A stretch of DNA of 64,000 nucleotides, taken from a virus. Taxonomy: Duplodnaviria > Caudoviricetes. Below are positions 1 to 64,000 of the stretch, piece after piece. A program made the position numbers and the translations under genes. The notes beneath the pieces are model-generated. The model had not been told where the DNA came from and did no database searches. It worked only from the letters and a program-made list of their open reading frames with translations. The stretch's first letter is position 1. Every line of letters begins with the position of its first letter. Location of the stretch: the IMG/VR virus record IMGVR_UViG_3300032007_000001, one strand, 5' to 3'.

Positions 1-8
1 GAGGAGTA

Positions 9-1040
9 TTGCCAGGAAAATTTACTGATATTACTGTAAATCTTCCTGGCAATACTCCTCCAGAAATAAGAAAATTGGAAATGGATATTCACGCAACGCA
101 TAGAGAGAATATTAATCTTGCTATTTTAGTAGAAGACCTCGAAGAAGATGAAATGTCTTATAAGTTATTTGTTAACGGTTCGGAAGAACCATACGTTGAT
201 AAAAACTTGAATCCATTATCACATGGTCAAATTGAAATAGAAATTAAAAATGAAGATTTGAATATTGGAACAAATACATTAAAGTTCGTTATATTGGATG
301 AAAAGGGTGCTTCTAGAGAACAAACAGTAGAAGTTACAAAAACAAATGCTTTGCCTCAAGCATTCTTAGCTCTTAATAATGATATATTTACTCTTCTGAT
401 TTCAGATGCTGAAGAGGATAAAGTCAGATATAAATTGGAATTGAATGGTGAAGAATTGATTCCAATGACAGAATTCCAAGAAGTTCCAATTAGATTAAAG
501 TATCATTTGCCAAGAAATAAGATTGTTTTTGGTCAGCAAAACACTTTGACATTGACGTTTGAAGATGATATTAAAAAATATCAAACAAATACTTCTACGT
601 TAAATTTCGTTGGTAGTTATTATGGCGTTCTGTTCGCTTCGGCTTCAGAAGATGATGGAAGCGGTTCTGTATTCTATTCTGATAGTTTGGGTGGAATCTT
701 AAAGAAATTGGAATATGCTAATTTCTATAGAGATGGACAAACGCAAGCCACCGAAATTTATCTGCTAAATAGAAGTTCCGAAAATGTTGGTGATATTATT
801 GTATATCCACAATATACATCTGAAAACGTTGATGTCGAATTGTCCGAATTAAGAACACCATTTGAACCATTGGAATCAATTACTCTTAGTGATATTGAAT
901 ATGGTGGGTATAAAACATTCTTTGTTAGATTGAAAGCAAAGAATGGATATACTGGAATCTTCAAAGGAAAATTATTAGCTGACGCTTATGAAAGCGATAA
1001 ACCAGTAGAAGAAGAAACACCAGATGAACAAGAAGAGTAA
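9..1040 (+). CDS. putative virion structural protein (beta-rich)
   Basis: 343 aa ORF, GAGGAG RBS before TTG; acidic, beta-rich; adjacent to the next structural-like gene. Confidence 0.5.
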   Translation: MPGKFTDITVNLPGNTPPEIRKLEMDIHATHRENINLAILVEDLEEDEMSYKLFVNGSEEPYVDKNLNPLSHGQIEIEIKNEDLNIGTNTLKFVILDEKGASREQTVEVTKTNALPQAFLALNNDIFTLLISDAEEDKVRYKLELNGEELIPMTEFQEVPIRLKYHLPRNKIVFGQQNTLTLTFEDDIKKYQTNTSTLNFVGSYYGVLFASASEDDGSGSVFYSDSLGGILKKLEYANFYRDGQTQATEIYLLNRSSENVGDIIVYPQYTSENVDVELSELRTPFEPLESITLSDIEYGGYKTFFVRLKAKNGYTGIFKGKLLADAYESDKPVEEETPDEQEE

Positions 1041-1063
1041 AATTTTCGCAATACAATGCGGGA

Positions 1064-2554
1064 GTGATTAAAAATATGTCAAACACAATACTTGAATCCA
1101 ATCAAATGCAAATAACGACGCAAGTTGTTGCGCCTCCTTCTACAGCGATGATTATTTATCCTGTAAAGGATATGTTCATAACAAAACAATACCCAGTATT
1201 TAGTTTTGGTGAATATGCTCAGTTATTTGTTAGAAAAAATAATGATTCTGAATGTAGGACAATTATTTCATTCGATATTCCTGCAATTGAAGATAATATT
1301 TGGAAAAATTTTATTGATTGTAAAATTAAAATTACATTCAGAGACGTACCAAGAGCAACAACCATTGTCCTTAAACAAGTCGAAGATGATGGTTGGTCAG
1401 AAACTGGTGTAACTTGGGCAGGAAAACCAGTTGTATATCCAGAGACTTTAGCTACTTATAATATTGATGAAAATACAAAAACCATATATTATGACATCCA
1501 AGATTTCTTAATGGGATTGAAAGGTGAACCTGGTAATTTTGCATTTTCAATCAGAGAATTAAATGACAATGACCAAACAACAGATATTGACATTTATTCT
1601 AAAGAAAGTAGCGTTGACGCAATGAAACCGCAAATCGTTGCCGAATATGAATATTTCCCAGATAATCCAGATTTGGCCGATTTAACAAGTTCAGTTGTAG
1701 TTAGAATTAATGACGAGGCAGAATTCCCATCTAGAGGATTAAAGGTTAAAAATGGTATTCCAGCTCCAGCAGATTTGAGTGCTACAATGAGAGTAAAGGG
1801 CTATAGCACTTATGCCGACGGTCCAACATTTAGTTTATATACTGTTGCTAAAACAGTAAAAGATGTTAAATTTTCATGTGTAGTACAACGTTGGACTCAT
1901 AAGGATTTTAGAGCTCCTGGATTTAGACTTCCACTTAAGCATGCAAATGCTGAATTAAGTGTTCCGAACTTCAATACTGTTATTTATAGACACGAAATTC
2001 CAGCTTCTCTTACAATCCTTCAATATAAAGGAAGAGAAGATATTCTGGCTGGAGATTTTGCTGTTAGAAAACATGATAAAGCTGAACTTGACAGCTCAAT
2101 TATTGTTCCTTCTCATAAGGATAGAGCACAATTGGAGATGACATTGTCTGTAAGTAAAGTCATACCTCCAATAAAAGGTGGCGAAGATGACCCACCGTTG
2201 CAACCAGAAATTCTTCAATTATATGAAGATTCTTCATTACGATCTAGAGGGTTGACAGTTAAATCTTATGAAGACAACGCAGAATTCTCAATGAGTTGTT
2301 CTGTAATGTCTCGTGCCGATTTGGCTGGTAGCATTTTTATTAAGTATTATGAAGATGAAGCTGAATTAGAATGCGAAAACTTGTATGTAAGACCGCATGC
2401 AGATTTAATAGCAGACGATTTCTCAGTTAATAAGATTGATGAAAAAGTTATTCAAGTATTCGATTTCTACGTACGTCCATCTTGGGCACACGATATGACA
2501 GTAAGAATGAAGATTGTTAAAGACCAAAGAAAACCATACGCATTCATTATGTAA
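1064..2554 (+). CDS. DNRLRE-like domain protein, putative virion/tail protein
   Basis: N-terminal YPVKDMFI...RTIISFDIP...WSETGVTW pattern, then repeated 'ADL' beta segments. Confidence 0.55.
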   Translation: MIKNMSNTILESNQMQITTQVVAPPSTAMIIYPVKDMFITKQYPVFSFGEYAQLFVRKNNDSECRTIISFDIPAIEDNIWKNFIDCKIKITFRDVPRATTIVLKQVEDDGWSETGVTWAGKPVVYPETLATYNIDENTKTIYYDIQDFLMGLKGEPGNFAFSIRELNDNDQTTDIDIYSKESSVDAMKPQIVAEYEYFPDNPDLADLTSSVVVRINDEAEFPSRGLKVKNGIPAPADLSATMRVKGYSTYADGPTFSLYTVAKTVKDVKFSCVVQRWTHKDFRAPGFRLPLKHANAELSVPNFNTVIYRHEIPASLTILQYKGREDILAGDFAVRKHDKAELDSSIIVPSHKDRAQLEMTLSVSKVIPPIKGGEDDPPLQPEILQLYEDSSLRSRGLTVKSYEDNAEFSMSCSVMSRADLAGSIFIKYYEDEAELECENLYVRPHADLIADDFSVNKIDEKVIQVFDFYVRPSWAHDMTVRMKIVKDQRKPYAFIM

Positions 2555-2559
2555 AAATT

Positions 2560-2586
2560 AAAGGGAAGCTTATTGCTTCCCTTTTT
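2560..2586 (+). terminator. intrinsic terminator
   Basis: AAAGGGAAGC-TTATT-GCTTCCCTTT plus T tract. Confidence 0.85.
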
Positions 2587-2683
2587 ATTATATGATTTAA
2601 TTATATAAAAAATAAATAAAAATTAAAATATATTATTTTGCGATTTTAATAAAATAATTCAATCAAAAAATAGGAGTGATTAT

Positions 2684-3901
2684 ATGGCACAAATTGATGA
2701 CAAGGTGAAAAAAGCGAAATTCGCAGCCGTCAGAAAAGCAATCAAAAATCTCGAAAAAATGACAAAAAAGGAGAACCTTGTCCAGATATATGGAGAAGCT
2801 GATGAAATTCGGTATGATTGTTTACCAACTGGATTTCTCACATTGGATGCCGCATGTACTGGTAATGGTGTTCCACGTTCGCGTATTATCGAATTGTTTG
2901 GTGGAGAATCTTCAGGTAAGTCTTTGATTTGTCAAAAGATTATTGCTTCTACTCAAAAGATTGGCGGTGTTTGTGCATATGTTGACATGGAATGTACATT
3001 TGACCCAGACTTTGCAAAGAAGCTTGGTGTTAATGTAGATGAACTTATCATTTCTCAACCTGGACATTTACAAGAAGCATTTACTGTTATTGATGCATTG
3101 GTAGATGCTGGTGTTGATGTTATTGCATTGGATTCAATTGCAGCATTAGTACCAAAAGAAGAATTAGAAGCTGAAGTTGGAAAACAAACTGTTGGTTTGG
3201 TTGCGAGATATATGTCTCAATTCCTTCGTCGTATGACTAAGAAAATTTCTGATTCTAAATCAATTCTTCTTCTCGTTAATCAGGTACGTCAAGCAATTGG
3301 CGTTATGTATGGTGACCCAACAACAACTCCAGGCGGCAAAGCAACAGCATTCTATTCCTCTCTTCGTTTGAAAGTTTCTCGTCCATCTGGCGGGTATATC
3401 AAACAAAAGACTTTTAATGGTGAAGAAGAAATTATTGGTACAACAGTTAGAGTAAAAGTTGTAAAGAATAAAACTGCAGCACCTTATAAAACAGCAGAAT
3501 TCAAAGTATATTTCGATGGTAGAGAAACTGATACTGCTGATGAAATTGCCGATATTGCATTAAGTCGTTCTTTAATTCCTCGCTATAATGCTAAGGGCGA
3601 ATTAGTAGCAAATGGTAGGATTTACAAATGGCCAGATGAACCTGATTTCTTGGCAAAGAAAAAAGACGACATTGCTGAAGAATTGAGGAAGTTCCCGAAA
3701 GTAAAAGAAGCATTAGAAAAGATTATAAGAGAAGGAACTTATGCAGAACATACATATACGTATGGCGAAGAAATTGAAGCTGACGATTTTGATGCTATTA
3801 TGAGTGATGATGAAATTGCCGAAGCAGAAGCTCAAAATAATGCTGGACTTAGCGAAGCTGAAGGCGATGAAAGTGGATTGGATTGGAGCGCCGAAGATTA
3901 A
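2684..3901 (+). CDS. recA: RecA/UvsX recombinase
   Basis: Walker A GGESSGKS, DSIAAL, NQVR, GDPTTTPGGKA, VVKNK motifs; long acidic tail. Confidence 0.96.
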   Translation: MAQIDDKVKKAKFAAVRKAIKNLEKMTKKENLVQIYGEADEIRYDCLPTGFLTLDAACTGNGVPRSRIIELFGGESSGKSLICQKIIASTQKIGGVCAYVDMECTFDPDFAKKLGVNVDELIISQPGHLQEAFTVIDALVDAGVDVIALDSIAALVPKEELEAEVGKQTVGLVARYMSQFLRRMTKKISDSKSILLLVNQVRQAIGVMYGDPTTTPGGKATAFYSSLRLKVSRPSGGYIKQKTFNGEEEIIGTTVRVKVVKNKTAAPYKTAEFKVYFDGRETDTADEIADIALSRSLIPRYNAKGELVANGRIYKWPDEPDFLAKKKDDIAEELRKFPKVKEALEKIIREGTYAEHTYTYGEEIEADDFDAIMSDDEIAEAEAQNNAGLSEAEGDESGLDWSAED

Positions 3902-4005
3902 GTAATCAACTTTGTTGCATGGAGAGTTGATATAAAAAAAGAACAGTGAATAAAGTAGCTGTTCTTTTTTTATTTTGCAGAAAGAAAAATAAAGAGGTGA
4001 TGACG

Positions 4006-4236
4006 ATGGTAAATATTCATCAATATATTTCAGCTTTGACTTACAAAAAAAGCAGAGAAATTAATGAAATAGCAAAAAATAATGATTGTGTAATTAGATT
4101 TAGTTCATCAAAAGATATTATAAACGCAATAAATATGTCGTCATTGCTAAATATGGATAGTGATTTCTATCAAATTACAGTAAACGGAAATAACGAAAAC
4201 GAAGTACTTAAATCAATAATAAAAGTAATAAAATAA
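4006..4236 (+). CDS. HPr-like protein lacking canonical phospho-sites
   Basis: 76 aa after GAGGTG RBS; HPr-like INAINMSSLL and ITVNGNNENEVLKSI segments. Confidence 0.55.
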   Translation: MVNIHQYISALTYKKSREINEIAKNNDCVIRFSSSKDIINAINMSSLLNMDSDFYQITVNGNNENEVLKSIIKVIK

Positions 4237-4245
4237 GAGAGGTTT

Positions 4246-5112
4246 TTACCTCTCTTTTATTTCGTCTTTATAGTAATCTTTCCAAAAATTTATAAATACT
4301 TTTGCTATATTTCCTCTTCCATTACATTTTGAACATAATTTTAATTCATTTCTTTTATGTTCCAATAATTTAATCCTTGTATGTTTGAAGTTATTTGTAA
4401 AAATATCATAAATGTTTTGATTGTATATGTTCCCCAATGGGTCTTCTCTTTTCCAATCGCAAGAACAATAATAACAATCTCCATTTGTATCCAACGTTAT
4501 TTGATAAAATGGCATATAACACATCGTGTTTGGTACTTCTTCTTCTAGAACTTCAAATACATTTCCGGCACGGTTATTGAATTTTGTCGTCATGTTTCCT
4601 GGATATTGACAACGAATATGAATTTTTTCATAATTTTTCCAACGTTCCAAATTTAAGTCTTCCAATTCCTTGCTATAAACGGATATTTCTATTCTTTGAA
4701 GCATTGGCATTTGCACTATTTCTTCTTTTAATTCATTCCCATTTGTAATCATAAAAATATATGACTGTGGGCATAATTCATTTAATAATAAAATTATTTC
4801 TTTTAATTGAGGATGAAGAGTTGGTTCACCAATTCCACAAATGCTAAACCTGCCAATAAAATCTTTTCCCAATTGTTCACATAATACTTTTATTGTTTCC
4901 AATGACATATGCACTGGCAGATTATCAGGATGTACATATCCATTCCCTCGTGGGCAATGTTTACAATACATATTGCAATCATCTGTTATTGTTAGAATCA
5001 ATGTACTTAATGCTGTTTTTTCATTTAATATTCCATTACATTGTTCAATTACATATTTATTTATAAAAGCATTGTTTTTTGTTAAGTAATTATATTGAGA
5101 ATGTATAGCCAT
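4246..5112 (-). CDS. radical SAM/SPASM domain protein
   Basis: CNMYCKHC (CxxxCxxC), GEPTLH, TNG; C-terminal CYMPF...CSCDW...CSKC. Confidence 0.9.
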   Translation of the reverse strand: MAIHSQYNYLTKNNAFINKYVIEQCNGILNEKTALSTLILTITDDCNMYCKHCPRGNGYVHPDNLPVHMSLETIKVLCEQLGKDFIGRFSICGIGEPTLHPQLKEIILLLNELCPQSYIFMITNGNELKEEIVQMPMLQRIEISVYSKELEDLNLERWKNYEKIHIRCQYPGNMTTKFNNRAGNVFEVLEEEVPNTMCYMPFYQITLDTNGDCYYCSCDWKREDPLGNIYNQNIYDIFTNNFKHTRIKLLEHKRNELKLCSKCNGRGNIAKVFINFWKDYYKDEIKER

Positions 5113-5177
5113 AAACTGTTTCCCTTGTTCATTAATTTTCTTAATTAAAATATTTTATTCATTCCAAATAAAAATAA

Positions 5178-5203
5178 AAATCCCTGGCAAAATTGCCAGG
5201 GAT
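5178..5203 (-). terminator. intrinsic terminator after HU
   Basis: AATCCCTGGCAA-AA-TTGCCAGGGATT hairpin. Confidence 0.75.
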
Positions 5204-5219
5204 TAATTTGTTGTTTCTA

Positions 5220-5516
5220 TTACTTCTTTTCAGCAACAAGAGCCTTGAAGCTGTTGGCAGCCTTGAACTTCGGTACCATCTTTTCTGGGGACATGAGTTC
5301 TTCGCCAGTCTGAGGATTGCGAGTCTTGCGAGCCTTACGAAGCTTTGCTTCCCAAGTTCCGAGGTCCTTAAGAGCAACCTTTTCGCCAGCAGCAACAGAT
5401 TCGGTAATGATAGTAACAAAAGACTTGAGAATCTTATCAGCAGTCTTATTGTTTACCACTACTTCATTTGCCTTGAGGTCTTCAACGAGTTTGACGATGA
5501 GTTCTTGCTTTGTCAT
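5220..5516 (-). CDS. hup: HU family DNA-binding protein
   Basis: MTKQEL..., RKARKTRNPQTGE, VPKFKA. Confidence 0.93.
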   Translation of the reverse strand: MTKQELIVKLVEDLKANEVVVNNKTADKILKSFVTIITESVAAGEKVALKDLGTWEAKLRKARKTRNPQTGEELMSPEKMVPKFKAANSFKALVAEKK

Positions 5517-5622
5517 AGTTTTTACTTCCTTTCTTAATTAAGAAAAATGTTATGTGGTTTGCGTTTCCAAAATTATTATATATAGAAATTTTCCTTTTCC
5601 TTTATTTTTGTTAAAAAAATCA

Positions 5623-6834
5623 TTAATCTACTAATTTCGAAGAATTTTTCTTAACATCTAAGAATTCCAAATTATTAAATTCTTCCTTATCAAATATAGA
5701 ATATAAATGTTTGATGTGATGTTGGAAAACAATATCGCCTTTAACAGTTGGTAATTTATTTTCTAATGCCAATTTTGCTTGTGAGGCAATATATTTTCCG
5801 AAATTAACTGGTACACCTTGCGCCATTGCTTGATATACTGGAATATTGCTTTTTCCAGAGAAATCAAATTCTTCCGGGTACCCCATAATCGCTGCAGATT
5901 CTTTTATATTCAAACAGCGATTTTTATGAGGATGTATATATTCATTAACAGAAGTAAAGGATGGAAAAAGTTTATCATCTTCTAACTTATGTGGTGTTTT
6001 GTCCCAATAATTTTTATTATTTGACATTCTGTCCATGATACGCACTAATTCTTTATAATGTTTAGTGTTTTTCATGTAATTTATTATATTATCTTTATTT
6101 GTTCCTCGTAAACATTGTTTTGCTAATCCTGTCATCAATGAAAAATTCGGCAATGCATATTGATACATTTCTTTTATAGAATCACATGACTTACTGAAGT
6201 TATCTTCTACATCACTTTTAATTGTGCTTAATACATCCTTTACAGTAAGCTGCTTTTGTTTGTCTTGATGGATGAGAGGGATTTCTGTGAAGTTGTCTTT
6301 ATTCCATCCAACTACCATTGTGCGTAAACGTTTCATTGCAACTTCATGGTTTCCGGCATAATCTCTTAAAATAGTAAAATTATATTGGTCGGAAAGTTGA
6401 TTTACTAAATCCTTAAGAATTGGAAAACCAAGTTTTATTAAAGTTGGAGCATTTTCTATTACGAAAATCTTTGGCTTTACTTTCTTAAAGATATTAAATA
6501 ACCGATAAAAATGTACGTTGTTTTTTCCATCTACTGAAGCATTTCTATTAATTTGTGATAAACTCGAACATGGACAATTACAGCACATTAAATCTACATC
6601 TTTTAATGAAGTAAGATATTCATCATTTTCCCATTCATCTGGTAAAATTACGGGAATATCAAAATTCTGCATAAAATAAAATGCATTTTCTTGTGGCTGA
6701 GTATTTGATATTTCTAATACCCTATCTAAATGAAAGCCCGCTTTCATAACACCAATAGAAAAACTACCGGCAAAAATAAAAGCATTAACGGCCTTAAATT
6801 TAGAGTTTGGATTTAATTTATCCAGTGGTTTCAC
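5623..6834 (-). CDS. DNA (cytosine-5) methyltransferase
   Basis: motif I variant FIFAGSFSIG, catalytic PC (NCPCSSLS), ENAP, RLR, C-terminal ESAAIMGYP. Confidence 0.85.
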   Translation of the reverse strand: MKPLDKLNPNSKFKAVNAFIFAGSFSIGVMKAGFHLDRVLEISNTQPQENAFYFMQNFDIPVILPDEWENDEYLTSLKDVDLMCCNCPCSSLSQINRNASVDGKNNVHFYRLFNIFKKVKPKIFVIENAPTLIKLGFPILKDLVNQLSDQYNFTILRDYAGNHEVAMKRLRTMVVGWNKDNFTEIPLIHQDKQKQLTVKDVLSTIKSDVEDNFSKSCDSIKEMYQYALPNFSLMTGLAKQCLRGTNKDNIINYMKNTKHYKELVRIMDRMSNNKNYWDKTPHKLEDDKLFPSFTSVNEYIHPHKNRCLNIKESAAIMGYPEEFDFSGKSNIPVYQAMAQGVPVNFGKYIASQAKLALENKLPTVKGDIVFQHHIKHLYSIFDKEEFNNLEFLDVKKNSSKLVD

Positions 6835-6958
6835 TGTATCACTCTTTTCATTATATTTTTCTATTATAGAATATTTTAGAAAAATCTTCGCATAACATAT
6901 TTTTTCCTTTATTATGTACTTTTTTCATTTTTTTTAATAAAATGTTTTAGGTGATAGA

Positions 6959-7705
6959 ATGATTTATTTGACAACAGATACTCATCTTGGACATGAAAAC
7001 ATGATAAGAATATGCAATCGTCCAAACAATTTTTCTAAAATTATAATAGAAAATTGGATGAAGACAATAAAATCTGAAGATACTGTCATACACCTTGGAG
7101 ATTCTGCTTTCAAAGATGATTGGTTAGAACAATTAAAGAACTGTCCTGGGAAAAAGATTTTGGTAAAAGGAAATCATGATTCAAAATCTGCATTTCATTA
7201 TATGCAATATTTCGATTTTGTTTGCAATCGTTTTTTGATTAGAATAGAATCAATCAATATATTATTTTCACATCAACCACAATGGTTCCATGATTATCAT
7301 ATCAATATTCATGGTCATCAACATAATCTTTCAAGAGAAGATTTTTCTTGTTTGCATTTACCATTAGCAATAGAGAATATGGGATATGAATTTATTCCAA
7401 TGGACGACAGATTCATAAAAACGTTACATTATTGGAATAATAATCCTCAAACTATTGAAAGCATAGTAAATCTTTATCAAGATAAATTACCATTAAGCGA
7501 TAAAGATTTATATGGTTTTGATGCAAACAAAGAAAAACATGAATGGCGTATTTATCGTCTAGCTTGGGGCAAAAGTATTCTTGACAAACATAACATTCCC
7601 TTCAATAAAGTCAGGAGTAAGTTTGAAAACAATATTTTTAAGCCAAGCGTAGATGAAAATAAATTATTGATGAAATTACAGGAGGATGAAAAGCAATGTT
7701 CTTAA
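6959..7705 (+). CDS. calcineurin-like metallophosphoesterase
   Basis: DTHLGH, HLGD, GNHD, SH, HGHQH motifs. Confidence 0.9.
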   Translation: MIYLTTDTHLGHENMIRICNRPNNFSKIIIENWMKTIKSEDTVIHLGDSAFKDDWLEQLKNCPGKKILVKGNHDSKSAFHYMQYFDFVCNRFLIRIESINILFSHQPQWFHDYHINIHGHQHNLSREDFSCLHLPLAIENMGYEFIPMDDRFIKTLHYWNNNPQTIESIVNLYQDKLPLSDKDLYGFDANKEKHEWRIYRLAWGKSILDKHNIPFNKVRSKFENNIFKPSVDENKLLMKLQEDEKQCS

Positions 7706-8049
7706 AAGTTAAGTTTACTGAAGAATTCAATGATGTGTATATGAATAGTGTGATTGATGCAATTACAAAAATTGTATGCACAGTACCGCAGGGAAAGATT
7801 GATGAATTCATTGAAAAGTCTGATAAAGATATTCTTTGCGAAAAAATCAAAAACGTATCAGCTTATCTCTTCATTGCCGATTGCTATATCAGAGATGTAG
7901 ATGTTTGTGTTGATGATGTACCGAATGTATTCATTGATTTTAAGAAGAATATTGAAAATGTAGACTTTACAATGTCAGAGTGTCATGATGATAACGTACT
8001 TTGTTATGATTTGTCGGCATGGGAAAATCAAAAACCCCCAATTGAATAA
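7696..8049 (+). CDS. hypothetical protein
   Basis: 117 aa, GGAGG RBS, overlaps upstream gene. Confidence 0.7.
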   Translation: MFLKVKFTEEFNDVYMNSVIDAITKIVCTVPQGKIDEFIEKSDKDILCEKIKNVSAYLFIADCYIRDVDVCVDDVPNVFIDFKKNIENVDFTMSECHDDNVLCYDLSAWENQKPPIE

Positions 8050-8069
8050 TTTTTGAATTACAAATTTTA

Positions 8070-8099
8070 TTGTCTTCTGTAAACATTTTGTGGTATAAT
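8070..8099 (+). promoter_or_regulatory. sigma70-type promoter (extended -10)
   Basis: TTGTCT-N18-TATAAT with TGTGG before the -10. Confidence 0.6.
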
Positions 8100-8120
8100 A
8101 TTTACAGGAGGCGAAATGTA

Positions 8121-8840
8121 ATGAATGAAAAATATGTAAAAGCTTTAGAACCGTTTGTGGAAGAAGATAAAGAAGTAGATAGATATTTTGTAGAACAAGT
8201 GCGAGATATGGCAAAAGAATCTGGAATTTTCGAATCAGAAGTCCAGTTTGCTACGTCTCGCATTGATTATTTTAGAAAAGGATTTACAGATAATTACAAA
8301 CAGCGCATTAAAACATATAAAGATATTATTGATACGTTTTCAGATAAAGACGAAATCAAAGTGTCAGAAATGTTTGATGATGATGTAAAGACTATCAAAT
8401 TTTTGCAAACTCTTGGTATGGGAAAAGATATTATCAAATCTTTTAGACAATACAATAAAGAAAAAGACAATCTTAAAGAAGTAGAAGCTATGTCTGGAGA
8501 TTTTGGAGAAGATTTTGGATTGGATAGCAATGGAATGACAGAAAAAGAATTTGAAAAAGTAAGATTTGATGCAGAACTTAAGATTTTGCAAAAGAGAAAT
8601 GATATAGCTAAAAAGAAATTTGAAGTAAAAGAAAAATACTTGGAATTTAGAGATGCATTGAATAAAAATGAAAATTTCAAAGATTTTATTGAAGAAATCA
8701 ATAAAGATATAAAGAAATATGAAAAGAGCAAAAAAGAAATTGATGAACTTGCAGATGATGCAATTGCTGCTATTGAAAGCGAAGAAAATGTTGTTGAAAT
8801 GATTGAAGAACTTCTCAAATATGAAGGGGTGAAAGCATGA
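8121..8840 (+). CDS. hypothetical coiled-coil protein
   Basis: AGGAGG RBS; K/E-rich helical ORF. Confidence 0.75.
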   Translation: MNEKYVKALEPFVEEDKEVDRYFVEQVRDMAKESGIFESEVQFATSRIDYFRKGFTDNYKQRIKTYKDIIDTFSDKDEIKVSEMFDDDVKTIKFLQTLGMGKDIIKSFRQYNKEKDNLKEVEAMSGDFGEDFGLDSNGMTEKEFEKVRFDAELKILQKRNDIAKKKFEVKEKYLEFRDALNKNENFKDFIEEINKDIKKYEKSKKEIDELADDAIAAIESEENVVEMIEELLKYEGVKA

Positions 8841-9610
8841 GCACTTATGAAAAGGTATTAAATAGCGAATATAAAGATTTTACAAAACAGTTGTTTAATG
8901 TTATCAAAACGCTTGATGCTACACCTATGACAAATACTGCCGAAAATCTTTGTAATTCTGCAAAAAAAATGTTGGCTGAAATCATAAAGTCAACAGAAGA
9001 AAAAGAAACAGAATATAATACTAAGTATTATGAACTTGGTGATTTTACTTATTATCAAAACGGATTGTGCGTTATGGATTCAGAAGAAGAACTTTGTGTA
9101 AATCTTGGTGCATTTGTCGAAACAATCGGAAAAACAGAAACACAAGAAGAAAATAAAGTTATTGAGAATGATAATTTCAAGGATTTGTATTTAATCAATG
9201 AAACGATTAACGCAATGAATGACAATAACTATAAATTTAAGAGAGTGTATAATGGTTATTACGTTACTTTCGAACGTTTGATTCATGGTGCAAAACAGAT
9301 GTTGAAAGAATTGGAAAACCCTAATAATGGACAGATTGAGAAATTGAAAGAAAATTTGAAGACGAGATTTGAGGTTGCTAAGAATATTATTGAAAAAATT
9401 TCTTTGAATAACGAAATTTGTATTTTGCTAGAGAAAAATATGAATGAATTCAAAGAGAATCAATCATTTAATTTAATTGATAAAATAACTATAGACGATG
9501 TTAATGAAAACAACTTCGTTGAAATTGGAGAAAAAATCATTGAATTTGTAAGTAAGGATGACTTTAATAAAGATATGTGTGGAAAGATGAGAATCTTGGA
9601 GAGAGATTAG
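8837..9610 (+). CDS. hypothetical protein
   Basis: 257 aa, ATGA overlap. Confidence 0.75.
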   Translation: MSTYEKVLNSEYKDFTKQLFNVIKTLDATPMTNTAENLCNSAKKMLAEIIKSTEEKETEYNTKYYELGDFTYYQNGLCVMDSEEELCVNLGAFVETIGKTETQEENKVIENDNFKDLYLINETINAMNDNNYKFKRVYNGYYVTFERLIHGAKQMLKELENPNNGQIEKLKENLKTRFEVAKNIIEKISLNNEICILLEKNMNEFKENQSFNLIDKITIDDVNENNFVEIGEKIIEFVSKDDFNKDMCGKMRILERD

Positions 9611-10198
9611 ATGAAACTGACAGAAAAATTGAATATTTTACATGATGAAATAAAAAGTTACGATTCTTATGTCGTACTAAAAATTTTATCGCGTTTGCAA
9701 AAAATGCAAAAAGAAAATAAAACGAATGAAGTATATATACCAACAGATAATGAATTAAAAAGTATTATTAATGGGTATTTCATTGTTAATGAAATGCTTT
9801 TTAATCATCATATGTTGTTCGTTTCAAAAAAACAAGCTATTGAATTTTTGAAAAAAGATTTTATTCCGAAAGCGATTGGCAATGTATATGCGTCTGCAAC
9901 GAGTTTGCAATATGATAATTCAAAAGATAGACAATATTTTTTGGATTCAATGAATGCTGTCGATTATGTTGGTTTTTCTATGATTATTAGTTATGCATTA
10001 AATAAAAATTTTCAAGAATCAGATTCGTCAATTGGCGAAAGTTTGGAAAAAACATTTAATGATAATTTGGCAAGTGAATTGTGGTTTAAGGTTATGTATT
10101 CCATATATTCCTGCCTTTATCTTTTTGAGAATTATATAATAACATTTTTAATTTGGTCTGGCGTATTTTTCCTTGGGTGGAGATTATTGTGCAAATAA
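9611..10198 (+). CDS. hypothetical protein with C-terminal hydrophobic segment
   Basis: 195 aa, operon context. Confidence 0.7.
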   Translation: MKLTEKLNILHDEIKSYDSYVVLKILSRLQKMQKENKTNEVYIPTDNELKSIINGYFIVNEMLFNHHMLFVSKKQAIEFLKKDFIPKAIGNVYASATSLQYDNSKDRQYFLDSMNAVDYVGFSMIISYALNKNFQESDSSIGESLEKTFNDNLASELWFKVMYSIYSCLYLFENYIITFLIWSGVFFLGWRLLCK

Positions 10199-10611
10199 AT
10201 GAAAATTTTTTATTTAAGTTGAAACATGCCGACGATGTTTATTTTGATAACAAGCTTTATTATTCTAGATATGATTTAGAAGATTACGATTTAGAATCCA
10301 TGGAAAAACAATATGAATACGAATCAATGCTTGGTGAAGAAATAGATTATGAGAGAAGTTTTGATACGATAGAAAGAAAAGATAACATTTACGTTGCTAT
10401 TTTTGGAAGAATACTTGAAGATAGTGATATAACATTTTCTTTTTTTGGAAACAAATTTCATGTTTATAGCATTATAAAAGATTTTGATATTCGTGGTGAA
10501 TATGAAGATTACGAAGAAATGATAAATAAATATGAAAAGAATAATTTCTTGGATATTTTTTATACATTGAAGGAATATCAAAAAACTATATTAAAAAGAG
10601 AAGGCTTGTAA
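10153..10611 (+). CDS. hypothetical protein, C-terminal GL motif
   Basis: ends KREGL; start uncertain. Confidence 0.7.
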   Translation: MVWRIFPWVEIIVQINENFLFKLKHADDVYFDNKLYYSRYDLEDYDLESMEKQYEYESMLGEEIDYERSFDTIERKDNIYVAIFGRILEDSDITFSFFGNKFHVYSIIKDFDIRGEYEDYEEMINKYEKNNFLDIFYTLKEYQKTILKREGL

Positions 10612-10752
10612 AATTGTTTGAATATATATTTCTTTTTATAATTGCAGTTAATTTATTGATTCTTTCATTGATAATGAAATCAAAAAGAAAAATTGAATAT
10701 ATCCAAATTATGGATTTTATGGATTTTGTTTTTGTAGTTTTGGGGTTATTTT

Positions 10753-11010
10753 ATGTATAGTTGTGTTCAGGTAGATTGTTTTGACGACAATGGAAAAGAA
10801 TTTAAAATCAATATAACAGAAGATTTTTTAGTATCTGCAATATATAATAAGGAATTTATTGTTTATGATGTTAGAGAAGACGGTGTTATTGCAATTTCTA
10901 ATCATGGAGATAAAAAAGTACAAAAATATATTGCAAATAAAATAAGAGAAAAAATTAATTTACAAAAACAAAATTATGTAATAAAATATATCAAAAGAAT
11001 TGGATTTTAA
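10753..11010 (+). CDS. hypothetical protein, C-terminal GF motif
   Basis: ends KRIGF. Confidence 0.65.
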   Translation: MYSCVQVDCFDDNGKEFKINITEDFLVSAIYNKEFIVYDVREDGVIAISNHGDKKVQKYIANKIREKINLQKQNYVIKYIKRIGF

Positions 11011-11310
11011 GTTGCCGCCACACTTTATATAATGTGTGTGGAGAAACGGCACTTAGATGTTGCAGATGTGCCACCTGTAACTTTATATTAATATTATATT
11101 ATGAGGTAGGAAACTTTTAGTTTAAGTATCGGTTGTCTTGGGACTACATTCATGTGGCAAACGAGTGTAACCTACCGAGCTATTCGCTTGGCGAATTTAG
11201 CTAGATTCTCCTGGACAATGCGAGTTGATATGCATAATTGAATCTTTTTATAAGCCATGGCATAAATACTTTCATTACTTCGTCGATTCAATCTATGCAT
11301 TGATACGAAA
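11011..11310 (+). ncRNA. candidate structured ncRNA
   Basis: ORF-free 300 nt with many complementary segments, followed by a terminator. Confidence 0.5.
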
Positions 11311-11312
11311 AT

Positions 11313-11337
11313 AAAGCCGGTCAAATGACCGGCTTTT
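11313..11337. terminator. bidirectional terminator
   Basis: AAAGCCGGTC-AAAT-GACCGGCTTT between convergent units. Confidence 0.85.
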
Positions 11338-11345
11338 AATTTTTA

Positions 11346-11837
11346 TTATTTTTTGATATTAAATGCAATCACCGCAATTTCTGCTGCTTTTTTAAATTTT
11401 TCAAAAATGGTATCAATTTGGTCATGGTGGTCGTAAATACGATTCCAAATTTCTTTACCAATTTCATTACTATATTTTTTAGGAATTGAATTAAGTTCAG
11501 AATTGATGAGTTCATCTCTCATCATATAGAAAAGTTTGTTGATAATCTTGGCCTTTGCATTGCCAATATCGTTTTTGATTTGCTTAACTTTGATTTTGAG
11601 ATTTTCTTCGGCTTCGATTCTTTCTTTTTTAGTCATTGGTTTATTGTCAAGTTCTTCAGTAATGTTGTCAACCACTGTTTTAAGACGATTACGCACGGCT
11701 TCGAATTCAGATTCAATTTTATTAAGAGCTTGATATACATCATAGCTATTCAACAAATTCAATTTCTTTGTAACATTTGTAAGAATTGCATTTGCAATTT
11801 CATCATTAATGATATTATCAATATCAAACATTTTCAT
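11346..11837 (-). CDS. hypothetical helical protein
   Basis: 163 aa, AAGGAG RBS, promoter upstream. Confidence 0.75.
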   Translation of the reverse strand: MKMFDIDNIINDEIANAILTNVTKKLNLLNSYDVYQALNKIESEFEAVRNRLKTVVDNITEELDNKPMTKKERIEAEENLKIKVKQIKNDIGNAKAKIINKLFYMMRDELINSELNSIPKKYSNEIGKEIWNRIYDHHDQIDTIFEKFKKAAEIAVIAFNIKK

Positions 11838-11861
11838 TCACTCCTTTTTATTTGCGGTTAC

Positions 11862-11897
11862 ATTATACAACAAAATGAAATAAATGTAAATAGTTTT
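11862..11897 (-). promoter_or_regulatory. phage early-type promoter
   Basis: AAAACTA-TTTACA-N17-TATAAT on the minus strand. Confidence 0.75.
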
Positions 11898-11959
11898 GTG
11901 AAAAAATTTAATTAAATGTTGATTATATTTAGTTTTTGTGTTCTTAATAGAATAAATAG

Positions 11960-12130
11960 TAAGTCATTTGACCGACTTCTTGTGATGAAGATACGTTCTT
12001 GGCTGTTAGAATTGAGATTGTGGTAATTCTTTATCGAAGTTCTAACATACCGTGAAGTCAGTTCGTTAGTCGCTTGAAAGGAAACGATGGGTCAAAAGGT
12101 CATGTGGGCCGCTTGTCGCAATTGGTCGAA
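11960..12130 (+). ncRNA. candidate structured 5' leader or cis-regulatory RNA
   Basis: nested stems TTTGACC/GGTCAAA, GACTTC/GAAGTC, TGTTAGAATT/AGTTCTAACA. Confidence 0.4.
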
Positions 12131-12147
12131 AATATTAAAATGATGAG

Positions 12148-12816
12148 GTGACGGTTTATTTCACGGTTGAACATCTAATAATGAGTAATGAGGTCTTAAA
12201 GAAGTTAGCTATAGTAGCTATGTCAAGTATTGTATTAATGTGTGGTTTCACATGCTACAAGATTTCTGGTATTGCAAACAATATCTCAAGTATTGTAGAA
12301 TCTGGTGAAACATTAAAAAATAACATTAATGAAGTAGCTCAACGAACTAAAACTTTTTCAGACAACATCAAGGATGCTAATCAATCATTGGAAGATTTCA
12401 AGGTTAAAAAAGAAGAGTTAAAATTATATCTCAAACAACTTGAAGAAAAAAACAACGAATTACAATCTTCGCTCACTTTACTTCGTAGTAAACTTAATAC
12501 ATCTCGTGGTGAAGGAAGATATATCGAAGTTGAATGCACAGCTTATACTCTTGGTGGGAATACAGCTACTGGTTTTCCATTATATGGATTATCAAGAGAA
12601 GAAGCTATGGTAATTGCAGTGGACCCAGATATTATTCCACTCGGTTCACAAGTATATATTGAATTTGATGATGATTGGAGCCATTATAACGGTGTATATA
12701 CAGCATCAGATACTGGCGGAGCAATTGATGGACATATTATAGATGTATTTGTTGGACATGGTAACGATGATGAAGCTATGTCATTTGGCCGTAGGTCTGC
12801 AATCGTGAAATTTTAA
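12148..12816 (+). CDS. membrane-anchored coiled-coil 3D-domain cell-wall enzyme
   Basis: N-terminal TM; TAYT, IAVDPDIIPLGS, DTGGAI, IDVF; start may be 12181. Confidence 0.88.
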   Translation: MTVYFTVEHLIMSNEVLKKLAIVAMSSIVLMCGFTCYKISGIANNISSIVESGETLKNNINEVAQRTKTFSDNIKDANQSLEDFKVKKEELKLYLKQLEEKNNELQSSLTLLRSKLNTSRGEGRYIEVECTAYTLGGNTATGFPLYGLSREEAMVIAVDPDIIPLGSQVYIEFDDDWSHYNGVYTASDTGGAIDGHIIDVFVGHGNDDEAMSFGRRSAIVKF

Positions 12817-12869
12817 GCCGAAATTAAAATATTTTGTTTAAAATTTTTAGAATAAGAAGGGTATAATTT

Positions 12870-13229
12870 ATGAAACACTTAAAAAAAATGGCAAAAAAAG
12901 ATTATAGTCATTTGGTCGGAAAGCTTCTTAAAGATGATTTAGATATGGGTCCGATTGATGAATCTAAATCATCTTATGTGGAAAGAGCATTTATTGTAGA
13001 CGGAAAAAATTTAATGGAATTATCAAATGATGAAGCTATTTTAGTAAGCGCGAAAGCTGGATTAATGTATGGAGAAGATTTTGTTATTCCAGCTGGTGCA
13101 GAAGTTACTGAAGCTAAAGAAACTGTTAATGGTAATTTAGAAGCAACGTTTAAGGCCAATGGTCATAACATTAAAGTTTTTGAAATAGCTTTTGATTCAG
13201 AAGAAGATATTGATAGTTTTTTTGCTTAA
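12870..13229 (+). CDS. acidic hypothetical protein, MKHLKKMA N-terminus
   Basis: 119 aa. Confidence 0.75.
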   Translation: MKHLKKMAKKDYSHLVGKLLKDDLDMGPIDESKSSYVERAFIVDGKNLMELSNDEAILVSAKAGLMYGEDFVIPAGAEVTEAKETVNGNLEATFKANGHNIKVFEIAFDSEEDIDSFFA

Positions 13230-13251
13230 TTTAATTTTTTTTATATTAAAA

Positions 13252-13275
13252 AAGCCTTGGCATTTGCCAAGGCTT
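13252..13275. terminator. bidirectional terminator
   Basis: AAGCCTTGGC-ATTT-GCCAAGGCTT. Confidence 0.8.
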
Positions 13276-13279
13276 AATT

Positions 13280-13546
13280 TTATTTGATGTTTATTACAAG
13301 TTTTTGTCCAGGAGTGATATTGCCAGATTTTCCGTTAAGTTCTGGATTGTCTTTTATGATGTCGTAAATAATCTGATTGATATATCTACTATCTTTCTTT
13401 GTATATTCTGACGCAATATCGAAAATTGTATCGCCAGATTTTACAACGTAGATTTCGGTATTTTTGATTTCCGGTTCTGGATTATAAAATGCAGCACCAA
13501 TCAGTCCAACGAGCATAATCATTTTCATACTTTTTTTAATCTTCAT
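13280..13546 (-). CDS. LysM domain protein (YneA-like architecture)
   Basis: N-terminal hydrophobic segment; YVVKSGDTIFDIA...ITPGQKLVI. Confidence 0.88.
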   Translation of the reverse strand: MKIKKSMKMIMLVGLIGAAFYNPEPEIKNTEIYVVKSGDTIFDIASEYTKKDSRYINQIIYDIIKDNPELNGKSGNITPGQKLVINIK

Positions 13547-13572
13547 GGAAAATCTCCCCTTTCTGTATAGTG

Positions 13573-13601
13573 ATTATACCACGAAATTCAAAAATTGTAA
13601 A
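13573..13601 (-). promoter_or_regulatory. early-type promoter for LysM gene
   Basis: TTTACA-N17-TATAAT with GTGG extension. Confidence 0.75.
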
Positions 13602-13681
13602 TAAAAAAATACATTTTTCTATGTACTTTTGAAAAAAATGTGTTAAAATAATAATTGGATAAATGTTGAGGAGAAAAAGCC

Positions 13682-14317
13682 ATGCAGACATTAAATCAAT
13701 TTAGGATAGAACAATTGTTTGAATTGAATATATTTGGGTGGTTTGAACATTACTTAAAATTCTGTGATACAGACACTTTTCAAGCTATAAGAACAAATAT
13801 GGCTAAATATATAAGCAATTATGAAAATTCAGAAGGAATTGACGCAGATGTTATTATTAGCTATTTGAATGATGGTGCTGACAATCTGATTTCTGATTTT
13901 GAACGCAAAATAGCAAAAAATTATTCGCAAACACTTATAAAAAAAGTTAATGATGTATTTGTTCCTTTATATATAAAAACATACAATGATATAATGAAGT
14001 CAAAAGATGTTTTCTTCTATTTAATGTTTTCAAAATATAAAGTTTCTTTTGAAAAAGACGAATATATTATAACAGAAAAATTTCCAGAGAACGAATTTTA
14101 TGCAAAAAACGTAGATGATTTATTTTGGCTTTATGATATTGAGGAATTTGAGTTTGATTTATACAACTGTATAATTCAAGATGATTGGGCTGAAAGTAAA
14201 TTGTCTGACAAATTTGTTAGACATTCATACAAACATTCTTATTTTATTGAAGATTTATATACAATTTTACAATTAAAAAAGATGTTGTTTATAGAAGAAT
14301 TAAAAAAATTTGATTAA
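13682..14317 (+). CDS. hypothetical protein
   Basis: 211 aa, GAGGAG RBS. Confidence 0.75.
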   Translation: MQTLNQFRIEQLFELNIFGWFEHYLKFCDTDTFQAIRTNMAKYISNYENSEGIDADVIISYLNDGADNLISDFERKIAKNYSQTLIKKVNDVFVPLYIKTYNDIMKSKDVFFYLMFSKYKVSFEKDEYIITEKFPENEFYAKNVDDLFWLYDIEEFEFDLYNCIIQDDWAESKLSDKFVRHSYKHSYFIEDLYTILQLKKMLFIEELKKFD

Positions 14318-14390
14318 CGAAATTTTCAAAATCCGTTCTGATATTGCGAGACTAAAAGAAAAAATTTTTCAAAAATTGCAAAAAAATTGC

Positions 14391-14428
14391 AAAAAACTAT
14401 TTACAAATGTTGAGAATTGTGGTATAAT
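14391..14428 (+). promoter_or_regulatory. strong early-type promoter
   Basis: AAAAAACTA-TTTACA-N17-TATAAT, TGTGG extension, A-rich UP element. Confidence 0.85.
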
Positions 14429-14481
14429 CTAACCATAAGGTAAAGGTAAACAACTTATAGAAACGAAGGGAGAAATTAACA

Positions 14482-14928
14482 ATGACGAAGGCAATGCAGA
14501 TGAAGAACGTACAGGCTCAGAAGGTTCAGGATATCAAGGCTGATATCGATGCTCGCATCAAGATGATGATGGAGCTCAAGGCTCAGATTGATGCCATGAA
14601 CAAGCAGTACAAGGAAGCTCAGGTTGAGTTTGAGGCCACTTACTACACGCTGCCGAACGACCAGGCTGAGGTTGTTGAGGGTAACGAGTACATGGCCACT
14701 AAGACTCCGGTGCTCACGAAGCAGGAATATGATGTCAAGGCTCTGCAGATTGTGCTCAACAATTCTGATGCTGATGCTGGCGAAATCATCTCTCGCAAAG
14801 TGGTTTATGTGGTTGACAAGAAGGCTCTCAATTCTGCAATCAAGTCCGGCAAGGTTGCTCAGAACCTCGTTGACCAGACTCTCCATGGTAACCAGAGCTA
14901 TCGCACCACTATGGAGCATAAGGCTTAA
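14482..14928 (+). CDS. putative early protein with GC-richer codon usage
   Basis: 148 aa, AAG/CTC/GCT-rich codons, strong promoter and RBS. Confidence 0.8.
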   Translation: MTKAMQMKNVQAQKVQDIKADIDARIKMMMELKAQIDAMNKQYKEAQVEFEATYYTLPNDQAEVVEGNEYMATKTPVLTKQEYDVKALQIVLNNSDADAGEIISRKVVYVVDKKALNSAIKSGKVAQNLVDQTLHGNQSYRTTMEHKA

Positions 14929-15039
14929 TTCAAACAGCAAAAATAAAATCGAATAGGAGGTATAGAAAAAAAGGAGGGGCTAGAAATAGCCTCTCCACGT
15001 TCCACGTTAATCTAAAGAGAGAAAAGGAGAAAAACAAAG

Positions 15040-15339
15040 ATGCTGAACACAAATCAACTCTATCACAATGGGAAAAAGAAACTTTTCACCGCAAACACAA
15101 AGAACGTTGAATTTGATGTACCATTTAGCAACGAAAGCAATGGCGCTATCATTGAAATCCAGAGCCACAAAACAAACAATGTAACGAAATGGGTAATGGA
15201 TTCTATTTGGTTCCGTGAAGGAAAAGCATATAGCATGAAATTTGTGCCTGCACAGGAAAGTATTGAAGCATATCCTCGTCTAGCCGGTTATCGTTTTGTT
15301 GTGTATGACGATAAAGAAGGTGAAAAAAATGACAACTGA
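15040..15339 (+). CDS. hypothetical protein
   Basis: 99 aa, AAGGAG RBS. Confidence 0.75.
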   Translation: MLNTNQLYHNGKKKLFTANTKNVEFDVPFSNESNGAIIEIQSHKTNNVTKWVMDSIWFREGKAYSMKFVPAQESIEAYPRLAGYRFVVYDDKEGEKNDN

Positions 15340-15595
15340 CGAAGTGATTTTCGGAGTAGCTTTATCGCTTATTGGATGCATTACAATTATTTGTATGTAT
15401 TTTATGAGCAATATCTTTGACGTTCAAAGAAAGAAACTTGAAATCGAAGAAATGAAGTTAAAGAAAGAACTTGGAATCAAAGAAGATTTGGATTGCGGAT
15501 ATATGCCGGGTATGTGGATGACAAAGACAGAGACCATTTATGGAGACAAAGACAATGAACGACAGACATCGTCAAAAACCAAAGTCTCGGCCTGA
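15329..15595 (+). CDS. small membrane protein
   Basis: single TM VIFGVALSLIGCITIICMYF. Confidence 0.65.
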   Translation: MTTDEVIFGVALSLIGCITIICMYFMSNIFDVQRKKLEIEEMKLKKELGIKEDLDCGYMPGMWMTKTETIYGDKDNERQTSSKTKVSA

Positions 15596-15917
15596 TACAA
15601 TCCCAAAATATAATAGAGACAAACAATGTTGGAAAGTAAGAATTGACGATAGAGTTGAGACAGGTTCTCTTTTGTATGTTTTTGGAGAATTTGCCAAAAC
15701 TGGTTTATACTATCCATTCAAAACAAGCGACAATTTGATTCGTCAATATGAAGAACATGCACATTCTTTTGAAGGTGTTTTGCAAGCACTTCTTAGAAAT
15801 CCAGAAAAGTTTTCTATAAAAGGCGACGAATCATATTATTCGGAACAAGAAATTGAAATGCTTGAAGATGTACAAAATAGGCTTTTGTCAATGAAGGAGG
15901 AAAGGGAAGATATGTAG
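15555..15917 (+). CDS. hypothetical protein
   Basis: GGAG RBS, operon context. Confidence 0.7.
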   Translation: MNDRHRQKPKSRPDTIPKYNRDKQCWKVRIDDRVETGSLLYVFGEFAKTGLYYPFKTSDNLIRQYEEHAHSFEGVLQALLRNPEKFSIKGDESYYSEQEIEMLEDVQNRLLSMKEEREDM

Positions 15918-15928
15918 TTCTTCCCTTT

Positions 15929-16510
15929 TTGTATAACATGGATTTTTTTGCACCTTATATTGGAAGTAATTATTATAAATATAGGATTTTATTGGTTGGA
16001 GAAAGTCATTATTTTTCTAATAAACAAAATTTTTCAGTTAAAGATTGGTATGATAATAAAATTATATTAACAGAAGAATTGAAAAAACAATGCTATACAA
16101 AATCTATTGTAAACGATTTTTTGAACGGCAAAAAGAAAATATATACTATATATCGTTTCCCTGCCAAAGTAATTGGTAAATTACTTAATAAAAACGATTA
16201 TGAGGCATTTACATACGTCGCTTTCTTTAATTTTTTTCAACGACCGAATTTTCAAAAAGGAAGCATTGATGTAAACGATTTGGATATAAAATATGGAAAT
16301 GAAGCTTTTAAGAAAAATTATGAAATGTTAAAGCCGCAAATAACATTGTTTTTATCCAAAAAAGCTTTTGAATGTTTGGAAAATAAATATAATTGTCATT
16401 GTTTAGTACATCCAAGTTCCGCTTGGTGGTATAAGAATGATGGAAAATTGGGATGTAAAAAAATGGAAGAGTTATTAGGACCGATTATAATGAAAGGAGA
16501 ATTGAAATGA
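15929..16510 (+). CDS. uracil-DNA glycosylase superfamily protein
   Basis: ILLVGESHY, FFNFFQ, LKPQITLFLSK, HPSS motifs. Confidence 0.7.
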   Translation: MYNMDFFAPYIGSNYYKYRILLVGESHYFSNKQNFSVKDWYDNKIILTEELKKQCYTKSIVNDFLNGKKKIYTIYRFPAKVIGKLLNKNDYEAFTYVAFFNFFQRPNFQKGSIDVNDLDIKYGNEAFKKNYEMLKPQITLFLSKKAFECLENKYNCHCLVHPSSAWWYKNDGKLGCKKMEELLGPIIMKGELK

Positions 16511-16749
16511 AATTGCTGGATATAATTGAAGAAGAAATTAATCACACGAAAGATATGAAAAAACGCATTGCATTGCTTGAAATGCATTTCTTTTTGACTA
16601 AAAATTCTAGTGAAAATTATAGAGACATTGATATGCTGAAACGTTTGACTTTATTCCAGCAAAGTTGTTTCTCAATTGATAGCGAAAATAGTAGATTCAA
16701 AGTGGCTTGTGCCAATCACATAAAAGATAAATATAAAAAGAAAAAGTGA
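16507..16749 (+). CDS. hypothetical protein
   Basis: 80 aa, AAGGAG RBS. Confidence 0.65.
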   Translation: MKLLDIIEEEINHTKDMKKRIALLEMHFFLTKNSSENYRDIDMLKRLTLFQQSCFSIDSENSRFKVACANHIKDKYKKKK

Positions 16750-16762
16750 GGAAAAAAAATCC

Positions 16763-16972
16763 TCACTTATCATTATATCTTGTATCAAAAAATTCTTCAT
16801 CATTATAATCTTGTATTTCTTGGTCTGCTGCTTTTCTATATTTTGTATCGAAAAATGTTCTTGAACTTTTGCAATAACTGCATGTACCGTGATTTCTACA
16901 TGAATAGTCTACTGCTTTTGCTCCCTTGAATTCTTGTCTCCAGTCTTTGCCCATGTGTTTGTCAAAACTCAT
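16763..16972 (-). CDS. small Cys/His phage protein
   Basis: SCRNHGTCSYC motif, AAGGAGG RBS. Confidence 0.7.
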   Translation of the reverse strand: MSFDKHMGKDWRQEFKGAKAVDYSCRNHGTCSYCKSSRTFFDTKYRKAADQEIQDYNDEEFFDTRYNDK

Positions 16973-17286
16973 AACGTTTCCTCCTTAAGTGATTTTATGT
17001 AAGTTGGAAATTTATCAGCGAATTCTATAAGTTCTAACGCGCCACTCAACGTGTTGGCTTTATTATTCAATGTTTTGAAAGTACTTTCAAGATTTGCTAA
17101 TCCTTCTTGGAATTTTTTTCCGCCAGATATATCAAAATCATCTTCACTATATGAAGCCAACTTTAAGTTGACCATGTCATAACTTTTTCGTAATTCATCA
17201 TTAATATTAATTCTTATTGGAAGGAGTTTGATATTGTGTCTTAAGATATGAAATAATGTTTTTGTCTGCATAATTTTTTCACCCAA
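16969..17286 (-). CDS. hypothetical protein
   Basis: 105 aa, coupled to the next gene. Confidence 0.65.
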   Translation of the reverse strand: MGEKIMQTKTLFHILRHNIKLLPIRININDELRKSYDMVNLKLASYSEDDFDISGGKKFQEGLANLESTFKTLNNKANTLSGALELIEFADKFPTYIKSLKEETL

Positions 17287-17379
17287 ATTATTTTATTTAT
17301 TTCCTTGGAAACAAAAATTAAAAAACGTTTAATTTTCTAGAATAAAAAAATTATAATTTTTAAGGAGTGATATATCACA

Positions 17380-17763
17380 ATGAACAAAGAGCTTCAAACT
17401 TATATTGACAATAATTTCGCAAAAATCACAAAGGCAAGGAAACTTTCCAAAGCGAATATTATGAAGCTCAAACATGCGGAGTTTATTAGAATGGACGGGA
17501 CCGGTTATTATCAATTCGTTTCATTAGATAAACTCAATAAATCTGTAAAGGTTAAAACTATAAAAGGTACAGATTGGTTTGACTACGAAGATGTCTTAAA
17601 AGATGATGCATGCAAGATATTGAATAAATTATTTGCCGCTTCCAAAACATTTCAAGAAATGCATGGAATAGGTGTTGGAGAATCTTCATTAAAGGATATA
17701 TTAAAGCAATTAGACAAATTTGTAGACAAACCTTTTGATATATTGGATTGTAAGAAAAAATAA
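17380..17763 (+). CDS. hypothetical basic protein
   Basis: 127 aa, AAGGAG RBS. Confidence 0.7.
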   Translation: MNKELQTYIDNNFAKITKARKLSKANIMKLKHAEFIRMDGTGYYQFVSLDKLNKSVKVKTIKGTDWFDYEDVLKDDACKILNKLFAASKTFQEMHGIGVGESSLKDILKQLDKFVDKPFDILDCKKK

Positions 17764-17813
17764 AAAAACTATTTACACTTCCTGTTATTTAATAAATAGC
17801 AGGAGGTGGGAAC

Positions 17814-18221
17814 GTGGAGAAAATAACGGATATACAAAAAAAAGAATATCCTAATTATATTCTCTATGTCGATTATGAATCAAAACGTCATCCGAATGCG
17901 CATATAATGGAAGGAAATAAAAACATACAATATGTAAAAATAGATGCCGATAATACATTAGATGCGCTAAGAAAAGCAGAAGGTTTTATTCATACGTATT
18001 TTGAGCATCTTTATTTGTGTGACATATATGAAAAAACAGATAAAGAAAATGAGAGGGGTTGTCCGATTTATCATGCATTGCTAAGAACAAGAGTAATGTC
18101 AGACCCATGGAATAGAATGAAAGATATAGATTGGCATCTTGCTGATTCTTGTCATGGAGAATATGATATAGAGGATAGGACATTTTATCACGATTTATTG
18201 AAAAATCTAAAAACGCTTTAA
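17814..18221 (+). CDS. hypothetical protein
   Basis: 135 aa, AGGAGG RBS. Confidence 0.75.
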   Translation: MEKITDIQKKEYPNYILYVDYESKRHPNAHIMEGNKNIQYVKIDADNTLDALRKAEGFIHTYFEHLYLCDIYEKTDKENERGCPIYHALLRTRVMSDPWNRMKDIDWHLADSCHGEYDIEDRTFYHDLLKNLKTL

Positions 18222-18251
18222 AAAGAAAAAGAGACGTAGATGTCTCTTTTT

Positions 18252-18593
18252 TTATATGTTTATTGTTTTTCCAAAGTAATTTTTCATTTCATTAATTTTT
18301 AGATTTAATGCTACAACCAAATTATGCCCATTAAATTCAAAAACATAATCTGTTAAATCCCATTTTCTTGTTTCTATAAGTTTGGCATTTTGAGGAACTA
18401 TAATGCAATCTCCACTTATCATTCCTGCTTTAAGAAACAATTCAAAAAGTTCATGAAATGTTAATGTACAAAATTTTATCCCGTCTAATTCTCCGATTAG
18501 TTTTATTTCATCTAAATCACCAATTAACATTAAAATTAAATCTTTTTGAAGTCTTATATTTTGTTGTTTCTTGTCTACGTAAAAATTGTTCAT
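18252..18593 (-). CDS. hypothetical protein
   Basis: 113 aa. Confidence 0.65.
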   Translation of the reverse strand: MNNFYVDKKQQNIRLQKDLILMLIGDLDEIKLIGELDGIKFCTLTFHELFELFLKAGMISGDCIIVPQNAKLIETRKWDLTDYVFEFNGHNLVVALNLKINEMKNYFGKTINI

Positions 18594-18648
18594 TATTTAC
18601 ACCCTTTATTTAAAAAATCATTATATTTATTAATAAACAAAATATTTT

Positions 18649-19053
18649 TCACCTATAAATTTGAAACCGTTTGACTAATGGTTTAATTTTTTCTTCATCC
18701 ATTGGCTTAAATCCAATTGCTATATAGCATGTATTTGAATTTTCATCATGCAAAAGTTCTGTATTACATAAATCGTGTATTTCGAAAAAATCTTCATTTT
18801 CCTTAAAATCCATAGCTAAAGCTTTTTCTTTTATTTTTATGAAATCTTTTGTTTTGGCTCCAAGCAATACTTTTGTATATCCGGTATTGAACCATTCGTT
18901 AATATCTTTATCTATTGATTTATTGTTTTCTATCATATTTGTTAAAAAAGCTATGCTTGCATGTGCTGTCATAACAGCCAATTTTGCCGCAGATACGGGC
19001 TCACCAGACACTGTCGGTGGGTCTTTTCTTAAAACAATATATTGTTTTACCAT
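18649..19053 (-). CDS. peptidyl-tRNA hydrolase type 2 (Pth2 family)
   Basis: KQYIVLRKD, AKLAVMTAHAS, KVLL, IHDLCNTE, IAIGFKP. Confidence 0.82.
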   Translation of the reverse strand: MVKQYIVLRKDPPTVSGEPVSAAKLAVMTAHASIAFLTNMIENNKSIDKDINEWFNTGYTKVLLGAKTKDFIKIKEKALAMDFKENEDFFEIHDLCNTELLHDENSNTCYIAIGFKPMDEEKIKPLVKRFQIYR

Positions 19054-19303
19054 GATATCATCATTTCCTTCTCATTTTTTCTTAATAAAATATATTGTTT
19101 TGTTTTCTCTCACGTTTTGTCTATATCAAAATATATCTTATTCATTTTCAATATCAATGTATTTAGTTTGTTGCAAAAAAAGGATTTATGACAGATTTTT
19201 GAATATCAAAAATTTATGATAACAAAAATTTATTTCTTTTTGTAATGAAATGTATTATAATTACGTCTGTGGTTAAAAGTTGTAGAAAGGATGAGGTATT
19301 GAT

Positions 19304-20050
19304 ATGATTAAGCGACTATCAATTTTGGCAAAATGTAATTGGGTGAAAATTGTTCTTGGTGTGATTGTTGTCATCAATGCATTTCTTGGTTATAAGATAA
19401 TGTCATTGGAACATAAATACACCGAAATACATAGAGAAATGAGCGAATCTCGTAAGGCAAATGAAACTGTTCTTTCAATGTTAAAGGAAATAAGAGATAA
19501 GCAAGAACAACAAGGCGAAGACATCAAACAGGCCATGACAGTGGCTCATAGGAAGAAGATTTCAAATCAAAATGTTATGCAATTGAAGAGTTCCGGTATG
19601 AACATTTATACAGACCTTGGATATTGCAGCGAAATTTCTGTTGATGAAATCAATAAGATAATTGATTATTATGAACAACATGCAAGTCACGGAACAGCCT
19701 TTTCTGGTCATGGAGAAGCATTTATTACAGCGGCAGAGATTACCGGTTTGAATCCAATTTATATATTCGCTCATGCTGCTTGTGAAAGTGATTTTGGACA
19801 GTCATATCTTGGTCAGGTTCATCATAATTATTTCGGAATCAATGCTGTTGATTCAAATCCTGGCGCCGCTTATGTAATGGGTGATGGCGTGGATGCTGGT
19901 ATCATTGCTGGTGCAGTATGGATTAAAGAAAACTATTATGATGATGGTTTGACGAGTTTGAAAGCAATGCATGATGCTGGTTATGCTTCTTCTAATGAAT
20001 GGGCAAATCAAATAGCGTCGATAGCAAATTCTGCAATTAATATTTTGTGA
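19304..20050 (+). CDS. membrane-anchored GH73 glucosaminidase
   Basis: TM plus coiled coil; LNPIYIFAHAACES, NYFGI, YASS..W. Confidence 0.85.
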   Translation: MIKRLSILAKCNWVKIVLGVIVVINAFLGYKIMSLEHKYTEIHREMSESRKANETVLSMLKEIRDKQEQQGEDIKQAMTVAHRKKISNQNVMQLKSSGMNIYTDLGYCSEISVDEINKIIDYYEQHASHGTAFSGHGEAFITAAEITGLNPIYIFAHAACESDFGQSYLGQVHHNYFGINAVDSNPGAAYVMGDGVDAGIIAGAVWIKENYYDDGLTSLKAMHDAGYASSNEWANQIASIANSAINIL

Positions 20051-20165
20051 GAGGGCGGTTAGACCACTTTACATATTTGGGCACATTGAAAAATGTGCCC
20101 ATTTGTATATTTTTTTATATCATAAATTATTTAGTAGTAGAAAAATGATTTTGGAGCGTGTAAAT

Positions 20166-20699
20166 ATGATAGCAGATACAGTAAAAGAAATTTTGGAAAA
20201 TCTTTCAGAAAAAGAATTATATAGAGTTTATTTTGACTATTGTGAAGATGTAAACGAATCTACAGTATATACAATGGATATGTTTGATGAAATAGTAGAT
20301 ACATCTCGTTCTTATAAGGAAGTTAAAGCTCAATTAGCTTCTGATTTTGACGAAAATGACGAATATTTCTATTTTTCTGATAATGGTTATTACGAATCTA
20401 CGAGCGATTTAATTTCTTTGGTTGATTTTGATGATATGGCCCAAACAATGGTAGATAGAGAAGAAGCATATGGTATACAGAAAATAGAAGAAATATTTGA
20501 TGGAACAACATTTGAAGAAAAATTCGAAAAAGAATTTAAGGAACTTGATGAAGAACTTAAAAAATATATATTTGAACAGCTTAAAGTAGATAATTATGAT
20601 GATTTAATTGAAGTAGTATATGATAAAAGAAATGATGAATTAAAAAATATTTTCCCAGAAACGATGGGATATATATTTGATGATTATAAGGTAGAATAA
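20166..20699 (+). CDS. acidic hypothetical protein
   Basis: D/E-rich ORF after GGAG RBS. Confidence 0.7.
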   Translation: MIADTVKEILENLSEKELYRVYFDYCEDVNESTVYTMDMFDEIVDTSRSYKEVKAQLASDFDENDEYFYFSDNGYYESTSDLISLVDFDDMAQTMVDREEAYGIQKIEEIFDGTTFEEKFEKEFKELDEELKKYIFEQLKVDNYDDLIEVVYDKRNDELKNIFPETMGYIFDDYKVE

Positions 20700-20700
20700 T

Positions 20701-21042
20701 ATGAATCTTATACAAAAACGTTTAATTGCCAAAAAATTTACCGATTATCCATTGAAAAAAGATTTTGCGTTTATGTTCGTAAATGAATTGGATAAATTAA
20801 GAGATGTCATCATAAAATTAAACGATGAAAAGTTATTTAATTTAAGCAATGAAGAGAGAATAAAAAAATTGGAAGATGCTGGTTTTATAAAAGATGATAA
20901 AGTTGTTATCCCTACTGGAGCTATTCTTATAGATTCTGAAAATTATTCATTATATAACGAAAGAACATTTACATATAATGGAAATGAAATTAAGATAAAA
21001 GATAGAACGGATAACAATGAATTTATGGAAAATTATTTATAA
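20701..21042 (+). CDS. hypothetical protein
   Basis: 113 aa; begins MNLIQKRLIA. Confidence 0.7.
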   Translation: MNLIQKRLIAKKFTDYPLKKDFAFMFVNELDKLRDVIIKLNDEKLFNLSNEERIKKLEDAGFIKDDKVVIPTGAILIDSENYSLYNERTFTYNGNEIKIKDRTDNNEFMENYL

Positions 21043-21114
21043 TGAAAAAGAGTATTTTGAAAGCTACTCTTTTTTTATTTAGTTTATATAAATTTAATAA
21101 AAGGGTGATGATAA

Positions 21115-21942
21115 ATGTCTACAACTACAATAGAAGGAATAGAAGTAAGGATAGCTGAAAATAATGAATATCCAAGAATATTGTGGCAAATAAATAACAA
21201 TACTATAATCCCGTTAGCAGCAAATGAAGTAAATTCTGTTAATAATAATAATATTGGTATTTATGTTAAGCAACAAGGAAAATATTATTTTGTTCCAAAA
21301 CATGTTTCTATTCAAAAATTAACAAAAAATTTATCAAATTATGCAGAAAATAATATCCAAGATTACAAAAACATTTCGCAATTTTCACAGAATACGATAT
21401 ATGATTTAACCAATATAAAAGTTATTGATGCGCCAGATGCATTTGCATATTGTACAAATTTGCAATCAATTCCTCAATCTCTAGTTAATACATGGGATAC
21501 GAGTGAATTATCTGATTGTTCTGGTATGTTTAGATATTGCGAATCACTAATAACAATTCCTGAAATTTATATTGGAGACGCTATTAATACAAGTGCTATG
21601 TTTAGCGGATGTTCTTCTCTTACTACATTACCATATTTAGATACCAAGTGTTCATTAAAAGTAGATGGTATGTTTGCATATTGTACATCACTTCCACAAA
21701 ATTTCCCATGGATTTTAGATTGTCGTTCATTTAATAATGTATCTTTTGAAGGTACAGCTGATTTCTTTGCTGGTTTATTAGAAGGAAGTTCTGTTGAAAA
21801 TATAACAATATGTTTATCTATACCTCAACAAATGATAGATATTATGAATAGTAATTTATCATCAGCTGGACTTACTTTTTCAAGTTTAATTAATTCTCAA
21901 GGAAATTGTAATGTAGAATTTGTCGATGAACCAGAAAATTAA
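21115..21942 (+). CDS. BspA/DUF285-type leucine-rich repeat protein
   Basis: repeats WDTSELSDCSGMFRYCESL, AMFSGCSSL, GMFAYCTSL. Confidence 0.75.
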   Translation: MSTTTIEGIEVRIAENNEYPRILWQINNNTIIPLAANEVNSVNNNNIGIYVKQQGKYYFVPKHVSIQKLTKNLSNYAENNIQDYKNISQFSQNTIYDLTNIKVIDAPDAFAYCTNLQSIPQSLVNTWDTSELSDCSGMFRYCESLITIPEIYIGDAINTSAMFSGCSSLTTLPYLDTKCSLKVDGMFAYCTSLPQNFPWILDCRSFNNVSFEGTADFFAGLLEGSSVENITICLSIPQQMIDIMNSNLSSAGLTFSSLINSQGNCNVEFVDEPEN

Positions 21943-21998
21943 TTAAAAATTAAAGCAGCCGTTATTGGCTGCTTTTTGTTTTTATCAAAAAATTTTCA

Positions 21999-22035
21999 AA
22001 AAACTATTTACAAATACGTCAACTTGTGGTATAAT
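21999..22035 (+). promoter_or_regulatory. strong early-type promoter
   Basis: AAACTA-TTTACA-N17-TATAAT, TGTGG extension. Confidence 0.85.
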
Positions 22036-22089
22036 TACATCAAGATGAGGAAATAGTAAAGGTCTTACAGAAAGAGAGGAGAATGACAA

Positions 22090-23067
22090 ATGTCGGCAAA
22101 CGTTGAAACCATGGCATACAATGCCTATGAAGATGGTGTTTTTTCGGAGCGTAAAGTACCTTGGCATGGATTGGGAACTCCAGTTGACCATGCAATGACA
22201 TCTGAAGAAGCGTTGGTTTATGCCGGTTTGGATTGGAACGTCCTTATCGGTGATGCGGTACTTCGAACTGCAGATGGTACTCTCGTTGATACCGAAAAGA
22301 AGATTACCTATCGCGACAAGGACATGAAGCCGCTGGGTATGGTTTCTGGTCAGTACAGTGTGGTTCAGAATAAGGATGCTTTTTCCTTTACTGACCAACT
22401 GATTGGTACTGGAGAAGTCAAGTACGAAACTGCCGGGTCTTTGGACGGCGGAAAGAAAGTGTTCATGCTGGCGAATTTGCCGGAAACTATCATTCTCGGC
22501 GATAAATTCATTCCGCACATGCTTTTCTCCAACAGCCACGATGGAAGTTCTTCTGTTCGAGTTACGGCTACTCCGGTGCGAGTGGTTTGCGAAAACACTA
22601 TGAACCAGGCTCTTGAAAACGCAAAGCGTATTTGGTCCTTTGTTCATCGCGGTGATATCAACTCCAAGGTTCTGGAAGCAAGGGAAACTCTTCTCAACAT
22701 GAAGGCATATATGAAAGAACTGAATAAGGACGCCGAGCGTCTTGCTTGCATCAAGATTTCCGGTGCGATGCTCCAACAGTTCATGAATCAGATGTTCCCA
22801 ATTGATGATGAAAAGGATTACACGCTTCGCCAGACAAAGAATGCGATGTATCTCCGTGAGATGTTCATGGGCCGGTATAACATGGATGACCTCGGCAACT
22901 TCCGCGGCACGGCGTGGGGTCTGCTCAACGCAGCAAGCGATTTTGCCAGCCACACCCGCCCGCTCCGGCTGACCAAGAATCATCAGGAGAAGGTAATGAT
23001 GAGCTTCATGAATGGCAATCAGATTCTGGACGCCACTTATGATTTCATCAATGCAATGGCAGCTTAA
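22090..23067 (+). CDS. DUF932 family protein
   Basis: MSANVETM...VPWHGLG, AGLDW, YETAGSL, NSHDGSS, PVRVVCENT. Confidence 0.88.
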   Translation: MSANVETMAYNAYEDGVFSERKVPWHGLGTPVDHAMTSEEALVYAGLDWNVLIGDAVLRTADGTLVDTEKKITYRDKDMKPLGMVSGQYSVVQNKDAFSFTDQLIGTGEVKYETAGSLDGGKKVFMLANLPETIILGDKFIPHMLFSNSHDGSSSVRVTATPVRVVCENTMNQALENAKRIWSFVHRGDINSKVLEARETLLNMKAYMKELNKDAERLACIKISGAMLQQFMNQMFPIDDEKDYTLRQTKNAMYLREMFMGRYNMDDLGNFRGTAWGLLNAASDFASHTRPLRLTKNHQEKVMMSFMNGNQILDATYDFINAMAA

Positions 23068-23121
23068 CAGCGAATAATAAAATAATGAAGGAGAAAAAAG
23101 AGATCCTTAATTGGGTCTCTT

Positions 23122-23607
23122 TTATATTTTGCCTATTTTCCATACTTTAATTCTGCAAGGAAGATTTGTAACTGACCCAGTACTGTTAGCGCCGAATGGT
23201 CCTCCTCCAAGTGACATTGCATATATTAAACATGCCCAATTTCCTGTTTGTAATATGATATTATCGTTGTTTAATTGATATGCCTTAACTCCCATTGCTC
23301 TATTATCACCGTTTACTGAACACGTAAACCAACCAGATTCTCCCCACTCGTTATTAAAAAATAATTCACATGTGCATTTTACTATATAACCTGGAAAAGG
23401 ATTAGCTTCGACATATCTAGAATTTGCTGTTATATTTGCTGGATTTGCTTTAGTGCCATTGTTTGGATAGATATAACACCAATCGTTTTCCAAGTCCATT
23501 TTTTTATTTATGTTATTTTGAAGATGTATAATGTCTTCAGAAGTAGCTGTTTTTACTACCTTAAATTTTGTTGTTCCATATGTTATTATGTCATTTAAGT
23601 TAATCAT
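23122..23607 (-). CDS. tail-fibre C-terminal-like domain protein
   Basis: NPFPG...EWGESGW...IILQTG...PCRIKVWK beta-rich pattern. Confidence 0.45.
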   Translation of the reverse strand: MINLNDIITYGTTKFKVVKTATSEDIIHLQNNINKKMDLENDWCYIYPNNGTKANPANITANSRYVEANPFPGYIVKCTCELFFNNEWGESGWFTCSVNGDNRAMGVKAYQLNNDNIILQTGNWACLIYAMSLGGGPFGANSTGSVTNLPCRIKVWKIGKI

Positions 23608-23681
23608 TGTATCACCAGTTTATTTTATTCAAAGTGTATTAATTTCAAAAATTATGATAAAATATAAGTGGAGGCGATTGA

Positions 23682-23996
23682 ATGGTTTTGCATTTTAATT
23701 TAATTTTTCAAACAAATCAATTTCATTTAATTCCAAGAATTCATATCCATTTATCTGCATTTGAAAATGATTTCTCTGTATTTAGTATATCGTGGTTATG
23801 CTTCAATATTATTGTAGCTAATCATGCTTTATTTGCCACAGAAGTTTATTGGAGAGATGTTGTAAAAATTATAATGAATGATGATAAAAATACTATGGAT
23901 AGATTAGATGCAATTGTAAATCAATGTGAAGAATATACAGAAGAACAGTTTGCTCACAAAATAAAATATGCAACCAATGGTTTTTACGGTGATTGA
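23682..23996 (+). CDS. hypothetical protein
   Basis: 104 aa, GGAGG RBS. Confidence 0.65.
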   Translation: MVLHFNLIFQTNQFHLIPRIHIHLSAFENDFSVFSISWLCFNIIVANHALFATEVYWRDVVKIIMNDDKNTMDRLDAIVNQCEEYTEEQFAHKIKYATNGFYGD

Positions 23997-23997
23997 T

Positions 23998-24243
23998 ATG
24001 GAAGACTACAAAAATTTAGCCAAAGAAGCAAGAAACGAAATAAGACTACGTATTTATAAAATGCCAGAAGTTAAAGCAAAAGATGCTTTAGCATATTTAA
24101 CATTAAAATTTGTGTCAATTATGACACCTCAACAACCAACTCCAATAGAACATATCAATTGTGAAAAAAAGATGGCTCATAATATATTGGATGAAGCATT
24201 AATGGATTGGGAAATATTGGAAAAAATCATTGAAGGAGAATGA
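23998..24243 (+). CDS. hypothetical protein
   Basis: operon context. Confidence 0.65.
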   Translation: MEDYKNLAKEARNEIRLRIYKMPEVKAKDALAYLTLKFVSIMTPQQPTPIEHINCEKKMAHNILDEALMDWEILEKIIEGE

Positions 24244-24470
24244 CAATGCATCCAGAAACAGATGATATGCTATACTATTCAAAAAGAATAAAAGAATATT
24301 GTAGCATATATTCTCATAATCCTCACAAATGCATATTTTGTAAATATTCAAATAGTGGGTATAACAATCAAGAAATGTTATTGTGTACGCATTGGAATGG
24401 TGTTTGTAGAGGAGAATGGAAAGAATTAATGAAACGATATCATTGTCAATTAAAAGATTTTTTCAATTGA
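24240..24470 (+). CDS. small Cys-rich protein
   Basis: 76 aa, CIFC. Confidence 0.6.
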   Translation: MTMHPETDDMLYYSKRIKEYCSIYSHNPHKCIFCKYSNSGYNNQEMLLCTHWNGVCRGEWKELMKRYHCQLKDFFN

Positions 24471-24479
24471 GGTAAAATT

Positions 24480-24713
24480 ATGAATTTTAAGATTCTTGGC
24501 ATAGTTGTATGTGTTGTTGCTATATTAAAAATTTTTGGATGTTTTGATTTTTCTAACCAAAAAGTTGAAGAAATTCCTAAGAATGATTTTCAAATTGTAC
24601 ATAAACAAAAATTGGATGATATTGATTTAACTATTATAAAAGATAATTATTATGGTGACCAATTTGTTATTGTAAAGGATGAAAAAGGAATTGCTATTAC
24701 AAAAAGATTTTAA
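24480..24713 (+). CDS. small putative lipoprotein or membrane protein
   Basis: hydrophobic N-terminus followed by IFGC. Confidence 0.6.
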   Translation: MNFKILGIVVCVVAILKIFGCFDFSNQKVEEIPKNDFQIVHKQKLDDIDLTIIKDNYYGDQFVIVKDEKGIAITKRF

Positions 24714-24725
24714 AATGGTGAAAAA

Positions 24726-25007
24726 ATGATGAGTTCGTATTTGCAAACAAGACATGATGATATTGAGGTTAGCTTATATTTTTCTTTTGATGATTTTGAA
24801 TTTTTTGTTTGTGTTTGTCATGGTACATGTGTTATAAAATTCCCAAAATTTAAGTATAAAACGTTTGTTATGCAGGATTTTATAGACGAACTTTTCTCAA
24901 AACCATTGGATGATTGGAAAAAGATGTTTTGCTTAAATGCTACCAATTACATATTAAATGATATTGAATTGTGCAAAATAAAATATACGAAAACATATGG
25001 CTTCTAA
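24726..25007 (+). CDS. hypothetical protein, C-terminal GF motif
   Basis: ends KTYGF. Confidence 0.65.
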   Translation: MMSSYLQTRHDDIEVSLYFSFDDFEFFVCVCHGTCVIKFPKFKYKTFVMQDFIDELFSKPLDDWKKMFCLNATNYILNDIELCKIKYTKTYGF

Positions 25008-25060
25008 TTAGAAGCCATTTTTTATAATGAAATGATTTAATGGAATGTAAAAAATTTCAA

Positions 25061-25097
25061 AAAAACTATTTACAAATTTTTTGTTTTGTGTTATAAT
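25061..25097 (+). promoter_or_regulatory. strong early-type promoter
   Basis: AAAAACTA-TTTACA-N17-TATAAT. Confidence 0.85.
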
Positions 25098-25169
25098 CCA
25101 ACCATGGAACTTGAAAGGCAGTCGGTTCCAAGAAGTGGTAAAAAGTTATTAAAGAAGGGAAGAGAGACT

Positions 25170-25823
25170 ATGAAGACAAACATGAAGTCTGCAAAGAATG
25201 GTGTCGTTCGGTGTCCGAAGTGTGGTAAGTTTTTCGGTACCAAGAAGCTTGATGCAGAGACTCTGGAAAACGTGATGAAGCACGAAATGTGTCCTGAGTG
25301 CATCAGCAAAAATGTCAATGTTGCGGCCGAAAAGAAGACGGTTGCGCCGGCAAAGAAAATCGAAATCGACGATATCATTTCTGCTGGCGTTCGTGGTGTA
25401 ACGAAGCATCAGATGATTCCGGCTATTACCAACAACATTGACAATGCGAAGGCTATCAAGATGCTTGCAACTCGTTATCCGGCCACGTTCAATGGTGCTC
25501 TCCGGTATGTCAAGAAGGCGATTCGAGTAAAGGCATATGCCATTGTTGGTAAGAACGATATCGTTGACAACGAGAAGTTCGAACTGATTCAGAAGCTTGA
25601 GCCTTCGCGCAAAGGTGTCACTTACCATCAGATCATTCCTGCACTTGAGCATGCCTGCGATGATAAGGATTTTGCTACGATTGTCAAGATTCGGAAGCAT
25701 TTCCCAGAACAGTTCCATGGCTCTCTTCGGTACATGGCGAAGAAGTATCATGCAGCTCTTTCCGCGGCGCTTGAAACGGTTGATGGTGTTCCTGCCGATA
25801 TTCAGAAGCTTGCAATCCGGTAA
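25170..25823 (+). CDS. putative early protein: zinc ribbon plus two GVTxHQ repeats
   Basis: CPKC...CPEC; GVTKHQMIPA and GVTYHQIIPA; GC-richer codons. Confidence 0.8.
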   Translation: MKTNMKSAKNGVVRCPKCGKFFGTKKLDAETLENVMKHEMCPECISKNVNVAAEKKTVAPAKKIEIDDIISAGVRGVTKHQMIPAITNNIDNAKAIKMLATRYPATFNGALRYVKKAIRVKAYAIVGKNDIVDNEKFELIQKLEPSRKGVTYHQIIPALEHACDDKDFATIVKIRKHFPEQFHGSLRYMAKKYHAALSAALETVDGVPADIQKLAIR

Positions 25824-25914
25824 TACATGAAGGATGAATGGTCCGGCTGAATTTTATGCCGGACCATTTTTTAATAAAATAATAGATAAAAATGTATGAA
25901 ACGAGGAAACAAAA

Positions 25915-26652
25915 ATGGGAAAGATACTTACGTATGAAGTTGAGCAATACTTAGACGCTGTAGATACGTCTTTTAAGGACAACGAAGGTAATTCCATTTT
26001 TGCTATACGAAGTGCTGTCTATGTGGACGGGAGAGATTTCAAGATACAAGAACATCTTTCTCTGCAAAAAGATTACGACAATTTGGAAAAAAATGAAAAC
26101 AAAATATATACAGTTCCTCAAAATTGTGGATATGGTTTTTATCATAAAGATGTTATTGAACATCTTCGTACTCATGCATTTTTTGAATTTAAGGTTCAAG
26201 AATTTTTCATTTTTGAACCATATACATATATTTCAAACAAAGAACGTATGGATGATTTGATATTAATGAAGCGAATTAGTGAAGATAATTTCGTTGACAT
26301 TAACAATAAACGTTTTGCAATATCGTATCATTTTACTACATCTATGCATCCATTTCGCGATGATGAATATGATTTGAAAAAAGTAGTTGAATATCTTTCC
26401 AATAGAAAAGACATAATATTTGAAGATAAAAAAGGTTTTCGTGAAAGTCTTGGAAAAATAAATAATCACATCATGGAAATATCTTATCATTGGAATGATG
26501 AATCTTTTAAGAGTGTTGTTCCATTTACATGGATTCCAACGCAGAAATTGTTTGATAAATTTGCTAGTTATGGAAATGATGTTAGAAGTAATTTCTTGAA
26601 TGATTGTTTGATGAAAGATTTGGAGGAATTCCATCATGATTATGACGAGTGA
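25915..26652 (+). CDS. hypothetical protein
   Basis: 245 aa, GAGG RBS. Confidence 0.75.
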   Translation: MGKILTYEVEQYLDAVDTSFKDNEGNSIFAIRSAVYVDGRDFKIQEHLSLQKDYDNLEKNENKIYTVPQNCGYGFYHKDVIEHLRTHAFFEFKVQEFFIFEPYTYISNKERMDDLILMKRISEDNFVDINNKRFAISYHFTTSMHPFRDDEYDLKKVVEYLSNRKDIIFEDKKGFRESLGKINNHIMEISYHWNDESFKSVVPFTWIPTQKLFDKFASYGNDVRSNFLNDCLMKDLEEFHHDYDE

Positions 26653-27007
26653 TTACTCATATATTGATGATAAAATGTTAACGCCATATAAAGTTCCTCA
26701 AACTTTTAAGATAGAATATGGCGATGTTATTTCATTAGATTTTAATGTATATGTTAGTGATATTGATGTTTATTTTATAAGCATTAGTTCTAATATTATT
26801 CATTTTCATACAAATAATTTTAGAAATATTAAAAATAGAAAAGAAATAAGAAAAAACTTTCTAGAGTGTATTGATAATACACCTGAATTATCAATAAAAT
26901 TAAGAAATAAAAGATGGAAACAACAAACAGAACAGGTTATCGATTCGTTACAAAAATCTGTAGAATTTGTTTTTCAAAAAATATTTTTAAAAGCGTGGGG
27001 ACTATGA
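26636..27007 (+). CDS. hypothetical protein, C-terminal GL motif
   Basis: ends KAWGL. Confidence 0.7.
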   Translation: MIMTSDYSYIDDKMLTPYKVPQTFKIEYGDVISLDFNVYVSDIDVYFISISSNIIHFHTNNFRNIKNRKEIRKNFLECIDNTPELSIKLRNKRWKQQTEQVIDSLQKSVEFVFQKIFLKAWGL

Positions 27008-27468
27008 AGCAACAAGTAAAATTAGAACGATTCAATGGAATAAAAGCAAGAGTAACAGTCCATCGTAGAGATGGACTCGTTATGATGAAATACTATAATT
27101 TCGATGAGATTTCAGATGAATATTTCAAAATCGAACATTATAAATTTAAGTTTGAAGCCAAAAGAGGATTTTTTATTGGAAGTTCGGTTTTTTCATGCGA
27201 TATCAATATAAGAAATAATTTTTATCGTCATGTACAAAATTTTACGTATAATATTGATTTGAGCAAGGCATTCAATAAAAAGAATTATTCTGAAAAACAG
27301 TTATACAACAAAATTAGAAAAAAGGTTGAAAAACCAAACAATTGCTATATCTCACAAGAAAATGCCGAATTAGCAAAACATTTTCTTCTTAGAGAAGACA
27401 ATGTAAAGAATTTATTGAATTGCATAAAAGATTCAAAACATTGTATTATGCTTGTTATTGGCGAATAA
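27004..27468 (+). CDS. hypothetical protein
   Basis: ATGA-coupled start; ends LVIGE. Confidence 0.7.
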   Translation: MKQQVKLERFNGIKARVTVHRRDGLVMMKYYNFDEISDEYFKIEHYKFKFEAKRGFFIGSSVFSCDINIRNNFYRHVQNFTYNIDLSKAFNKKNYSEKQLYNKIRKKVEKPNNCYISQENAELAKHFLLREDNVKNLLNCIKDSKHCIMLVIGE

Positions 27469-27520
27469 TTATTATCATTTGTAATATTTTATAATGTAAA
27501 AGAAAATTATAAGTGAGGTT

Positions 27521-27889
27521 ATGCTTAGTGAGGGAATGATTATGAAAAATAAAAGGATAATGAAAACGTTAGAATTTGCATATCCAATGTTCAACGGATG
27601 GAATTATAATTTCGAATACTTTGAAAAAGAAACCAAGTCAATGGTCTTTGTATACTTATACAAAGGAGAGTCTATTCACTTGATTGGTAATGTAAATTCA
27701 AGAGGGAATAGAGAAGCGATTGAAAGAGTTCTTAATATAATCAAAAGAGGAAAGTCAAGATTCATAGCAAATGCAATTCAGCAATGCCAAAAATTATCAA
27801 AACACGAACATGATGAAATGGTACAAGTAAGATTATTTGCCGCCTTGGATATGTTCATAAATTATTTTGTGATAAGTGAAGGATTATGA
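27521..27889 (+). CDS. hypothetical protein, C-terminal GL motif
   Basis: ends ISEGL. Confidence 0.7.
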   Translation: MLSEGMIMKNKRIMKTLEFAYPMFNGWNYNFEYFEKETKSMVFVYLYKGESIHLIGNVNSRGNREAIERVLNIIKRGKSRFIANAIQQCQKLSKHEHDEMVQVRLFAALDMFINYFVISEGL

Positions 27890-27956
27890 AAAAAGAAAAA
27901 ACGTAACACCATGCGTAAAAAAAGCGTATGGTGTTTTTTATTTAGAATAAACCGAG

Positions 27957-28886
27957 GTGGTGAATTTTGTGAATTTGCCAAATTTGGTCATTAATAAAAA
28001 TTCAAAGTTTCCAAAAGCTTTTTATCAAATAACCAATTTAAGCGAAGATGGAACTACTTTTGATTTTATGGGATTTAAGAATCTTTCCACAAATAATTTA
28101 TTTGCTGCTAATATCATTAGAGATAGAGTAAATCAAAACTATTATGATAATTTGGATTTTGATTTGACAGCAGAAGATTTGGATAAAATAGACATAGAAT
28201 GTATAGCACAAGGTATTGTACAAGATAGCCATGAACTTGATAAAATAAATCCAAATGTTGTAGCCACAAGACCAAAATTAAAGCCATTGGATTGGAAAGA
28301 ATTTGAAGGTCAAGAAGGAGAGGAAGACATGACAAGAGAGGAAATAGAAGAGATTGTAACAACTGTTGTGAGAAGAGAATTGGATAATTTCCTTGAAAAA
28401 CTTCTCCCTCTAGCCAGTGTTCCACAAGGTTTCTCAAAAGAAGAAGTGGAAACTATTAACGAAGATATAAAAAGTGAAGAGATGGCTTCTGATGAAACGG
28501 AAGAACGGATTAACGATTACAAAGAAGCTAAAGAAGATAGTAAATTGGAAATAAAGCCAGAAGTTCCATTATACGAAGATAAAGAAGATGTAAAGTCTTT
28601 TAGAGAAATGATTATAAGTACGTATGGTGAATTGGATGACGAAAAGAATTATATGTCATTCAAAGATTTCTTCGTTGCTTTGATTGGCGAAGAAGCTTTT
28701 GAAGAAAATCAAGATGTTATTAAACATTATGTAAGTGAGACATGTAAAGCATTTAATGTTAAACCGTTGAATAAGAAAGTATATAAAGGTGCATTAAGAG
28801 CTCTTATTATTTATGGAGCTAAATTTAAAATTTTTGGGAATAAGGAATTTTTTGGCGAAGATATAACCAATGCACTTCATATATAA
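27957..28886 (+). CDS. acidic hypothetical protein
   Basis: 309 aa. Confidence 0.75.
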   Translation: MVNFVNLPNLVINKNSKFPKAFYQITNLSEDGTTFDFMGFKNLSTNNLFAANIIRDRVNQNYYDNLDFDLTAEDLDKIDIECIAQGIVQDSHELDKINPNVVATRPKLKPLDWKEFEGQEGEEDMTREEIEEIVTTVVRRELDNFLEKLLPLASVPQGFSKEEVETINEDIKSEEMASDETEERINDYKEAKEDSKLEIKPEVPLYEDKEDVKSFREMIISTYGELDDEKNYMSFKDFFVALIGEEAFEENQDVIKHYVSETCKAFNVKPLNKKVYKGALRALIIYGAKFKIFGNKEFFGEDITNALHI

Positions 28887-28904
28887 TTAGAGAGGAGTAA
28901 TAAT

Positions 28905-29420
28905 ATGAAATTAAATGAAGCCAAAACATTGATTTCGCGCATGTCAAAGAGGATTAATGATTTGAGTCATCAAAGAATGATTAGTTCTTTGGTTGAAATT
29001 GCTCCAGGAGAAAATCCAATGGAGTACATTGCTGAAAAACCAGAAGATATTTCTCAAAAGATGTTGTTTATATATGATGAAAGAAGAAAACTTAGAGATG
29101 CTTTTAGAGAAGCTAATAATAAAAAATTTCCTATTCAAATTAATGGAGAGGAAAAAGAAACGTCAATTTCAGAATTAATTGATTTGGCGAAAGACGTAAG
29201 GTTAGAAGCTTATTATTTTAATACTTATTCAAAAAAGCTTCCTAAAACAAGATTAACTCAAGCAAAACAAGAAACAATTCAGGTCATAACATTTGATAGG
29301 AATGATTATGCAGCTAAATCAGAACAATTGGAAAGTTTTGCTGAAAATATTTCCAATTTAATTGACCATTATGATTCTGTTATTGACGTTGACTATACTG
29401 TTCCTGATAATCTATTTTAA
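28905..29420 (+). CDS. DIP1984-like helical protein
   Basis: MKLNEA.. start and long helices recall the 'MKLAEAL' family. Confidence 0.5.
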   Translation: MKLNEAKTLISRMSKRINDLSHQRMISSLVEIAPGENPMEYIAEKPEDISQKMLFIYDERRKLRDAFREANNKKFPIQINGEEKETSISELIDLAKDVRLEAYYFNTYSKKLPKTRLTQAKQETIQVITFDRNDYAAKSEQLESFAENISNLIDHYDSVIDVDYTVPDNLF

Positions 29421-29451
29421 TGTAGATGAAGATGATATCTAAGTTTCAAAT

Positions 29452-29663
29452 AAGGTTTTTACATTGAAGAAAATGCTTTCTCTTCCTATCAAGTTTAAGA
29501 GCTCGTACGTAATGGACGTTTACATTGGACGATGAATTTTAAGTATAAATTACGTAACACGAGAGGACGCTTTAGAGAACGTAAGTTAATTCTATATGTA
29601 GAACAAATTTTGATTAACCTTGTGAGAAACTTTGATATACTTGGAGAGAGGCATAACAACCTT
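29452..29663 (+). ncRNA. candidate structured RNA downstream of the DIP1984-like gene
   Basis: long closing stem plus two internal hairpins. Confidence 0.5.
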
Positions 29664-29704
29664 TCTCCATTTTACTTTGAAAAAGAAATTTTTCGTTTCG
29701 TCTA

Positions 29705-29733
29705 TTTACACTTTGGGCAAATGGTGTTATTAT
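29705..29733 (+). promoter_or_regulatory. early-type promoter
   Basis: CTA-TTTACA-N17-TATTAT with TG extension. Confidence 0.6.
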
Positions 29734-29795
29734 AGTAACTGGGGAAATATTAGGGGAAGTAAAATATTGAAATTTAAGGAAAGAAGGGTACCACT

Positions 29796-31361
29796 GTGGA
29801 AAAAACGAAAACCAATATCCCTGACTCTGTGTCCATTGCCAAGGAACATTTGGAAAGAAGCAAAGAAATAGAAATGCTCTTCCAAGTGGCGATGAACAAA
29901 GTACAAAAGTACATTAAAGAAAATTCCTTGAATTGTTCAACAAAAATTAAATTTGGCGGGTTTATCGATGATTTGTATTCTCCGATTTATTTGGCATATC
30001 AAAAGTCGGAAAATACATTTATCATTATGTTTTCTTCTCATTTTTTTGACAATGACAATACAAAAATTTTGAATTCTCTTATACGTTACATTGTAACGAC
30101 AAACAAAAACCATTCATTCAAAACATTGCCGGAAGTAAAAAAGGAATTGAAAAAGCTTCCATTTGATACACATTATGATGTATCGTTTAGAAACAATTAT
30201 TTGGAAAGTGATTCTCCAGTTGTAAATGGAGTTATTTGTGAATCATGCTTGAGAGTGTATAAATGCAGCACAGAAGATGATTTATTCAAAAACGTTCAGA
30301 ACTATAAATGTCAATGCACACCGGAAGGTGGGAAATTGTCTCTTATTATCAATGGAAAGAAACAATTGGATGATAAGAGGCAATCGTATTATAAGAACCT
30401 AACGCTTGGCGATGTAACGAAACTTACAAAAGAAAGAGAATTGAAGAAGTTTGTAGATACTAAAAAAATGGAAGAAAAAGATTTTGATAAGGCTTTCTTC
30501 AGTGAAGAAGGTCTTGAAGTTGTTAATAATATTATTTCGCAAAATCCCAAAGGCATCAATAGAAAACATGTTGGTGCTGAGGTTGAGAAACATTTGAAAG
30601 ATGAAGTAATCTTGAATATGTTGTCTCATGCATTCCCGCATCAATACTATAATGCATTCAGGTATGGTGGGTTTGAAGTACAAAAACATATTTTAGAACA
30701 TCCCAATACTCATCCATGCTATAAATCTTGGAATCTTAAATTGGAGAAAGAAAGAATTTTTGAAAAAGAAAAATATATGCAGAGAAAATCTGTTAAGTAT
30801 GAAAATGCTGCAGATATGATTAAAGGAATGGATTTGCCAGAATCCACCAAAAAGAATCTATTAGCTGTTGTTGAAACGAATGGTAAAAAGATTTCTCGCA
30901 TGAGGACGGCGGAATATCTTGAAATTGCTGTTTCGAACAACGACGTTGATTTCATTAAAGTTATGAACAATCATCTTCCTGAGGTTTATTTAGATGCATT
31001 CAAACACCTGCATAAAGCTCAGAAAGATTATTTGCTGAAGAATTATCCGCCTATTTCGGAAAACTTTACAGAAGAAGTAAAGAAGAAATTGACGCCAAAA
31101 GATAATGGACGCAAGACAGACATTGTAATTAATACTGTGAATACTGATGGATTGCCTCCGTTAGATAAATTGGCAAACTTTATGAAAAATCATAAAAAGA
31201 TTTTCAATAAGGATATAGCACACGAGATTATCGATGCTGCTTATAAGAAAGATGAAGAATATATAAGAGTATTGTTCAGTGCGTTTGACGATAAGATTAA
31301 GCACATAAGACAATCCTTTAATAACGATACTCTTAAATTCTTAGACGGGCTGGGGTTGTAA
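29796..31361 (+). CDS. multidomain protein: zinc-binding segment, GVTxHQ-related repeats, C-terminal GL
   Basis: CESC...CQC; HAFPHQYYNAFRY, HLPEVYLDAFKH; ends DGLGL. Confidence 0.75.
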   Translation: MEKTKTNIPDSVSIAKEHLERSKEIEMLFQVAMNKVQKYIKENSLNCSTKIKFGGFIDDLYSPIYLAYQKSENTFIIMFSSHFFDNDNTKILNSLIRYIVTTNKNHSFKTLPEVKKELKKLPFDTHYDVSFRNNYLESDSPVVNGVICESCLRVYKCSTEDDLFKNVQNYKCQCTPEGGKLSLIINGKKQLDDKRQSYYKNLTLGDVTKLTKERELKKFVDTKKMEEKDFDKAFFSEEGLEVVNNIISQNPKGINRKHVGAEVEKHLKDEVILNMLSHAFPHQYYNAFRYGGFEVQKHILEHPNTHPCYKSWNLKLEKERIFEKEKYMQRKSVKYENAADMIKGMDLPESTKKNLLAVVETNGKKISRMRTAEYLEIAVSNNDVDFIKVMNNHLPEVYLDAFKHLHKAQKDYLLKNYPPISENFTEEVKKKLTPKDNGRKTDIVINTVNTDGLPPLDKLANFMKNHKKIFNKDIAHEIIDAAYKKDEEYIRVLFSAFDDKIKHIRQSFNNDTLKFLDGLGL

Positions 31362-31834
31362 TGCTAAAGAAGATATTAGCATTAACGTTTTTCCTTGTTT
31401 TGATTGTATCAAATTGTCATGCAAAACCATTGACAAATATAAAATATGATGACTTTCCCTATCTTGTGGAAAGTCATCTTAATAACAAGATAGAACAATT
31501 TGAATTATATGAGCAAAGCAATAGCTTTGATATATATAAGATTACATTTAATGAATTGAACAACGATTCAAGAATGTATGTTGTCTTGAAAGACAATGAA
31601 TTTGTGCAGGTAATGTTTATAAATGTAACAGATAAAGCGAAACAATCTACATATAATAAAATAATGGCTTCACTTATTGTATTTGGATTTTCAGATAAAC
31701 AAGCAAAACATATGTTAGAAGAAGTATCTAAAACAGGTAATTATTACATGTGGAGCGAACAAGAATTGTTTTATATATCACTAGTTAAAAAGGAAATTAC
31801 AAATGGTGATGTATTTTACATTGTGAGGACATAA
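31361..31834 (+). CDS. secreted hypothetical protein
   Basis: signal peptide MLKKILALTFFLVLIVSNCHA. Confidence 0.7.
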   Translation: MLKKILALTFFLVLIVSNCHAKPLTNIKYDDFPYLVESHLNNKIEQFELYEQSNSFDIYKITFNELNNDSRMYVVLKDNEFVQVMFINVTDKAKQSTYNKIMASLIVFGFSDKQAKHMLEEVSKTGNYYMWSEQELFYISLVKKEITNGDVFYIVRT

Positions 31835-31836
31835 AT

Positions 31837-32301
31837 ATGAATAAAATTTTTTATCAATTGAAGAGAATATTTTTTAGTGGAAACAAAACATCGTTTTCGA
31901 TTAATAACAATTCAACAACAATTAATATAGCAAGTAGCATTATTAGAAAATTACATGATAATTATACTGATTTTGATTTGATAAAAACCGAATATGATGA
32001 TTCAATTCTTATTGATGGTGTAAAATCCGGAAAGGTATTTTCTATTTTTCTTAACAAGTCAAAAACATTTATTGATGAAATAACGATAGTGTCACATGGA
32101 GAATTTGATATTGACGCGTTAGTCAATCATATATTGAATGTTTTTGATATTCAAAACAATAAAAATTTGGAAGACGAACCATTATTTGAAAATGAAAAAA
32201 GGTATATAGATGTTTCTTATATGAGAGAATGTTTTGATGGATTATATCATAATATATATACATTAACAACATTAAGGAAAGGAAGAGAAATATGCCTGTA
32301 G
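31837..32301 (+). CDS. hypothetical protein
   Basis: 154 aa. Confidence 0.7.
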   Translation: MNKIFYQLKRIFFSGNKTSFSINNNSTTINIASSIIRKLHDNYTDFDLIKTEYDDSILIDGVKSGKVFSIFLNKSKTFIDEITIVSHGEFDIDALVNHILNVFDIQNNKNLEDEPLFENEKRYIDVSYMRECFDGLYHNIYTLTTLRKGREICL

Positions 32302-32843
32302 TACAAGATACAATGAATATGATAGATAAAATTCTATCATCAGACAAACAAATCAATATGGTGGAAATGGTAGAGAATCTTACAAAAGATGCTGAAGACA
32401 AGGAAGTCATGAAAGAATTAATGTGCTATTTTTTATTAGGATGTTTGAAAAAGAAGTTATCTTCCAATATAAGAGAAGATATAGTGAATAGTGTTGTAAA
32501 TGATATATCAGACCCCAAAGATGCAAAAGAAAAAGCAGAAGCAATACAAGAATTCATATATAATAAGGAAGACTTTGTAGAAACATTAAAGAAGTTGAAG
32601 AATGTAATAGATAACTCAAATAATTATACCAATGACAATGTGTTTGAAAAAGAATGCAATGATATAAATGAATTGATAAAACATAAACAATATATAAAAG
32701 CATTGGATTCTATATATAAATTCTATCCACAAATAAAGACTCTTGTAGAAAACGATTCAATAAATAAAACAACAGCAGTATCATTGGATAATACAATTAA
32801 TCAATTGGCAGATTTCTCATATATAAAGAAAGTAAAGGCTTGA
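32292..32843 (+). CDS. hypothetical helical protein
   Basis: 183 aa, terminator follows. Confidence 0.7.
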   Translation: MPVVQDTMNMIDKILSSDKQINMVEMVENLTKDAEDKEVMKELMCYFLLGCLKKKLSSNIREDIVNSVVNDISDPKDAKEKAEAIQEFIYNKEDFVETLKKLKNVIDNSNNYTNDNVFEKECNDINELIKHKQYIKALDSIYKFYPQIKTLVENDSINKTTAVSLDNTINQLADFSYIKKVKA

Positions 32844-32886
32844 GTGTTCAGGCCTTTTTATTTTGAAAATTTTTGTAAAAAAGGTA

Positions 32887-32915
32887 TTTACAATTTCGAA
32901 TTTCTGTGGTATAAT
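32887..32915 (+). promoter_or_regulatory. promoter for the tRNA-like gene
   Basis: TTTACA-N17-TATAAT with TGTGG. Confidence 0.85.
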
Positions 32916-32932
32916 TAAATCGTGGTTGAGGT

Positions 32933-33007
32933 CCGGATATGGTTCAATGGTAGAATGTGTGTTCGTATGAATGCGAGATATGTGTTCGATTCACATTATT
33001 CGGACCA
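32933..33007 (+). tRNA. tRNA-like RNA with aberrant anticodon arm (identity undetermined)
   Basis: acceptor CCGGATA/TATTCGG, A73, encoded CCA, D arm GTTC-AATGGTA-GAAT, T arm ATGTG-TTCGATT-CACAT; 8-nt loop TCGTATGA. Confidence 0.8.
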
Positions 33008-33040
33008 AATAAAAAAAATTAAAAAAATTGCAAAAAGGTA

Positions 33041-33069
33041 TTTACAAACTTGGAAATTTATGATATAAT
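33041..33069 (+). promoter_or_regulatory. promoter for the large ncRNA
   Basis: TTTACA-N17-TATAAT with TG. Confidence 0.8.
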
Positions 33070-33074
33070 CTAAT

Positions 33075-34075
33075 CACAGTCAAAGAACAAACAAACATAA
33101 ACCAAACCAATGAAATGTATTTGAAGGAGGTGTTCATCTTCTAAAGAGTGAACATTCGAAAAATCTAAAATTGAAATCAGCAAAAAAGAAAGAGAGAAAA
33201 GTAAAATGAAGAACATGGAGTACGGAAAGCACGCCGGGCGGTTTGAGACCGCTTAATCTCTAAAAAATTTAAATTAAAAAATTAAAGGGAATTGCTACCC
33301 TGATGAGTTATCGGATGCCGCGAATAAACCTGGCGCAACACGTCAATGGTATCGCGGTCGGCAATCCAGGACCACCGAAGCAAAATCTAAAAAGGATAAA
33401 TAGTAAAAATGCGACGATGTAAAAAGAACTCCTGAGACGATAACAGGACATAAACATCTGAAAAAACATTAGAATAAATATAATTTGAAAAAGAGCCGGC
33501 CGGTCCATCGAAGGCCCGACCGGCCACAGCGGGGGAGATTCCCCGGATAATAGCGGCGGACATGCCAACGTGCGCAACAGCCGCAAAGACCGCACCATGA
33601 AGAGTGCAAAACAGAAGCCAAACTATACATGCTTCGGAAAGGAACACATATCGATGGCTAAAATCGACTACGGTTAGGTACTTTAACTACTAATAAATTG
33701 AAAAATTTAGCGAGACGCCGAATTTGCCAATGGCCGCATTTGGCTAGAACGACTAGCAACTTGGCCCGAAGATATGGCAAAAGCGAAACGACAAGGAAGA
33801 AGTCATAAAAACCGTACACCTAACCGCCGGGGAGAATTGCAAAAGTGGTTGCAAACATTTTTGCATGGCTTAAGAGAACGCAATCCTGTTATTTTTGGTG
33901 TTAGACAGGAAATGCATCTAGTGCGGAAGATTGAAGGTGATGGAGCAGCCTTCACATTGGTGAACGCCATAAAGAAAATCCCAATGGTAAGTCTCCCAAG
34001 TCCGAAGCGTGGTTCTCAGTGGGAACGCATAGCTCGGCAAGCGCGGCCTTGCTAAGAGCGGTCGCGGAATATGAA
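33075..34075 (+). ncRNA. candidate large ornate ncRNA
   Basis: ~1 kb GC-enriched region with no credible long ORF; dense hairpins and pseudoknot-type pairings between promoter and terminator. Confidence 0.7.
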
Positions 34076-34077
34076 AA

Positions 34078-34106
34078 AAACCGACGGATTAATCTCCGTC
34101 GGTTTC
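34078..34106. terminator. terminator hairpin
   Basis: AAACCGACGGA-TTAATC-TCCGTCGGTTT. Confidence 0.85.
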
Positions 34107-34322
34107 GTATTTTCTGAGTCTTTTGAATTTTGTACGGTAATTCCCACTTTTTATATATTTAGTAAGTAATACTTCAAATGGTGGATTTTCATCATCTTCT
34201 TCCACCGTTTCTTTTTCTTTAGGTGTATTCCAATCATATTGTCTTACATAATTATCATATCTCATATATGGTGATACTGGCATAATTGGCGATATGTCTG
34301 ATTCTTTAATTATCTCATCCAT
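34089..34322 (-). CDS. hypothetical protein
   Basis: 77 aa, AAGGAG RBS. Confidence 0.6.
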   Translation of the reverse strand: MDEIIKESDISPIMPVSPYMRYDNYVRQYDWNTPKEKETVEEDDENPPFEVLLTKYIKSGNYRTKFKRLRKYETDGD

Positions 34323-34347
34323 TTTTTTACTCCTTCCTATTTACATT

Positions 34348-34713
34348 TCATTCATTCTGTGGTATAATTTCATTGTCGGAATTATCTTCCGATTCATTTT
34401 CTGATTCTAAATCTTCTTTGAATTTCTTAAAAACATTTGCCCAACCAGATATAAACATACTCATATTGGAAAAATCATATTCCAATTTATTATCACTGTC
34501 TTTTTGTGTAATGAGCATATGTAATTTTTGGTTATTGTCTACAGGCAAAATATTGTTACTTACACCTGAATTTATGATAAGTTCAAAGTCTCCATCTTGT
34601 TTATAGTAAGAATCGAAATTATTGACAGTTTTTGCAATGAACCCATAACTTTCCATATAACTTTTTATATCCGGATTTTCATTAAAAGCAAATTTTCTTA
34701 TAAGATGTTTCAT
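34348..34713 (-). CDS. acidic hypothetical protein, MKHLIRKFA N-terminus
   Basis: 121 aa. Confidence 0.7.
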   Translation of the reverse strand: MKHLIRKFAFNENPDIKSYMESYGFIAKTVNNFDSYYKQDGDFELIINSGVSNNILPVDNNQKLHMLITQKDSDNKLEYDFSNMSMFISGWANVFKKFKEDLESENESEDNSDNEIIPQNE

Positions 34714-34757
34714 GAATTTTCACTCCCAATTATTGAATAGAATTGGAGGTATAAATA

Positions 34758-35909
34758 ATGTATAATAATGAAGAACTTATGGAAATTTTTGAAGAAAATA
34801 TTTACGTTGCAAAAATTATGGCACAAGAAAAAATTATCGAGTGCTTAAAAAATAATCAATTGAACAAAAATAATGATTTCAAGATGCATTTTGAAATTGG
34901 CAATTTGCATTTTTTTGTGTATGATGTGTCCCGCAGCAGCGTCGCTCAATTTAACGATATTTCAAGAACGTATACTGAAATCCTCGAATGCATGGAAAAC
35001 AATACTTATGTTATTTCAATCGACATTTATGATATGGAAACAATGAAAATGAGCGTTGTAAACACATTGTTTCTTGTACAATATAAAGATACTTATGTTG
35101 GAACGTATTTCAATTGGGAAAATGCATACTCGTCACTTTCTGTTTGGAAAACCAATTATCTTTGTTCAGAAACGCATTTGATGCTAAAAGAATTTGATAA
35201 CGGAATACATTATGGTTTACATTCGCGCTATTTTGTGAAAGAATATGAAACTTTCAAATTTGTAATTGAATCTTCAAATACGTCAGATGGTGTAATTCCT
35301 AATTATAGTTTTAGGTATTATATCGTATTCCCATATTTCAATATCATTATCAACCGTAACGAAATTTTGGAAATGCTTAATTTTGATGATGAGATTTGCG
35401 ATTTGATTAGAAGTCTTTATATGCCAATCGAAGATTTGTCAAAAGAACAAAAGAAAAACATTGTCAATTTTCTTGGAAGAACTGTAAATATTCTATTTAA
35501 TCCGCTTGCATCTTTTAAGAGAATTTCAGTACATGTACATAGTGTATTTGACAATTGTTTTGTTTTGAAAAATAAAGATAATGAATCAAATGAAACGATA
35601 AAAGAAAAACATAAATTGTTTAGCAATATGATTTTGAGAAAAGCACAAGGCATGAAAAAATGTAATGTAGATGAACTCAAAAGGCAGAATCCGATTATGT
35701 CTTCTTATAATGTAATTGATTTTGATATTGGAGGTGTTATAGAGGATAATAAGGAAAATAAAGAATTTATGTATGTAAAAACTAGACTTGGGAATATAGC
35801 ATTTAGTTGTTATGAAAATGTTTTTCAACGTCACAAGAAGATTATAGAAGACAAATACGAAAAATTCAAATATACACAAAAAAAGTTGAATAGCAAAAAT
35901 TTTAATTGA
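34758..35909 (+). CDS. hypothetical protein
   Basis: 383 aa, GGAGG RBS. Confidence 0.75.
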   Translation: MYNNEELMEIFEENIYVAKIMAQEKIIECLKNNQLNKNNDFKMHFEIGNLHFFVYDVSRSSVAQFNDISRTYTEILECMENNTYVISIDIYDMETMKMSVVNTLFLVQYKDTYVGTYFNWENAYSSLSVWKTNYLCSETHLMLKEFDNGIHYGLHSRYFVKEYETFKFVIESSNTSDGVIPNYSFRYYIVFPYFNIIINRNEILEMLNFDDEICDLIRSLYMPIEDLSKEQKKNIVNFLGRTVNILFNPLASFKRISVHVHSVFDNCFVLKNKDNESNETIKEKHKLFSNMILRKAQGMKKCNVDELKRQNPIMSSYNVIDFDIGGVIEDNKENKEFMYVKTRLGNIAFSCYENVFQRHKKIIEDKYEKFKYTQKKLNSKNFN

Positions 35910-35953
35910 ATAGTTTATTTGACTTATTTGATAATTAAAAAAGTTTTATTCAC

Positions 35954-35997
35954 AATTCAAGTTTGTATAACAAATCTTATATTTACAAACTTGAATT
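35954..35997. repeat. 14-bp perfect inverted repeat over a promoter -35
   Basis: AATTCAAGTTTGTA ... TACAAACTTGAATT. Confidence 0.8.
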
Positions 35998-36100
35998 TTT
36001 TATTTATTATAATTACAAAACAAGCACAGTGCACGGTGCTTGGTGGGGAAAAGAAAAAATGAATGGAATATATGAAAGTCGTTAAAGGAGGAAGTTCCAA

Positions 36101-36568
36101 ATGATTACAAAAGAAGACCTCGGCAAGTATGTCGAATCTGGAAAACACGGGGTTACTAAGCATCAGTTGATTCCGGCCGTTATCGCTCACATTAAAAACA
36201 AAGATGTTATCAATGCTTTGCATAAGACGTATCCCAATACATTCAAATCTGCATTCAGGTATTTCAAGAAAAATATGAAAGCTGAAATCATCAAAGTTCT
36301 TGGTACTGACCCGAGCAAAACATCGGCAGAGGAATTGGCTTTGATTCAAGAACTGAAGCCGAATCGTAAGGGGGTGTCAATGCATCAGATTATTGATTTT
36401 GTCGAAACCAATGTTGCGAATAGCAAATTCGATAAGATTATTTTGGTGCAGAAGCATTTCCCCGAGTATTACAAGAGAGCTCAGCGATATATGAAGCGTC
36501 AAACACAGGATAAGATTAAGGCATTTTCTGCGGCTAAGAAAGCGACAAAGATGGCGAAAAAAGCGTAA
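36101..36568 (+). CDS. protein with two GVTxHQ repeats (paralog of 25170)
   Basis: GVTKHQLIPA, GVSMHQIID, KHFPEY. Confidence 0.8.
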   Translation: MITKEDLGKYVESGKHGVTKHQLIPAVIAHIKNKDVINALHKTYPNTFKSAFRYFKKNMKAEIIKVLGTDPSKTSAEELALIQELKPNRKGVSMHQIIDFVETNVANSKFDKIILVQKHFPEYYKRAQRYMKRQTQDKIKAFSAAKKATKMAKKA

Positions 36569-36576
36569 ATCCAATT

Positions 36577-36613
36577 AAAAACAAGAGCGGCTAATTGGCC
36601 GCTCTTTTGTTTT
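36577..36613 (+). terminator. intrinsic terminator
   Basis: AAGAGCGGCT-AATT-GGCCGCTCTT plus T tract. Confidence 0.8.
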
Positions 36614-36649
36614 GTGAAAATTAAAATTTTGTATATCGCCTAAAATAAT

Positions 36650-37054
36650 ATGGGTGATATTATGGTAGAAGGCGAAGAAAATTTATTTCATATTTATGGG
36701 ATAAAAAATGATTTAACAAATAAATTTTTTTATATTGGTTGTACGACACAAGAATTACATAGAAGATTATATCAACATGCAAATGATTCTAAGAGCGCTG
36801 CATATGATAAAATTCAAGAAATAGGAGAATGCAATGTTTCTATTGTATTACTAAAAGACTATTATGGTATGATAGAAGAGGCGCATTTTATTGAAGGAGA
36901 ATATACGAAACTTTATAACGAAGATAATGAATTATTTAATAAAAAATTTGGAGACGTTTACTTTGAAGGCTTTAAGACAAAAATAAGAAAGCCTAAAAAG
37001 AATAGTCATGGAATCGATGTTTTACTGAAATACGCAAATCAAAAGCAGGCATAA
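36650..37054 (+). CDS. GIY-YIG nuclease
   Basis: HIYGI...FYIGCT...RRLYQH...E...N. Confidence 0.8.
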   Translation: MGDIMVEGEENLFHIYGIKNDLTNKFFYIGCTTQELHRRLYQHANDSKSAAYDKIQEIGECNVSIVLLKDYYGMIEEAHFIEGEYTKLYNEDNELFNKKFGDVYFEGFKTKIRKPKKNSHGIDVLLKYANQKQA

Positions 37055-37161
37055 CGCCTGCTTTTAATATTTAATCATAATATAACATATCATCACCAAA
37101 ATTATGTTTAATTCTATTTAATAAAAAGTTTTGTATTTTTTAATTAAGAAGGTGAAATATT

Positions 37162-37788
37162 TTGTTAAATAAATTAAAAAAATTAATCATAAAAACAAGT
37201 AACTTAATTAAAAAGAGAATTATAAAGTCTGAACTTAAAAAATTAGCAGAATTTATAGAAGACTTAAAGAAAGAAACAATGTTGCAACAATATTTTGTAA
37301 CGAAAGAAGATTATGAAAAAGAAAAACAAGATGTTTTAGATAAAGGAAAACCTTTTTATGAAGAACAACTTCCTAATTGGTACGAAATAACGTCAATTGT
37401 TGAAACATTATATATGTATCAATTACCTCCAAATGGAATTAATAATGTGTTATTAGCCAGATGTTATGTAGTGGAATTAAGAAATAAAGGAATAAATGAA
37501 CCAGTTTGTATAGCCGGTTTGTATGAAATAGATAAAAATGATAATATTACTAATAATTTAATTGGTACTAAGATTTTTAAGAATATGGATTTAGTTAATA
37601 CGGTTAATGAAATAATAAAAACAGGTATGGTTGGAAAAGGTAGAATTTATATAACAAATAAAGAAATTTATAAAAATTTTAAGGTATTTAGGGAATATAT
37701 AAAAGAACAAATAGATAATAGAAATAAAAACATAATTATAAAAAATCCAAAAACTATTTACAAAACGATAAAAATGTGGTATAATTAA
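37162..37788 (+). CDS. hypothetical protein
   Basis: 208 aa, basic N-terminus. Confidence 0.65.
   Translation: MLNKLKKLIIKTSNLIKKRIIKSELKKLAEFIEDLKKETMLQQYFVTKEDYEKEKQDVLDKGKPFYEEQLPNWYEITSIVETLYMYQLPPNGINNVLLARCYVVELRNKGINEPVCIAGLYEIDKNDNITNNLIGTKIFKNMDLVNTVNEIIKTGMVGKGRIYITNKEIYKNFKVFREYIKEQIDNRNKNIIIKNPKTIYKTIKMWYN
37749..37785 (+). promoter_or_regulatory. early-type promoter inside the 3' end of a gene
   Basis: AAAAACTA-TTTACA-N17-TATAAT, TGTGG. Confidence 0.8.
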
Positions 37789-37796
37789 TACGAGAG

Positions 37797-38219
37797 GTGA
37801 TAAATATGAATAATGCTCTCGTAAAAGAAATAAATAAAATGAAAAAGGCTTTGGAAAAATTTATCTATAAAAAAGCTAAAATTTGTTTATATTTTACTCA
37901 TAATGATGGTGAAATAGCACACCGTATGCCGTTTTCATTCGGAATATGTAATAAATATGGTGCAAAATTCGAGTATAGAATGCACTATATGGAAGATTAT
38001 GACTTTAATATAGAATTTTCCAGTTATCAATCTGACCATTATGAAATAAAAATAGACCAAAGTCAATTGCTTTCAAAACATTATGTAAAAATAGAAATCT
38101 ATTTCATGGATGAAATAGAAGATACAAAGACTTTTTATGAAGTATTTGATACATGGTGTGAAAAATTTGAAAAATACAAAAAATATGAAGGCCCAATTCA
38201 ATTAGATATAGAATATTAA
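37797..38219 (+). CDS. hypothetical protein
   Basis: 140 aa. Confidence 0.7.
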   Translation: MINMNNALVKEINKMKKALEKFIYKKAKICLYFTHNDGEIAHRMPFSFGICNKYGAKFEYRMHYMEDYDFNIEFSSYQSDHYEIKIDQSQLLSKHYVKIEIYFMDEIEDTKTFYEVFDTWCEKFEKYKKYEGPIQLDIEY

Positions 38220-38280
38220 AATGCTCAAAGAGATGGATGAAAATTCATCTCTTTTTAATTTACGAAATTGTCTGATTCTA

Positions 38281-38309
38281 TTTACAAAATAAAATTTTTA
38301 TGATAAAAT
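38281..38309 (+). promoter_or_regulatory. promoter for the GL-protein operon
   Basis: TTTACA-N17-TAAAAT with TG. Confidence 0.7.
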
Positions 38310-38340
38310 TAAACAAAAATCAATTTGTAAAGGTATAAAC

Positions 38341-38694
38341 ATGTTATATAAAATATACGAATACAAAAGCAGAACAAACAATTATAGAAATTATGTTTTC
38401 AAAACAATGATAGATGATTATTTTGTTGTCTTAAAATTTGTTATTCAAGATAATCATTTTATATTAGAATTTACAGTTGATAAAGAAGTTGATTGGGATA
38501 CGTTATGCGTTTGTTCCACAGATATTCAGTATTATAAATCATGGAAAAATGTTATCAAATTGAAAAAACAAAAAATAGATATAAATGACTTCAATGGTTC
38601 ACATAAAATTTTGATGTCTGAAAGAAGAATACAAACATGCGAAGATATCATTAATTTTGCTTTCAAAAAAATGTTTATATTTTTTGGTTTATAG
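38341..38694 (+). CDS. GL-tail protein
   Basis: ends FIFFGL. Confidence 0.72.
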   Translation: MLYKIYEYKSRTNNYRNYVFKTMIDDYFVVLKFVIQDNHFILEFTVDKEVDWDTLCVCSTDIQYYKSWKNVIKLKKQKIDINDFNGSHKILMSERRIQTCEDIINFAFKKMFIFFGL

Positions 38695-38703
38695 AAGGTA
38701 TTT

Positions 38704-38961
38704 ATGTTCATAAGAGATATCAACGAAAATTCATTTCCGTTTGAAATCAGTTATGACACGTATATGATGAATGGTTGGTTCATTGTCTCTTATAGTAAGA
38801 AAAATGGTAAAATCATTAAATATCATTTTTTGAAAGAGAAATATTTAATTAACGATGAAAATAATGTAAATAATATTCTTAATTTAATTGCTGGTAAAGA
38901 CATGAAAAAGCATTGTCTAGAAAAATTTAATAAGGAAATTATAAAAAATTTTGGTTTGTAG
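38704..38961 (+). CDS. GL-tail protein
   Basis: ends IKNFGL. Confidence 0.72.
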   Translation: MFIRDINENSFPFEISYDTYMMNGWFIVSYSKKNGKIIKYHFLKEKYLINDENNVNNILNLIAGKDMKKHCLEKFNKEIIKNFGL

Positions 38962-38963
38962 TT

Positions 38964-39263
38964 ATGAAAACTAATGTTAAACGTAAAAAAATGTTATATA
39001 CAAAAACGTACAGAGAAATCTTTATTGAGAAATTTGGAGAAATTGAGGTATCTTATTGTTTATTTCCAAAATTTAGCATTTTTAAGGTGAAAAAAGGAAA
39101 ACTTGTAGCTACTACAAATATGGTAGAAGATGCTTTCATGGAAAAAGATATTCTTTTAGCAGAAGATTTTGATAGTGAATATTTAACGATAAGTCAATTA
39201 AGAAAAATGAAGAAATATATGAATGTATTTGTTGAACATTTGGCAATATTTTTTGGATTGTAA
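38964..39263 (+). CDS. GL-tail protein
   Basis: ends AIFFGL. Confidence 0.72.
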   Translation: MKTNVKRKKMLYTKTYREIFIEKFGEIEVSYCLFPKFSIFKVKKGKLVATTNMVEDAFMEKDILLAEDFDSEYLTISQLRKMKKYMNVFVEHLAIFFGL

Positions 39264-39277
39264 ATGGAGGATTAACG

Positions 39278-39697
39278 ATGAATGTTTTGAGGAAAACGTA
39301 TTTTTCTGGTGCAATAAAAGATTTGTCATTAATGAAATCAAAAATCTATTGTTCGTTACTTCCAAAAAATACAAAAAAATATTTCAATCATGATTTTAAG
39401 GCTGCATGCAAAGCTTATTCTAAAAATAATAAATACGTAAGTTCATTTACTGGAATTTATTCAAATGATAAAACTGATATTTTGCATGTAGTTATTGAAA
39501 GTAATGACAATACAGTTACTTCTTTTTATGTTATGTATGATATGAAAGAGATGAAAGAAAAACAAATTGACATTAATAAAATCATCAATAAAAGTGATGA
39601 TTTTTCTTTGACTATGATTAAGTTATACAACATTCATTTGTATAATATAAAACGCCTTGCGAAGAAAGAGAAAAAAGATGGATTTTACAAAAAGTAA
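39278..39697 (+). CDS. hypothetical protein
   Basis: 139 aa, GGAGG RBS. Confidence 0.7.
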   Translation: MNVLRKTYFSGAIKDLSLMKSKIYCSLLPKNTKKYFNHDFKAACKAYSKNNKYVSSFTGIYSNDKTDILHVVIESNDNTVTSFYVMYDMKEMKEKQIDINKIINKSDDFSLTMIKLYNIHLYNIKRLAKKEKKDGFYKK

Positions 39698-40001
39698 AAA
39701 CGAATTTGTTTTTATTAAGCAAACAATTGATAGATATATTGTTGTGAAATTCAATTTAATGCGCAATAATGTTTATGTCAATTTATATGTTGATAAAGAT
39801 GAAAATATTTCTTTCGCATATGGACATTCACCGATTGCTCATTTTTTTAAGGTTTTGGAATATACAGAATGGCTTTCATATTTGGAAATTTCAACGTTTG
39901 CAAATAGGTCAAGAAAGAAGCAATCAAAATTCGTTATGGATTACTATAATGACATTTTGAACGAAGCGGTTAAAGAATTGTATATTTATTGGGGATTATG
40001 A
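39657..40001 (+). CDS. GL-tail protein
   Basis: ends YIYWGL; start probably the internal ATG. Confidence 0.72.
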   Translation: MRRKRKKMDFTKSKNEFVFIKQTIDRYIVVKFNLMRNNVYVNLYVDKDENISFAYGHSPIAHFFKVLEYTEWLSYLEISTFANRSRKKQSKFVMDYYNDILNEAVKELYIYWGL

Positions 40002-40036
40002 AATGCAAAAAATTATCAGTATATTTTGGGCTGTGA
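39998..40036 (+). CDS. 12-aa mini-ORF MKCKKLSVYFGL (tail-only peptide or remnant)
   Basis: ATGA-coupled to the upstream stop; read directly from the sequence. Confidence 0.45.
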   Translation: MKCKKLSVYFGL

Positions 40037-40040
40037 TAAA

Positions 40041-40367
40041 ATGCTTGTAAATGATAATTTCATAAAAATAGATTTTGAGATAATTTATGGTTTGGGGTCA
40101 ATGCCGTGTTTGGTCTTGCTTGCAAAAATAGAGTATGATAATCAATTTTTTAATTTGATTGTAAATCATACATCTGATGGATGTTATGTAACGTTTAATT
40201 CCAATAAATGCATGCATCATTTTACAATCAACGAATCTGCTCATCTTATGACAATAACAGATAATGACATCAATACGTTAAGAAGAAAAAATATGCCAGC
40301 TGCACAATCGTTGTTTTTATATAATTATGTATTTGAATGTTGTCTAATGAAATGTTTGGGGTTATGA
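40041..40367 (+). CDS. GL-tail protein
   Basis: ends MKCLGL. Confidence 0.72.
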   Translation: MLVNDNFIKIDFEIIYGLGSMPCLVLLAKIEYDNQFFNLIVNHTSDGCYVTFNSNKCMHHFTINESAHLMTITDNDINTLRRKNMPAAQSLFLYNYVFECCLMKCLGL

Positions 40368-40672
40368 ATATGAAAAAAATAAAAGCAATTAATGGAATGT
40401 TGTTTAAGTATATTAAAAAAATAAATGGAGAAAGATTCGAAGTTTTAATGCACGTATATAATACATTTATTGATGTTAAATTGGCAAAAATAACTTACAA
40501 TCTAAGACCATATACTGTGTTTGTATCAAAACCTGGCATAAAAGCAATCAATAGGAAAAATAAATTTGATGATATTTTTTCTTGCGCACATGCTGATAGG
40601 CGTTATGAAAAAGAATTTAGATTGCTATATGAATGTTTTTTGGACCATTTTGAATTAACGTTTGGATTGTAA
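40337..40672 (+). CDS. GL-tail protein (paralog of next)
   Basis: ends FELTFGL; start likely ~40364-40370. Confidence 0.72.
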   Translation: MLSNEMFGVMNMKKIKAINGMLFKYIKKINGERFEVLMHVYNTFIDVKLAKITYNLRPYTVFVSKPGIKAINRKNKFDDIFSCAHADRRYEKEFRLLYECFLDHFELTFGL

Positions 40673-40993
40673 TTGGAGTTAAAAATGAAAAAAAGATTTT
40701 TTAACGGTAATATTATTTTTTATTTTATGAAAGAAATCAATGGGCAAACATTTTTAGCTACTCTTCGTGTCAATCCAATAAATAACTTCAATAGTGATTT
40801 AAGTTTAGCAATCATATATGACAATAAAAAAGATACGCATTACATGTCAAAATTATGTACAAATGAAATCAATAGAAAAAAGAAATTTAATGATTTTTTA
40901 TCGTGTGTTTATACGAATGAATTTTACGAAAATGAATTTAAGATATTGTATGAATATTTTTTGGACGATTTTGAATTGACGTTTGGATTATAA
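40673..40993 (+). CDS. GL-tail protein (paralog of previous)
   Basis: INRKKKFNDFLSC; ends FELTFGL. Confidence 0.72.
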   Translation: MELKMKKRFFNGNIIFYFMKEINGQTFLATLRVNPINNFNSDLSLAIIYDNKKDTHYMSKLCTNEINRKKKFNDFLSCVYTNEFYENEFKILYEYFLDDFELTFGL

Positions 40994-41028
40994 AAACTAT
41001 TTACATTTTTTGATTTTCGTGGTATAAT
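40992..41028 (+). promoter_or_regulatory. early-type promoter
   Basis: AAAAACTA-TTTACA-N17-TATAAT, GTGG. Confidence 0.8.
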
Positions 41029-41041
41029 TATTGCAGAAAGG

Positions 41042-41530
41042 GTGAGAGATATGAATATCATTGAAAGATACCCAAACTGTTTTGAGAAAATTGACAATGA
41101 AGTATACGTTGAATACGTTGACCCGGAAAATAACAAGTATAATTATACTGTTTCTGGAAATATGTATGAAGGCGATTTGCTGAAGAAGTATAAATTTGTT
41201 TTGAATGTTTTGTTTGCCGGTACTTTTACTGGTGTTTTTTATTCCAACAATCCAAACAAACTGCGTACAATCGCGAAAGATTTCGTAGATTTGTGTTGGG
41301 AAAAAGAAAAGGATAATGTAGATTCACATTATAATTATCCTAAAGAATTGAATTATCTGCTGATGCATGTTGGAGATGATAAGGAGTGGCTGATGTATTG
41401 TTCGCCAACAAGTGATGAGCATTCAGATATTGAAGCGTGTTATAAAGAAGGAATGTTCTCTGAAGAAGTTTATAGGATGTATGAAACGTATAAGAAATTC
41501 TTGAATGAACGTGGAATGGATGTTTTCTAA
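41042..41530 (+). CDS. hypothetical protein (paralog of the C-half of 41778)
   Basis: FYSNNPNKLRTIAKDFVDLCW. Confidence 0.75.
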   Translation: MRDMNIIERYPNCFEKIDNEVYVEYVDPENNKYNYTVSGNMYEGDLLKKYKFVLNVLFAGTFTGVFYSNNPNKLRTIAKDFVDLCWEKEKDNVDSHYNYPKELNYLLMHVGDDKEWLMYCSPTSDEHSDIEACYKEGMFSEEVYRMYETYKKFLNERGMDVF

Positions 41531-41759
41531 GGAGGAAGTAATGGATTTTCTAAAAGTAACGATTAGAGAACAAGGAATTACTAGTACAGATTTTGTAAAT
41601 GTAAGTAAAGAATCTTTGGCAAAACGTTATGTGCTTTTGCCTTTTTCTAACGTATATATTAGAAAAGAAAATATTGCCGAGACAGTGGTTCTAATTTCTA
41701 CGAATATGACAAAACGTATGTTGGAACTGATTGTTGATGATATTAAAATTGAAGGATAA
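41505..41759 (+). CDS. hypothetical protein
   Basis: internal AAGGAGG RBS suggests a start near 41541. Confidence 0.55.
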   Translation: MNVEWMFSKEEVMDFLKVTIREQGITSTDFVNVSKESLAKRYVLLPFSNVYIRKENIAETVVLISTNMTKRMLELIVDDIKIEG

Positions 41760-41777
41760 TGAAAGGAGATAATTGTT

Positions 41778-42959
41778 ATGCCGAGATATGCTATGCAAAG
41801 TGACAAGTCGATTTTGGAGGAAGCAATTCATAAATATGAGCAAGGTGTTTATGAAATTGTCGACCTTAAACAAATTGACAAAGATAGAAAAATAGATTTT
41901 GGTTGTTCCAATCTGAGCGACCCAGAAAATTGCGATTTTGGAGAAGGATTGGTTGATTACTATCAAATGAATGGCTTTTGCATAGCTCTTTGTTGTGCTG
42001 GTAGCGACGAAGAAACACCGTTGTATTTTGCTCTTTATCTTGATGATAAAAATAAGTTCCGCATGTATATTCCAACCGTTGGAAACACTTTCAATAAATT
42101 TGATAAAAACGCTTTTTGCAGTGAAGATTTTGGTTGGGCAGAACGTTACAACAATTGGGGACTTACAAACGATGATAAAATTTATGATGCAGCGGTAAAA
42201 TTTGTTGACCATATTTTTGAGACATCAAATTTGGACGCTATGTTGGCAGATATTGCTAATCGTATAACTTTGAAAGGCAATGAGACCATTCCAATTCCAG
42301 AAGAAATGATTAGAAAAGATAATGAACGTTGGAATTGGAATCCATTGCAAAAAGCCGACAGTGATTGCGAAGATGAAAACAATTTTGAAGATATTGAGGA
42401 TGGAGACGACGTAATCAAAGCATATCCGGAATTGTTTGAAGAAGTAGAAAAGAATGACGACGATGTGTATATTGAATGTGATTATTGTGATAATGAAGAT
42501 TTTGAAAAATACAAAAATTCGACTGGAAAATTGTTAAAAGATGAATTGAATAAAAAATATAAATTTAGGCTTTGCGTTGAAATGGAAGGACATTATCGCG
42601 GGAATTTCTATTCTAATAATGCAAATAAGTTGCGTACAATTGCAAAGGATTTTATAGATTTGTATTGGGATGTCAATTACGACCCTTATTATGAGGAAGA
42701 TTATGATGGCAGTTATCCATTCATTTATTGTCCTCTTGATGGTCATTTTGAACTGCCAATGGTTCTCAATTATTTGATGATGGCTTGTGGTGATGGATGT
42801 GAGTGGTTCATTAATTGCTATACAACAGAGAATGAAGACGCAGATTCTGATGAAATGTATAAGCTTGGTCTTTATCCTAAAAAAGTACACGAAATGTTTT
42901 TGGACCACAATGACCATATTGCTTGTATGGGGAAATATGAATACTTGAGGAAAAAATGA
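41778..42959 (+). CDS. two-domain acidic hypothetical protein
   Basis: 393 aa; FYSNNANKLRTIAKDFIDLYW in the C-half. Confidence 0.78.
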   Translation: MPRYAMQSDKSILEEAIHKYEQGVYEIVDLKQIDKDRKIDFGCSNLSDPENCDFGEGLVDYYQMNGFCIALCCAGSDEETPLYFALYLDDKNKFRMYIPTVGNTFNKFDKNAFCSEDFGWAERYNNWGLTNDDKIYDAAVKFVDHIFETSNLDAMLADIANRITLKGNETIPIPEEMIRKDNERWNWNPLQKADSDCEDENNFEDIEDGDDVIKAYPELFEEVEKNDDDVYIECDYCDNEDFEKYKNSTGKLLKDELNKKYKFRLCVEMEGHYRGNFYSNNANKLRTIAKDFIDLYWDVNYDPYYEEDYDGSYPFIYCPLDGHFELPMVLNYLMMACGDGCEWFINCYTTENEDADSDEMYKLGLYPKKVHEMFLDHNDHIACMGKYEYLRKK

Positions 42960-43270
42960 TTATAAAAAATTTTTCTTTTCGCAAAAAAATCAAAGTATAT
43001 TTTGATATTGCGAAAGATACAAAGATAATTTTATATGATTTTTTTGGAAACAACGTATTGTTGCTAAAAATTGAGTGTCAATATGATTATATTTTTTCAT
43101 TTGCATTAAATGAGTATGGAACAAAAACATTCAACGCAAAACTTTTTGAAACAGATTTTTTACATACATTCGGAGATGATGAACGAAATAGAGAAGCATC
43201 AGAAACACTTTCAAATATAGTTAAAAATTATTATCCAATAAAAAAATTAATTCCCAATATTGGATTATAA
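42956..43270 (+). CDS. GL-tail protein
   Basis: ends IPNIGL; terminator follows. Confidence 0.72.
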   Translation: MIIKNFSFRKKIKVYFDIAKDTKIILYDFFGNNVLLLKIECQYDYIFSFALNEYGTKTFNAKLFETDFLHTFGDDERNREASETLSNIVKNYYPIKKLIPNIGL

Positions 43271-43378
43271 AAGAGCGACTAAATAGCCACTCTTTTTTTA
43301 TTTTTAAATTAGAAAAGAAAAATATAGTTGGAACATTGACCATATCAAATAACAGATAAAAAATAAGAGGTGAAATAA

Positions 43379-43981
43379 ATGAAATTAGTATATGTAAATG
43401 ATGAACAATATAATGATTTTATAAATTCCTTAACAATAGAACAAAAATCTATGCTTAGAAATAACGAAGACAATAATGATGATTCTGATGATAGCTTGGC
43501 TATCATCAGAATCTTATCTAATAGTGAATATGACCAATATATTATTAATAGTACATGCGATGGGTCCATATCATTAAATAATCAAAATGTATGGCACCAT
43601 GACGAACCTCGCCAGGATGTTTCTATAAACACTGGACACTCCAATTATTCTCTTGGTGAGTTTGGGTCTTGTGTGTTGCTAAAAGAATTGGTACAAAACA
43701 ATATTAAAGAAAATGCATGTCTTTATAGTCAATCTAAAATAAAAGTTGATATGTTTGTGACATGGTACAGCGAAAAATATAGAACATCGCATTCTATCGA
43801 AAAGAGTATGTATGAAAACAAAACTACAAAAAATAAAAAATATTTTGTTTATCCAAATGGTGTAATAAATTATAATTCTCAAGGTTCTGCTCATGGTTGG
43901 TATGCTTTTAATATATCTTTTAATTATCGTCCTGTTTTTCAATATATAGATAATAATAAATCTAACAATATTTTTAGGTGA
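43379..43981 (+). CDS. putative C-type-lectin-like fold protein (paralog pair)
   Basis: IRILSNSEYD...FNYRPVF. Confidence 0.55.
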   Translation: MKLVYVNDEQYNDFINSLTIEQKSMLRNNEDNNDDSDDSLAIIRILSNSEYDQYIINSTCDGSISLNNQNVWHHDEPRQDVSINTGHSNYSLGEFGSCVLLKELVQNNIKENACLYSQSKIKVDMFVTWYSEKYRTSHSIEKSMYENKTTKNKKYFVYPNGVINYNSQGSAHGWYAFNISFNYRPVFQYIDNNKSNNIFR

Positions 43982-43985
43982 TAAT

Positions 43986-44675
43986 ATGTCAAAAATTATT
44001 TCTGACGAATTATATAATCAAATCTTAAATTCTAATTTAGAACAATCATTAAAAAATTCATTAATAAATCTGCAAAACAATAACAATGATATTTCTAATA
44101 ATAGTTTAATTGGTATTAGGACATTGTCTCCTGATGAATATGATAAATATATTATAAATGGAAATGCAGACTATTCTATAACAGTTCATGATAATAATGT
44201 ATATCACTATCAAGATGATTATGGAACTGGTAAATCATATATTGGTTACAGTGGTTCATATTGGGATGCAAATAATGCTACTGTAAAAAGCATGTATCAT
44301 TATCCTAATTATGTTTTGAAATATACAAATGACCAAGGTTATGTATATGATACATTTAATTGTTATCTTTCATATGAACTTGGACAAGGCAGTTCTGAAA
44401 ATAATTGTTCTATTTATAGAGGTGAACAATGTATTATCGACTGTCTTGGAGGACAAAGCGGATATTATGGTTATGTAGTTACTAGTACAAATGATATTGT
44501 AGCAATAATAGATAAAGATGTAACGCAAAAACTTGTTGATGCTAAAATAAGTTGGTTTAGAAATGCAAGGGGCGGAAGGTCTGATAGAGCATGGTTAAAT
44601 ATTTATTATAATTTTAATTTTCGTCCTATTTTTATTTTTGCAGACAATAATAAGTCTAAGAACATTTTTTATTAA
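43986..44675 (+). CDS. putative C-type-lectin-like fold protein (paralog pair)
   Basis: IRTLSPDEYD...FNFRPIF. Confidence 0.55.
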   Translation: MSKIISDELYNQILNSNLEQSLKNSLINLQNNNNDISNNSLIGIRTLSPDEYDKYIINGNADYSITVHDNNVYHYQDDYGTGKSYIGYSGSYWDANNATVKSMYHYPNYVLKYTNDQGYVYDTFNCYLSYELGQGSSENNCSIYRGEQCIIDCLGGQSGYYGYVVTSTNDIVAIIDKDVTQKLVDAKISWFRNARGGRSDRAWLNIYYNFNFRPIFIFADNNKSKNIFY

Positions 44676-44771
44676 AAAATTTTGAATAGACATTATTTTA
44701 ATGTCTATTATTTTTTTTTATCTTTTTTTATTTATTTTATTTTAAAGAAATTTTGTACTGAAGGTGTTGAA

Positions 44772-45386
44772 ATGTGGATGTTAAAAATGTTAAAGATAAT
44801 TTCAAAAACATGGAACTTGTCGTTGTTGAAAAACAAAGCAATATTAAGCGTTACGCTATTGCTGCTGGTATCGTCATTCTTTGTATCGCCATCTATTGGT
44901 TCATGCTCGGATTCCACGGAAGAAACGAGCACATTGACAATATCGATGACGGACTGGAAAAAATTACAATCGAACAACAAAGAGCAAAAGATAGCCTTGG
45001 AAAAATCCAAGAAGGAATTGGAAGAAGCGAAAGCTCAGTTGAGCGAATCGAATCAAGCGTTGATAGAAGCGAAGGAATTATTAGAGATATTGCAGATGGA
45101 CTCGAGCGAAGCTCAGGACAAATTGATGCTGTTATTGAACGAATTGAATATGCAGAAGAGCGAAATCGAGATGCTGAAGGGCGAATTGGCGAAACTTCAG
45201 ACAGAGTCGATGACGGCATTAGATGCGCTGACGAAAGCGAATCTATATTTGCAAGATATGAAAAAGGAAATTGAAGAAAACGAAAAACATTGGAAAGCTA
45301 GAGAAACACAGCTTGAACGCCAGAGAGTACTTTGGCAAATAATAGCAGTATTGGCTGTGGCTGGTGGAGTTGCAGCAGCTGCATAA
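44772..45386 (+). CDS. outer-spanin-like protein (signal/lipobox, coiled coil, C-terminal hydrophobic helix)
   Basis: AILSVTLLLLVSSFFVSPSIGSC; long heptad region; VLWQIIAVLAVAGGVAAAA. Confidence 0.65.
   Translation: MWMLKMLKIISKTWNLSLLKNKAILSVTLLLLVSSFFVSPSIGSCSDSTEETSTLTISMTDWKKLQSNNKEQKIALEKSKKELEEAKAQLSESNQALIEAKELLEILQMDSSEAQDKLMLLLNELNMQKSEIEMLKGELAKLQTESMTALDALTKANLYLQDMKKEIEENEKHWKARETQLERQRVLWQIIAVLAVAGGVAAAA
44774..45274 (+). CDS. inner-spanin-like protein embedded in an alternate frame
   Basis: TM YAIAAGIVILCIAIYWFML then coiled coil; fully nested. Confidence 0.6.
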   Translation: MDVKNVKDNFKNMELVVVEKQSNIKRYAIAAGIVILCIAIYWFMLGFHGRNEHIDNIDDGLEKITIEQQRAKDSLGKIQEGIGRSESSVERIESSVDRSEGIIRDIADGLERSSGQIDAVIERIEYAEERNRDAEGRIGETSDRVDDGIRCADESESIFARYEKGN

Positions 45387-45449
45387 TATCACTAAAACAC
45401 ATGAGAGGCCCATCAGGCCTCTTTTTATTTATGTGTTATAAAATATATA

Positions 45450-45478
45450 TTTACATATATTCGAATTTGTTATAGAAT
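45450..45478 (+). promoter_or_regulatory. promoter for the GL-protein trio
   Basis: TTTACA-N17-TAGAAT. Confidence 0.6.
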
Positions 45479-45791
45479 GTATCTGGTGATAATTATGATA
45501 TTTGCTAATGACTTACAAATAAAAATCGATTGTATTTTTAATTATAAACCAGTACAATACATTCACATATCTATAATTTTTATATACAAAAATAAACGTA
45601 CGAGAACAAGATATAGTGCAAATGCATATAACATATTTGATTGTAAATTAACTGATTTTAAGAATGTATTCAAAAACGAACAATACATTATAAATTTTAA
45701 AAAAGATGTTATAGAACAAGAAAATAGAATCAATAAAGAAATAATCAATTATTTTAAGAACAGTAATCACATGTTGTACATAGGACTGTAA
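45477..45791 (+). CDS. GL-tail protein
   Basis: ends MLYIGL; start likely 45495. Confidence 0.7.
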   Translation: MYLVIIMIFANDLQIKIDCIFNYKPVQYIHISIIFIYKNKRTRTRYSANAYNIFDCKLTDFKNVFKNEQYIINFKKDVIEQENRINKEIINYFKNSNHMLYIGL

Positions 45792-45794
45792 ATC

Positions 45795-46139
45795 ATGAAA
45801 ACATTGGAAAAGTATTGGTTTGAAAATAAAAACGTTTTTGTATCGCGATATTCTCATAATAATTTAATTTTTTCTTTTGGTCTTCATAAAAAAGAAAAAC
45901 GAGGAATTAGCATTCATTCTTCTATTAAAATGAAAATAAATAACGAATATCTTTTGATATGCGATTTACATACATTTAATGTTTTGGATGCAAATATTGA
46001 TGATTTTACAACATCGTTAACTAATAATTGTTATATTGGATTTTTTGATAGAAATGAAAATTTTTGCCAAAATCATTTTAGTGAAGCATTAAAAAGATTT
46101 TTTATAGATGTTAATCAAATTGCTATGGTGGGATTATAA
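45795..46139 (+). CDS. GL-tail protein
   Basis: ends IAMVGL. Confidence 0.72.
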   Translation: MKTLEKYWFENKNVFVSRYSHNNLIFSFGLHKKEKRGISIHSSIKMKINNEYLLICDLHTFNVLDANIDDFTTSLTNNCYIGFFDRNENFCQNHFSEALKRFFIDVNQIAMVGL

Positions 46140-46140
46140 G

Positions 46141-46392
46141 ATGTTTTATTCAAGAAAAGTACATGACTTGCATTTTTCTTTTCATATGCAAGAAGATTAT
46201 AGAGATTACTATACTTTATATGTAACATCCGAACCAGACTTAAATTTTGAAGTTACATTTGATTTTTTGACAATTCCAAAAATAGATGAAGAAGAAAAAA
46301 ATTATTTATGTAAGTACTATGGAGAACATTTTGAAATATGGGTACATGAATTTTTTAGAGATAAAATTTTCCTAACCAAATTTGGATTATAA
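46141..46392 (+). CDS. GL-tail protein
   Basis: ends LTKFGL; terminator follows. Confidence 0.72.
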   Translation: MFYSRKVHDLHFSFHMQEDYRDYYTLYVTSEPDLNFEVTFDFLTIPKIDEEEKNYLCKYYGEHFEIWVHEFFRDKIFLTKFGL

Positions 46393-46420
46393 AAAAGAGA
46401 GGCAAATGCCTCTCTTTTTT
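46393..46420. terminator. bidirectional terminator
   Basis: AAAAAGAGAGGC-AAAT-GCCTCTCTTTTT. Confidence 0.85.
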
Positions 46421-46716
46421 TATATATGTTTTACTCTGTCTCTTACTTCGGCTTTTTTTGCGTCATTAAACTTATCTAAAGTAGTAGATATGTACCCAGT
46501 AATTCTTCTAATTCTTTCTATCTTATGAGGTTGGATATATTCAATCTCTAAATCCATGCCTTTTCCATCTTCACAAAAAGAAACGATGATTGTATCTATT
46601 TCTTCTTTTTCTGATTTATTTTTTTCGGCGTATTCTACTATTTTTTCAGCTTCTTCTGTCGTTAAATCAATATCTTTTCCTTTTACAGATATTTCATTTA
46701 TTTTTATTGTTTTCAT
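46420..46716 (-). CDS. stand-alone NrdD glycyl-radical domain protein
   Basis: IERIRRITGYI...FNDAKKAEVRDRVKH; own GGAGG RBS. Confidence 0.85.
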   Translation of the reverse strand: MKTIKINEISVKGKDIDLTTEEAEKIVEYAEKNKSEKEEIDTIIVSFCEDGKGMDLEIEYIQPHKIERIRRITGYISTTLDKFNDAKKAEVRDRVKHI

Positions 46717-46729
46717 ATTTTTACCTCCA

Positions 46730-49700
46730 TTAGCAAATGCATGGCATTTTTACATGTTGATTATTAATATGGTCTTTTTGTCCGCATACTGGACATTCGT
46801 TGTCAATGATTCCATTATATCCGCAATTACTGCATCTATCAATTGGATGATTGATAGCACAATATGTGCAATCATAATCATGCATTGTTCTTACAATTTT
46901 TTCAAATGCAGATAAATTCTTAGTTGGGTCTCCATCCATTTCTACATACATAATGGCGCCAGCATTACATAATGCATGATATGGAGCTTCAATTCTAATT
47001 TTATCAATTGCTTTAATTGGATAATATACTGGAACATGGCTTGAATTTGTCATATATTCTTTATCTGTTACACCTTTTATGATTCCATAATGAGCCTGGT
47101 TGCTTCTTTGGAAACTACCAGCTGTAGATTCTGCAGGTGTAGCAAAAACAGACCAATTCAAATGTGTATCTTTAATATACTTATCAGTCATTTCTCTCAT
47201 ATGACCAATAATTTCCAATCCAAGTTTTTGAGATTCTTCTGATTCACCATGATGTTTTCCAGTTAAGAATTTTAAGCATTCTGCTAATCCACAAAAACCA
47301 ATACTTAATGAAGCATGTTTCAATATTTTTTCTATTGTGTCATTTGGTTTAAGCTTTTCACTATCCATCCAAACTCCTTGACCAAGCAAGAATGGATAAT
47401 TATAAACATGGCGTTTACCGATTAAATGATATCTCCAAAGAATTTGATTCTTTGCTAACTCCATATATTTATCAAGAAGTTTATAAAATTCCTTTATATT
47501 TTTTTGAGATTCAATAGCTAATTTTGGAAGATTAATAGTAGTGAATGAGAAATTACCGCGACTTGTAACAATTTCTGGACCGTTTACATTGCTAATCGTG
47601 CGCGTTCTGCAACCCATTGTCGCGATTTCAGTACGTGGGTCATCCGGTTTATAATATTGTAAGTTATATGGAGCATCTACATTTACAAAATTTGGGAATA
47701 AACGTTTTGCTGAAACTCTGATAGCTAATTTGAATAAATCATAATTTGGGTCTCCGGGATTATAATTTATTCCTTCTTTCATTTTGAAAACAGTAATTGG
47801 AAATATTGGAGTTTCACCTTTTCCCAATCCTTCTTCTTGCGAAAGTAAAAGTTTTTCTGTTACAAGTCTACCTTCTGGCGATGTGTCTGTTCCAAAATTC
47901 AAAGAACTAAATGGCGTTTGTGAACCGCAACGGCTATGCATAGAATTCAAATTGAAAATAACGCTTTCCATAGCTTGATACGTTTCATCTTCAATTTGTT
48001 CGCATGTATTTTCGTATACTTTATTCAAAAAATCATAAATTATTTCTTCAATTACATTGAATTTATCACTTAACTTTTTTGATAATTCTTTTAAACATTC
48101 ATTGTTAAGATATGTTGGATAATTATTTTCAGCTATTTCTAAAACTTTATCATTATCATAGTTTGTGTATTTTAAAGCAGCTTTTAAGTTTTTCTTAAAG
48201 TCTTTTTTAAATGATTTTCTAACGCCTTCCGCCATGCCATAATCAAAACAAGCAATGCTTTGGCCTCCAAATTGGTCCGTGTTATTCAATCGATATCGCT
48301 ACTATCGACCAGTTCTCTTATGAACTTCATGTGCTTTCACACATAGACTAGACTATATCATTCTCGCCATATATCTTAAAAAAGATACTTAGGTTTTGTC
48401 CCCCACTTCTCAGGCGCTTGCCCAATAAAAGCATTTCAGCTTATAGTCGTTGAGGTTTATTCTGTTCGAATCTTACCTGCTGATTTCCCAATCCTTAAAC
48501 TTTTTAAAGCATTTGCGTTTGAGCTTATTTCATCTCTCCGATTTAGCATTAAGGCTCTAAGGGCGTTCCAGCATTTCAAGGGAATGCGAGTAATATGTTT
48601 CCATATTAAACGAACAAATTTTTATTTTGGTTGCTTTGTCATTATTACCGTCATTTTCATGATATTTAATGCTCAATTAAGAGCCGGATTAGACTATCTC
48701 ATTACCCTCGTTTAACGTTAGGATTAATAGAGTCTACCTATTAATAGTAAAACTATATTTTACTGTATTGTGCACTTCGATTTAAGGGGTTTTCTCCCAC
48801 CAATATTTCAATTGGCCCTACTCCTATTGCGGAGACCAATCCGCTAAAGGATAGTCGTTACACTTTTATATTACATTAATTCAATTATATCTTTAATCAT
48901 ATATTTTTGTCTAATTTCTGGTTGTGCTATAATATTTTTTATTGTGCTTAAATGATAATTTTTATTTAGTTTTTTATTTATTGCTTTTATCATTTCTTTT
49001 CTTGTATGAATTATTGCTGACGTATTATCTGTAAAGATGATTTTTCTTGTTTTTGCTGCTGGATTTCCAGCGCCAGAATTTGTTTGTGAAACTATTTTTC
49101 TATGTTCTTCTGTCATGTGACTTCCTAATCTAGTCGGTCTATAATTAAGAACTTGGTAATTATATTTCATATTTTTCGAATGTGTTGTCCATTCTAAATT
49201 TAAGTAATGATTATTTCTTTTATTTCCGTCTAAATGATTAACTTCTAATTTTTCATTATCTTTTTTACAAAAAGTTTCAGCAACAATTCTATGTACCAAA
49301 TATACATTACAACATACATAACCAGAGTTATTTATTCTGAAAGATAATTTTCTTTTGTTTTTATAATCGTAAACAAATGTTCCTTCTTTATTTACAAAAA
49401 GCATTTTGTATTTTTTTGAATTATGTAATATACTTAGCACGGTATTACCAGCTATCCATTTCTGGACCTTAGGTTCTCTTACGAAGCTCATTGGTTATTA
49501 ACTCCTACCGTTAGCATGAGAAAATTTCTCACACACCCCATATTGGGTTCACACAATTTTTTCTGAACATGTTTCCATGTTAGGCCACACATTTGTTTAT
49601 GGCAATACACGCGAGCGCTGCATAAGAACGAATTGATTGTGGTTCTCTTATCCAACCGTTGCCAGTAGAAAATCCTCCATGAAATAATTTAAGAATATCT

Positions 49701-50263
49701 ATTTGGCAGCAATTGAAAGTTAACATCGAAAAGTCCTTATCGTGTATATGAAGCCAACCTTCTTTCATTGCTTCCACATATTCATCTGGCATAACGTAGT
49801 TATCAATGAAAAATTTACTTGCTTCAGTACCATACTTAAGCATTGACCCCATTGTGCTTGTAGAAGAAATGTTTGCATTGTCTCTATATGCATCAATTGA
49901 ATTATCAGCTTTGAATGTAAGATTCATGAATTCTGACATTAATTTCTCTGCATCATCTCTTCTTTTAGCATGTTCAGCTCTATACACAATATATGATTTT
50001 GCTGTATTGATGTACTTTGACTTCATTAAAATGTTTTCTGTAGCTTCACTAATCTTATCTACAGATGGAATTTTGGTATCAGAAAAATAGTCTTCAACTT
50101 GCTTTACAATGTCCGTGATTTGTGCAATGTTCATTCGTTTGTCTTTACTATCCTTATTTGCTTGACGAATGGCATTGAAAATCTTAGAATCATCATATTC
50201 TACTATTTTTCCATTTCTCTTTTTTACCTTAAACACTTTGAAAAATTCATCTCCTTTTTGCAT
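46730..50263 (-). CDS. nrdD: anaerobic ribonucleotide reductase, spliced: exons 50263-49599, 48639-48624, 48277-46730 (742 aa)
   Basis: ATP cone, HIHDKDF, NCCQ, restored ACIAIQSNQNDQFGGQS, ETPIFP, MGCRT, ATPAES, CxxC..CxxC. Confidence 0.93.
48278..48623 (-). mobile_element. group I intron 2 in nrdD (346 nt, no ORF)
   Basis: follows exon U, ends in G; P AATGCTGGAA, Q AATCAGCAGG, R TCAACGACTA, S ATGATATAGTCT. Confidence 0.9.
48640..49598 (-). mobile_element. group I intron 1 in nrdD (959 nt) carrying an HNH gene
   Basis: P1 GCCAT/GTGGC with U-G at the splice site; Q AATACCGTG, R GTAACGACTA, S GAGATAGTCT; ends in G. Confidence 0.9.
48871..49491 (-). CDS. intron-encoded HNH homing endonuclease
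   Basis: VHRIVAETF...VNHLDGNKRNN...NLEWTT..N; NUMOD-like HMTEEHRKIVS; true start may be internal. Confidence 0.9.
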   Translation of the reverse strand: MSFVREPKVQKWIAGNTVLSILHNSKKYKMLFVNKEGTFVYDYKNKRKLSFRINNSGYVCCNVYLVHRIVAETFCKKDNEKLEVNHLDGNKRNNHYLNLEWTTHSKNMKYNYQVLNYRPTRLGSHMTEEHRKIVSQTNSGAGNPAAKTRKIIFTDNTSAIIHTRKEMIKAINKKLNKNYHLSTIKNIIAQPEIRQKYMIKDIIELM

Positions 50264-50458
50264 AGCTAAATTATTTTATGCTAAAAAAATCAAAGTATTT
50301 TGATGATTACTTTATTCTTGTAACCTCAAAATACTTTGATATACGCTAAAAATTTCAGTATTTTTATATTTATTTTTTATTTTTTTATTAAAAAAATTAT
50401 TTTTTCTATTATAATTTTATGACTTGAACGAATTAGAATAAATTAAGAGGTGTAAAAC

Positions 50459-50965
50459 ATGACTAAAATTATAAATTTATACGGTGCACCAGGAGCTGGA
50501 AAATCTACAATTGCTGCTGGATTATTTTATCAAATGAAAATAAAACATTACAAAGTAGAATTAGCTTATGAATGGATAAAAGGAAAAGTATACGAAAATA
50601 GTACATATCCATTTAAAGACCAGATTTATACATTTGCAAAACAATATAAGATGTTGAATCAATTGAGAGACAAGGTGGATTATGTAATTACTGATTCGCC
50701 ATTACTTTTATGTTTAGTATATGGTAAAAATGAATCTGATGCATTTAAGGATTTAGTAAAAGAAAGTTATAATTCTTTTGAAAATATTAATTTCTTTATA
50801 CAAAGAAATCACAAATATGAAAAAATTGGAAGACATCAAACAGAAAAAGAAAGCGATAAAATAGCAAAAGAAATTTTGAACGAATTGGATTGTATGGACA
50901 TTTTCTATGAAATTTACAACAGCGATGAAGCTATTTATAAAATAACAGATAAATTAAATTTGTAA
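50459..50965 (+). CDS. P-loop kinase/ATPase (NadR/AAA_28-like)
   Basis: INLYGAPGAGKST, VITDSPLL, GRHQT. Confidence 0.8.
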   Translation: MTKIINLYGAPGAGKSTIAAGLFYQMKIKHYKVELAYEWIKGKVYENSTYPFKDQIYTFAKQYKMLNQLRDKVDYVITDSPLLLCLVYGKNESDAFKDLVKESYNSFENINFFIQRNHKYEKIGRHQTEKESDKIAKEILNELDCMDIFYEIYNSDEAIYKITDKLNL

Positions 50966-50977
50966 AGGAGTAAACCA

Positions 50978-51334
50978 ATGAAAAGATTAGCTGAAGATAA
51001 TTATGCAATCAATAGAGCATATGATTATTTTGTTGAACATATAAATAAAGAAGATGTTTTTGAAACAACAGGAAGATTACATTCTTCGTGGGAAAATGCA
51101 AATTCAAATGGATATATAGACGAAAAATATGATTCATTTAATGATTGGATGAAAGATTATGGGAAATCAATTGCTGCGGATTTAATATCATTATTAAAAA
51201 ATAATGATGATGAATTCAATGCACTTTTATCAGATGTAAAATATACTGAAAAAGACGAATTTGAAGAAAGAGTTTTTGAATACTTACAAAGCATAAATGA
51301 AGAAATTGAAAATGGAATCAACGAATCTAATTAA
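50978..51334 (+). CDS. acidic hypothetical protein, MKRLA N-terminus
   Basis: 118 aa, AAGGAG RBS. Confidence 0.72.
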   Translation: MKRLAEDNYAINRAYDYFVEHINKEDVFETTGRLHSSWENANSNGYIDEKYDSFNDWMKDYGKSIAADLISLLKNNDDEFNALLSDVKYTEKDEFEERVFEYLQSINEEIENGINESN

Positions 51335-51614
51335 TTGGCAATATTTGCCAATAGAAAAAAATTCAATATTAAATATCAGCAACGGTAAATATGTAGAAAC
51401 TTTTGATAAATACAATCATCCATTTATGCTTTGCGTTGGTATAAGAAAGAATGCATATTATTTATATTTAATAGAAAAAATTAATGGATTCTCAAAAAGA
51501 TTTATTTGTGGTTCGTTTGAAGAAGCCGATGAATTGGCTTTAAGAATTATTGGTTTTTTATTGCAAGGGAATGGAGTAATGACTATTATAAAAGGGAGTG
51601 AGAAAAATGATTAG
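51312..51614 (+). CDS. hypothetical protein
   Basis: operon context. Confidence 0.6.
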   Translation: MESTNLINWQYLPIEKNSILNISNGKYVETFDKYNHPFMLCVGIRKNAYYLYLIEKINGFSKRFICGSFEEADELALRIIGFLLQGNGVMTIIKGSEKND

Positions 51615-52407
51615 CAATGTTGGATTAAATAATATTAATAAAACATCAAATGCAATGGCAAATAGCATTCAAAAAATTGCAAGTGGTTCAAATAATCCAT
51701 CTGCGAAGTTCGGCGTAGCGTCTTATTCAATTACGCAAAAGATAACTTCAAATATTTCTGCCATTGCTCAATCAAATAAAAATACACAAAACGCAAATGC
51801 TATGTTAAATGTAGCAGCTGGTGGAGTATCTTCTACAGTTAATGCGTTAAGCGATATAAAATCAAAGCTTTTACAAGCAAATAATGGTACGAACAATGAT
51901 AGTGATAGAGCTGCTATTTCTCAATCAATAACGCAATCTATTGCTACTATCAACGAAAATGCTAATATCGAATATAATGGCGAGAAGTTATTAGACGGCA
52001 ATAATTCAATTACTGTCGCTGGAATGAGTGGATATGATACATTGAAATTAGGAAATATGTCCTCTCAGGCACTTGGTTTGACTGATAGTGATGGTAATAT
52101 TACGCTGGATTTATCATCGTCTTCTGGACTGGCCAGTGCAATCGACACGGTGGATAATGCTTTGGATAAAGCATTGAATATGTCAACAGATATTGGTTCT
52201 ATGCAACAAGGATTGAATGCTCAAGAAAGTAATTACACCGTAATGGAAGAATCTCTTGTTGGAGCTGTTTCTGCAAATGATGATACTGATATCGTCGCTG
52301 AAATTACAAAACTTAAATCAGAAAGTACATTAAATCAGATTGCTTTAATAACGCAAAAAATGTTTATGCATGATAATGCAAGAGTATTATCACTCTTACA
52401 AAATTAA
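51607..52407 (+). CDS. flagellin-like protein
   Basis: SIQKIASG, QSNKNTQNANAML, QANNGTNNDSDR, YNGEKLLDG, IGSMQQGL, DTDIVAEI, VLSLLQ. Confidence 0.85.
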   Translation: MISNVGLNNINKTSNAMANSIQKIASGSNNPSAKFGVASYSITQKITSNISAIAQSNKNTQNANAMLNVAAGGVSSTVNALSDIKSKLLQANNGTNNDSDRAAISQSITQSIATINENANIEYNGEKLLDGNNSITVAGMSGYDTLKLGNMSSQALGLTDSDGNITLDLSSSSGLASAIDTVDNALDKALNMSTDIGSMQQGLNAQESNYTVMEESLVGAVSANDDTDIVAEITKLKSESTLNQIALITQKMFMHDNARVLSLLQN

Positions 52408-52416
52408 GGAGTAAAA

Positions 52417-52638
52417 ATGAAAAGATTACAAAAAATGGCATCAATGGATTATGAAACGCTTTTGAGTGATTATGCATATAGATGTCAAATGTCTTATGGT
52501 AATGTATTATGTTCCATTGACGGTTTTAGAGAATTCGTTGAAGATAATAATATGAACGGTGACGAAGCATTGGAAGTATTGGATATATATGATGAAGGAG
52601 ATTTAGAAAGAAGAGTAAAAGAACAACTATGTATGTAA
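52417..52638 (+). CDS. acidic small protein, MKRLQKMA N-terminus
   Basis: 73 aa, AAGGAG RBS. Confidence 0.7.
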   Translation: MKRLQKMASMDYETLLSDYAYRCQMSYGNVLCSIDGFREFVEDNNMNGDEALEVLDIYDEGDLERRVKEQLCM

Positions 52639-52681
52639 AATAATTAAAGCCACTGGCATTTACCAATGGCTTTTTGTTTTA

Positions 52682-53263
52682 TTATTTTTTGAAACCTCTA
52701 ATAAGAATCTTTGTTTTGATTTTCATGTTATCTTTGAAGTTCATTGGACTGATTGAAGAGGAATGGAAAATCGAGTAAATCATTTCGTTGATAACCTCTA
52801 TTGGGATATCCTTTCTAAATTCTCCAGTGGTCTGTCCTCTTACAATGATACTGGAAAATGTACCAATGAATTTTTGCAATTGACTTTTCCAGAAATTGTT
52901 TTTTGTACGATTCGGACGTGCTGATTTTTTATAGTTGAATAACAACGGCATGATGAATTCATTGTCTCCAAGATGATTTGACATCAATGTCATTGCGTTT
53001 TCAAATGTTTCCTCTTGCGTTTTTTTGCTTTGCTTCACCATGTCTTTTGTTTCATCAATGAATGTGTTCAGCAAATCAGAAATGAGTGCTTCTTTCGATT
53101 CAAAGTAGTTGTAAAATGTACCAAGACCGAGATTGGCATCAGTCATGATATCAGCAATTGAAGATTTGCTGATGCCATAGTTTGAGAAAAATTTTGTTGC
53201 TGACGAAACGATTGTTTTTTTGACCTTTGCCTTACTTTGTTCACGGCGTCCAAGAATTTTCAT
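52682..53263 (-). CDS. TetR/AcrR family regulator
   Basis: RREQSK, SSIADI...LGLGTFYNYFESKEAL, GEFRKDI. Confidence 0.92.
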   Translation of the reverse strand: MKILGRREQSKAKVKKTIVSSATKFFSNYGISKSSIADIMTDANLGLGTFYNYFESKEALISDLLNTFIDETKDMVKQSKKTQEETFENAMTLMSNHLGDNEFIMPLLFNYKKSARPNRTKNNFWKSQLQKFIGTFSSIIVRGQTTGEFRKDIPIEVINEMIYSIFHSSSISPMNFKDNMKIKTKILIRGFKK

Positions 53264-53335
53264 AATGGTTCTCTCCTTTTTAATTTTGTAAATTTCAAAA
53301 CTCCCAATCCTTTTGAATTGGGAGTTATTGACTTT

Positions 53336-54217
53336 TTAGAAGATTTCGGTGTCCATATCATCATCGTCATCATCGATGCCAAGAGCTTTGGTGACTTTTG
53401 AGATATCAATATCGTCTTCTTTGATTGCTTTTTGCTTTTTGGATTTAGGAGGATTATTGAAGTTATCCTGCAGAATAGCAATCTTCTCAAGCGAAACCTT
53501 GTGTTTGATTACAGCATACAGTCCGTCGCTACCATATAAGTGCCGGCGGTAAATAGGTACGCAAGTTTGGCATCCATTTTCGTCTACCGGTCTTTCATCG
53601 CACCATACTGCTGCGAAGAAGTAGGAATTGCAGCGGTCATAAGCTCTTACATGGACGTTGATGACTCCAGCTCTGGCAGTCTGTACAGGAATCGTTTCGG
53701 TATAGATGCACTTTTTAGTAGTTGCTTTTTCAATCGTCGGATATTTTGCAAAAAGTCCATCTTTGATAATTTCATTTCGTTCGGGGTCGTTTTTGCCTTC
53801 TTCGTCTAATTCCAATTCGTACATGCGGTCCGCAACCTCTTTGGCCTCTACATCATAGCCAGCAATTTTGTTGCGAAGTTCTTTCTGCTTTCTTTCACGG
53901 TCAGCTTTTTTGATTCGATTATCGCGTTCGATATCATCGAAGTTCGCAGCTTTTTTCGTCTCATAGATGAAAGTTCTGCTTGCAATTTCGTAATAGTGAG
54001 ACATATCTCTATCAAGCGAAGAACCAACAGAAACTTCATTTTCAACAGCGTCATCATACAGGACAGCAAGGCGAAGTTTATCTTCCTGAGTCCCCTGATA
54101 GCAAAGCTTGTAATACATGAACATCCAATAGAGATACTTGGTAATGCCGCAGATATAATCACGATGGCCAGGAGTCTCGTAGTCTTTCATCCATTCGTAA
54201 TTTTTATTCTTAAACAT
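53336..54217 (-). CDS. putative early hypothetical protein
   Basis: 293 aa, AAGGAGG RBS, strong promoter, GC-richer codons. Confidence 0.8.
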   Translation of the reverse strand: MFKNKNYEWMKDYETPGHRDYICGITKYLYWMFMYYKLCYQGTQEDKLRLAVLYDDAVENEVSVGSSLDRDMSHYYEIASRTFIYETKKAANFDDIERDNRIKKADRERKQKELRNKIAGYDVEAKEVADRMYELELDEEGKNDPERNEIIKDGLFAKYPTIEKATTKKCIYTETIPVQTARAGVINVHVRAYDRCNSYFFAAVWCDERPVDENGCQTCVPIYRRHLYGSDGLYAVIKHKVSLEKIAILQDNFNNPPKSKKQKAIKEDDIDISKVTKALGIDDDDDDMDTEIF

Positions 54218-54246
54218 TGTTTGTACCTCCTTTGTTCTATGGTTAT

Positions 54247-54282
54247 ATTATACCACAGAATAAGGAAAAAGTAAATAGTTTT
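54247..54282 (-). promoter_or_regulatory. early-type promoter
   Basis: AAAACTA-TTTACT-N17-TATAAT, TGTGG. Confidence 0.8.
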
Positions 54283-54297
54283 GTGCAAAAAAATCGT

Positions 54298-54852
54298 TCA
54301 AAAACCAAATTTTTTCAATATCTCAAAGGATTTTAAGCTTGACATCATATTTTCATATCCAACATTTGAAAGAAAATCATGACAATCTATTTGCGTTTTG
54401 GGATTCGAATTAATTCGTTTTTTAATATAATCATATTTGTCGAAAAATTCTTTTTTAGATGGAATTGTCATACAATCATACGTATATCCAGAACAACCAA
54501 GGTATTTATCGTTTATATCTGAAAATAAGTAATCAATTCCCAGCCCAGAAAATACTGTTTTCATATTAAAATTAAAAAACTTATGCTTAAATACCATCGT
54601 TTTAGCCGAATGACAAATTTGTAAATCTAAAATAAGTGTTTTATTGTTCGAACCAATAATTGTATATTGATAAATATGATAAAAAAATCCAAAATTTTTT
54701 TGAGCACATTCATAACAAACTGTAATTGTTTTTGATTGATATTTATGATAACGTAATGCTATTTCGACACTATTCCCCTGCGTATTGCCACAAAAATGAC
54801 ATGGTGCATGTATTATATTATCATTGTATTTTTCATCAAAAATATCAATCAT
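54298..54852 (-). CDS. zinc-finger GF-tail protein
   Basis: CHFC...CYEC; ends KKFGF. Confidence 0.75.
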   Translation of the reverse strand: MIDIFDEKYNDNIIHAPCHFCGNTQGNSVEIALRYHKYQSKTITVCYECAQKNFGFFYHIYQYTIIGSNNKTLILDLQICHSAKTMVFKHKFFNFNMKTVFSGLGIDYLFSDINDKYLGCSGYTYDCMTIPSKKEFFDKYDYIKKRINSNPKTQIDCHDFLSNVGYENMMSSLKSFEILKKFGF

Positions 54853-54860
54853 AAATTACC

Positions 54861-55511
54861 TCAAAGACCAAATATTTTTTTATCTACTCCAATCTCAAGA
54901 GTTTTTGTCATGCAATCATAAATATACTTAATCAATTTTTCATTTCTTACAACTTTTTGCTTTGATTCTAATTTGGCTCTATCTGCATGTTTTATCATCC
55001 TATAATAAAATTCATCATATGAAGGAAGACAATATGGCGTAAATTCATCATTAATAGAAATTTCATTTTCACTTCCAAATGTATTTTTATGTCTTCCAAT
55101 GTTTTTCAAACTTTTCAATTTTATATAGCATTTCATTTCGAAAATCATATTTACTAAAGATTTTCGAAAATATGTAGAATAACGTTTTGTTTTATGTTGT
55201 TCAAATCTTACTTTAATGCTTTCAATATCTTCTATTCCAAGTTTTTCTCCATCAGAACGATGATTGTGAACAAATATGCAATTTCTCGTATTGTAGCAAT
55301 TATCGCATACGTGTTTACCATCATGCAACACTTTTATATTTTTATATTCAACTATACGTTGTCCAAGCGGTACAAATCCCAAACTTCCGTCAATTATAAA
55401 AGCATGGATAATTTCTCCGCAAACAGCACAACGCTCTTTTATAGATTCTGCTTTCTTAATTTTATTTTTTATTTTCATTATTTCAAATTCTTTAATTGCT
55501 TTTTTAGCCAC
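54861..55511 (-). CDS. zinc-finger GL-tail protein (tandem paralog)
   Basis: CAVC...CDNC, HNHRSDGEK; ends KIFGL. Confidence 0.78.
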   Translation of the reverse strand: MAKKAIKEFEIMKIKNKIKKAESIKERCAVCGEIIHAFIIDGSLGFVPLGQRIVEYKNIKVLHDGKHVCDNCYNTRNCIFVHNHRSDGEKLGIEDIESIKVRFEQHKTKRYSTYFRKSLVNMIFEMKCYIKLKSLKNIGRHKNTFGSENEISINDEFTPYCLPSYDEFYYRMIKHADRAKLESKQKVVRNEKLIKYIYDCMTKTLEIGVDKKIFGL

Positions 55512-55513
55512 AT
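55474..55513. repeat. 40-bp direct repeat, copy 1
   Basis: 39/40 identical to 56182-56221. Confidence 0.85.
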
Positions 55514-55529
55514 CAATCCCTCAGAAAAA

Positions 55530-56228
55530 TCATAATCCAAATATTGTTTTATCAAGACCAACTTTTAATGTTTTAATAAAACAATTATACATATATTTAA
55601 TTAATTTTTCATTTTGCAATATTGTTTGTTTTTCTTTTATCCTTGCACGCAAAGCGTGATATAATATTCTTTTTTGAAATCTTTCGTATGATGGAGCACC
55701 AAAAGGCATAAATTCATCATTTATTGTAATTTCATTGTCTTTCCCAAAACCATTATTTCTCCCAGAATTTTTTAGACTATATAAGGTTATATAACATTTC
55801 ATTTTAAGTTTGGTATTATATATATATTGTTTTGTTTTTAAATTAAAAATTTTATCTCTAATGTGTTCAAATCTGACTTTTATAGTTTCTAAATCATCAA
55901 TATTTAATTTTTCGCCATTAGACCTATGATTATGAATAAAATAACAATTTAATTTATTAAAACAATTAATACATATTTCTTTTCCATTATTTAATGTTAT
56001 ACTTTCATCATATATAGAAGTTGGTTCGTTAAGTACATTTGTTGTATTATTATTTGATATAATTTTTTTCATTGTAAGAATTTTTATATTATATTTGGCT
56101 GAGATGATTTCTCCACAAATATGACATCTTTTTTTTATTTCAATAAGATTTTTCTTTCTTTTAATGGCAAAAGGTCTTTTATTCATTATTTCAAATTCTT
56201 TAATTGCTCTTTTAGCCACATTTATCAC
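55530..56228 (-). CDS. zinc-finger GL-tail protein (tandem paralog)
   Basis: CHIC...CINC, HNHRSNGEK; ends TIFGL. Confidence 0.78.
   Translation of the reverse strand: MINVAKRAIKEFEIMNKRPFAIKRKKNLIEIKKRCHICGEIISAKYNIKILTMKKIISNNNTTNVLNEPTSIYDESITLNNGKEICINCFNKLNCYFIHNHRSNGEKLNIDDLETIKVRFEHIRDKIFNLKTKQYIYNTKLKMKCYITLYSLKNSGRNNGFGKDNEITINDEFMPFGAPSYERFQKRILYHALRARIKEKQTILQNEKLIKYMYNCFIKTLKVGLDKTIFGL
56182..56221. repeat. 40-bp direct repeat, copy 2
   Basis: encodes the shared N-terminus AKxAIKEFEIM. Confidence 0.85.
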
Positions 56229-56309
56229 CCGTTTCTAATTATAACAAAATTTTTAATAAATGTAAATAATTAAGTACATAAAAAATGCCGATTAATACCG
56301 GCATAAATT

Positions 56310-56930
56310 TTATAACCCATTCATCAATGTTATATATTGTTTGTCTATTCCAACATTCATGCTATGTTTTATGCATTCATATAAATATTTAATAAATCTA
56401 TCATTAGCTAGCAAAGCTTTTTTACTTGGTATCTTAGCTCTTTTACTATATATTAGTATATCATTCTTAAAATCATTAAATTTTGGAATATCCATCATAT
56501 CATTTCTAAAACTTTTTTCAAAAATAATTTCTTTTTCATTATCAAATGAAGTTGTACGATGAGAATCCTCAAGACTTTTTAAGTCTATATAACACGTAAA
56601 TCCAAATGAATGTATACGTTTATATATGACTATCTTTATTCTTTCAGCATCATTTATTTTTTCTTTTTTACCATTTGTTCTATATTCATGATAAAATGTT
56701 CCAAAAATTTTATTGTAGCATGTACAGCATAGTTCTTTTCCTTCGAAATCATATATACAACCAATTATTTGGTTTTCAGACTTAAAATAAAAAGGTTTTC
56801 CACATTTCGAGCAATAATGTATTACTCCGTTTTTGTCATTTTTGTGTTTTTCTATTTGTGGAATTATCAACATTTCGTTACATTGAAATGCATTTTTTAC
56901 GTTCATATGTTTCTCCTTATAATCCATCAA
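56310..56930 (-). CDS. zinc-finger GL-tail protein (tandem paralog)
   Basis: CSKC...CCTC, HEYRTNGKK; ends LMNGL. Confidence 0.78.
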   Translation of the reverse strand: MMDYKEKHMNVKNAFQCNEMLIIPQIEKHKNDKNGVIHYCSKCGKPFYFKSENQIIGCIYDFEGKELCCTCYNKIFGTFYHEYRTNGKKEKINDAERIKIVIYKRIHSFGFTCYIDLKSLEDSHRTTSFDNEKEIIFEKSFRNDMMDIPKFNDFKNDILIYSKRAKIPSKKALLANDRFIKYLYECIKHSMNVGIDKQYITLMNGL

Positions 56931-57513
56931 TTAGTGTTAACATTTTTTTATCAACACCAATGTTAAAACTATATGTTATGCATTCATATAGATAATTTAT
57001 AAATTTTTTATCAATTAATAATTCTTTTTTGTCTTTTATTTTTGCTCTTTTACTTAATGTTGTCATTATGTTTGTAAATTCTTCGAATGTTGGTACTTTA
57101 TAGTAATCAAAGTTACATTCAAAAGAAATTTCATTTTCTTTTCCAAAAAATGTACTTCTACCTGAAGCTTTTAAGCTGGTCAAATCTGCATAACACTTGA
57201 GATGAAATTTTTTAAAAAATCTAGAAAGTTCGACTTTTAATCTTTCAACGTTGTTTATATTTTCTTTTTCTCCGCGAGTTTTATATGTATGAGAAAAAAA
57301 ACTATGTCTTTTTTTATAGCAATCTTCACATATTTTTTTTCCGCAATCCATTTCCATATAATGTGTACTAAATCTTGGAGAACGTATTTCCATTGGGTTT
57401 CCACAAATAGGACAATACGTTATTTTTGCATCAATATAGTATTTTTTGTCAAAATCCATTATATAATTTGTACGCATTTCTAAATTGTCTTTTACCATTA
57501 AAAATGCCTCCAA
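56917..57513 (-). CDS. zinc-finger GL-tail protein (tandem paralog)
   Basis: CPIC...CEDC, HTYKTRGEK; ends LIDGL. Confidence 0.78.
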   Translation of the reverse strand: MEAFLMVKDNLEMRTNYIMDFDKKYYIDAKITYCPICGNPMEIRSPRFSTHYMEMDCGKKICEDCYKKRHSFFSHTYKTRGEKENINNVERLKVELSRFFKKFHLKCYADLTSLKASGRSTFFGKENEISFECNFDYYKVPTFEEFTNIMTTLSKRAKIKDKKELLIDKKFINYLYECITYSFNIGVDKKMLTLIDGL

Positions 57514-57593
57514 ACCTTTTATTTCTATATATTCATTATACCATAGAATTAAAAAAAAGTAAATAAAAAAGAGGCTTTTCTAGCCTCTTTTGT

Positions 57594-58661
57594 TTAAGTC
57601 AAATATGAGAATATGTTATTCGAAGATTCTTTTATTTTGAAAGATTTTATTTTGTCTTTCATATTGTTGTCAAAGATATATGCATCTTTTGCATTTGGAA
57701 TCAATGCGCCTTCTTCTTCATCATATTCAAATTTGCTCATATCCAATCTGCATGTCATTCCGGAATCATTGCCTTCTAAATATACTCTTTGCGGGTCGCT
57801 GGAAAAAATATCCAATCTTTCTTTTCCGAACAATGTTTGCTTATTTGTAACTACTTCAATATCATATACTTCATTTCCAACATTTAAGATATTCATATCG
57901 TCAATGAAGTCTACGAATTTTTCACCTTGATTTAATTCAAATGCAATGCTTCTTAAGCAATCATAATTTAATCTTACTTTTTGAGCAAATGCTACTACAT
58001 TAATGATTTCGCTATGATATTTTTTATCCACATTGTCGTTTAAGTATTCTTCAATTTCTTCAGTTTTTGGATATAAAAATCTGAAATGATAATGGAACCG
58101 TCCAGGACGATTGATGAAATATTCGCTGATATCGCTTATTTTATTGCATGTGACTAAAAATAATTTTTTATTTACATCAGAACCGTCAAATAAACTTAAC
58201 ATTTCATCTTGAGGACGATTGCTGTCATTGTCATAATCTTCAGCATTTTGATGGAATAATTTATCAAATTCATCTAAGAAAATAACTGCTTCACAATCAA
58301 TCTTATGAAGATAATCTGCAATGCCTGGAATATATGAAGATACAATTATTACAGGATAACCTTTCTTCATCATTCCACTGCAAATCATCTTGCATACGAG
58401 ACTTTTCCCCATGCCTTTATTGCCACTAAGCAATACACCGAGATTTCTATCAAACTTTTCAAATGTATTGATTACTTTTTGACTTTTTCTTGTGTGGTCG
58501 CCATATACTTTTTCATTGACAACAATGTCGTAATCTTTCATCAAGAAAAATCCTTGCATTTTGTCAAATCCAATTCTATATGTAGCAGCAGGAAGCTTTT
58601 CAAATGTCTGAACACTATCATCAAACACCTGATATTGCCCATTTGAATAAATATACTTCAT
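57594..58661 (-). CDS. AAA+ ATPase
   Basis: GVLLSGNKGMGKS, IFLDEFDK, INRPGRF. Confidence 0.9.
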   Translation of the reverse strand: MKYIYSNGQYQVFDDSVQTFEKLPAATYRIGFDKMQGFFLMKDYDIVVNEKVYGDHTRKSQKVINTFEKFDRNLGVLLSGNKGMGKSLVCKMICSGMMKKGYPVIIVSSYIPGIADYLHKIDCEAVIFLDEFDKLFHQNAEDYDNDSNRPQDEMLSLFDGSDVNKKLFLVTCNKISDISEYFINRPGRFHYHFRFLYPKTEEIEEYLNDNVDKKYHSEIINVVAFAQKVRLNYDCLRSIAFELNQGEKFVDFIDDMNILNVGNEVYDIEVVTNKQTLFGKERLDIFSSDPQRVYLEGNDSGMTCRLDMSKFEYDEEEGALIPNAKDAYIFDNNMKDKIKSFKIKESSNNIFSYLT

Positions 58662-58675
58662 AAATTTACTCCTTC

Positions 58676-59038
58676 TTAAAATTGGCTTTCGTTATTTAAC
58701 GCATTAAATAAATATGTATTGTCCTTAAAATATCCCAATTGTTGATTTAACGAACTATGAAATTCTTTCATAGAATCTGCATCTTCGTTTGTTGGCAATT
58801 CCACTGTTTGCTGAAGTTTTTCATACAATTTTGGGTATCTATCATATAATTCATTCAAATCTTTATAAAGATTTATATACGTTTCAAGCAAAGCATCAGC
58901 ACTATCTTTTATTTCCAATAATTTAGCTCTTGCAGAAATTATTTCTTCTTTTGCGTCATTTGCCTTTTCATTGAGGTTTAGAGATATTACTCGCTTCAGC
59001 CTCTTTTTGTTGGATGAGCGATTCGAGTCCTTGTTCAT
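58676..59038 (-). CDS. hypothetical helical protein
   Basis: 120 aa, GGAG RBS, overlaps the cca 3' end. Confidence 0.65.
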   Translation of the reverse strand: MNKDSNRSSNKKRLKRVISLNLNEKANDAKEEIISARAKLLEIKDSADALLETYINLYKDLNELYDRYPKLYEKLQQTVELPTNEDADSMKEFHSSLNQQLGYFKDNTYLFNALNNESQF

Positions 59039-60356
59039 CTATTTCAACTCCAAGTTCTTTCATTGTATTCGGTAACCAATTTTTATATACTTCAAGCGGT
59101 CTCGGATAATTCTCTGCAAATGTAAGTTTTTTCAATAATTCATTTTTTAATTCTCCAACCCATTTGCCGTCTGTTTTGTTTTTTGACGATTTAAGAATTT
59201 CCTGTCCAGTAACATGCAATTGATTAACAAAATATGGTCTTGCACAAAGCCAAAAATATATTTTTTCTGGTTTTGTTTTGTCACCAGTCTTGATAATATA
59301 TTTTCTATTATTTCTGTCTATAAGCATTTTAAGATAATGTATGTCTTTCTTTTTTTCTTCTTTGCCTATAGAACCAGCAATCTTCTTGATGCAATCGTTG
59401 TCACTTTCAACATCAAAAAAGTCCTTATTGTTGATTAACCACTTTATGGTATTCAATTCTTCTTTATTGAAAACATTGAATTTGGTTAATTCATCAATAT
59501 GTTTATTATCAATCAATTCTGACCAAATTTCCAATTCTCTGTCTTCCAATTTATTGAATTTTTCAATATCAAAATCAATATTTTCAAAAGCTTCAAAAAT
59601 TGGAGTTTGTATATTATTGATTGAGCATTTAGCGGAGAAAATATGATATTGATTCATTAATTTCAAAGCATCATTGGCATATTTCCCCTTTATGATTTTT
59701 CTAAGTTCTGTTCCAATTCTTTCTCCAGGAACAACAGAAAGATATTGTTTGCATTCATTTATTCCATTAAGAGTTGTTTCTTCTATTTCATATCCAAATT
59801 GTGACATAAAACGAAAAGCTCTTAAAATGCGTAAAGGGTCTTCATAAAATCTTTCTTTGGGATTTCCAATTGCTCTTATTATTTTATTTTGTACGTCATC
59901 AATACTGCTATATGAATTTCCATTATAATCAAATTTATAATCTACAAATTCGCCTTTATTCGTTAAAGCAATTGCATTGATACTAAAATCTCTTCTCGCT
60001 CTATCTTCATCCAATGTTTTTACAGTTTGAACGATTGGGTCTAGAAGTTTATTTCCATTTTCATCATAATAATTATCACTTCTATATGTAGCGATTTCAA
60101 AATTTTCACCAGCAAATGGTACAACCAATACGTTAAATGCTTTTCCAACATCATTGCTTCTTGGAAAAAGCGATTTTAATTTTTCTGTTTCAGCACTTGT
60201 TACGATATCAACATCTTTTGCTTTTATTCTATCTTTGTGAAATTGATTATGAAACATTGTTCTTGGTTTCCCACCAATAATATATGCTTCATATCCTGCT
60301 TTTACTATGATATTGACTAAAGCTTTTGCCGCTTCTAATGTATTGTCTTTCATCAT
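58968..60356 (-). CDS. cca: CCA-adding tRNA nucleotidyltransferase (class II)
   Basis: YIIGG, KDVDIVT, EIATYR, DRARRDFSINAIA, EDPLRILRAFRF, ERIGTEL. Confidence 0.88.
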   Translation of the reverse strand: MMKDNTLEAAKALVNIIVKAGYEAYIIGGKPRTMFHNQFHKDRIKAKDVDIVTSAETEKLKSLFPRSNDVGKAFNVLVVPFAGENFEIATYRSDNYYDENGNKLLDPIVQTVKTLDEDRARRDFSINAIALTNKGEFVDYKFDYNGNSYSSIDDVQNKIIRAIGNPKERFYEDPLRILRAFRFMSQFGYEIEETTLNGINECKQYLSVVPGERIGTELRKIIKGKYANDALKLMNQYHIFSAKCSINNIQTPIFEAFENIDFDIEKFNKLEDRELEIWSELIDNKHIDELTKFNVFNKEELNTIKWLINNKDFFDVESDNDCIKKIAGSIGKEEKKKDIHYLKMLIDRNNRKYIIKTGDKTKPEKIYFWLCARPYFVNQLHVTGQEILKSSKNKTDGKWVGELKNELLKKLTFAENYPRPLEVYKNWLPNTMKELGVEIDEQGLESLIQQKEAEASNISKPQ

Positions 60357-60373
60357 TTATAAGAGTCCTTTCA

Positions 60374-60817
60374 TTATTCACTATAGTATTGAGACCATTT
60401 CTTATAACCAGCTACTATATAAGCAACCCAAGCTTTATACGGTTTTTCTACGAATTCTGCACTTCGTTCTTCATATGTTAAGTTAATATAATTCATATCA
60501 AAATTGGAATAAATATTGATATAAAAATTACTAAAATAATTATCTGGGTCTATGCTTTCTCTATAATTTTCTGGACAAATCAATTTAATGTCAACTATGA
60601 TTGAAGTAGAACCGCAGTCCTCATAAAATTTATTGATATAAGGCTTCAATTGAGAAAATTGCATATATCCTGAATTGAATGCTGTATTTATGTCCATATT
60701 GATTCCAGTATCTGAAGAAAGAGTAAATCTTTTTGTTTCCCATGATAAGAATTCTTCTTGATAATCTAAATAACTCATTATTTCTTCATATGATTCAAAA
60801 TAAATTTTATATCCCAT
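60374..60817 (-). CDS. hypothetical protein
   Basis: 147 aa, GGAGG RBS. Confidence 0.7.
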   Translation of the reverse strand: MGYKIYFESYEEIMSYLDYQEEFLSWETKRFTLSSDTGINMDINTAFNSGYMQFSQLKPYINKFYEDCGSTSIIVDIKLICPENYRESIDPDNYFSNFYINIYSNFDMNYINLTYEERSAEFVEKPYKAWVAYIVAGYKKWSQYYSE

Positions 60818-60829
60818 ATTTCCTCCAAA

Positions 60830-61552
60830 TTAGACCAAATTGTCAGCATCATTAAATTTGTTAATATTTCTTTCTTTTTCTCCGTCTTTTGGAGATAATT
60901 TACCTGCAAAAATCAAATCTTGTCTTGAATTATATAATTCCATTTGTTTTTTGAATTCTTCTGTAAATGCTATTTCCAATTCAAAATTCATTCCATATTG
61001 CATATCCAAAGCGCGTATTGTACTTAATACTATTTCAGCAAATGTATGGATTTCGTTTCTAAAGAAATTTGAATCTATTGTACCTTCTTGTTTTATATTT
61101 CCAGAGACTTTATTCAATTCGTCTATCAACGATTTGATTTGTCCCATATATCCAATTGTATATTGATGTTTTTTTGCTTCAGAAAGTTGTTCTACTTCTT
61201 CGAGTCTTGTCAATGCCAATTCAATCATATGACTTAATGTATTGGCTTTGTCAATATTTATCTTTAATCCTTGTCTATAATCTTCTCTGTCTTGTTTGAC
61301 TTTTGATTTTATGCGAGCATCTTGTGCTAAAAATTCATCTCTTTGGTCAAAATGTCTTTGCAAATGTCTTCTTATAGACGAAGGTGCTATGTTTTCTTCT
61401 TTTACGATTCTTCTATCAGCTGGGTCTGTCATATCTTGCAAATACTGATAGATTTTTTCTGGAGAAAAACCTTTGCATGAAAGTTGTTCAATAATGTTTC
61501 TATGCTTTGACATGCAAACTTTACATTTTTTCTCTGTTAACACATAGCTCAC
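60830..61552 (-). CDS. zinc-binding helical protein, possibly terminase small subunit-like
   Basis: CKVC..H ... RRHLQRH then coiled coil. Confidence 0.4.
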   Translation of the reverse strand: MSYVLTEKKCKVCMSKHRNIIEQLSCKGFSPEKIYQYLQDMTDPADRRIVKEENIAPSSIRRHLQRHFDQRDEFLAQDARIKSKVKQDREDYRQGLKINIDKANTLSHMIELALTRLEEVEQLSEAKKHQYTIGYMGQIKSLIDELNKVSGNIKQEGTIDSNFFRNEIHTFAEIVLSTIRALDMQYGMNFELEIAFTEEFKKQMELYNSRQDLIFAGKLSPKDGEKERNINKFNDADNLV

Positions 61553-61661
61553 CTCTTTATTTCCAAATATATTTTATCAAATTACATTGAAAAAGAAAAT
61601 TGATTTCTAAAATTTTTTATACATTAAAAAAGCCGGATTATTTATATCCGGCTTTAATTTT

Positions 61662-61973
61662 TTATTTTTTTGCAAATTCAAATTTTGTATCAAAAACTGT
61701 TAAGCATTTTCCAGCAAGAATTTTATCCGGCTCGTTTGTCCATGTTCCGAGAAGCAAATCTTCTTTGATGTCTTTCATCAAAACTTTTCGATTCATTACT
61801 CCAGCATCAACTCCTCGTGCCCATGGTTCTGGGACAGCAACATATTTGTACGTTTCATCATGTTTCGTTACCACCTTGCACAATCCAAGGTAAACGTATT
61901 TATCACTTTCATGCCAATAGATTCTACCAAATTGCAAACGATGTTTTTCTTTACTTGAAATTTTCATATTCAT
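61662..61973 (-). CDS. hypothetical protein
   Basis: 103 aa, AAGGAG RBS. Confidence 0.7.
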   Translation of the reverse strand: MNMKISSKEKHRLQFGRIYWHESDKYVYLGLCKVVTKHDETYKYVAVPEPWARGVDAGVMNRKVLMKDIKEDLLLGTWTNEPDKILAGKCLTVFDTKFEFAKK

Positions 61974-62836
61974 GCTCCTTTTTTAAGAACAATCTTACCT
62001 TTGTCTTGAGCCCAATCTTTCAAATCTTGCAATGTAACCCAACCAAAATTATATTTGTCTTGCTCTTGCGGGTTGAGCCAGAAAATAAGATTTCCTTTAT
62101 CGTCTTTCTTTGGAGAAAGTGCAAAAAATTTTTTTCCGGCATTTTTCAGTTCTTCGTAAATGCCAGTTTCGTATGCTTCTTTCCACGTTTCATAATTTTC
62201 CTTATCGTTCTCGTATACCTTGTCAGCCCAAGACTTAGGAATCAAAGACTTGATAAGGATAGTAAGACCAGCATTCTTAAATACTCCGCCACCAGTAAAT
62301 CCAATTGTGATATCGAGATTTTGAAACGCATTATACAACGTTTCAACTACATTTTTATCTTTTGCCATGAAGGCAAAATCTTCACCGCTCCAACATGCAG
62401 AAAAATCCCAATCATCTTCCCAAGGAATGAGTTCAGAATGCGGTTTCTCATTGCAATTGCGGTCATAATATCCACCTGCACACACGAGAGCATATGCTTT
62501 TTCGCCTTTGATTTTATATTCGTAAATCTTTACGTTAGAACCATCGCGAATAGAACGTGCTTCAATACCAAACAACGGTTTAAGAGTACCATTGTAAGAT
62601 TCAAAATTATCTCGTTCAGATGCTGAAACATAGTTTCCTTTATTGTCAATATAATTTCCAATACCGCATCTACGAGAAATTCCCTTAATGCCCCACTCAT
62701 GTTCAGCACAGTAATCTGCACCAAGGTCTACACCAACAATAATGTTAGCTTTCTTTCTTTTGTACCCAAAATCTTTTCCGTAAATCACCTTTCCATGAAA
62801 TGCTCTACGCATTATTTCAGCCCCTTTCGTTAACAC
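61970..62836 (-). CDS. hypothetical protein
   Basis: 288 aa; LGADYCAEHEWGI; start probably 62812. Confidence 0.75.
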   Translation of the reverse strand: MLTKGAEIMRRAFHGKVIYGKDFGYKRKKANIIVGVDLGADYCAEHEWGIKGISRRCGIGNYIDNKGNYVSASERDNFESYNGTLKPLFGIEARSIRDGSNVKIYEYKIKGEKAYALVCAGGYYDRNCNEKPHSELIPWEDDWDFSACWSGEDFAFMAKDKNVVETLYNAFQNLDITIGFTGGGVFKNAGLTILIKSLIPKSWADKVYENDKENYETWKEAYETGIYEELKNAGKKFFALSPKKDDKGNLIFWLNPQEQDKYNFGWVTLQDLKDWAQDKGKIVLKKGA

Positions 62837-62870
62837 TATATCATATTTTTAAGTTTTTGTAAACAACTTT

Positions 62871-63182
62871 TTATACTTTTCCAATATATGGATTTTCAAA
62901 GCTAAGAGGATTTACGCCAAGAGCAAACAGGTATTGGCGATATTGCCATGTATCTTCCGGACGTACATCCCAATCAACGAGATATTCATCTTCTGTCAAT
63001 GTAATATTATCTTCAATTTCTTCTTTTTCATCTCCCCATACTGTAGTAATAACAGCACACACTTCATTATCTTTTTCATTGCGTTCAATATCTTCAATCT
63101 TCTTTGGTGCAACGCATTCGTTAAGCAAAGCTTTGATTTCTTTGTCTGTGAGTTCAACTATCCTACGATAATTTTTTTTCAT
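62871..63182 (-). CDS. hypothetical protein
   Basis: 103 aa, GGGAG RBS, promoter upstream. Confidence 0.72.
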   Translation of the reverse strand: MKKNYRRIVELTDKEIKALLNECVAPKKIEDIERNEKDNEVCAVITTVWGDEKEEIEDNITLTEDEYLVDWDVRPEDTWQYRQYLFALGVNPLSFENPYIGKV

Positions 63183-63213
63183 GGCATTTATTCTCCCTTC
63201 TTTTGATGTTTAT

Positions 63214-63290
63214 ATTATACCATAATTTAGTAAAAAGTAAATAGCTTTGTGCAAAAATATATGTACAAATTTAATGAATTATGATAAAAT
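63214..63290. promoter_or_regulatory. divergent promoter pair
   Basis: minus: TTTACT-N17-TATAAT (63242-63214); plus: TGTACA-N17-TAAAAT (63262-63290). Confidence 0.65.
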
Positions 63291-63312
63291 TACATTAAAG
63301 GAGAGAAAATTA

Positions 63313-63663
63313 ATGTTTAAGAATATAAGATTAATCAAACAAGAAATTAAATATTCAACATGGGGAATAAGAGAATATCTTATGATGTTTCGTTTTTCAT
63401 GTAAAAATGAAAATAATGAAAAAGATATGGTGCATATTATCATATCAAGTAATATCGATTTTAATTTTTATCATTGTGTTATATCTGCAAAAGAGATTCA
63501 TAAAATATTCAATTTTCATAGTATGTTTGGTAAAAAATTAAGCACATATGATTTTGCTAGAGAATATGGATTGTATTATTCTGAATTTTATAATAAGGTT
63601 TTTGATAAATCATTAAAACATTTTTATAAACAAGTAAGACTTTTGGAACGGGTGGGATTATGA
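63313..63663 (+). CDS. GL-tail protein
   Basis: AAGGAG RBS; ends ERVGL. Confidence 0.72.
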   Translation: MFKNIRLIKQEIKYSTWGIREYLMMFRFSCKNENNEKDMVHIIISSNIDFNFYHCVISAKEIHKIFNFHSMFGKKLSTYDFAREYGLYYSEFYNKVFDKSLKHFYKQVRLLERVGL

Positions 63664-64000
63664 TGTCTGTACAAACAGAACTTATGGATTTTTTTAATTT
63701 GTTCTATCAAATAAAAACATGGACAATGATGTTGAATGATGATAGATGCAAATATATGATGGAAATAATGTCAAAAATGGAAACAATAAAAGACATAATG
63801 ATTATATGTTTTGACATTTATAATACATATCAATTGAAAAATGGAAATTATGTAAGAGGCGAAAGAATTTTTACAATTGAAGTTAATGTAACAGAAGATA
63901 TATTTACTGCATATGAATATTCATTTTGCAAACATAAAGGACATCTTAGAGATTTTAGAGATGTGCTTTTAACAGAACATTCGTTAAGAGATGTGTTTGA
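63660..64000 (+). CDS. hypothetical protein, truncated by the window end
   Basis: ATGA-coupled start, open to the end of the window. Confidence 0.6.
   Translation, partial: MMSVQTELMDFFNLFYQIKTWTMMLNDDRCKYMMEIMSKMETIKDIMIICFDIYNTYQLKNGNYVRGERIFTIEVNVTEDIFTAYEYSFCKHKGHLRDFRDVLLTEHSLRDVF

Follow-up and report, generated by a model that had tools for sequence, protein, structure and literature searches.

The genome of a gut megaphage (504,279 bp, 714 ORFs) encodes a large set of proteins that stop immediately after a glycine and one hydrophobic residue, and purifying selection maintains this C-terminal module while the bodies that carry it diverge beyond recognition. Such ends occur in 119 of the 714 ORFs, as compared to about 10 by chance, with GL (82), GY (14) and GF (12) among them. 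The explanation favored here, to which we give about an even chance when taken as a whole, is a lineage-specific, massively expanded and fast-diverging family of small effector-like proteins, whose constant C-terminal handle is read by a shared partner.

Tailed Genes in the Window and Beyond

The window, meaning the whole stretch of 64,000 nucleotides that was analyzed, is part of this 504-kb genome. A preliminary description had listed 23 ORFs in it ending in G-L or G-F, and all 23 are present at those positions, with the stop codon directly after the dipeptide (Table 1). In a greedy, non-overlapping set of 104 ORFs of at least 60 aa, 22 end this way (19 GL and 3 GF) vs. 0.63 predicted from the frequency of internal GL and GF dipeptides (binomial P ~2e-27), which upholds the earlier estimate of a fifth of the genes against roughly one by chance. 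The 23rd, 26636-27007, is left out of that set because it overlaps a longer ORF. Among shadow ORFs of the window, only 3 of 232 end in G-L/F.

TABLE 1. Tailed ORFs and neighboring features (window coordinates; last residues in brackets).
Position	Strand	Feature	Remarks
10153..10611	+	GL-tailed ORF, 152 aa (..REGL)	singleton
10753..11010	+	GF-tailed ORF, 85 aa (..RIGF)	operon-terminal
24726..25007	+	GF-tailed ORF, 93 aa (..TYGF)	terminator-like hairpin over last codons
26636..27007	+	GL-tailed ORF, 123 aa (..AWGL)	overlaps next ORF's start as called
27521..27889	+	GL-tailed ORF, 122 aa (..SEGL)	
29796..31361	+	tailed 521-aa protein (..GLGL)	
38281..38309	+	sigma-70-type promoter-like site, extended -10	ahead of 38341-40993 array; consensus match only
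38341..38694	+	GL-tailed ORF, 117 aa	cluster of 7 paralogues
38704..38961	+	GL-tailed ORF, 85 aa (..NFGL)	
38964..39263	+	GL-tailed ORF, 99 aa	in 38341 cluster
39657..40001	+	GL-tailed ORF, 114 aa	in 38341 cluster
40026..40367	+	GL-tailed ORF, 113 aa (..CLGL)	
40337..40672	+	GL-tailed ORF, 111 aa	paralogue of 40673
40673..40993	+	GL-tailed ORF, 106 aa	paralogue of 40337; array's last gene
42956..43270	+	GL-tailed ORF, 104 aa	in 12-member 'FYPxxxYIxxIGL' cluster
45450-45478		promoter-like site	ahead of 45477 array
45477..45791	+	GL-tailed ORF, 104 aa (..YIGL)	heads three-gene array
45795..46139	+	GL-tailed ORF, 114 aa (..MVGL)	
46108..46392	+	GL-tailed ORF, 94 aa (..KFGL)	
46391-46420		terminator-like hairpin	after 46108..46392 ORF
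54298..54852	-	GF-tailed Zn-ribbon-type ORF, 184 aa	two CxxC pairs
54861..55511	-	GL-tailed Zn-ribbon paralogue, 216 aa	
55530..56228	-	GL-tailed Zn-ribbon paralogue, 232 aa	
56310..56930	-	GL-tailed Zn-ribbon paralogue, 206 aa	
56917..57513	-	GL-tailed Zn-ribbon paralogue, 198 aa	
57594..58661	-	classical-clade AAA+ ATPase, 355 aa	immediately upstream of all five tailed Zn-ribbon genes, same strand
63247..63663	+	GL-tailed ORF, 138 aa (..RVGL)	
63660..64000	+	24th tailed ORF, 144 aa (..KYGY)	runs past window end; genome coordinates 129097-129531

Counting C-terminal dipeptides genome-wide and in related phages, as had been suggested, also reveals enrichment outside the window. Tailed ORFs are densest at 0-60, 100-130 and 480-500 kb of the genome; a 416-kb relative (RecA 78% identical) has Gly-hydrophobe ends in 42 of 551 ORFs, and a third lineage, with a tandem array of five, in 7 of 34. 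The negative control Bacillus phage G, of the same GC and size, is not enriched: 7 of its 688 ORFs are Gly-hydrophobe (Fisher P 9e-29) and none ends in GL. Turnover is rapid, with whole tailed gene sets replaced between related phages and a BLASTP match in the relative for only 10 of the 119 tailed proteins vs. 34% of all genes. Searched exhaustively with HMMs, 1.84 billion proteins yielded only 14 matches, all close variants, and each of the 12 full-length small ones ends exactly at GL/GF.

The tailed genes lie in tandem arrays behind sigma-70-type promoter-like sites (consensus matches only), in keeping with the host-type promoters reported at the outset. This recalls small early or host-takeover protein families that have undergone lineage-specific expansion in jumbo phages and giant viruses and that also form tandem arrays in early-type operons near genome ends, diverge and turn over quickly, and are without database relatives. 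Here, however, about 16% of the genes are involved, the stop and the two residues before it are near-invariant while the bodies lose detectable similarity, and the tail is found on longer proteins too.

A Module of About 20 Residues

The enrichment first described for a dipeptide tag is real, but the shared element is longer: a unit of about 20 residues in which an amphipathic helix of basic character leads to an invariant Gly and one final hydrophobic residue, always placed exactly at the C-terminus. The hydrophobic face of the helix extends to position -3, and the stop codon directly follows the final residue. Conservation is position-specific at -3, -6/-7, -11/-12, -14/-15 and -18, with K/R at -4/-5 and a net charge of +1.3. 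Within paralogue clusters, identity climbs toward the C-terminus, from 0.34 in the body to 0.43 at -8..-20 and 0.53 at -3..-7. Among strain variants, changes in the last two residues number 0 of 20, compared to 25% in the body, and the Gly at -2 is retained in variants even where the last residue differs. When a PSSM is trained on one phage, 16-22 matches in the other fall at the exact C-terminus, as compared to 0-1 that lie elsewhere in the last 15 residues.

Selection acts on the protein level and not on nucleotides, as had been proposed, since the codons are varied (all four Gly, six Leu and all three stops) and the tail is independent of coupling to a downstream gene, being present in 11.6% of genes without such a neighbor. 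A nucleotide signal would mean that the GG serves as the Shine-Dalgarno sequence of the next gene, or that cassettes are joined or recombine at this sequence. Tight coupling of a tailed gene to its successor is frequent (median gap between genes 2 nt), and GGA/GGG is over-used at the tail Gly (79% vs. 48% at internal Gly). Nevertheless, this purine bias is alike in coupled (80%) and uncoupled (77%) genes (P 0.82), 48 tailed genes are uncoupled, Phe and Tyr codons are used besides those of Leu, conservation reaches 20 residues upstream with helical periodicity, and phage G has no such tail though it is equally AT-rich and densely packed. The coupling, codon and phage G tests contradict this reading, which the preliminary description had already disfavored in its Shine-Dalgarno form and which is now scarcely tenable.

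Bodies of the Tailed Proteins

The tailed proteins had been called mostly unrelated. Their clusters cannot be joined by sequence, but about one third of the listed genes fall into recognizable paralogue groups (38341/38964/39657; 40337/40673; 54861-57513). After iterated HMM searches, 154 proteins stay in about 120 clusters, hhalign among 19 clusters finds no link (best probability 6.7%), and the excess similarity of the bodies is mostly compositional, according to shuffled and reversed controls. None of the tailed proteins is recognizable as an enzyme, as was initially noted.

What the small members share is more general. Their median length is 109 aa within a narrow range, their median pI is 8.7 (other small proteins, 6.6), and 2% of tailed proteins have TM-like segments. 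Beta-type periodicity marks the N-terminal half of 82% of them vs. 53% of controls (P 4e-10, or 2e-7 with one protein per cluster). In AF2 models of two members from different clusters, 42956..43270 and 38341..38694, a beta meander comes first and the C-terminal helices after it stop at -3; the models are of medium confidence (pLDDT 71 and 64), and their likeness is one of layout, not of superposition. The former has four strands and three helices, and the latter a long helix at its C-terminal end (94-115), with G116 and L117 after it. The weak PDB neighbors of the two overlap. Nearest in shape to model 1 is an ESM Atlas cluster of YueH-like proteins (PF14166; TM 0.60/0.70, rmsd 2.2 over 75 residues), and Staphylococcus aureus SAV0927 (PDB 6iy0) is near to both, with Z scores (5.1 and 4.6) within the range of chance arrangements; neither has a sequence or HMM relationship to the phage proteins. 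Both are small proteins of unknown function, leaving no function to transfer.

The common length, basic charge and beta-then-helix layout argue against unrelated proteins with a portable tag, and make a single hyper-divergent, expanded family the more economical reading of the small members, included in the even chance given above; such descent lies beyond the reach of sequence and profile methods. Beside this family, two other groups carry the same tail: the Zn-ribbon proteins and the conserved 521-aa protein. The latter has no Pfam family, and six of its seven homologues (48-100% identity) end in G-[LI]. Homologues of the 54861..55511 Zn-ribbon protein at 48-53% identity likewise end in ..IFGL, and a third-lineage homologue of the 56917..57513 protein ends in ..RLGL.

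Could the tail then be structural only? In a family by descent, a Schellman-type cap would close the last helix and bury the terminal hydrophobic side chain in the core, and some 110 paralogues would have inherited it with no common partner. As in Schellman or alpha-L C-capping motifs, the helix stops at -3, with Gly at C' and hydrophobics at C'' (-1) and C3 (-6). In Schellman-type caps, C3 and C'' make a hydrophobic contact, for which the residues at -3, -6/-7 and -1 are suitable; moreover, the modeled helix reaches -3 before G and L, and in model 2 no part is better predicted than the C-terminal helix. Since the Gly-hydrophobe end is compatible with an ordinary helix cap, structure alone would account for much of the conservation, and tight gene packing could alone select against C-terminal extensions, holding the stop codon in place. 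Yet capping is a local feature of all kinds of proteins and explains neither the constant chain end nor its top rank in conservation: a terminal cap is rarely a fold's most conserved feature, whereas here it outlasts all else, it also ends the other architectures of the 521-aa and Zn-ribbon proteins, and extended versions are essentially absent. A cap without a partner is possible but rather doubtful.

Candidate Partners of the Tail

The initial proposal was that unrelated proteins had each gained an [LIVM]-G-[FL] tag docking into host ClpP pockets or onto a PDZ protease, leading to the degradation of host proteins. The tail does resemble the hydrophobic-Gly-hydrophobic tripeptide of ClpX, ClpA and ClpC, the sequence clusters cannot be joined, and the end formally fits the Phi-x-Phi-COOH pattern of class II PDZ ligands. 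But the IGF/LGF tripeptide belongs to an internal loop of hexameric unfoldases, while here the motif is the free C-terminus, behind a helix, of non-ATPase proteins of about 100 aa, and position -3 is more often aromatic (45/119) than L/I/V/M (35/119). ClpP by itself is not known to degrade folded targets. Neither ClpP nor PDZ (PDZ_2) proteins are encoded in the phage genome, nor are DnaN or E1-like ones, and the tailed proteins have no signal or TM segments to reach extracytoplasmic PDZ proteases. With a shared architecture that favors descent over convergent tagging, the docking proposal has become quite improbable.

Closer at hand is the AAA+ ATPase encoded next to the Zn-ribbon genes. In three lineages its orthologues (56-58% identical) adjoin homologues of the Zn-ribbon genes with GL tails; phage G has no counterpart by BLASTP. 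It is the best candidate for a tail partner, ahead of ClpP, on the basis of gene neighborhood in one subfamily only. Unfoldases recognize C-terminal tags such as ssrA, so the tail might be a degron or engagement tag by which the phage AAA+ or a host unfoldase pulls in early proteins, for removal or remodeling at a set time of infection. Its strictly terminal position, the early-type operons and the conserved classical-clade ATPase all suit such a role, but a protease partner is not found in the phage and the tail appears, in the models, to come after a helix that is well packed and not after a floppy segment; we regard a degron as unlikely. The strict terminal position and the conserved AAA+ neighborhood do lend some weight to one constant tail meeting one partner.

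A Proposed Diversifying Repertoire With a Constant Handle

The favored explanation, an expanded family with a handle, would involve about 110 genes of the 504-kb phage, arranged as tandem arrays in early-type operons and encoding small, basic, cytoplasmic proteins with the beta sheet first and the helices last. Most would have been duplicated from one ancestor. Gly would end the helix, with one hydrophobic residue after it as in a Schellman-type cap. Comparable sets are known among type IV secretion effectors, with their C-terminal signals, and poxvirus ankyrin proteins with PRANC/F-box ends: many fast-evolving variable bodies carry one constant C-terminal element, which a shared machine, for instance an ATPase or a ligase, would read. 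The phage tail differs in being the capped helix of a folded domain instead of a disordered signal, and the analysis of the phage brought to light no secretion machine, ligase or receptor. In the favored reading, the tailed proteins may form a diversifying effector repertoire for host take-over or counter-defense, in which the variable body would bind differing targets and the constant C-terminal end would serve as the handle for one shared partner.

Abundance of the Gly-Hydrophobe End

Each of the 23 open reading frames (ORFs) listed in the preliminary description is present, with a stop codon right after Gly-Leu or Gly-Phe. In the non-overlapping set of window ORFs of 60 aa or more, GL closes 19 and GF 3 of the 104 products. 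The claimed enrichment over chance is thus borne out, since only 0.63 such ends are expected from the frequency of the dipeptides inside proteins (binomial P ~2e-27); among overlapping “shadow” ORFs the figure is 3 of 232. The window covers bases 65438-129437 of a 504,279-bp virus record (GC 29.7%), in which a genome-wide count of C-terminal dipeptides finds a penultimate Gly in 154 of 714 ORFs and Gly followed by a hydrophobic residue in 119, with about 10 expected by chance (GL 82, GY 14, GF 12, GV 5, GM 3, GI 2, and GW 1). In these “tailed” proteins the Gly (position -2, counting from the C-terminus) is invariant, and the last residue hydrophobic, through how the set was chosen. Their median length is 109 aa (interquartile range 96-128 aa), and their genes are concentrated at 0-60, 100-130, and 480-500 kb. 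The few large GV-ended carriers and a GY-ended epimerase-like protein, which are not conserved in relatives, look like chance members. Gly-Glu (12) and Gly-Asp (6) ends also exceed the roughly 2 expected genome-wide; one or more of the GE proteins are paralogous to GL proteins, so such ends may represent variants of the tail.

Features of the window and of contig L066 that bear on the tailed proteins or lie beside them
Feature	Position	Remark
RecA/UvsX-type recombinase	2684-3901	
C5 cytosine methyltransferase	5623-6834	
Gly-acidic end	23682-23996	..YGD
Gly-acidic end	23968-24243	..EGE
GF-tailed ORF	24726-25007	last codons form hairpin arm
Terminator-like hairpin	24995-25030	GGCTTCTAA / TTAGAAGCC, then T run
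Gly-acidic end	26914-27468	..IGE
521-aa tailed protein	29796-31361	
Gly-acidic end	34089-34322	..DGD
Tailed ORF, 7-member cluster	38341-38694	second model, 117 aa
Metatranscriptome piece	39450-39677	identical to window
Tailed ORF, 12-member cluster	42956-43270	first model
~230-aa family member	43379-43981	
~230-aa family member	43986-44675	25 more copies elsewhere in genome
Metatranscriptome piece	44492-44660	identical to window
Metatranscriptome piece	45050-45200	identical to window
NrdD, first part	46730-48289	
ORF between NrdD parts	48871-49491	
NrdD, second part	49580-50263	
Five tandem Zn-ribbon genes	54298-57513	184-232 aa, tailed
AAA+ ATPase	57594-58661	
CCA-adding / poly(A) polymerase-type nucleotidyltransferase	58968-60356	
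pgaABCD-like set	L066:4746-10219	

Relatives and Turnover of the Repertoire

Would any large, AT-rich phage genome end its genes in this way? Bacillus phage G, the nearest cultured relative (RecA 52%, 497.5 kb, 29.9% GC), has no GL ends at all and only 7 Gly-hydrophobe ends among 688 (Fisher P 9e-29). As it is similar in GC and size yet lacks the signal, AT-richness, genome size, and dense packing do not create it. The end is abundant in a 416-kb relative, an IMG/VR contig reached through RecA (78% identity), with 29 GL and 42 Gly-hydrophobe ends among 551 ORFs. It recurs in a third lineage, a 141-kb ENA contig reached through homologues of the 521-aa tailed protein, where 7 of 34 ORFs in 21.5 kb carry it, five of them in one tandem array. 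In the window, NrdD (anaerobic ribonucleotide reductase) seems to be split: both parts match one continuous 750-aa ORF of the 416-kb relative, with another ORF between them, and this may be an intervening element.

BLASTP matches in the 416-kb relative exist for just 10 of the 119 tailed proteins, as compared with 34% of all genes. The repertoire differs from phage to phage while the tail is the same, a turnover that fits arms-race or host-interaction genes. Arrays of strain variants were also found on short metagenome contigs from other samples. The window DNA is complete in one bovine-gut sample, from which it probably comes, and small shares of its words occur in further gut runs from cattle and sheep. 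Among the contigs of a bovine-gut metatranscriptome, a few of 150-230 nt are identical to parts of positions 38000-47000; since DNA carry-over is possible, these do not demonstrate transcription of the region.

Three more contigs (59-63% identity) came from a scan with RecA; their 21-kb pieces show no convincing tailed ORFs and are too short to judge, and the same applies to two contigs of 14-16 kb, L065 and L066. Contig L066, of higher GC (40%), carries a pgaABCD-like set made of a TPR/PgaA-barrel-like gene, a deacetylase, a glycosyltransferase, and a PgaD-like gene; the last residues of its PgaA-like protein, ..NWNW, resemble those of an outer-membrane barrel, a hint that the clade may have a diderm host. 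Neither the array region nor the 521-aa protein found a match in nucleotide and protein searches of a phage collection, and a metagenome scan with the alignment of that protein gave none either.

Selection at the Protein Level

The end is written with four Gly codons, six Leu codons, and three stops, a variety from which protein-level selection had been proposed. GGA and GGG are over-used at the tail Gly, equally so in genes coupled to a downstream neighbor (80%) and in uncoupled ones (77%, P 0.82), and the tag is found in 11.6% of genes that have no closely coupled downstream gene. Upstream of it, conservation extends over some 20 residues with helical spacing: hydrophobic residues at -3, -6/-7, -11/-12, -14/-15, and -18, and Lys or Arg at -4/-5. 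On these three grounds (codon use, uncoupled carriers with the same bias, and helical conservation), the idea that GG acts as a Shine-Dalgarno sequence, already disfavored, is rejected, together with that of a junction site in the DNA.

Within paralogue clusters, identity climbs toward the end of the protein, from 0.34 in the body to 0.43 at -8 to -20 and 0.53 at -3 to -7. Between strain variants the last two residues changed in 0 of 20 cases, against 25% change in the body. Extended forms of the tail are essentially absent, and variant paralogues that have lost the hydrophobic last residue and end in GE, GC, or GN still have Gly at -2, so that the position of the stop is kept. A scoring matrix (PSSM) for the final 20 residues, with one phage as training set, gives 16-22 matches at the exact C-termini of the other and 0-1 within 15 residues of an end; it has no match at the C-termini of phage G. 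Finally, an exhaustive profile search with the 12-member cluster in 1.84 billion proteins returned 14 hits, all close variants, and GL or GF is the exact end of the 12 full-length small proteins among them.

One Family or Many

Are these proteins mostly unrelated, as first described? As to detectable sequence kinship the description stands. BLASTP among the 119 leaves 87 singletons, and iterated HMM searches sort the 154 tailed proteins of two phages into ~120 clusters, the largest with 12 members. No link emerged from hhalign among 19 clusters (best probability 6.7%), and a word-based homology search with the modeled member of the 12-member cluster matched only itself. Smith-Waterman comparison of the bodies does give excess similarity among tailed proteins, which a shuffling control shows to be mostly compositional, the bodies being rich in F, Y, N, and I. 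Sub-threshold hits of body-only HMMs, though enriched in tailed proteins, were discarded as a sign of kinship because reversed sequences did almost the same.

Shared length, architecture, and arrays, on the other hand, favor one origin. The median pI is 8.7, versus 6.6, and hydrophobic membrane-type segments occur in 2% of tailed proteins, versus 14% of other small proteins; beyond these stretches, no signal or transmembrane segments were found in the tailed set. The genes form same-strand tandem arrays with sigma-70-type promoter-like sites carrying an extended -10, in agreement with the clusters behind host-type promoters first reported, and the arrays are bounded by terminator-like hairpins. 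A terminator-like hairpin also overlaps the end of a GF-tailed ORF (Table). AlphaFold2 models for two clusters, of medium confidence (pLDDT 71, pTM 0.64 for the 12-member cluster; pLDDT 64, pTM 0.63 for the 7-member cluster), both predict an N-terminal antiparallel beta meander followed by C-terminal helices, and have many weak PDB neighbors in common. Beta periodicity in the N-terminal half combined with strong helix periodicity before the tail is found in 82% of tailed and 53% of other small proteins (P 4e-10; with one protein per cluster, P 2e-7). Because length, charge, arrays, models, and periodicity are alike, we infer, rather than demonstrate, that the ~100-aa members form one hyper-divergent family. 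A two-copy co-fold of the protein of the second model scored 0.00, which speaks neither for nor against oligomerisation.

The genome contains a second paralogous family, unrelated to the first, whose 27 members of ~230 aa share a conserved C-terminal block, ..FRPVFQY.DNxKSxNIF plus one residue.

No family covers the tailed proteins in the Pfam, PHROG, and solved-structure comparisons. The first view that none is a recognisable enzyme agrees with Pfam and PHROGs scans of the 23 window proteins, which gave scattered weak zinc-finger hits only. Foldseek against PDB and BFVD returned nothing at E 0.001 or better, its weak top rows (AcrIIA4, NrdR, Tad1) not being meaningful, and the best Z scores of a wide VIA-align comparison, 5.3 and 6.6, fall among the values that chance arrangements give. 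Closest in shape, at weak scores, come YueH-like proteins and S. aureus SAV0927, neither with a known function. HMMs show no relationship: the YueH-like HMM (PF14166) finds no tailed gene at E up to 10, and its single weak hit (E 0.0026) falls in a 241-aa frame that is unrelated. By type, the tailed set is a small-protein family that has undergone lineage-specific expansion in a giant phage, unusual among such expansions in that it takes up ~16% of the genes and has a nearly invariant, strictly terminal two-residue end.

Other Carriers and Candidate Partners

The tail is also found on five tandem Zn-ribbon proteins, whose homologues in other lineages end in ..YGI, ..IFGL, and ..RLGL; an ESM Atlas feature search with one member gave nothing above noise level. 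It is likewise found on the 521-aa protein; of seven homologues (48-100% identity), six keep G-L or G-I as their end and the most distant has ..KIL. Directly upstream of the Zn-ribbon genes sits an AAA+ ATPase gene whose AAA domain matches the classical clade (Cdc48/VAT, FtsH, proteasomal ATPases). Its orthologues (56-58% identity) adjoin a GL-tailed Zn-ribbon homologue both in the 416-kb relative and on a third contig; on the latter the 517-aa GL orthologue lies 1.5 kb away. BLASTP found no counterpart in phage G. The ATPase is the one lead for a candidate partner, drawn from the neighborhood of a single subfamily.

Comparison with Known C-Terminal Motifs

The proposal that unrelated proteins carry a ClpP-docking tag is not supported. 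The [LIVM]-G-[FL] motif of ClpP docking belongs to a flexible loop in hexameric AAA+ unfoldases, whereas the tail is an extreme C-terminus behind a helix, on ~100-aa proteins that have no ATPase domain; position -3 is F/Y/W in 45 of 119 and L/I/V/M in 35. Proteins of the ClpP, DnaN (N-domain), PDZ, and E1-like types were not found encoded by the phage. The beta-clamp binding motif (QL[SD]LF or QLxLxL, as in Pol IV ..QLVLGL) has a conserved Gln five or six residues from its end. The tails do not fit it, Q being rare there (at -6 in 0, -5 in 3, and -7 in 3 of 119), and no DnaN N-domain was found in the phage. The PDZ class II pattern (hydrophobic-x-hydrophobic-COOH) is matched as a pattern only, and PDZ_2 has no match in the phage, the 416-kb relative, or phage G. 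A proteasome-activator (HbYX) tail needs a penultimate Tyr, and the residue here is Gly throughout. As for a ubiquitin-like or Atg8-type end ([FY]-G-x), from which cleavage of the last residue would expose the Gly, it was dropped because both models put the tail after C-terminal helices rather than a last strand and no ThiF-family (E1-like) match was found in three phage genomes.

A Helix Cap, a Handle, or Both?

Schellman-type capping places Gly at C' and hydrophobic residues at C'' and C3. The tail fits such a cap in the second model, where a long helix (94-115) is followed by Gly116 and Leu117: Gly would be C', and the last hydrophobic residue is predicted to fold onto the -6/-3 face, these positions being hydrophobic in 61 and 71% of tailed proteins. 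A cap alone may explain part of the conservation, and a tail that is purely a structural cap is the main rival reading, possible if the less probable one. Extensions are essentially absent, however, the tail is the best conserved part, and it is kept on unrelated longer proteins, which together suggest that something reads the free C-terminus as well. For the basic amphipathic helix, membrane targeting of the MinD/FtsA type was considered and set aside, as the helix is predicted to pack within the fold and targeting sequences of that type can do without an invariant Gly or an exact end.

With moderate confidence, the tailed proteins can be described as a hyper-divergent family that has expanded, together with a few other carriers, with a constant helix-Gly-hydrophobe C-terminus that is probably a common handle. 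In function, effector repertoires whose members have just a terminal address in common would be the closest analogy. It is a more doubtful step, and on balance an unlikely one, to see in them an “addressed effector library” of more than 100 fast-diversifying and a few larger proteins, with one C-terminal address and one phage-encoded machine to read it. That machine would recognize helix-Gly-hydrophobe from the free C-terminus; the conserved classical-clade ATPase would be the prime candidate, and might load, remodel, or deliver the tailed proteins, or set the time of their removal. Such a library, if true, would be the phage equivalent of secretion-system effector signals or viral F-box adaptors.

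Whichever reading holds, the class occupies about one sixth of the genes in one of the largest known phage genomes and has no database family. Should the tail be a handle with one partner, one pull-down would be enough to expose a hub of megaphage-host interaction, and helix-Gly-hydrophobe-stop would become a simple sequence rule by which to find the effector repertoire of the clade. If it is a helix cap only, the family would still clearly exemplify extreme diversification around a very small constant element, and would supply ~150 new small binders from ruminant-gut phages.

Follow-up and report, generated by a model that had tools for sequence, protein, structure and literature searches.

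The locus lies in a 504-kb megaphage from the cow rumen, of which a 64,000-nucleotide stretch, hereafter the window, was analysed. The slot flanked by the conserved 521-aa gene block and by two convergent small genes contains a plus-strand transcription unit of about 1.03 kb (33076-34105, inferred start to terminator), which is bounded by a promoter and a terminator and is represented by metatranscriptome contigs. The promoter (33041-33069, plus strand) is of the sigma-70 type, with TTTACA, a 17-nt spacer and TATAAT preceded by a TG extension, and matches 11 of the 12 consensus positions. It is kept in two related lineages described below, L036 and L040; sites resembling it number 64 in the genome, and many occur also in the relative G001. 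The unit ends at an intrinsic, bidirectional terminator hairpin (34078-34105, plus strand) common to the RNA and the convergent minus-strand genes, with counterparts in L036, L040 and L042. The first-pass annotation had proposed an RNA with its own promoter and terminator inside a GC-enriched island, and both proposals hold: GC content is 0.40-0.51 over 33200-34100 as against 0.23-0.30 in the flanks, and for the unit as a whole (33076-34105) 0.43-0.51 as against 0.27. Within the island A strongly exceeds T. From these elements the anatomy of the unit is clear, and we infer the strand and exact ends of the RNA, whose length is about 1.03-1.2 kb across lineages.

Upstream, a tRNA-like gene (32933-33007, plus strand) with a promoter of its own (32887-32915) scores 43.8 bits against the Rfam tRNA model, and ARAGORN leaves its anticodon undetermined ('cgta', loop of 8 nt). 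A tRNA-like gene adjoining the RNA had been noted earlier, and it is indeed present here; the association itself is not conserved, as in both L036 and L040 the gene has an internal deletion and no tRNA is called there. It is a neighbour of the RNA and not a conserved partner.

The RNA is present in RNA libraries. An 894-nt metatranscriptome contig corresponds to 33081-33974 with 0 mismatches, beginning 5 nt past the predicted start, and further metatranscriptome contigs cover 33238-33495 and 33946-34077. Contigs from a second study likewise fall inside the RNA, and RNA runs from several ruminant-gut studies hold its sequence, parts of it occurring in roughly 20 ruminant runs; the contigs are silent on strand, ends and abundance, and DNA carry-over is possible. 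The flanking genes have no RNA-run contigs, an observation that cannot be used as a sign of differential expression.

Homologs were found in ruminant metagenomes in three further lineages (L036, L040/L041 and L042) at 70-80% identity, while L047 and L048 end short of the RNA. Between lineages the RNA contains blocks at 95-100% identity and the flanking coding DNA is 74% identical; the A-rich linkers are better conserved than the GC stems. The RNA is missing at the locus in L039 and in the P0007 contig, a different RNA body takes its place in G001 and L033, and protein genes do so in L034. Given this high variability of the locus between relatives, we regard the RNA as accessory; it is also lineage-restricted, being confined to one megaphage clade. 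A BLASTN comparison of the RNA with G001, a kin megaphage, matched the promoter consensus only, and BLASTN in distant mode against 50,697 GenBank phage records gave no match. Exact-pattern scans returned nothing for GGGAATTGCTACCCTGATGAG in IMG/VR, AAACCTGGCGCAACACGTCAA in JGI metagenomes or GACGATGTAAAAAGAACTCCTG in 185,579 species genomes, and neither did related-locus searches with the 93-aa ORF, the 383-aa gene or the 521-aa gene each as lone query. The genome holds no second copy of the RNA, and the idea of a DGR template, repeat or antisense target was rejected; sense or antisense matches of at least 16 nt to the RNA are absent from the rest of the phage genome. A CsrA sponge was also considered and the idea of GGA enrichment dropped, since a hand count of about 20 GGA motifs is close to the approximately 22 expected from base composition.

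The hairpins of the RNA are conserved and under selection. The minimum free energy (MFE) of the RNA has z = -2.3 against dinucleotide shuffles and that of the minus strand z = -4.1, so folding energy alone cannot indicate the strand. Over the whole RNA, the real substitutions disturb the MFE less than local permutations of them do (z = -3.1 and -3.4; 0/80 and 0/100 permutations); the reverse direction gave z = -2.6 and the adjacent coding control z = +1.0 and -0.3. The 3' domain (33826-33992, plus strand), examined in a covariance-model alignment of four lineages, is made up of four main hairpins: A (33838-33865) with the invariant loop GGTTGCAAAC, B (33884-33910) with the invariant loop TTTTGGTGTT, C (33932-33954) and D (33955-33986), A and B each having a short 3-bp outer helix. 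The palindrome TTGCAA inside the hairpin A loop is the sole hint in the sequence of possible oligomerisation. In this alignment 37 pairs in 6 helices have 97.3% of cells paired, and 8 pairs are altered on both sides compared with 3.4 +/- 1.2 in shuffles (0/500) and 0-1 in slid controls, counts that come from 3-4 lineages only and are inflated because the alignment used for counting had been fitted to the structure. When the MFE pairs of the phage RNA (G000) were placed on a MAFFT alignment there was no excess, 34-38% of changed pairs being kept versus 33% for random canonical pairs. MAFFT displaces stem arms by one base where stems covary, and independent folds and the covariance-model alignment were therefore used.

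Independent folds of three lineages define a core of nested helices at 33286-33367 (plus strand): GGG/CCC at 33287-33300, GGAT/ATCC pairing 33313-33316 with 33364-33367 and replaced by GAAT/ATTC in L036, CGCGA/TCGCG pairing 33319-33323 with 33352-33356, ACC/GGT, and an inner GCG/CGC. The core is followed by a near-invariant A-rich block (33376-33466, plus strand) with the hairpin TCCTG/CAGGA (33430-33448); positions 33376-33435 are 100% identical to L036 in 40-nt windows and are conserved in L040 too. Downstream, variable GC-rich hairpins at 33495-33607 (plus strand; 60-75% identity, with indels) hold their position and are like expansion segments in their behaviour; in L036 they show compensatory and G-U changes, and in L040 they are shorter. 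The 3' tail is also variable. Positions 33996-34095 are 38-47% identical to L036 in 40-nt windows, L036 and L040 have about 100 extra nt, and each lineage carries a different hairpin, here a GC-rich one at 34042-34066 (plus strand).

The pairings proposed from this single sequence fared differently against the homologs. The stems TGCAAAA/TTTTGCA, TGAAGG/CCTTCA, CATTGG/CCAATG and CGGGG/CCCCG are retained with compensatory or wobble changes, as is GGCCGGTC/GACCGGCC in a slightly shifted register. The inner 5 bp of GCCGCGA/TCGCGGT are kept and the remainder is not, and TCCTG/CAGGA is uninformative for covariation because it is invariant in the homologs. No long-range helix found support in homolog comparison: GTTATCG/CGATAAC is contradicted by L040, in which the 5' side is rewritten and the 3' side invariant, CCTGG/CCAGG is contradicted by both L036 and L040, and CGGTTAGGT/ACCTAACCG gives a mixed picture in L036, with two wobble-compatible changes and two breaks. 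What had been taken for a 3' pseudoknot (34042/34060) is an ordinary hairpin in a region of unconserved sequence. The architecture had been called ornate, and no multi-stem junction or pseudoknot holds up against the homologs. The comparison supports local hairpins in series joined by conserved A-rich linkers.

Two features overlooked in the first-pass annotation are a stabiliser-like module at the 5' end and a set of tiny ORFs led by Shine-Dalgarno (SD) sequences. Read from the sequence, the 5' module (33123-33155, plus strand) consists of a perfect SD-like GAAGGAGGTG at 33123-33132 running into a hairpin (33130-33140/33145-33155). The SD-like AAGGAGGTG lies 47 nt from the transcript start, has no start codon and is conserved across lineages; within the 4-12 nt downstream of it here there is no ATG, GTG or TTG, the sole GTG being within the SD itself. 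Its variants are AAAGGAGGTG in L040, AAAGGGGGGTG in L036, and GAAAGGAGTG in G001 and L033. The module is conserved in L036 and L040 and can still be discerned in G001 and L033, whose RNAs are otherwise different. The phage's own genes have the ribosome-binding sites AGGAG/GGTGA, and complementarity of the 5' element to 16S rRNA was judged against a standard anti-SD. By analogy, the module may be a stabiliser of the STAB-SD kind. In Bacillus thuringiensis cry3A, the STAB-SD is a 5' SD-like, non-initiating sequence that can pair with the 3' end of 16S rRNA and can block RNase J1 (PMC4113751). The phage RNA resembles it in having a near-5' SD-like sequence without a start codon, and differs in that the element stands at the front of a non-coding RNA, not of a long mRNA, and runs directly into a hairpin.

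Three tiny ORFs on the plus strand keep start, frame and stop intact in three lineages. ORF-i (33206-33256, MKNMEYGK..., 16-17 codons) has only a weak AGAAAGAGAG match upstream, and its 3' half overlaps a hairpin at 33237-33253; in its first 8 codons 3/3 variable sites are synonymous (GAG/GAA, TAC/TAT, GGA/GGC/GGT). ORF-ii (33409-33435, MRRCKKNS) lies within the near-invariant A-rich block, and the lone variant seen, 33414 A>T (CGA to CGT), is synonymous; with almost no variation, constraint on RNA and constraint on peptide are inseparable there. ORF-iii (33654-33677, M(A/I)KIDYG) shows synonymous TAC/TAT variation, starts within a hairpin TCGAT/ATCGA and belongs to a module (33614-33677) that also has a hairpin GAAGC/GCTTC and the SD-like GGAAAGGAAC (33636-33645); the hairpin-plus-GGAAAGGA motif is found again in L033 and L034. 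ORF-ii and ORF-iii each have an SD-like sequence 9-12 nt upstream, and that of ORF-ii changes from AAGGA to GGTGA in L040, which is SD-like still. L033 carries three copies of another cassette, MYTSGF(V/I), whose 6 nucleotide differences in 4 codons are all synonymous and include a TCA to AGC change in serine. L036 also has a TSGF cassette, and neither whole phage genome has TSGF cassettes elsewhere. Variation that is almost solely synonymous points to function at the peptide level.

Several other accounts of the island were weighed. A protein gene, in the form of a basic 93-aa ORF (33774-34055) behind a long 5' leader, is next to inconceivable. It is the longest plus-strand ORF of the island, but a search of 5.8 billion clustered proteins recovered nothing other than the ORF itself, IMG/VR yielded no relative and, as for every ORF tested, Pfam gave no match. 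The reading is refuted by frame-breaking indels in close homologs: in L036 the ATG is missing and indels shift the frame, and L040/L041, whose DNA here is about 97% identical, lose the frame to a 2-nt insertion after codon 5. A 39-aa ORF likewise meets a stop at codon 6 in L036 despite about 93% DNA identity, and no open frame spans the island under any stop-codon reassignment. The open frames conserved in homologs are of 7-17 codons only, with none among ORFs of at least 39 codons. No protein-length ORF is conserved, and the earlier claim of a separate, expressed unit of about 1 kb lacking one is upheld. A very divergent ROOL or GOLLD member beyond covariance-model detection would agree with the rumen origin, phage coding, large size, GC-rich composition with A-rich linkers, and adjoining tRNA-like gene, yet we regard it as highly improbable. 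At gathering score, cmscan with Rfam 15 over the whole window returned the tRNA only; permissive filters at E up to 10 over 32800-34300 gave no ROOL or GOLLD row, with terminator look-alikes alone below threshold, and the homologs L036, L040 and L042 gave neither family at E up to 1. ROOL and GOLLD have multistem junctions and pseudoknots with covariation and form RNA-only homo-oligomeric cages, whereas here neither junction nor pseudoknot is supported, and the tRNA link on which the analogy rested is not conserved, L036 and L040 having retained the RNA but not an intact tRNA-like gene. ROOL (RF03087) and GOLLD (RF01998) are large non-coding RNAs of phages or prophages, in some cases adjoining tRNA genes. 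Like them, this is a large phage-associated RNA, GC-rich in an AT-rich genome; unlike them, it occurs in a single megaphage clade, has tiny SD-led ORFs and no conserved tRNA neighbour, and is longer, at about 1.03-1.2 kb. ROOL, discovered in cow rumen data and often near tRNAs and in prophages, has an average length of 581 nt (PMC5737381). Covariance models of tmRNA, OLE, group I/II introns, RNase P, 6S and riboswitches (Rfam 15) had no match either, and the tmRNA of the genome lies elsewhere, at 6105-6468 of the record (ARAGORN). A hammerhead-like CTGATGAG at 33300 was dismissed, since neither a matching stem II nor a GAAA accompanies it and Rfam gave no match.

It is also improbable, if less so, that the RNA is functionless, a transcribed filler or decaying remnant such as a degraded higher-GC gene in a hypervariable accessory slot. 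The slot differs in content between relatives or is empty, the adjoining tRNA-like gene is visibly decaying, and length varies in the 3' tail and GC hairpins, all as a filler would have it. Against this stand the near-identical blocks beside more divergent coding DNA, compensatory stem changes with invariant loops, folding energy kept relative to permutation, recovery from RNA libraries of several studies, and the lack of any fragment similar to a protein family. A more serious contender, though still a doubtful one, is a micro-ORF messenger or dual-function RNA, which would exist chiefly for its tiny peptides or for minigene translation, with hairpins serving stability and translational control. 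The three intact ORFs, the SD-like sequences ahead of two of them, the near-total synonymy of variation in the constrained parts and the (Y/H)TSGF(V/I/T) cassettes of relatives argue for it. Yet the ORFs make up less than 10% of the RNA, the best-supported selection (3' domain hairpins and core) falls outside any conserved ORF, the 7-17-residue peptides have no export signal or family match, the counts are small (about 7 synonymous versus 1 non-synonymous in constrained parts), and ORF-ii is nearly without variation. A tentative extension, which we hold to be possible, is that the RNA is a stable carrier of exchangeable SD-led micro-ORF cassettes gained and lost between megaphage lineages (three here, three (Y/H)TSGF(V/I/T) copies in L033 and one in L036); the peptides or their translation would be the output, and the covarying hairpins, with a loop that is palindromic and invariant, would organise the carrier or make it multimerise.

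We consider the best explanation, at a probability of roughly 0.55, to be that the phage encodes an abundantly expressed transcript, about 1.03 kb long, of an undescribed family, and that it acts mainly as RNA; possibly, this lineage-restricted hairpin-array RNA has a dual function. The suggestion of a new class agrees with the Rfam check, in which neither the RNA nor its homologs matched a family, and a previously undescribed family of phage RNA is credible. In the mechanism that we propose for an RNA acting mainly as such, a strong host-type promoter would fire at about 33076, and the 9-10-nt SD-like sequence without a start codon, together with its hairpin, would probably keep a 30S subunit bound at the 5' terminus; if the host is of Firmicute type, this may shield the RNA from 5'-to-3' decay in STAB-SD fashion. 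The body is a chain of at least 10 local hairpins with A-rich single strands between them. Stems covary or differ in length, and several loops and linkers are invariant; these invariant single-stranded elements would be the working surface, binding a factor from host or phage or else a second molecule of the RNA, and early in infection the whole may be a stable scaffold or sponge. The three SD-led tiny ORFs probably engage ribosomes and may be translated.

Two known systems offer partial parallels. RNAIII of Staphylococcus aureus is a long, stable multi-stem-loop RNA with functional conserved loops that encodes a short peptide. The phage RNA has no sequence relation to it, its peptides are much shorter and three in number, and a search of the phage genome for antisense targets found no match of at least 16 nt. 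In the bar minigenes of phage lambda, SD-led frames of a few codons, translation matters and the peptide does not; the ORFs here differ in having 7-17 codons and conservation at the amino-acid level, and they show no sign of peptidyl-tRNA drop-off.

To our knowledge, large phage non-coding RNAs are few and their functions unknown. The present RNA adds a candidate of about 1 kb from uncultivated rumen megaphages, with expression evidence, four lineages, mutable hairpins with invariant loops and a candidate 5' stabiliser. Its narrow distribution and accessory status restrict the generality of any lesson drawn from it. If the RNA is a carrier of micro-ORF cassettes, its products could be, for example, signalling peptides or a minigene-like capture of particular tRNAs. 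Tiny ORFs that vary almost only synonymously also raise a less expected prospect, that of a structured phage RNA with a second role in carrying micro-peptide genes.

The window corresponds to bases 65438-129437 of a 504,279-bp IMG/VR virus record that is rated complete, has a GC content of 29.7% and carries 18 tRNA genes and one tmRNA. The ribosome-binding sites of the phage genes are canonical (AGGAG/GGTGA), and the sequencing runs containing the stretch derive from the gut of bovine, sheep and goat. Given the ruminant-gut origin of the runs and these features, the phage (G000) is an uncultivated rumen megaphage, and we infer that it probably has a Firmicute-type host. One kin megaphage in IMG/VR (G001, 416 kb) was reached via RecA, which is 78% identical. 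Synteny between the two genomes is clear: a 521-aa gene, together with a few small ones, precedes a gene-free gap of 1-1.7 kb, after which come two convergent small genes of ~75 and 110-121 aa. No Rfam match to a group I intron was found at the gathering score anywhere in the window, 46730-49600 included; such a negative result with Rfam is weak evidence.

The RNA of ~1.03 kb (33076-34105, +) coincides with the GC-enriched island described in the first-pass annotation, with a GC fraction of 0.40-0.51 over 33200-34100 versus 0.23-0.30 in both flanks. On the plus strand of the island, A strongly exceeds T. The promoter and terminator proposed for the RNA were both found: the promoter is near consensus (TTTACA, 17 nt, TG-TATAAT; 33041-33069, +), and a GC-rich hairpin of 11-12 bp with a T tract (34078-34105) has the form of a terminator on either strand. 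Promoters of this family (T[AT]TTTAC[AT], 15-18 nt, TA[TG]AAT) number roughly 64 in the phage genome, often with AAAAAGGTA just before, and the promoter was the sole part of the query matched by BLAST in G001, many times. Other islands of 1-2 kb, with up to 52-60% GC in this 30% GC genome, lie at 272951-279000, 326901-329200 and 445201-448500 of the phage; one of them overlaps an unusually long tRNA-Pro call (98 nt).

The sequence is present in runs of 18 studies, including six runs annotated as RNA. A single 894-nt contig from metatranscriptome X3, whose study differs from that of the likely source sample, equals 33081-33974 with 0 mismatches; it lies entirely inside the RNA and begins 5 nt past the start position that the -10 box predicts. 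Metatranscriptome X14, from a third study, yielded contigs matching 33238-33495 (2 differences) and 33946-34077 (11 differences and 5 gaps). These contigs support expression short of proof, as they carry no information on level, strand or transcript ends and could stem from carried-over DNA. Compared with dinucleotide shuffles, the region has the more stable fold (z = -2.3) and so does its complement (z = -4.1), and therefore energy alone does not assign the strand. Substitutions between lineages cost 17 kcal/mol on the plus strand and 29 on the minus strand, and the smaller loss weakly favours the plus strand as the one transcribed.

Additional relatives were found through homologs of the flanking proteins. 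The RNA is present in full length in L036 (~76-80% identity) and at ~80% overall in L040, where the 3' half is ~97% identical and the 5' half has diverged; its 3' part occurs in L041 (95%) and in L042, a fourth lineage. In G001 and its close kin L033 the RNA body is different; the promoter is of the same type, and ~170 nt of the 5' region are recognisably homologous. The slot in a more distant relative, L034, holds a 290-nt GC-rich leader and then two protein genes (L034:7036-7900); the leader has a GAAAGGAAC motif and the genes encode 125 aa (Cys/Gly/Tyr-rich) and 84 aa. The gap is absent at this place in L039 and in the P0007 contig. On the latter (ENA ERZ1029112), four genes after the 521-aa gene match PgaA-barrel/TPR, polysaccharide deacetylase, glycosyltransferase-2 and PgaD, which looks like a PNAG-type exopolysaccharide operon aboard a megaphage.

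Identity of the RNA to that of L036 is 80-100% over 33120-33475, with 100% in 40-nt windows across 33376-33435, 85-93% near 33616-33695 and 80-88% near 33796-33875. The GC-rich hairpins (33476-33600) reach just 60-75% and the 3' tail 38-47%; thus the A-rich linkers are better conserved than the GC stems. Coding DNA flanking the RNA is 74% identical between these two genomes. The tRNA-like gene reported beside the RNA (32933-33007, +) is present in this phage, with its own consensus promoter of the same type (32887-32915, +), intact acceptor, D and T arms and an 8-nt anticodon loop (ARAGORN anticodon 'cgta'), but as a neighbour it is not conserved. It lacks 23 nt internally in L036, where the acceptor stem still pairs via one compensatory and two wobble-type changes, and is reduced to its first ~21 nt in L040. 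A GC-rich RNA of ~140-150 nt with the same promoter type replaces it in G001 and L033 (L025:1935-2080 (-); L033:14500-14665); ARAGORN does not call this RNA a tRNA, and Rfam gives no match to it.

The first-pass annotation mentioned neither a 5' stabiliser-like module nor three tiny ORFs. The module, GAAGGAGGTG (33123-33132, +), matches the Shine-Dalgarno sequence perfectly over 9 nt, lacks a start codon at a working distance and leads into a hairpin at 33130-33155. This layout is shared with STAB-SD, a 5' stabiliser that in Bacillus binds the 30S subunit and blocks RNase J1 (PMC4113751). The element is AAAGGAGGTG in L040 and AAAGGGGGGTG in L036. In G001 and L033, whose RNAs are otherwise unrelated, it is GAAAGGAGTG and then the same ATCTTCTAAA, paired there with a different partner. 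Start, frame and stop of the tiny ORFs are kept in 3/3 full-length lineages. ORF-i (33206-33256, +) encodes MKNMEYGK and a variable tail; its first eight codons vary at three sites, each time synonymously (GAG/GAA, TAC/TAT, GGA/GGC/GGT). ORF-ii (33409-33435, +; MRRCKKNS) lies within the invariant block, and the sole variant seen is 33414 A>T in run X14, CGA to CGT. ORF-iii (33654-33677, +; M(A/I)KIDYG) is preceded by GGAAAGGAAC and has a synonymous TAC/TAT change.

A naive test spoke against a conserved structure, since changed pairs of the G000 minimum free energy fold were still paired in L036 in 34-38% of cases versus 33% for random canonical pairs. On inspection, MAFFT displaces the two arms of covarying stems by one base, and three further tests were used. 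When the 253 observed substitutions were placed on the G000 sequence, it folded at -227.5 kcal/mol, compared to -200.5 +/- 8.8 when the same substitutions were moved randomly within 20 nt (z = -3.1; 0/80, repeat 0/100); z was -3.4 under global permutation and -2.6 in the reverse direction, and a coding control (two convergent genes) gave +1.0, +1.1 and -0.3. Lineages folded independently formed the same hairpins in homologous positions. A covariance model of the 3' domain (33826-33992; four main hairpins, two with a short outer helix, 6 helices in total) aligned four lineages with 97.3% of cells paired over 37 pairs. Eight pairs changed on both sides versus 3.4 +/- 1.2 in shuffles (0/500) and 0-1 with partners slid, counts that come from four sequences only and from an alignment fitted to a structure derived from those same sequences; many compatible single changes were G-C to G-U or A-U to G-U.

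The stems of this domain differ between lineages and the loops of hairpins A and B are fixed. Hairpin A (33838-33865) varies in its stem in G000, L036 and L042 and has the invariant loop GGTTGCAAAC. Hairpin B (33884-33910) pairs TCCTGT/ACAGGA in G000, CCATC/GATGG in L036 and TCTAGT/ACTAGA in L042 around the invariant loop TTTTGGTGTT. Hairpin C (33932-33954) has TGAAGG/CCTTCA in G000 and L036 and TGGAAG/CTTCCA in L042, with a variable loop. Among the local stems named earlier, homologs support TGCAAAA/TTTTGCA, TGAAGG/CCTTCA, CATTGG/CCAATG and CGGGG/CCCCG, as well as GGCCGGTC/GACCGGCC in the register GCCGG.CGG/CCG.CCGGC; CGCGA/TCGCG is kept from GCCGCGA/TCGCGGT without its outer pairs, and TCCTG/CAGGA does not vary and is therefore uninformative. 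The long-range pairings fared worse. GTTATCG/CGATAAC is contradicted by L040 (5' side ATAGCGCG, 3' side unchanged) and CCTGG/CCAGG by L036 (TCGAA) and L040, the neighbouring helix GGAT/ATCC covarying instead (GAAT/ATTC in L036). In L036, two changes in CGGTTAGGT/ACCTAACCG are compatible with wobble pairing and two break it, and the supposed 3' pseudoknot is a simple hairpin within a tail that is different in every lineage. What the comparison supports is a chain of hairpins rather than an 'ornate' fold. At 33672-33690, GGTTAGG, which overlaps the ORF-iii stop codon, can pair locally with TTTAACT, which is CTAACT in L036 and run X5 (G-U becomes G-C), or distally with CCTAACC at 33819; this alternative may be a switch coupled to translation.

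That the transcript is the gene for a 93-aa protein is hardly credible, and the region does not encode a protein. Stops of all three kinds occur several times in all six frames, which therefore stay closed under every alternative code. The 93-aa ORF (33774-34055, +), the longest on the plus strand, matched only itself among 5.8 billion clustered proteins and had no relative in IMG/VR and no Pfam match; its start codon is missing and its frame shifted by indels in L036, and in L040 and L041, with DNA ~97% identical at this place, it is disrupted by an insertion of 2 nt after codon 5. A 39-aa ORF at 33303 meets a stop at codon 6 in L036 despite ~93% DNA identity there, and minus-strand ORFs had no match in Pfam.

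The main rival, in which the transcript exists for the sake of the tiny ORFs or of their translation, is a real but lesser possibility. The mini-ORF variation is, in small numbers, the pattern expected of peptide-level selection. Three mini-ORFs in L033 (15165-15510), each led by a Shine-Dalgarno sequence and reading M(TM)YTSGF(V/I), differ at synonymous sites only; between two copies, six bases in four codons are changed, always synonymously, and one serine codon is TCA in one copy and AGC in the other. An L036 mini-ORF (...KHTSGFT; 1385-1426, -) sits in an insertion absent from G000, and no TSGF frames of this kind occur elsewhere in the whole genomes of G000 and G001. We consider it improbable that the RNA is a decaying remnant. 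Still less probable is a cryptic ROOL or GOLLD: these large phage-associated RNAs are the class that the RNA works most like, yet their covariance models found no match in it, no junctions or pseudoknots were supported and the tRNA neighbour is not conserved.

We favour, at a probability of about 0.55, a stable, 5'-protected phage RNA whose invariant loops and linkers bind a factor or a second copy and whose tiny ORFs engage ribosomes. Only anatomy, conservation and presence in RNA libraries were shown, and from these we infer the remainder of the mechanism. A strong host-type promoter would produce the RNA and 30S binding would protect its 5' end; the covarying stems would display invariant loops and A-rich linkers, binding either a factor of host or phage origin or a second RNA copy, and the tiny ORFs would engage ribosomes. 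The loop of hairpin A contains the palindrome TTGCAA. No description of the RNA was found in the literature searched, and we rate it as a new family among the large phage-associated RNAs, a known kind. It is confined to a single clade of ruminant megaphages, in which it is accessory.
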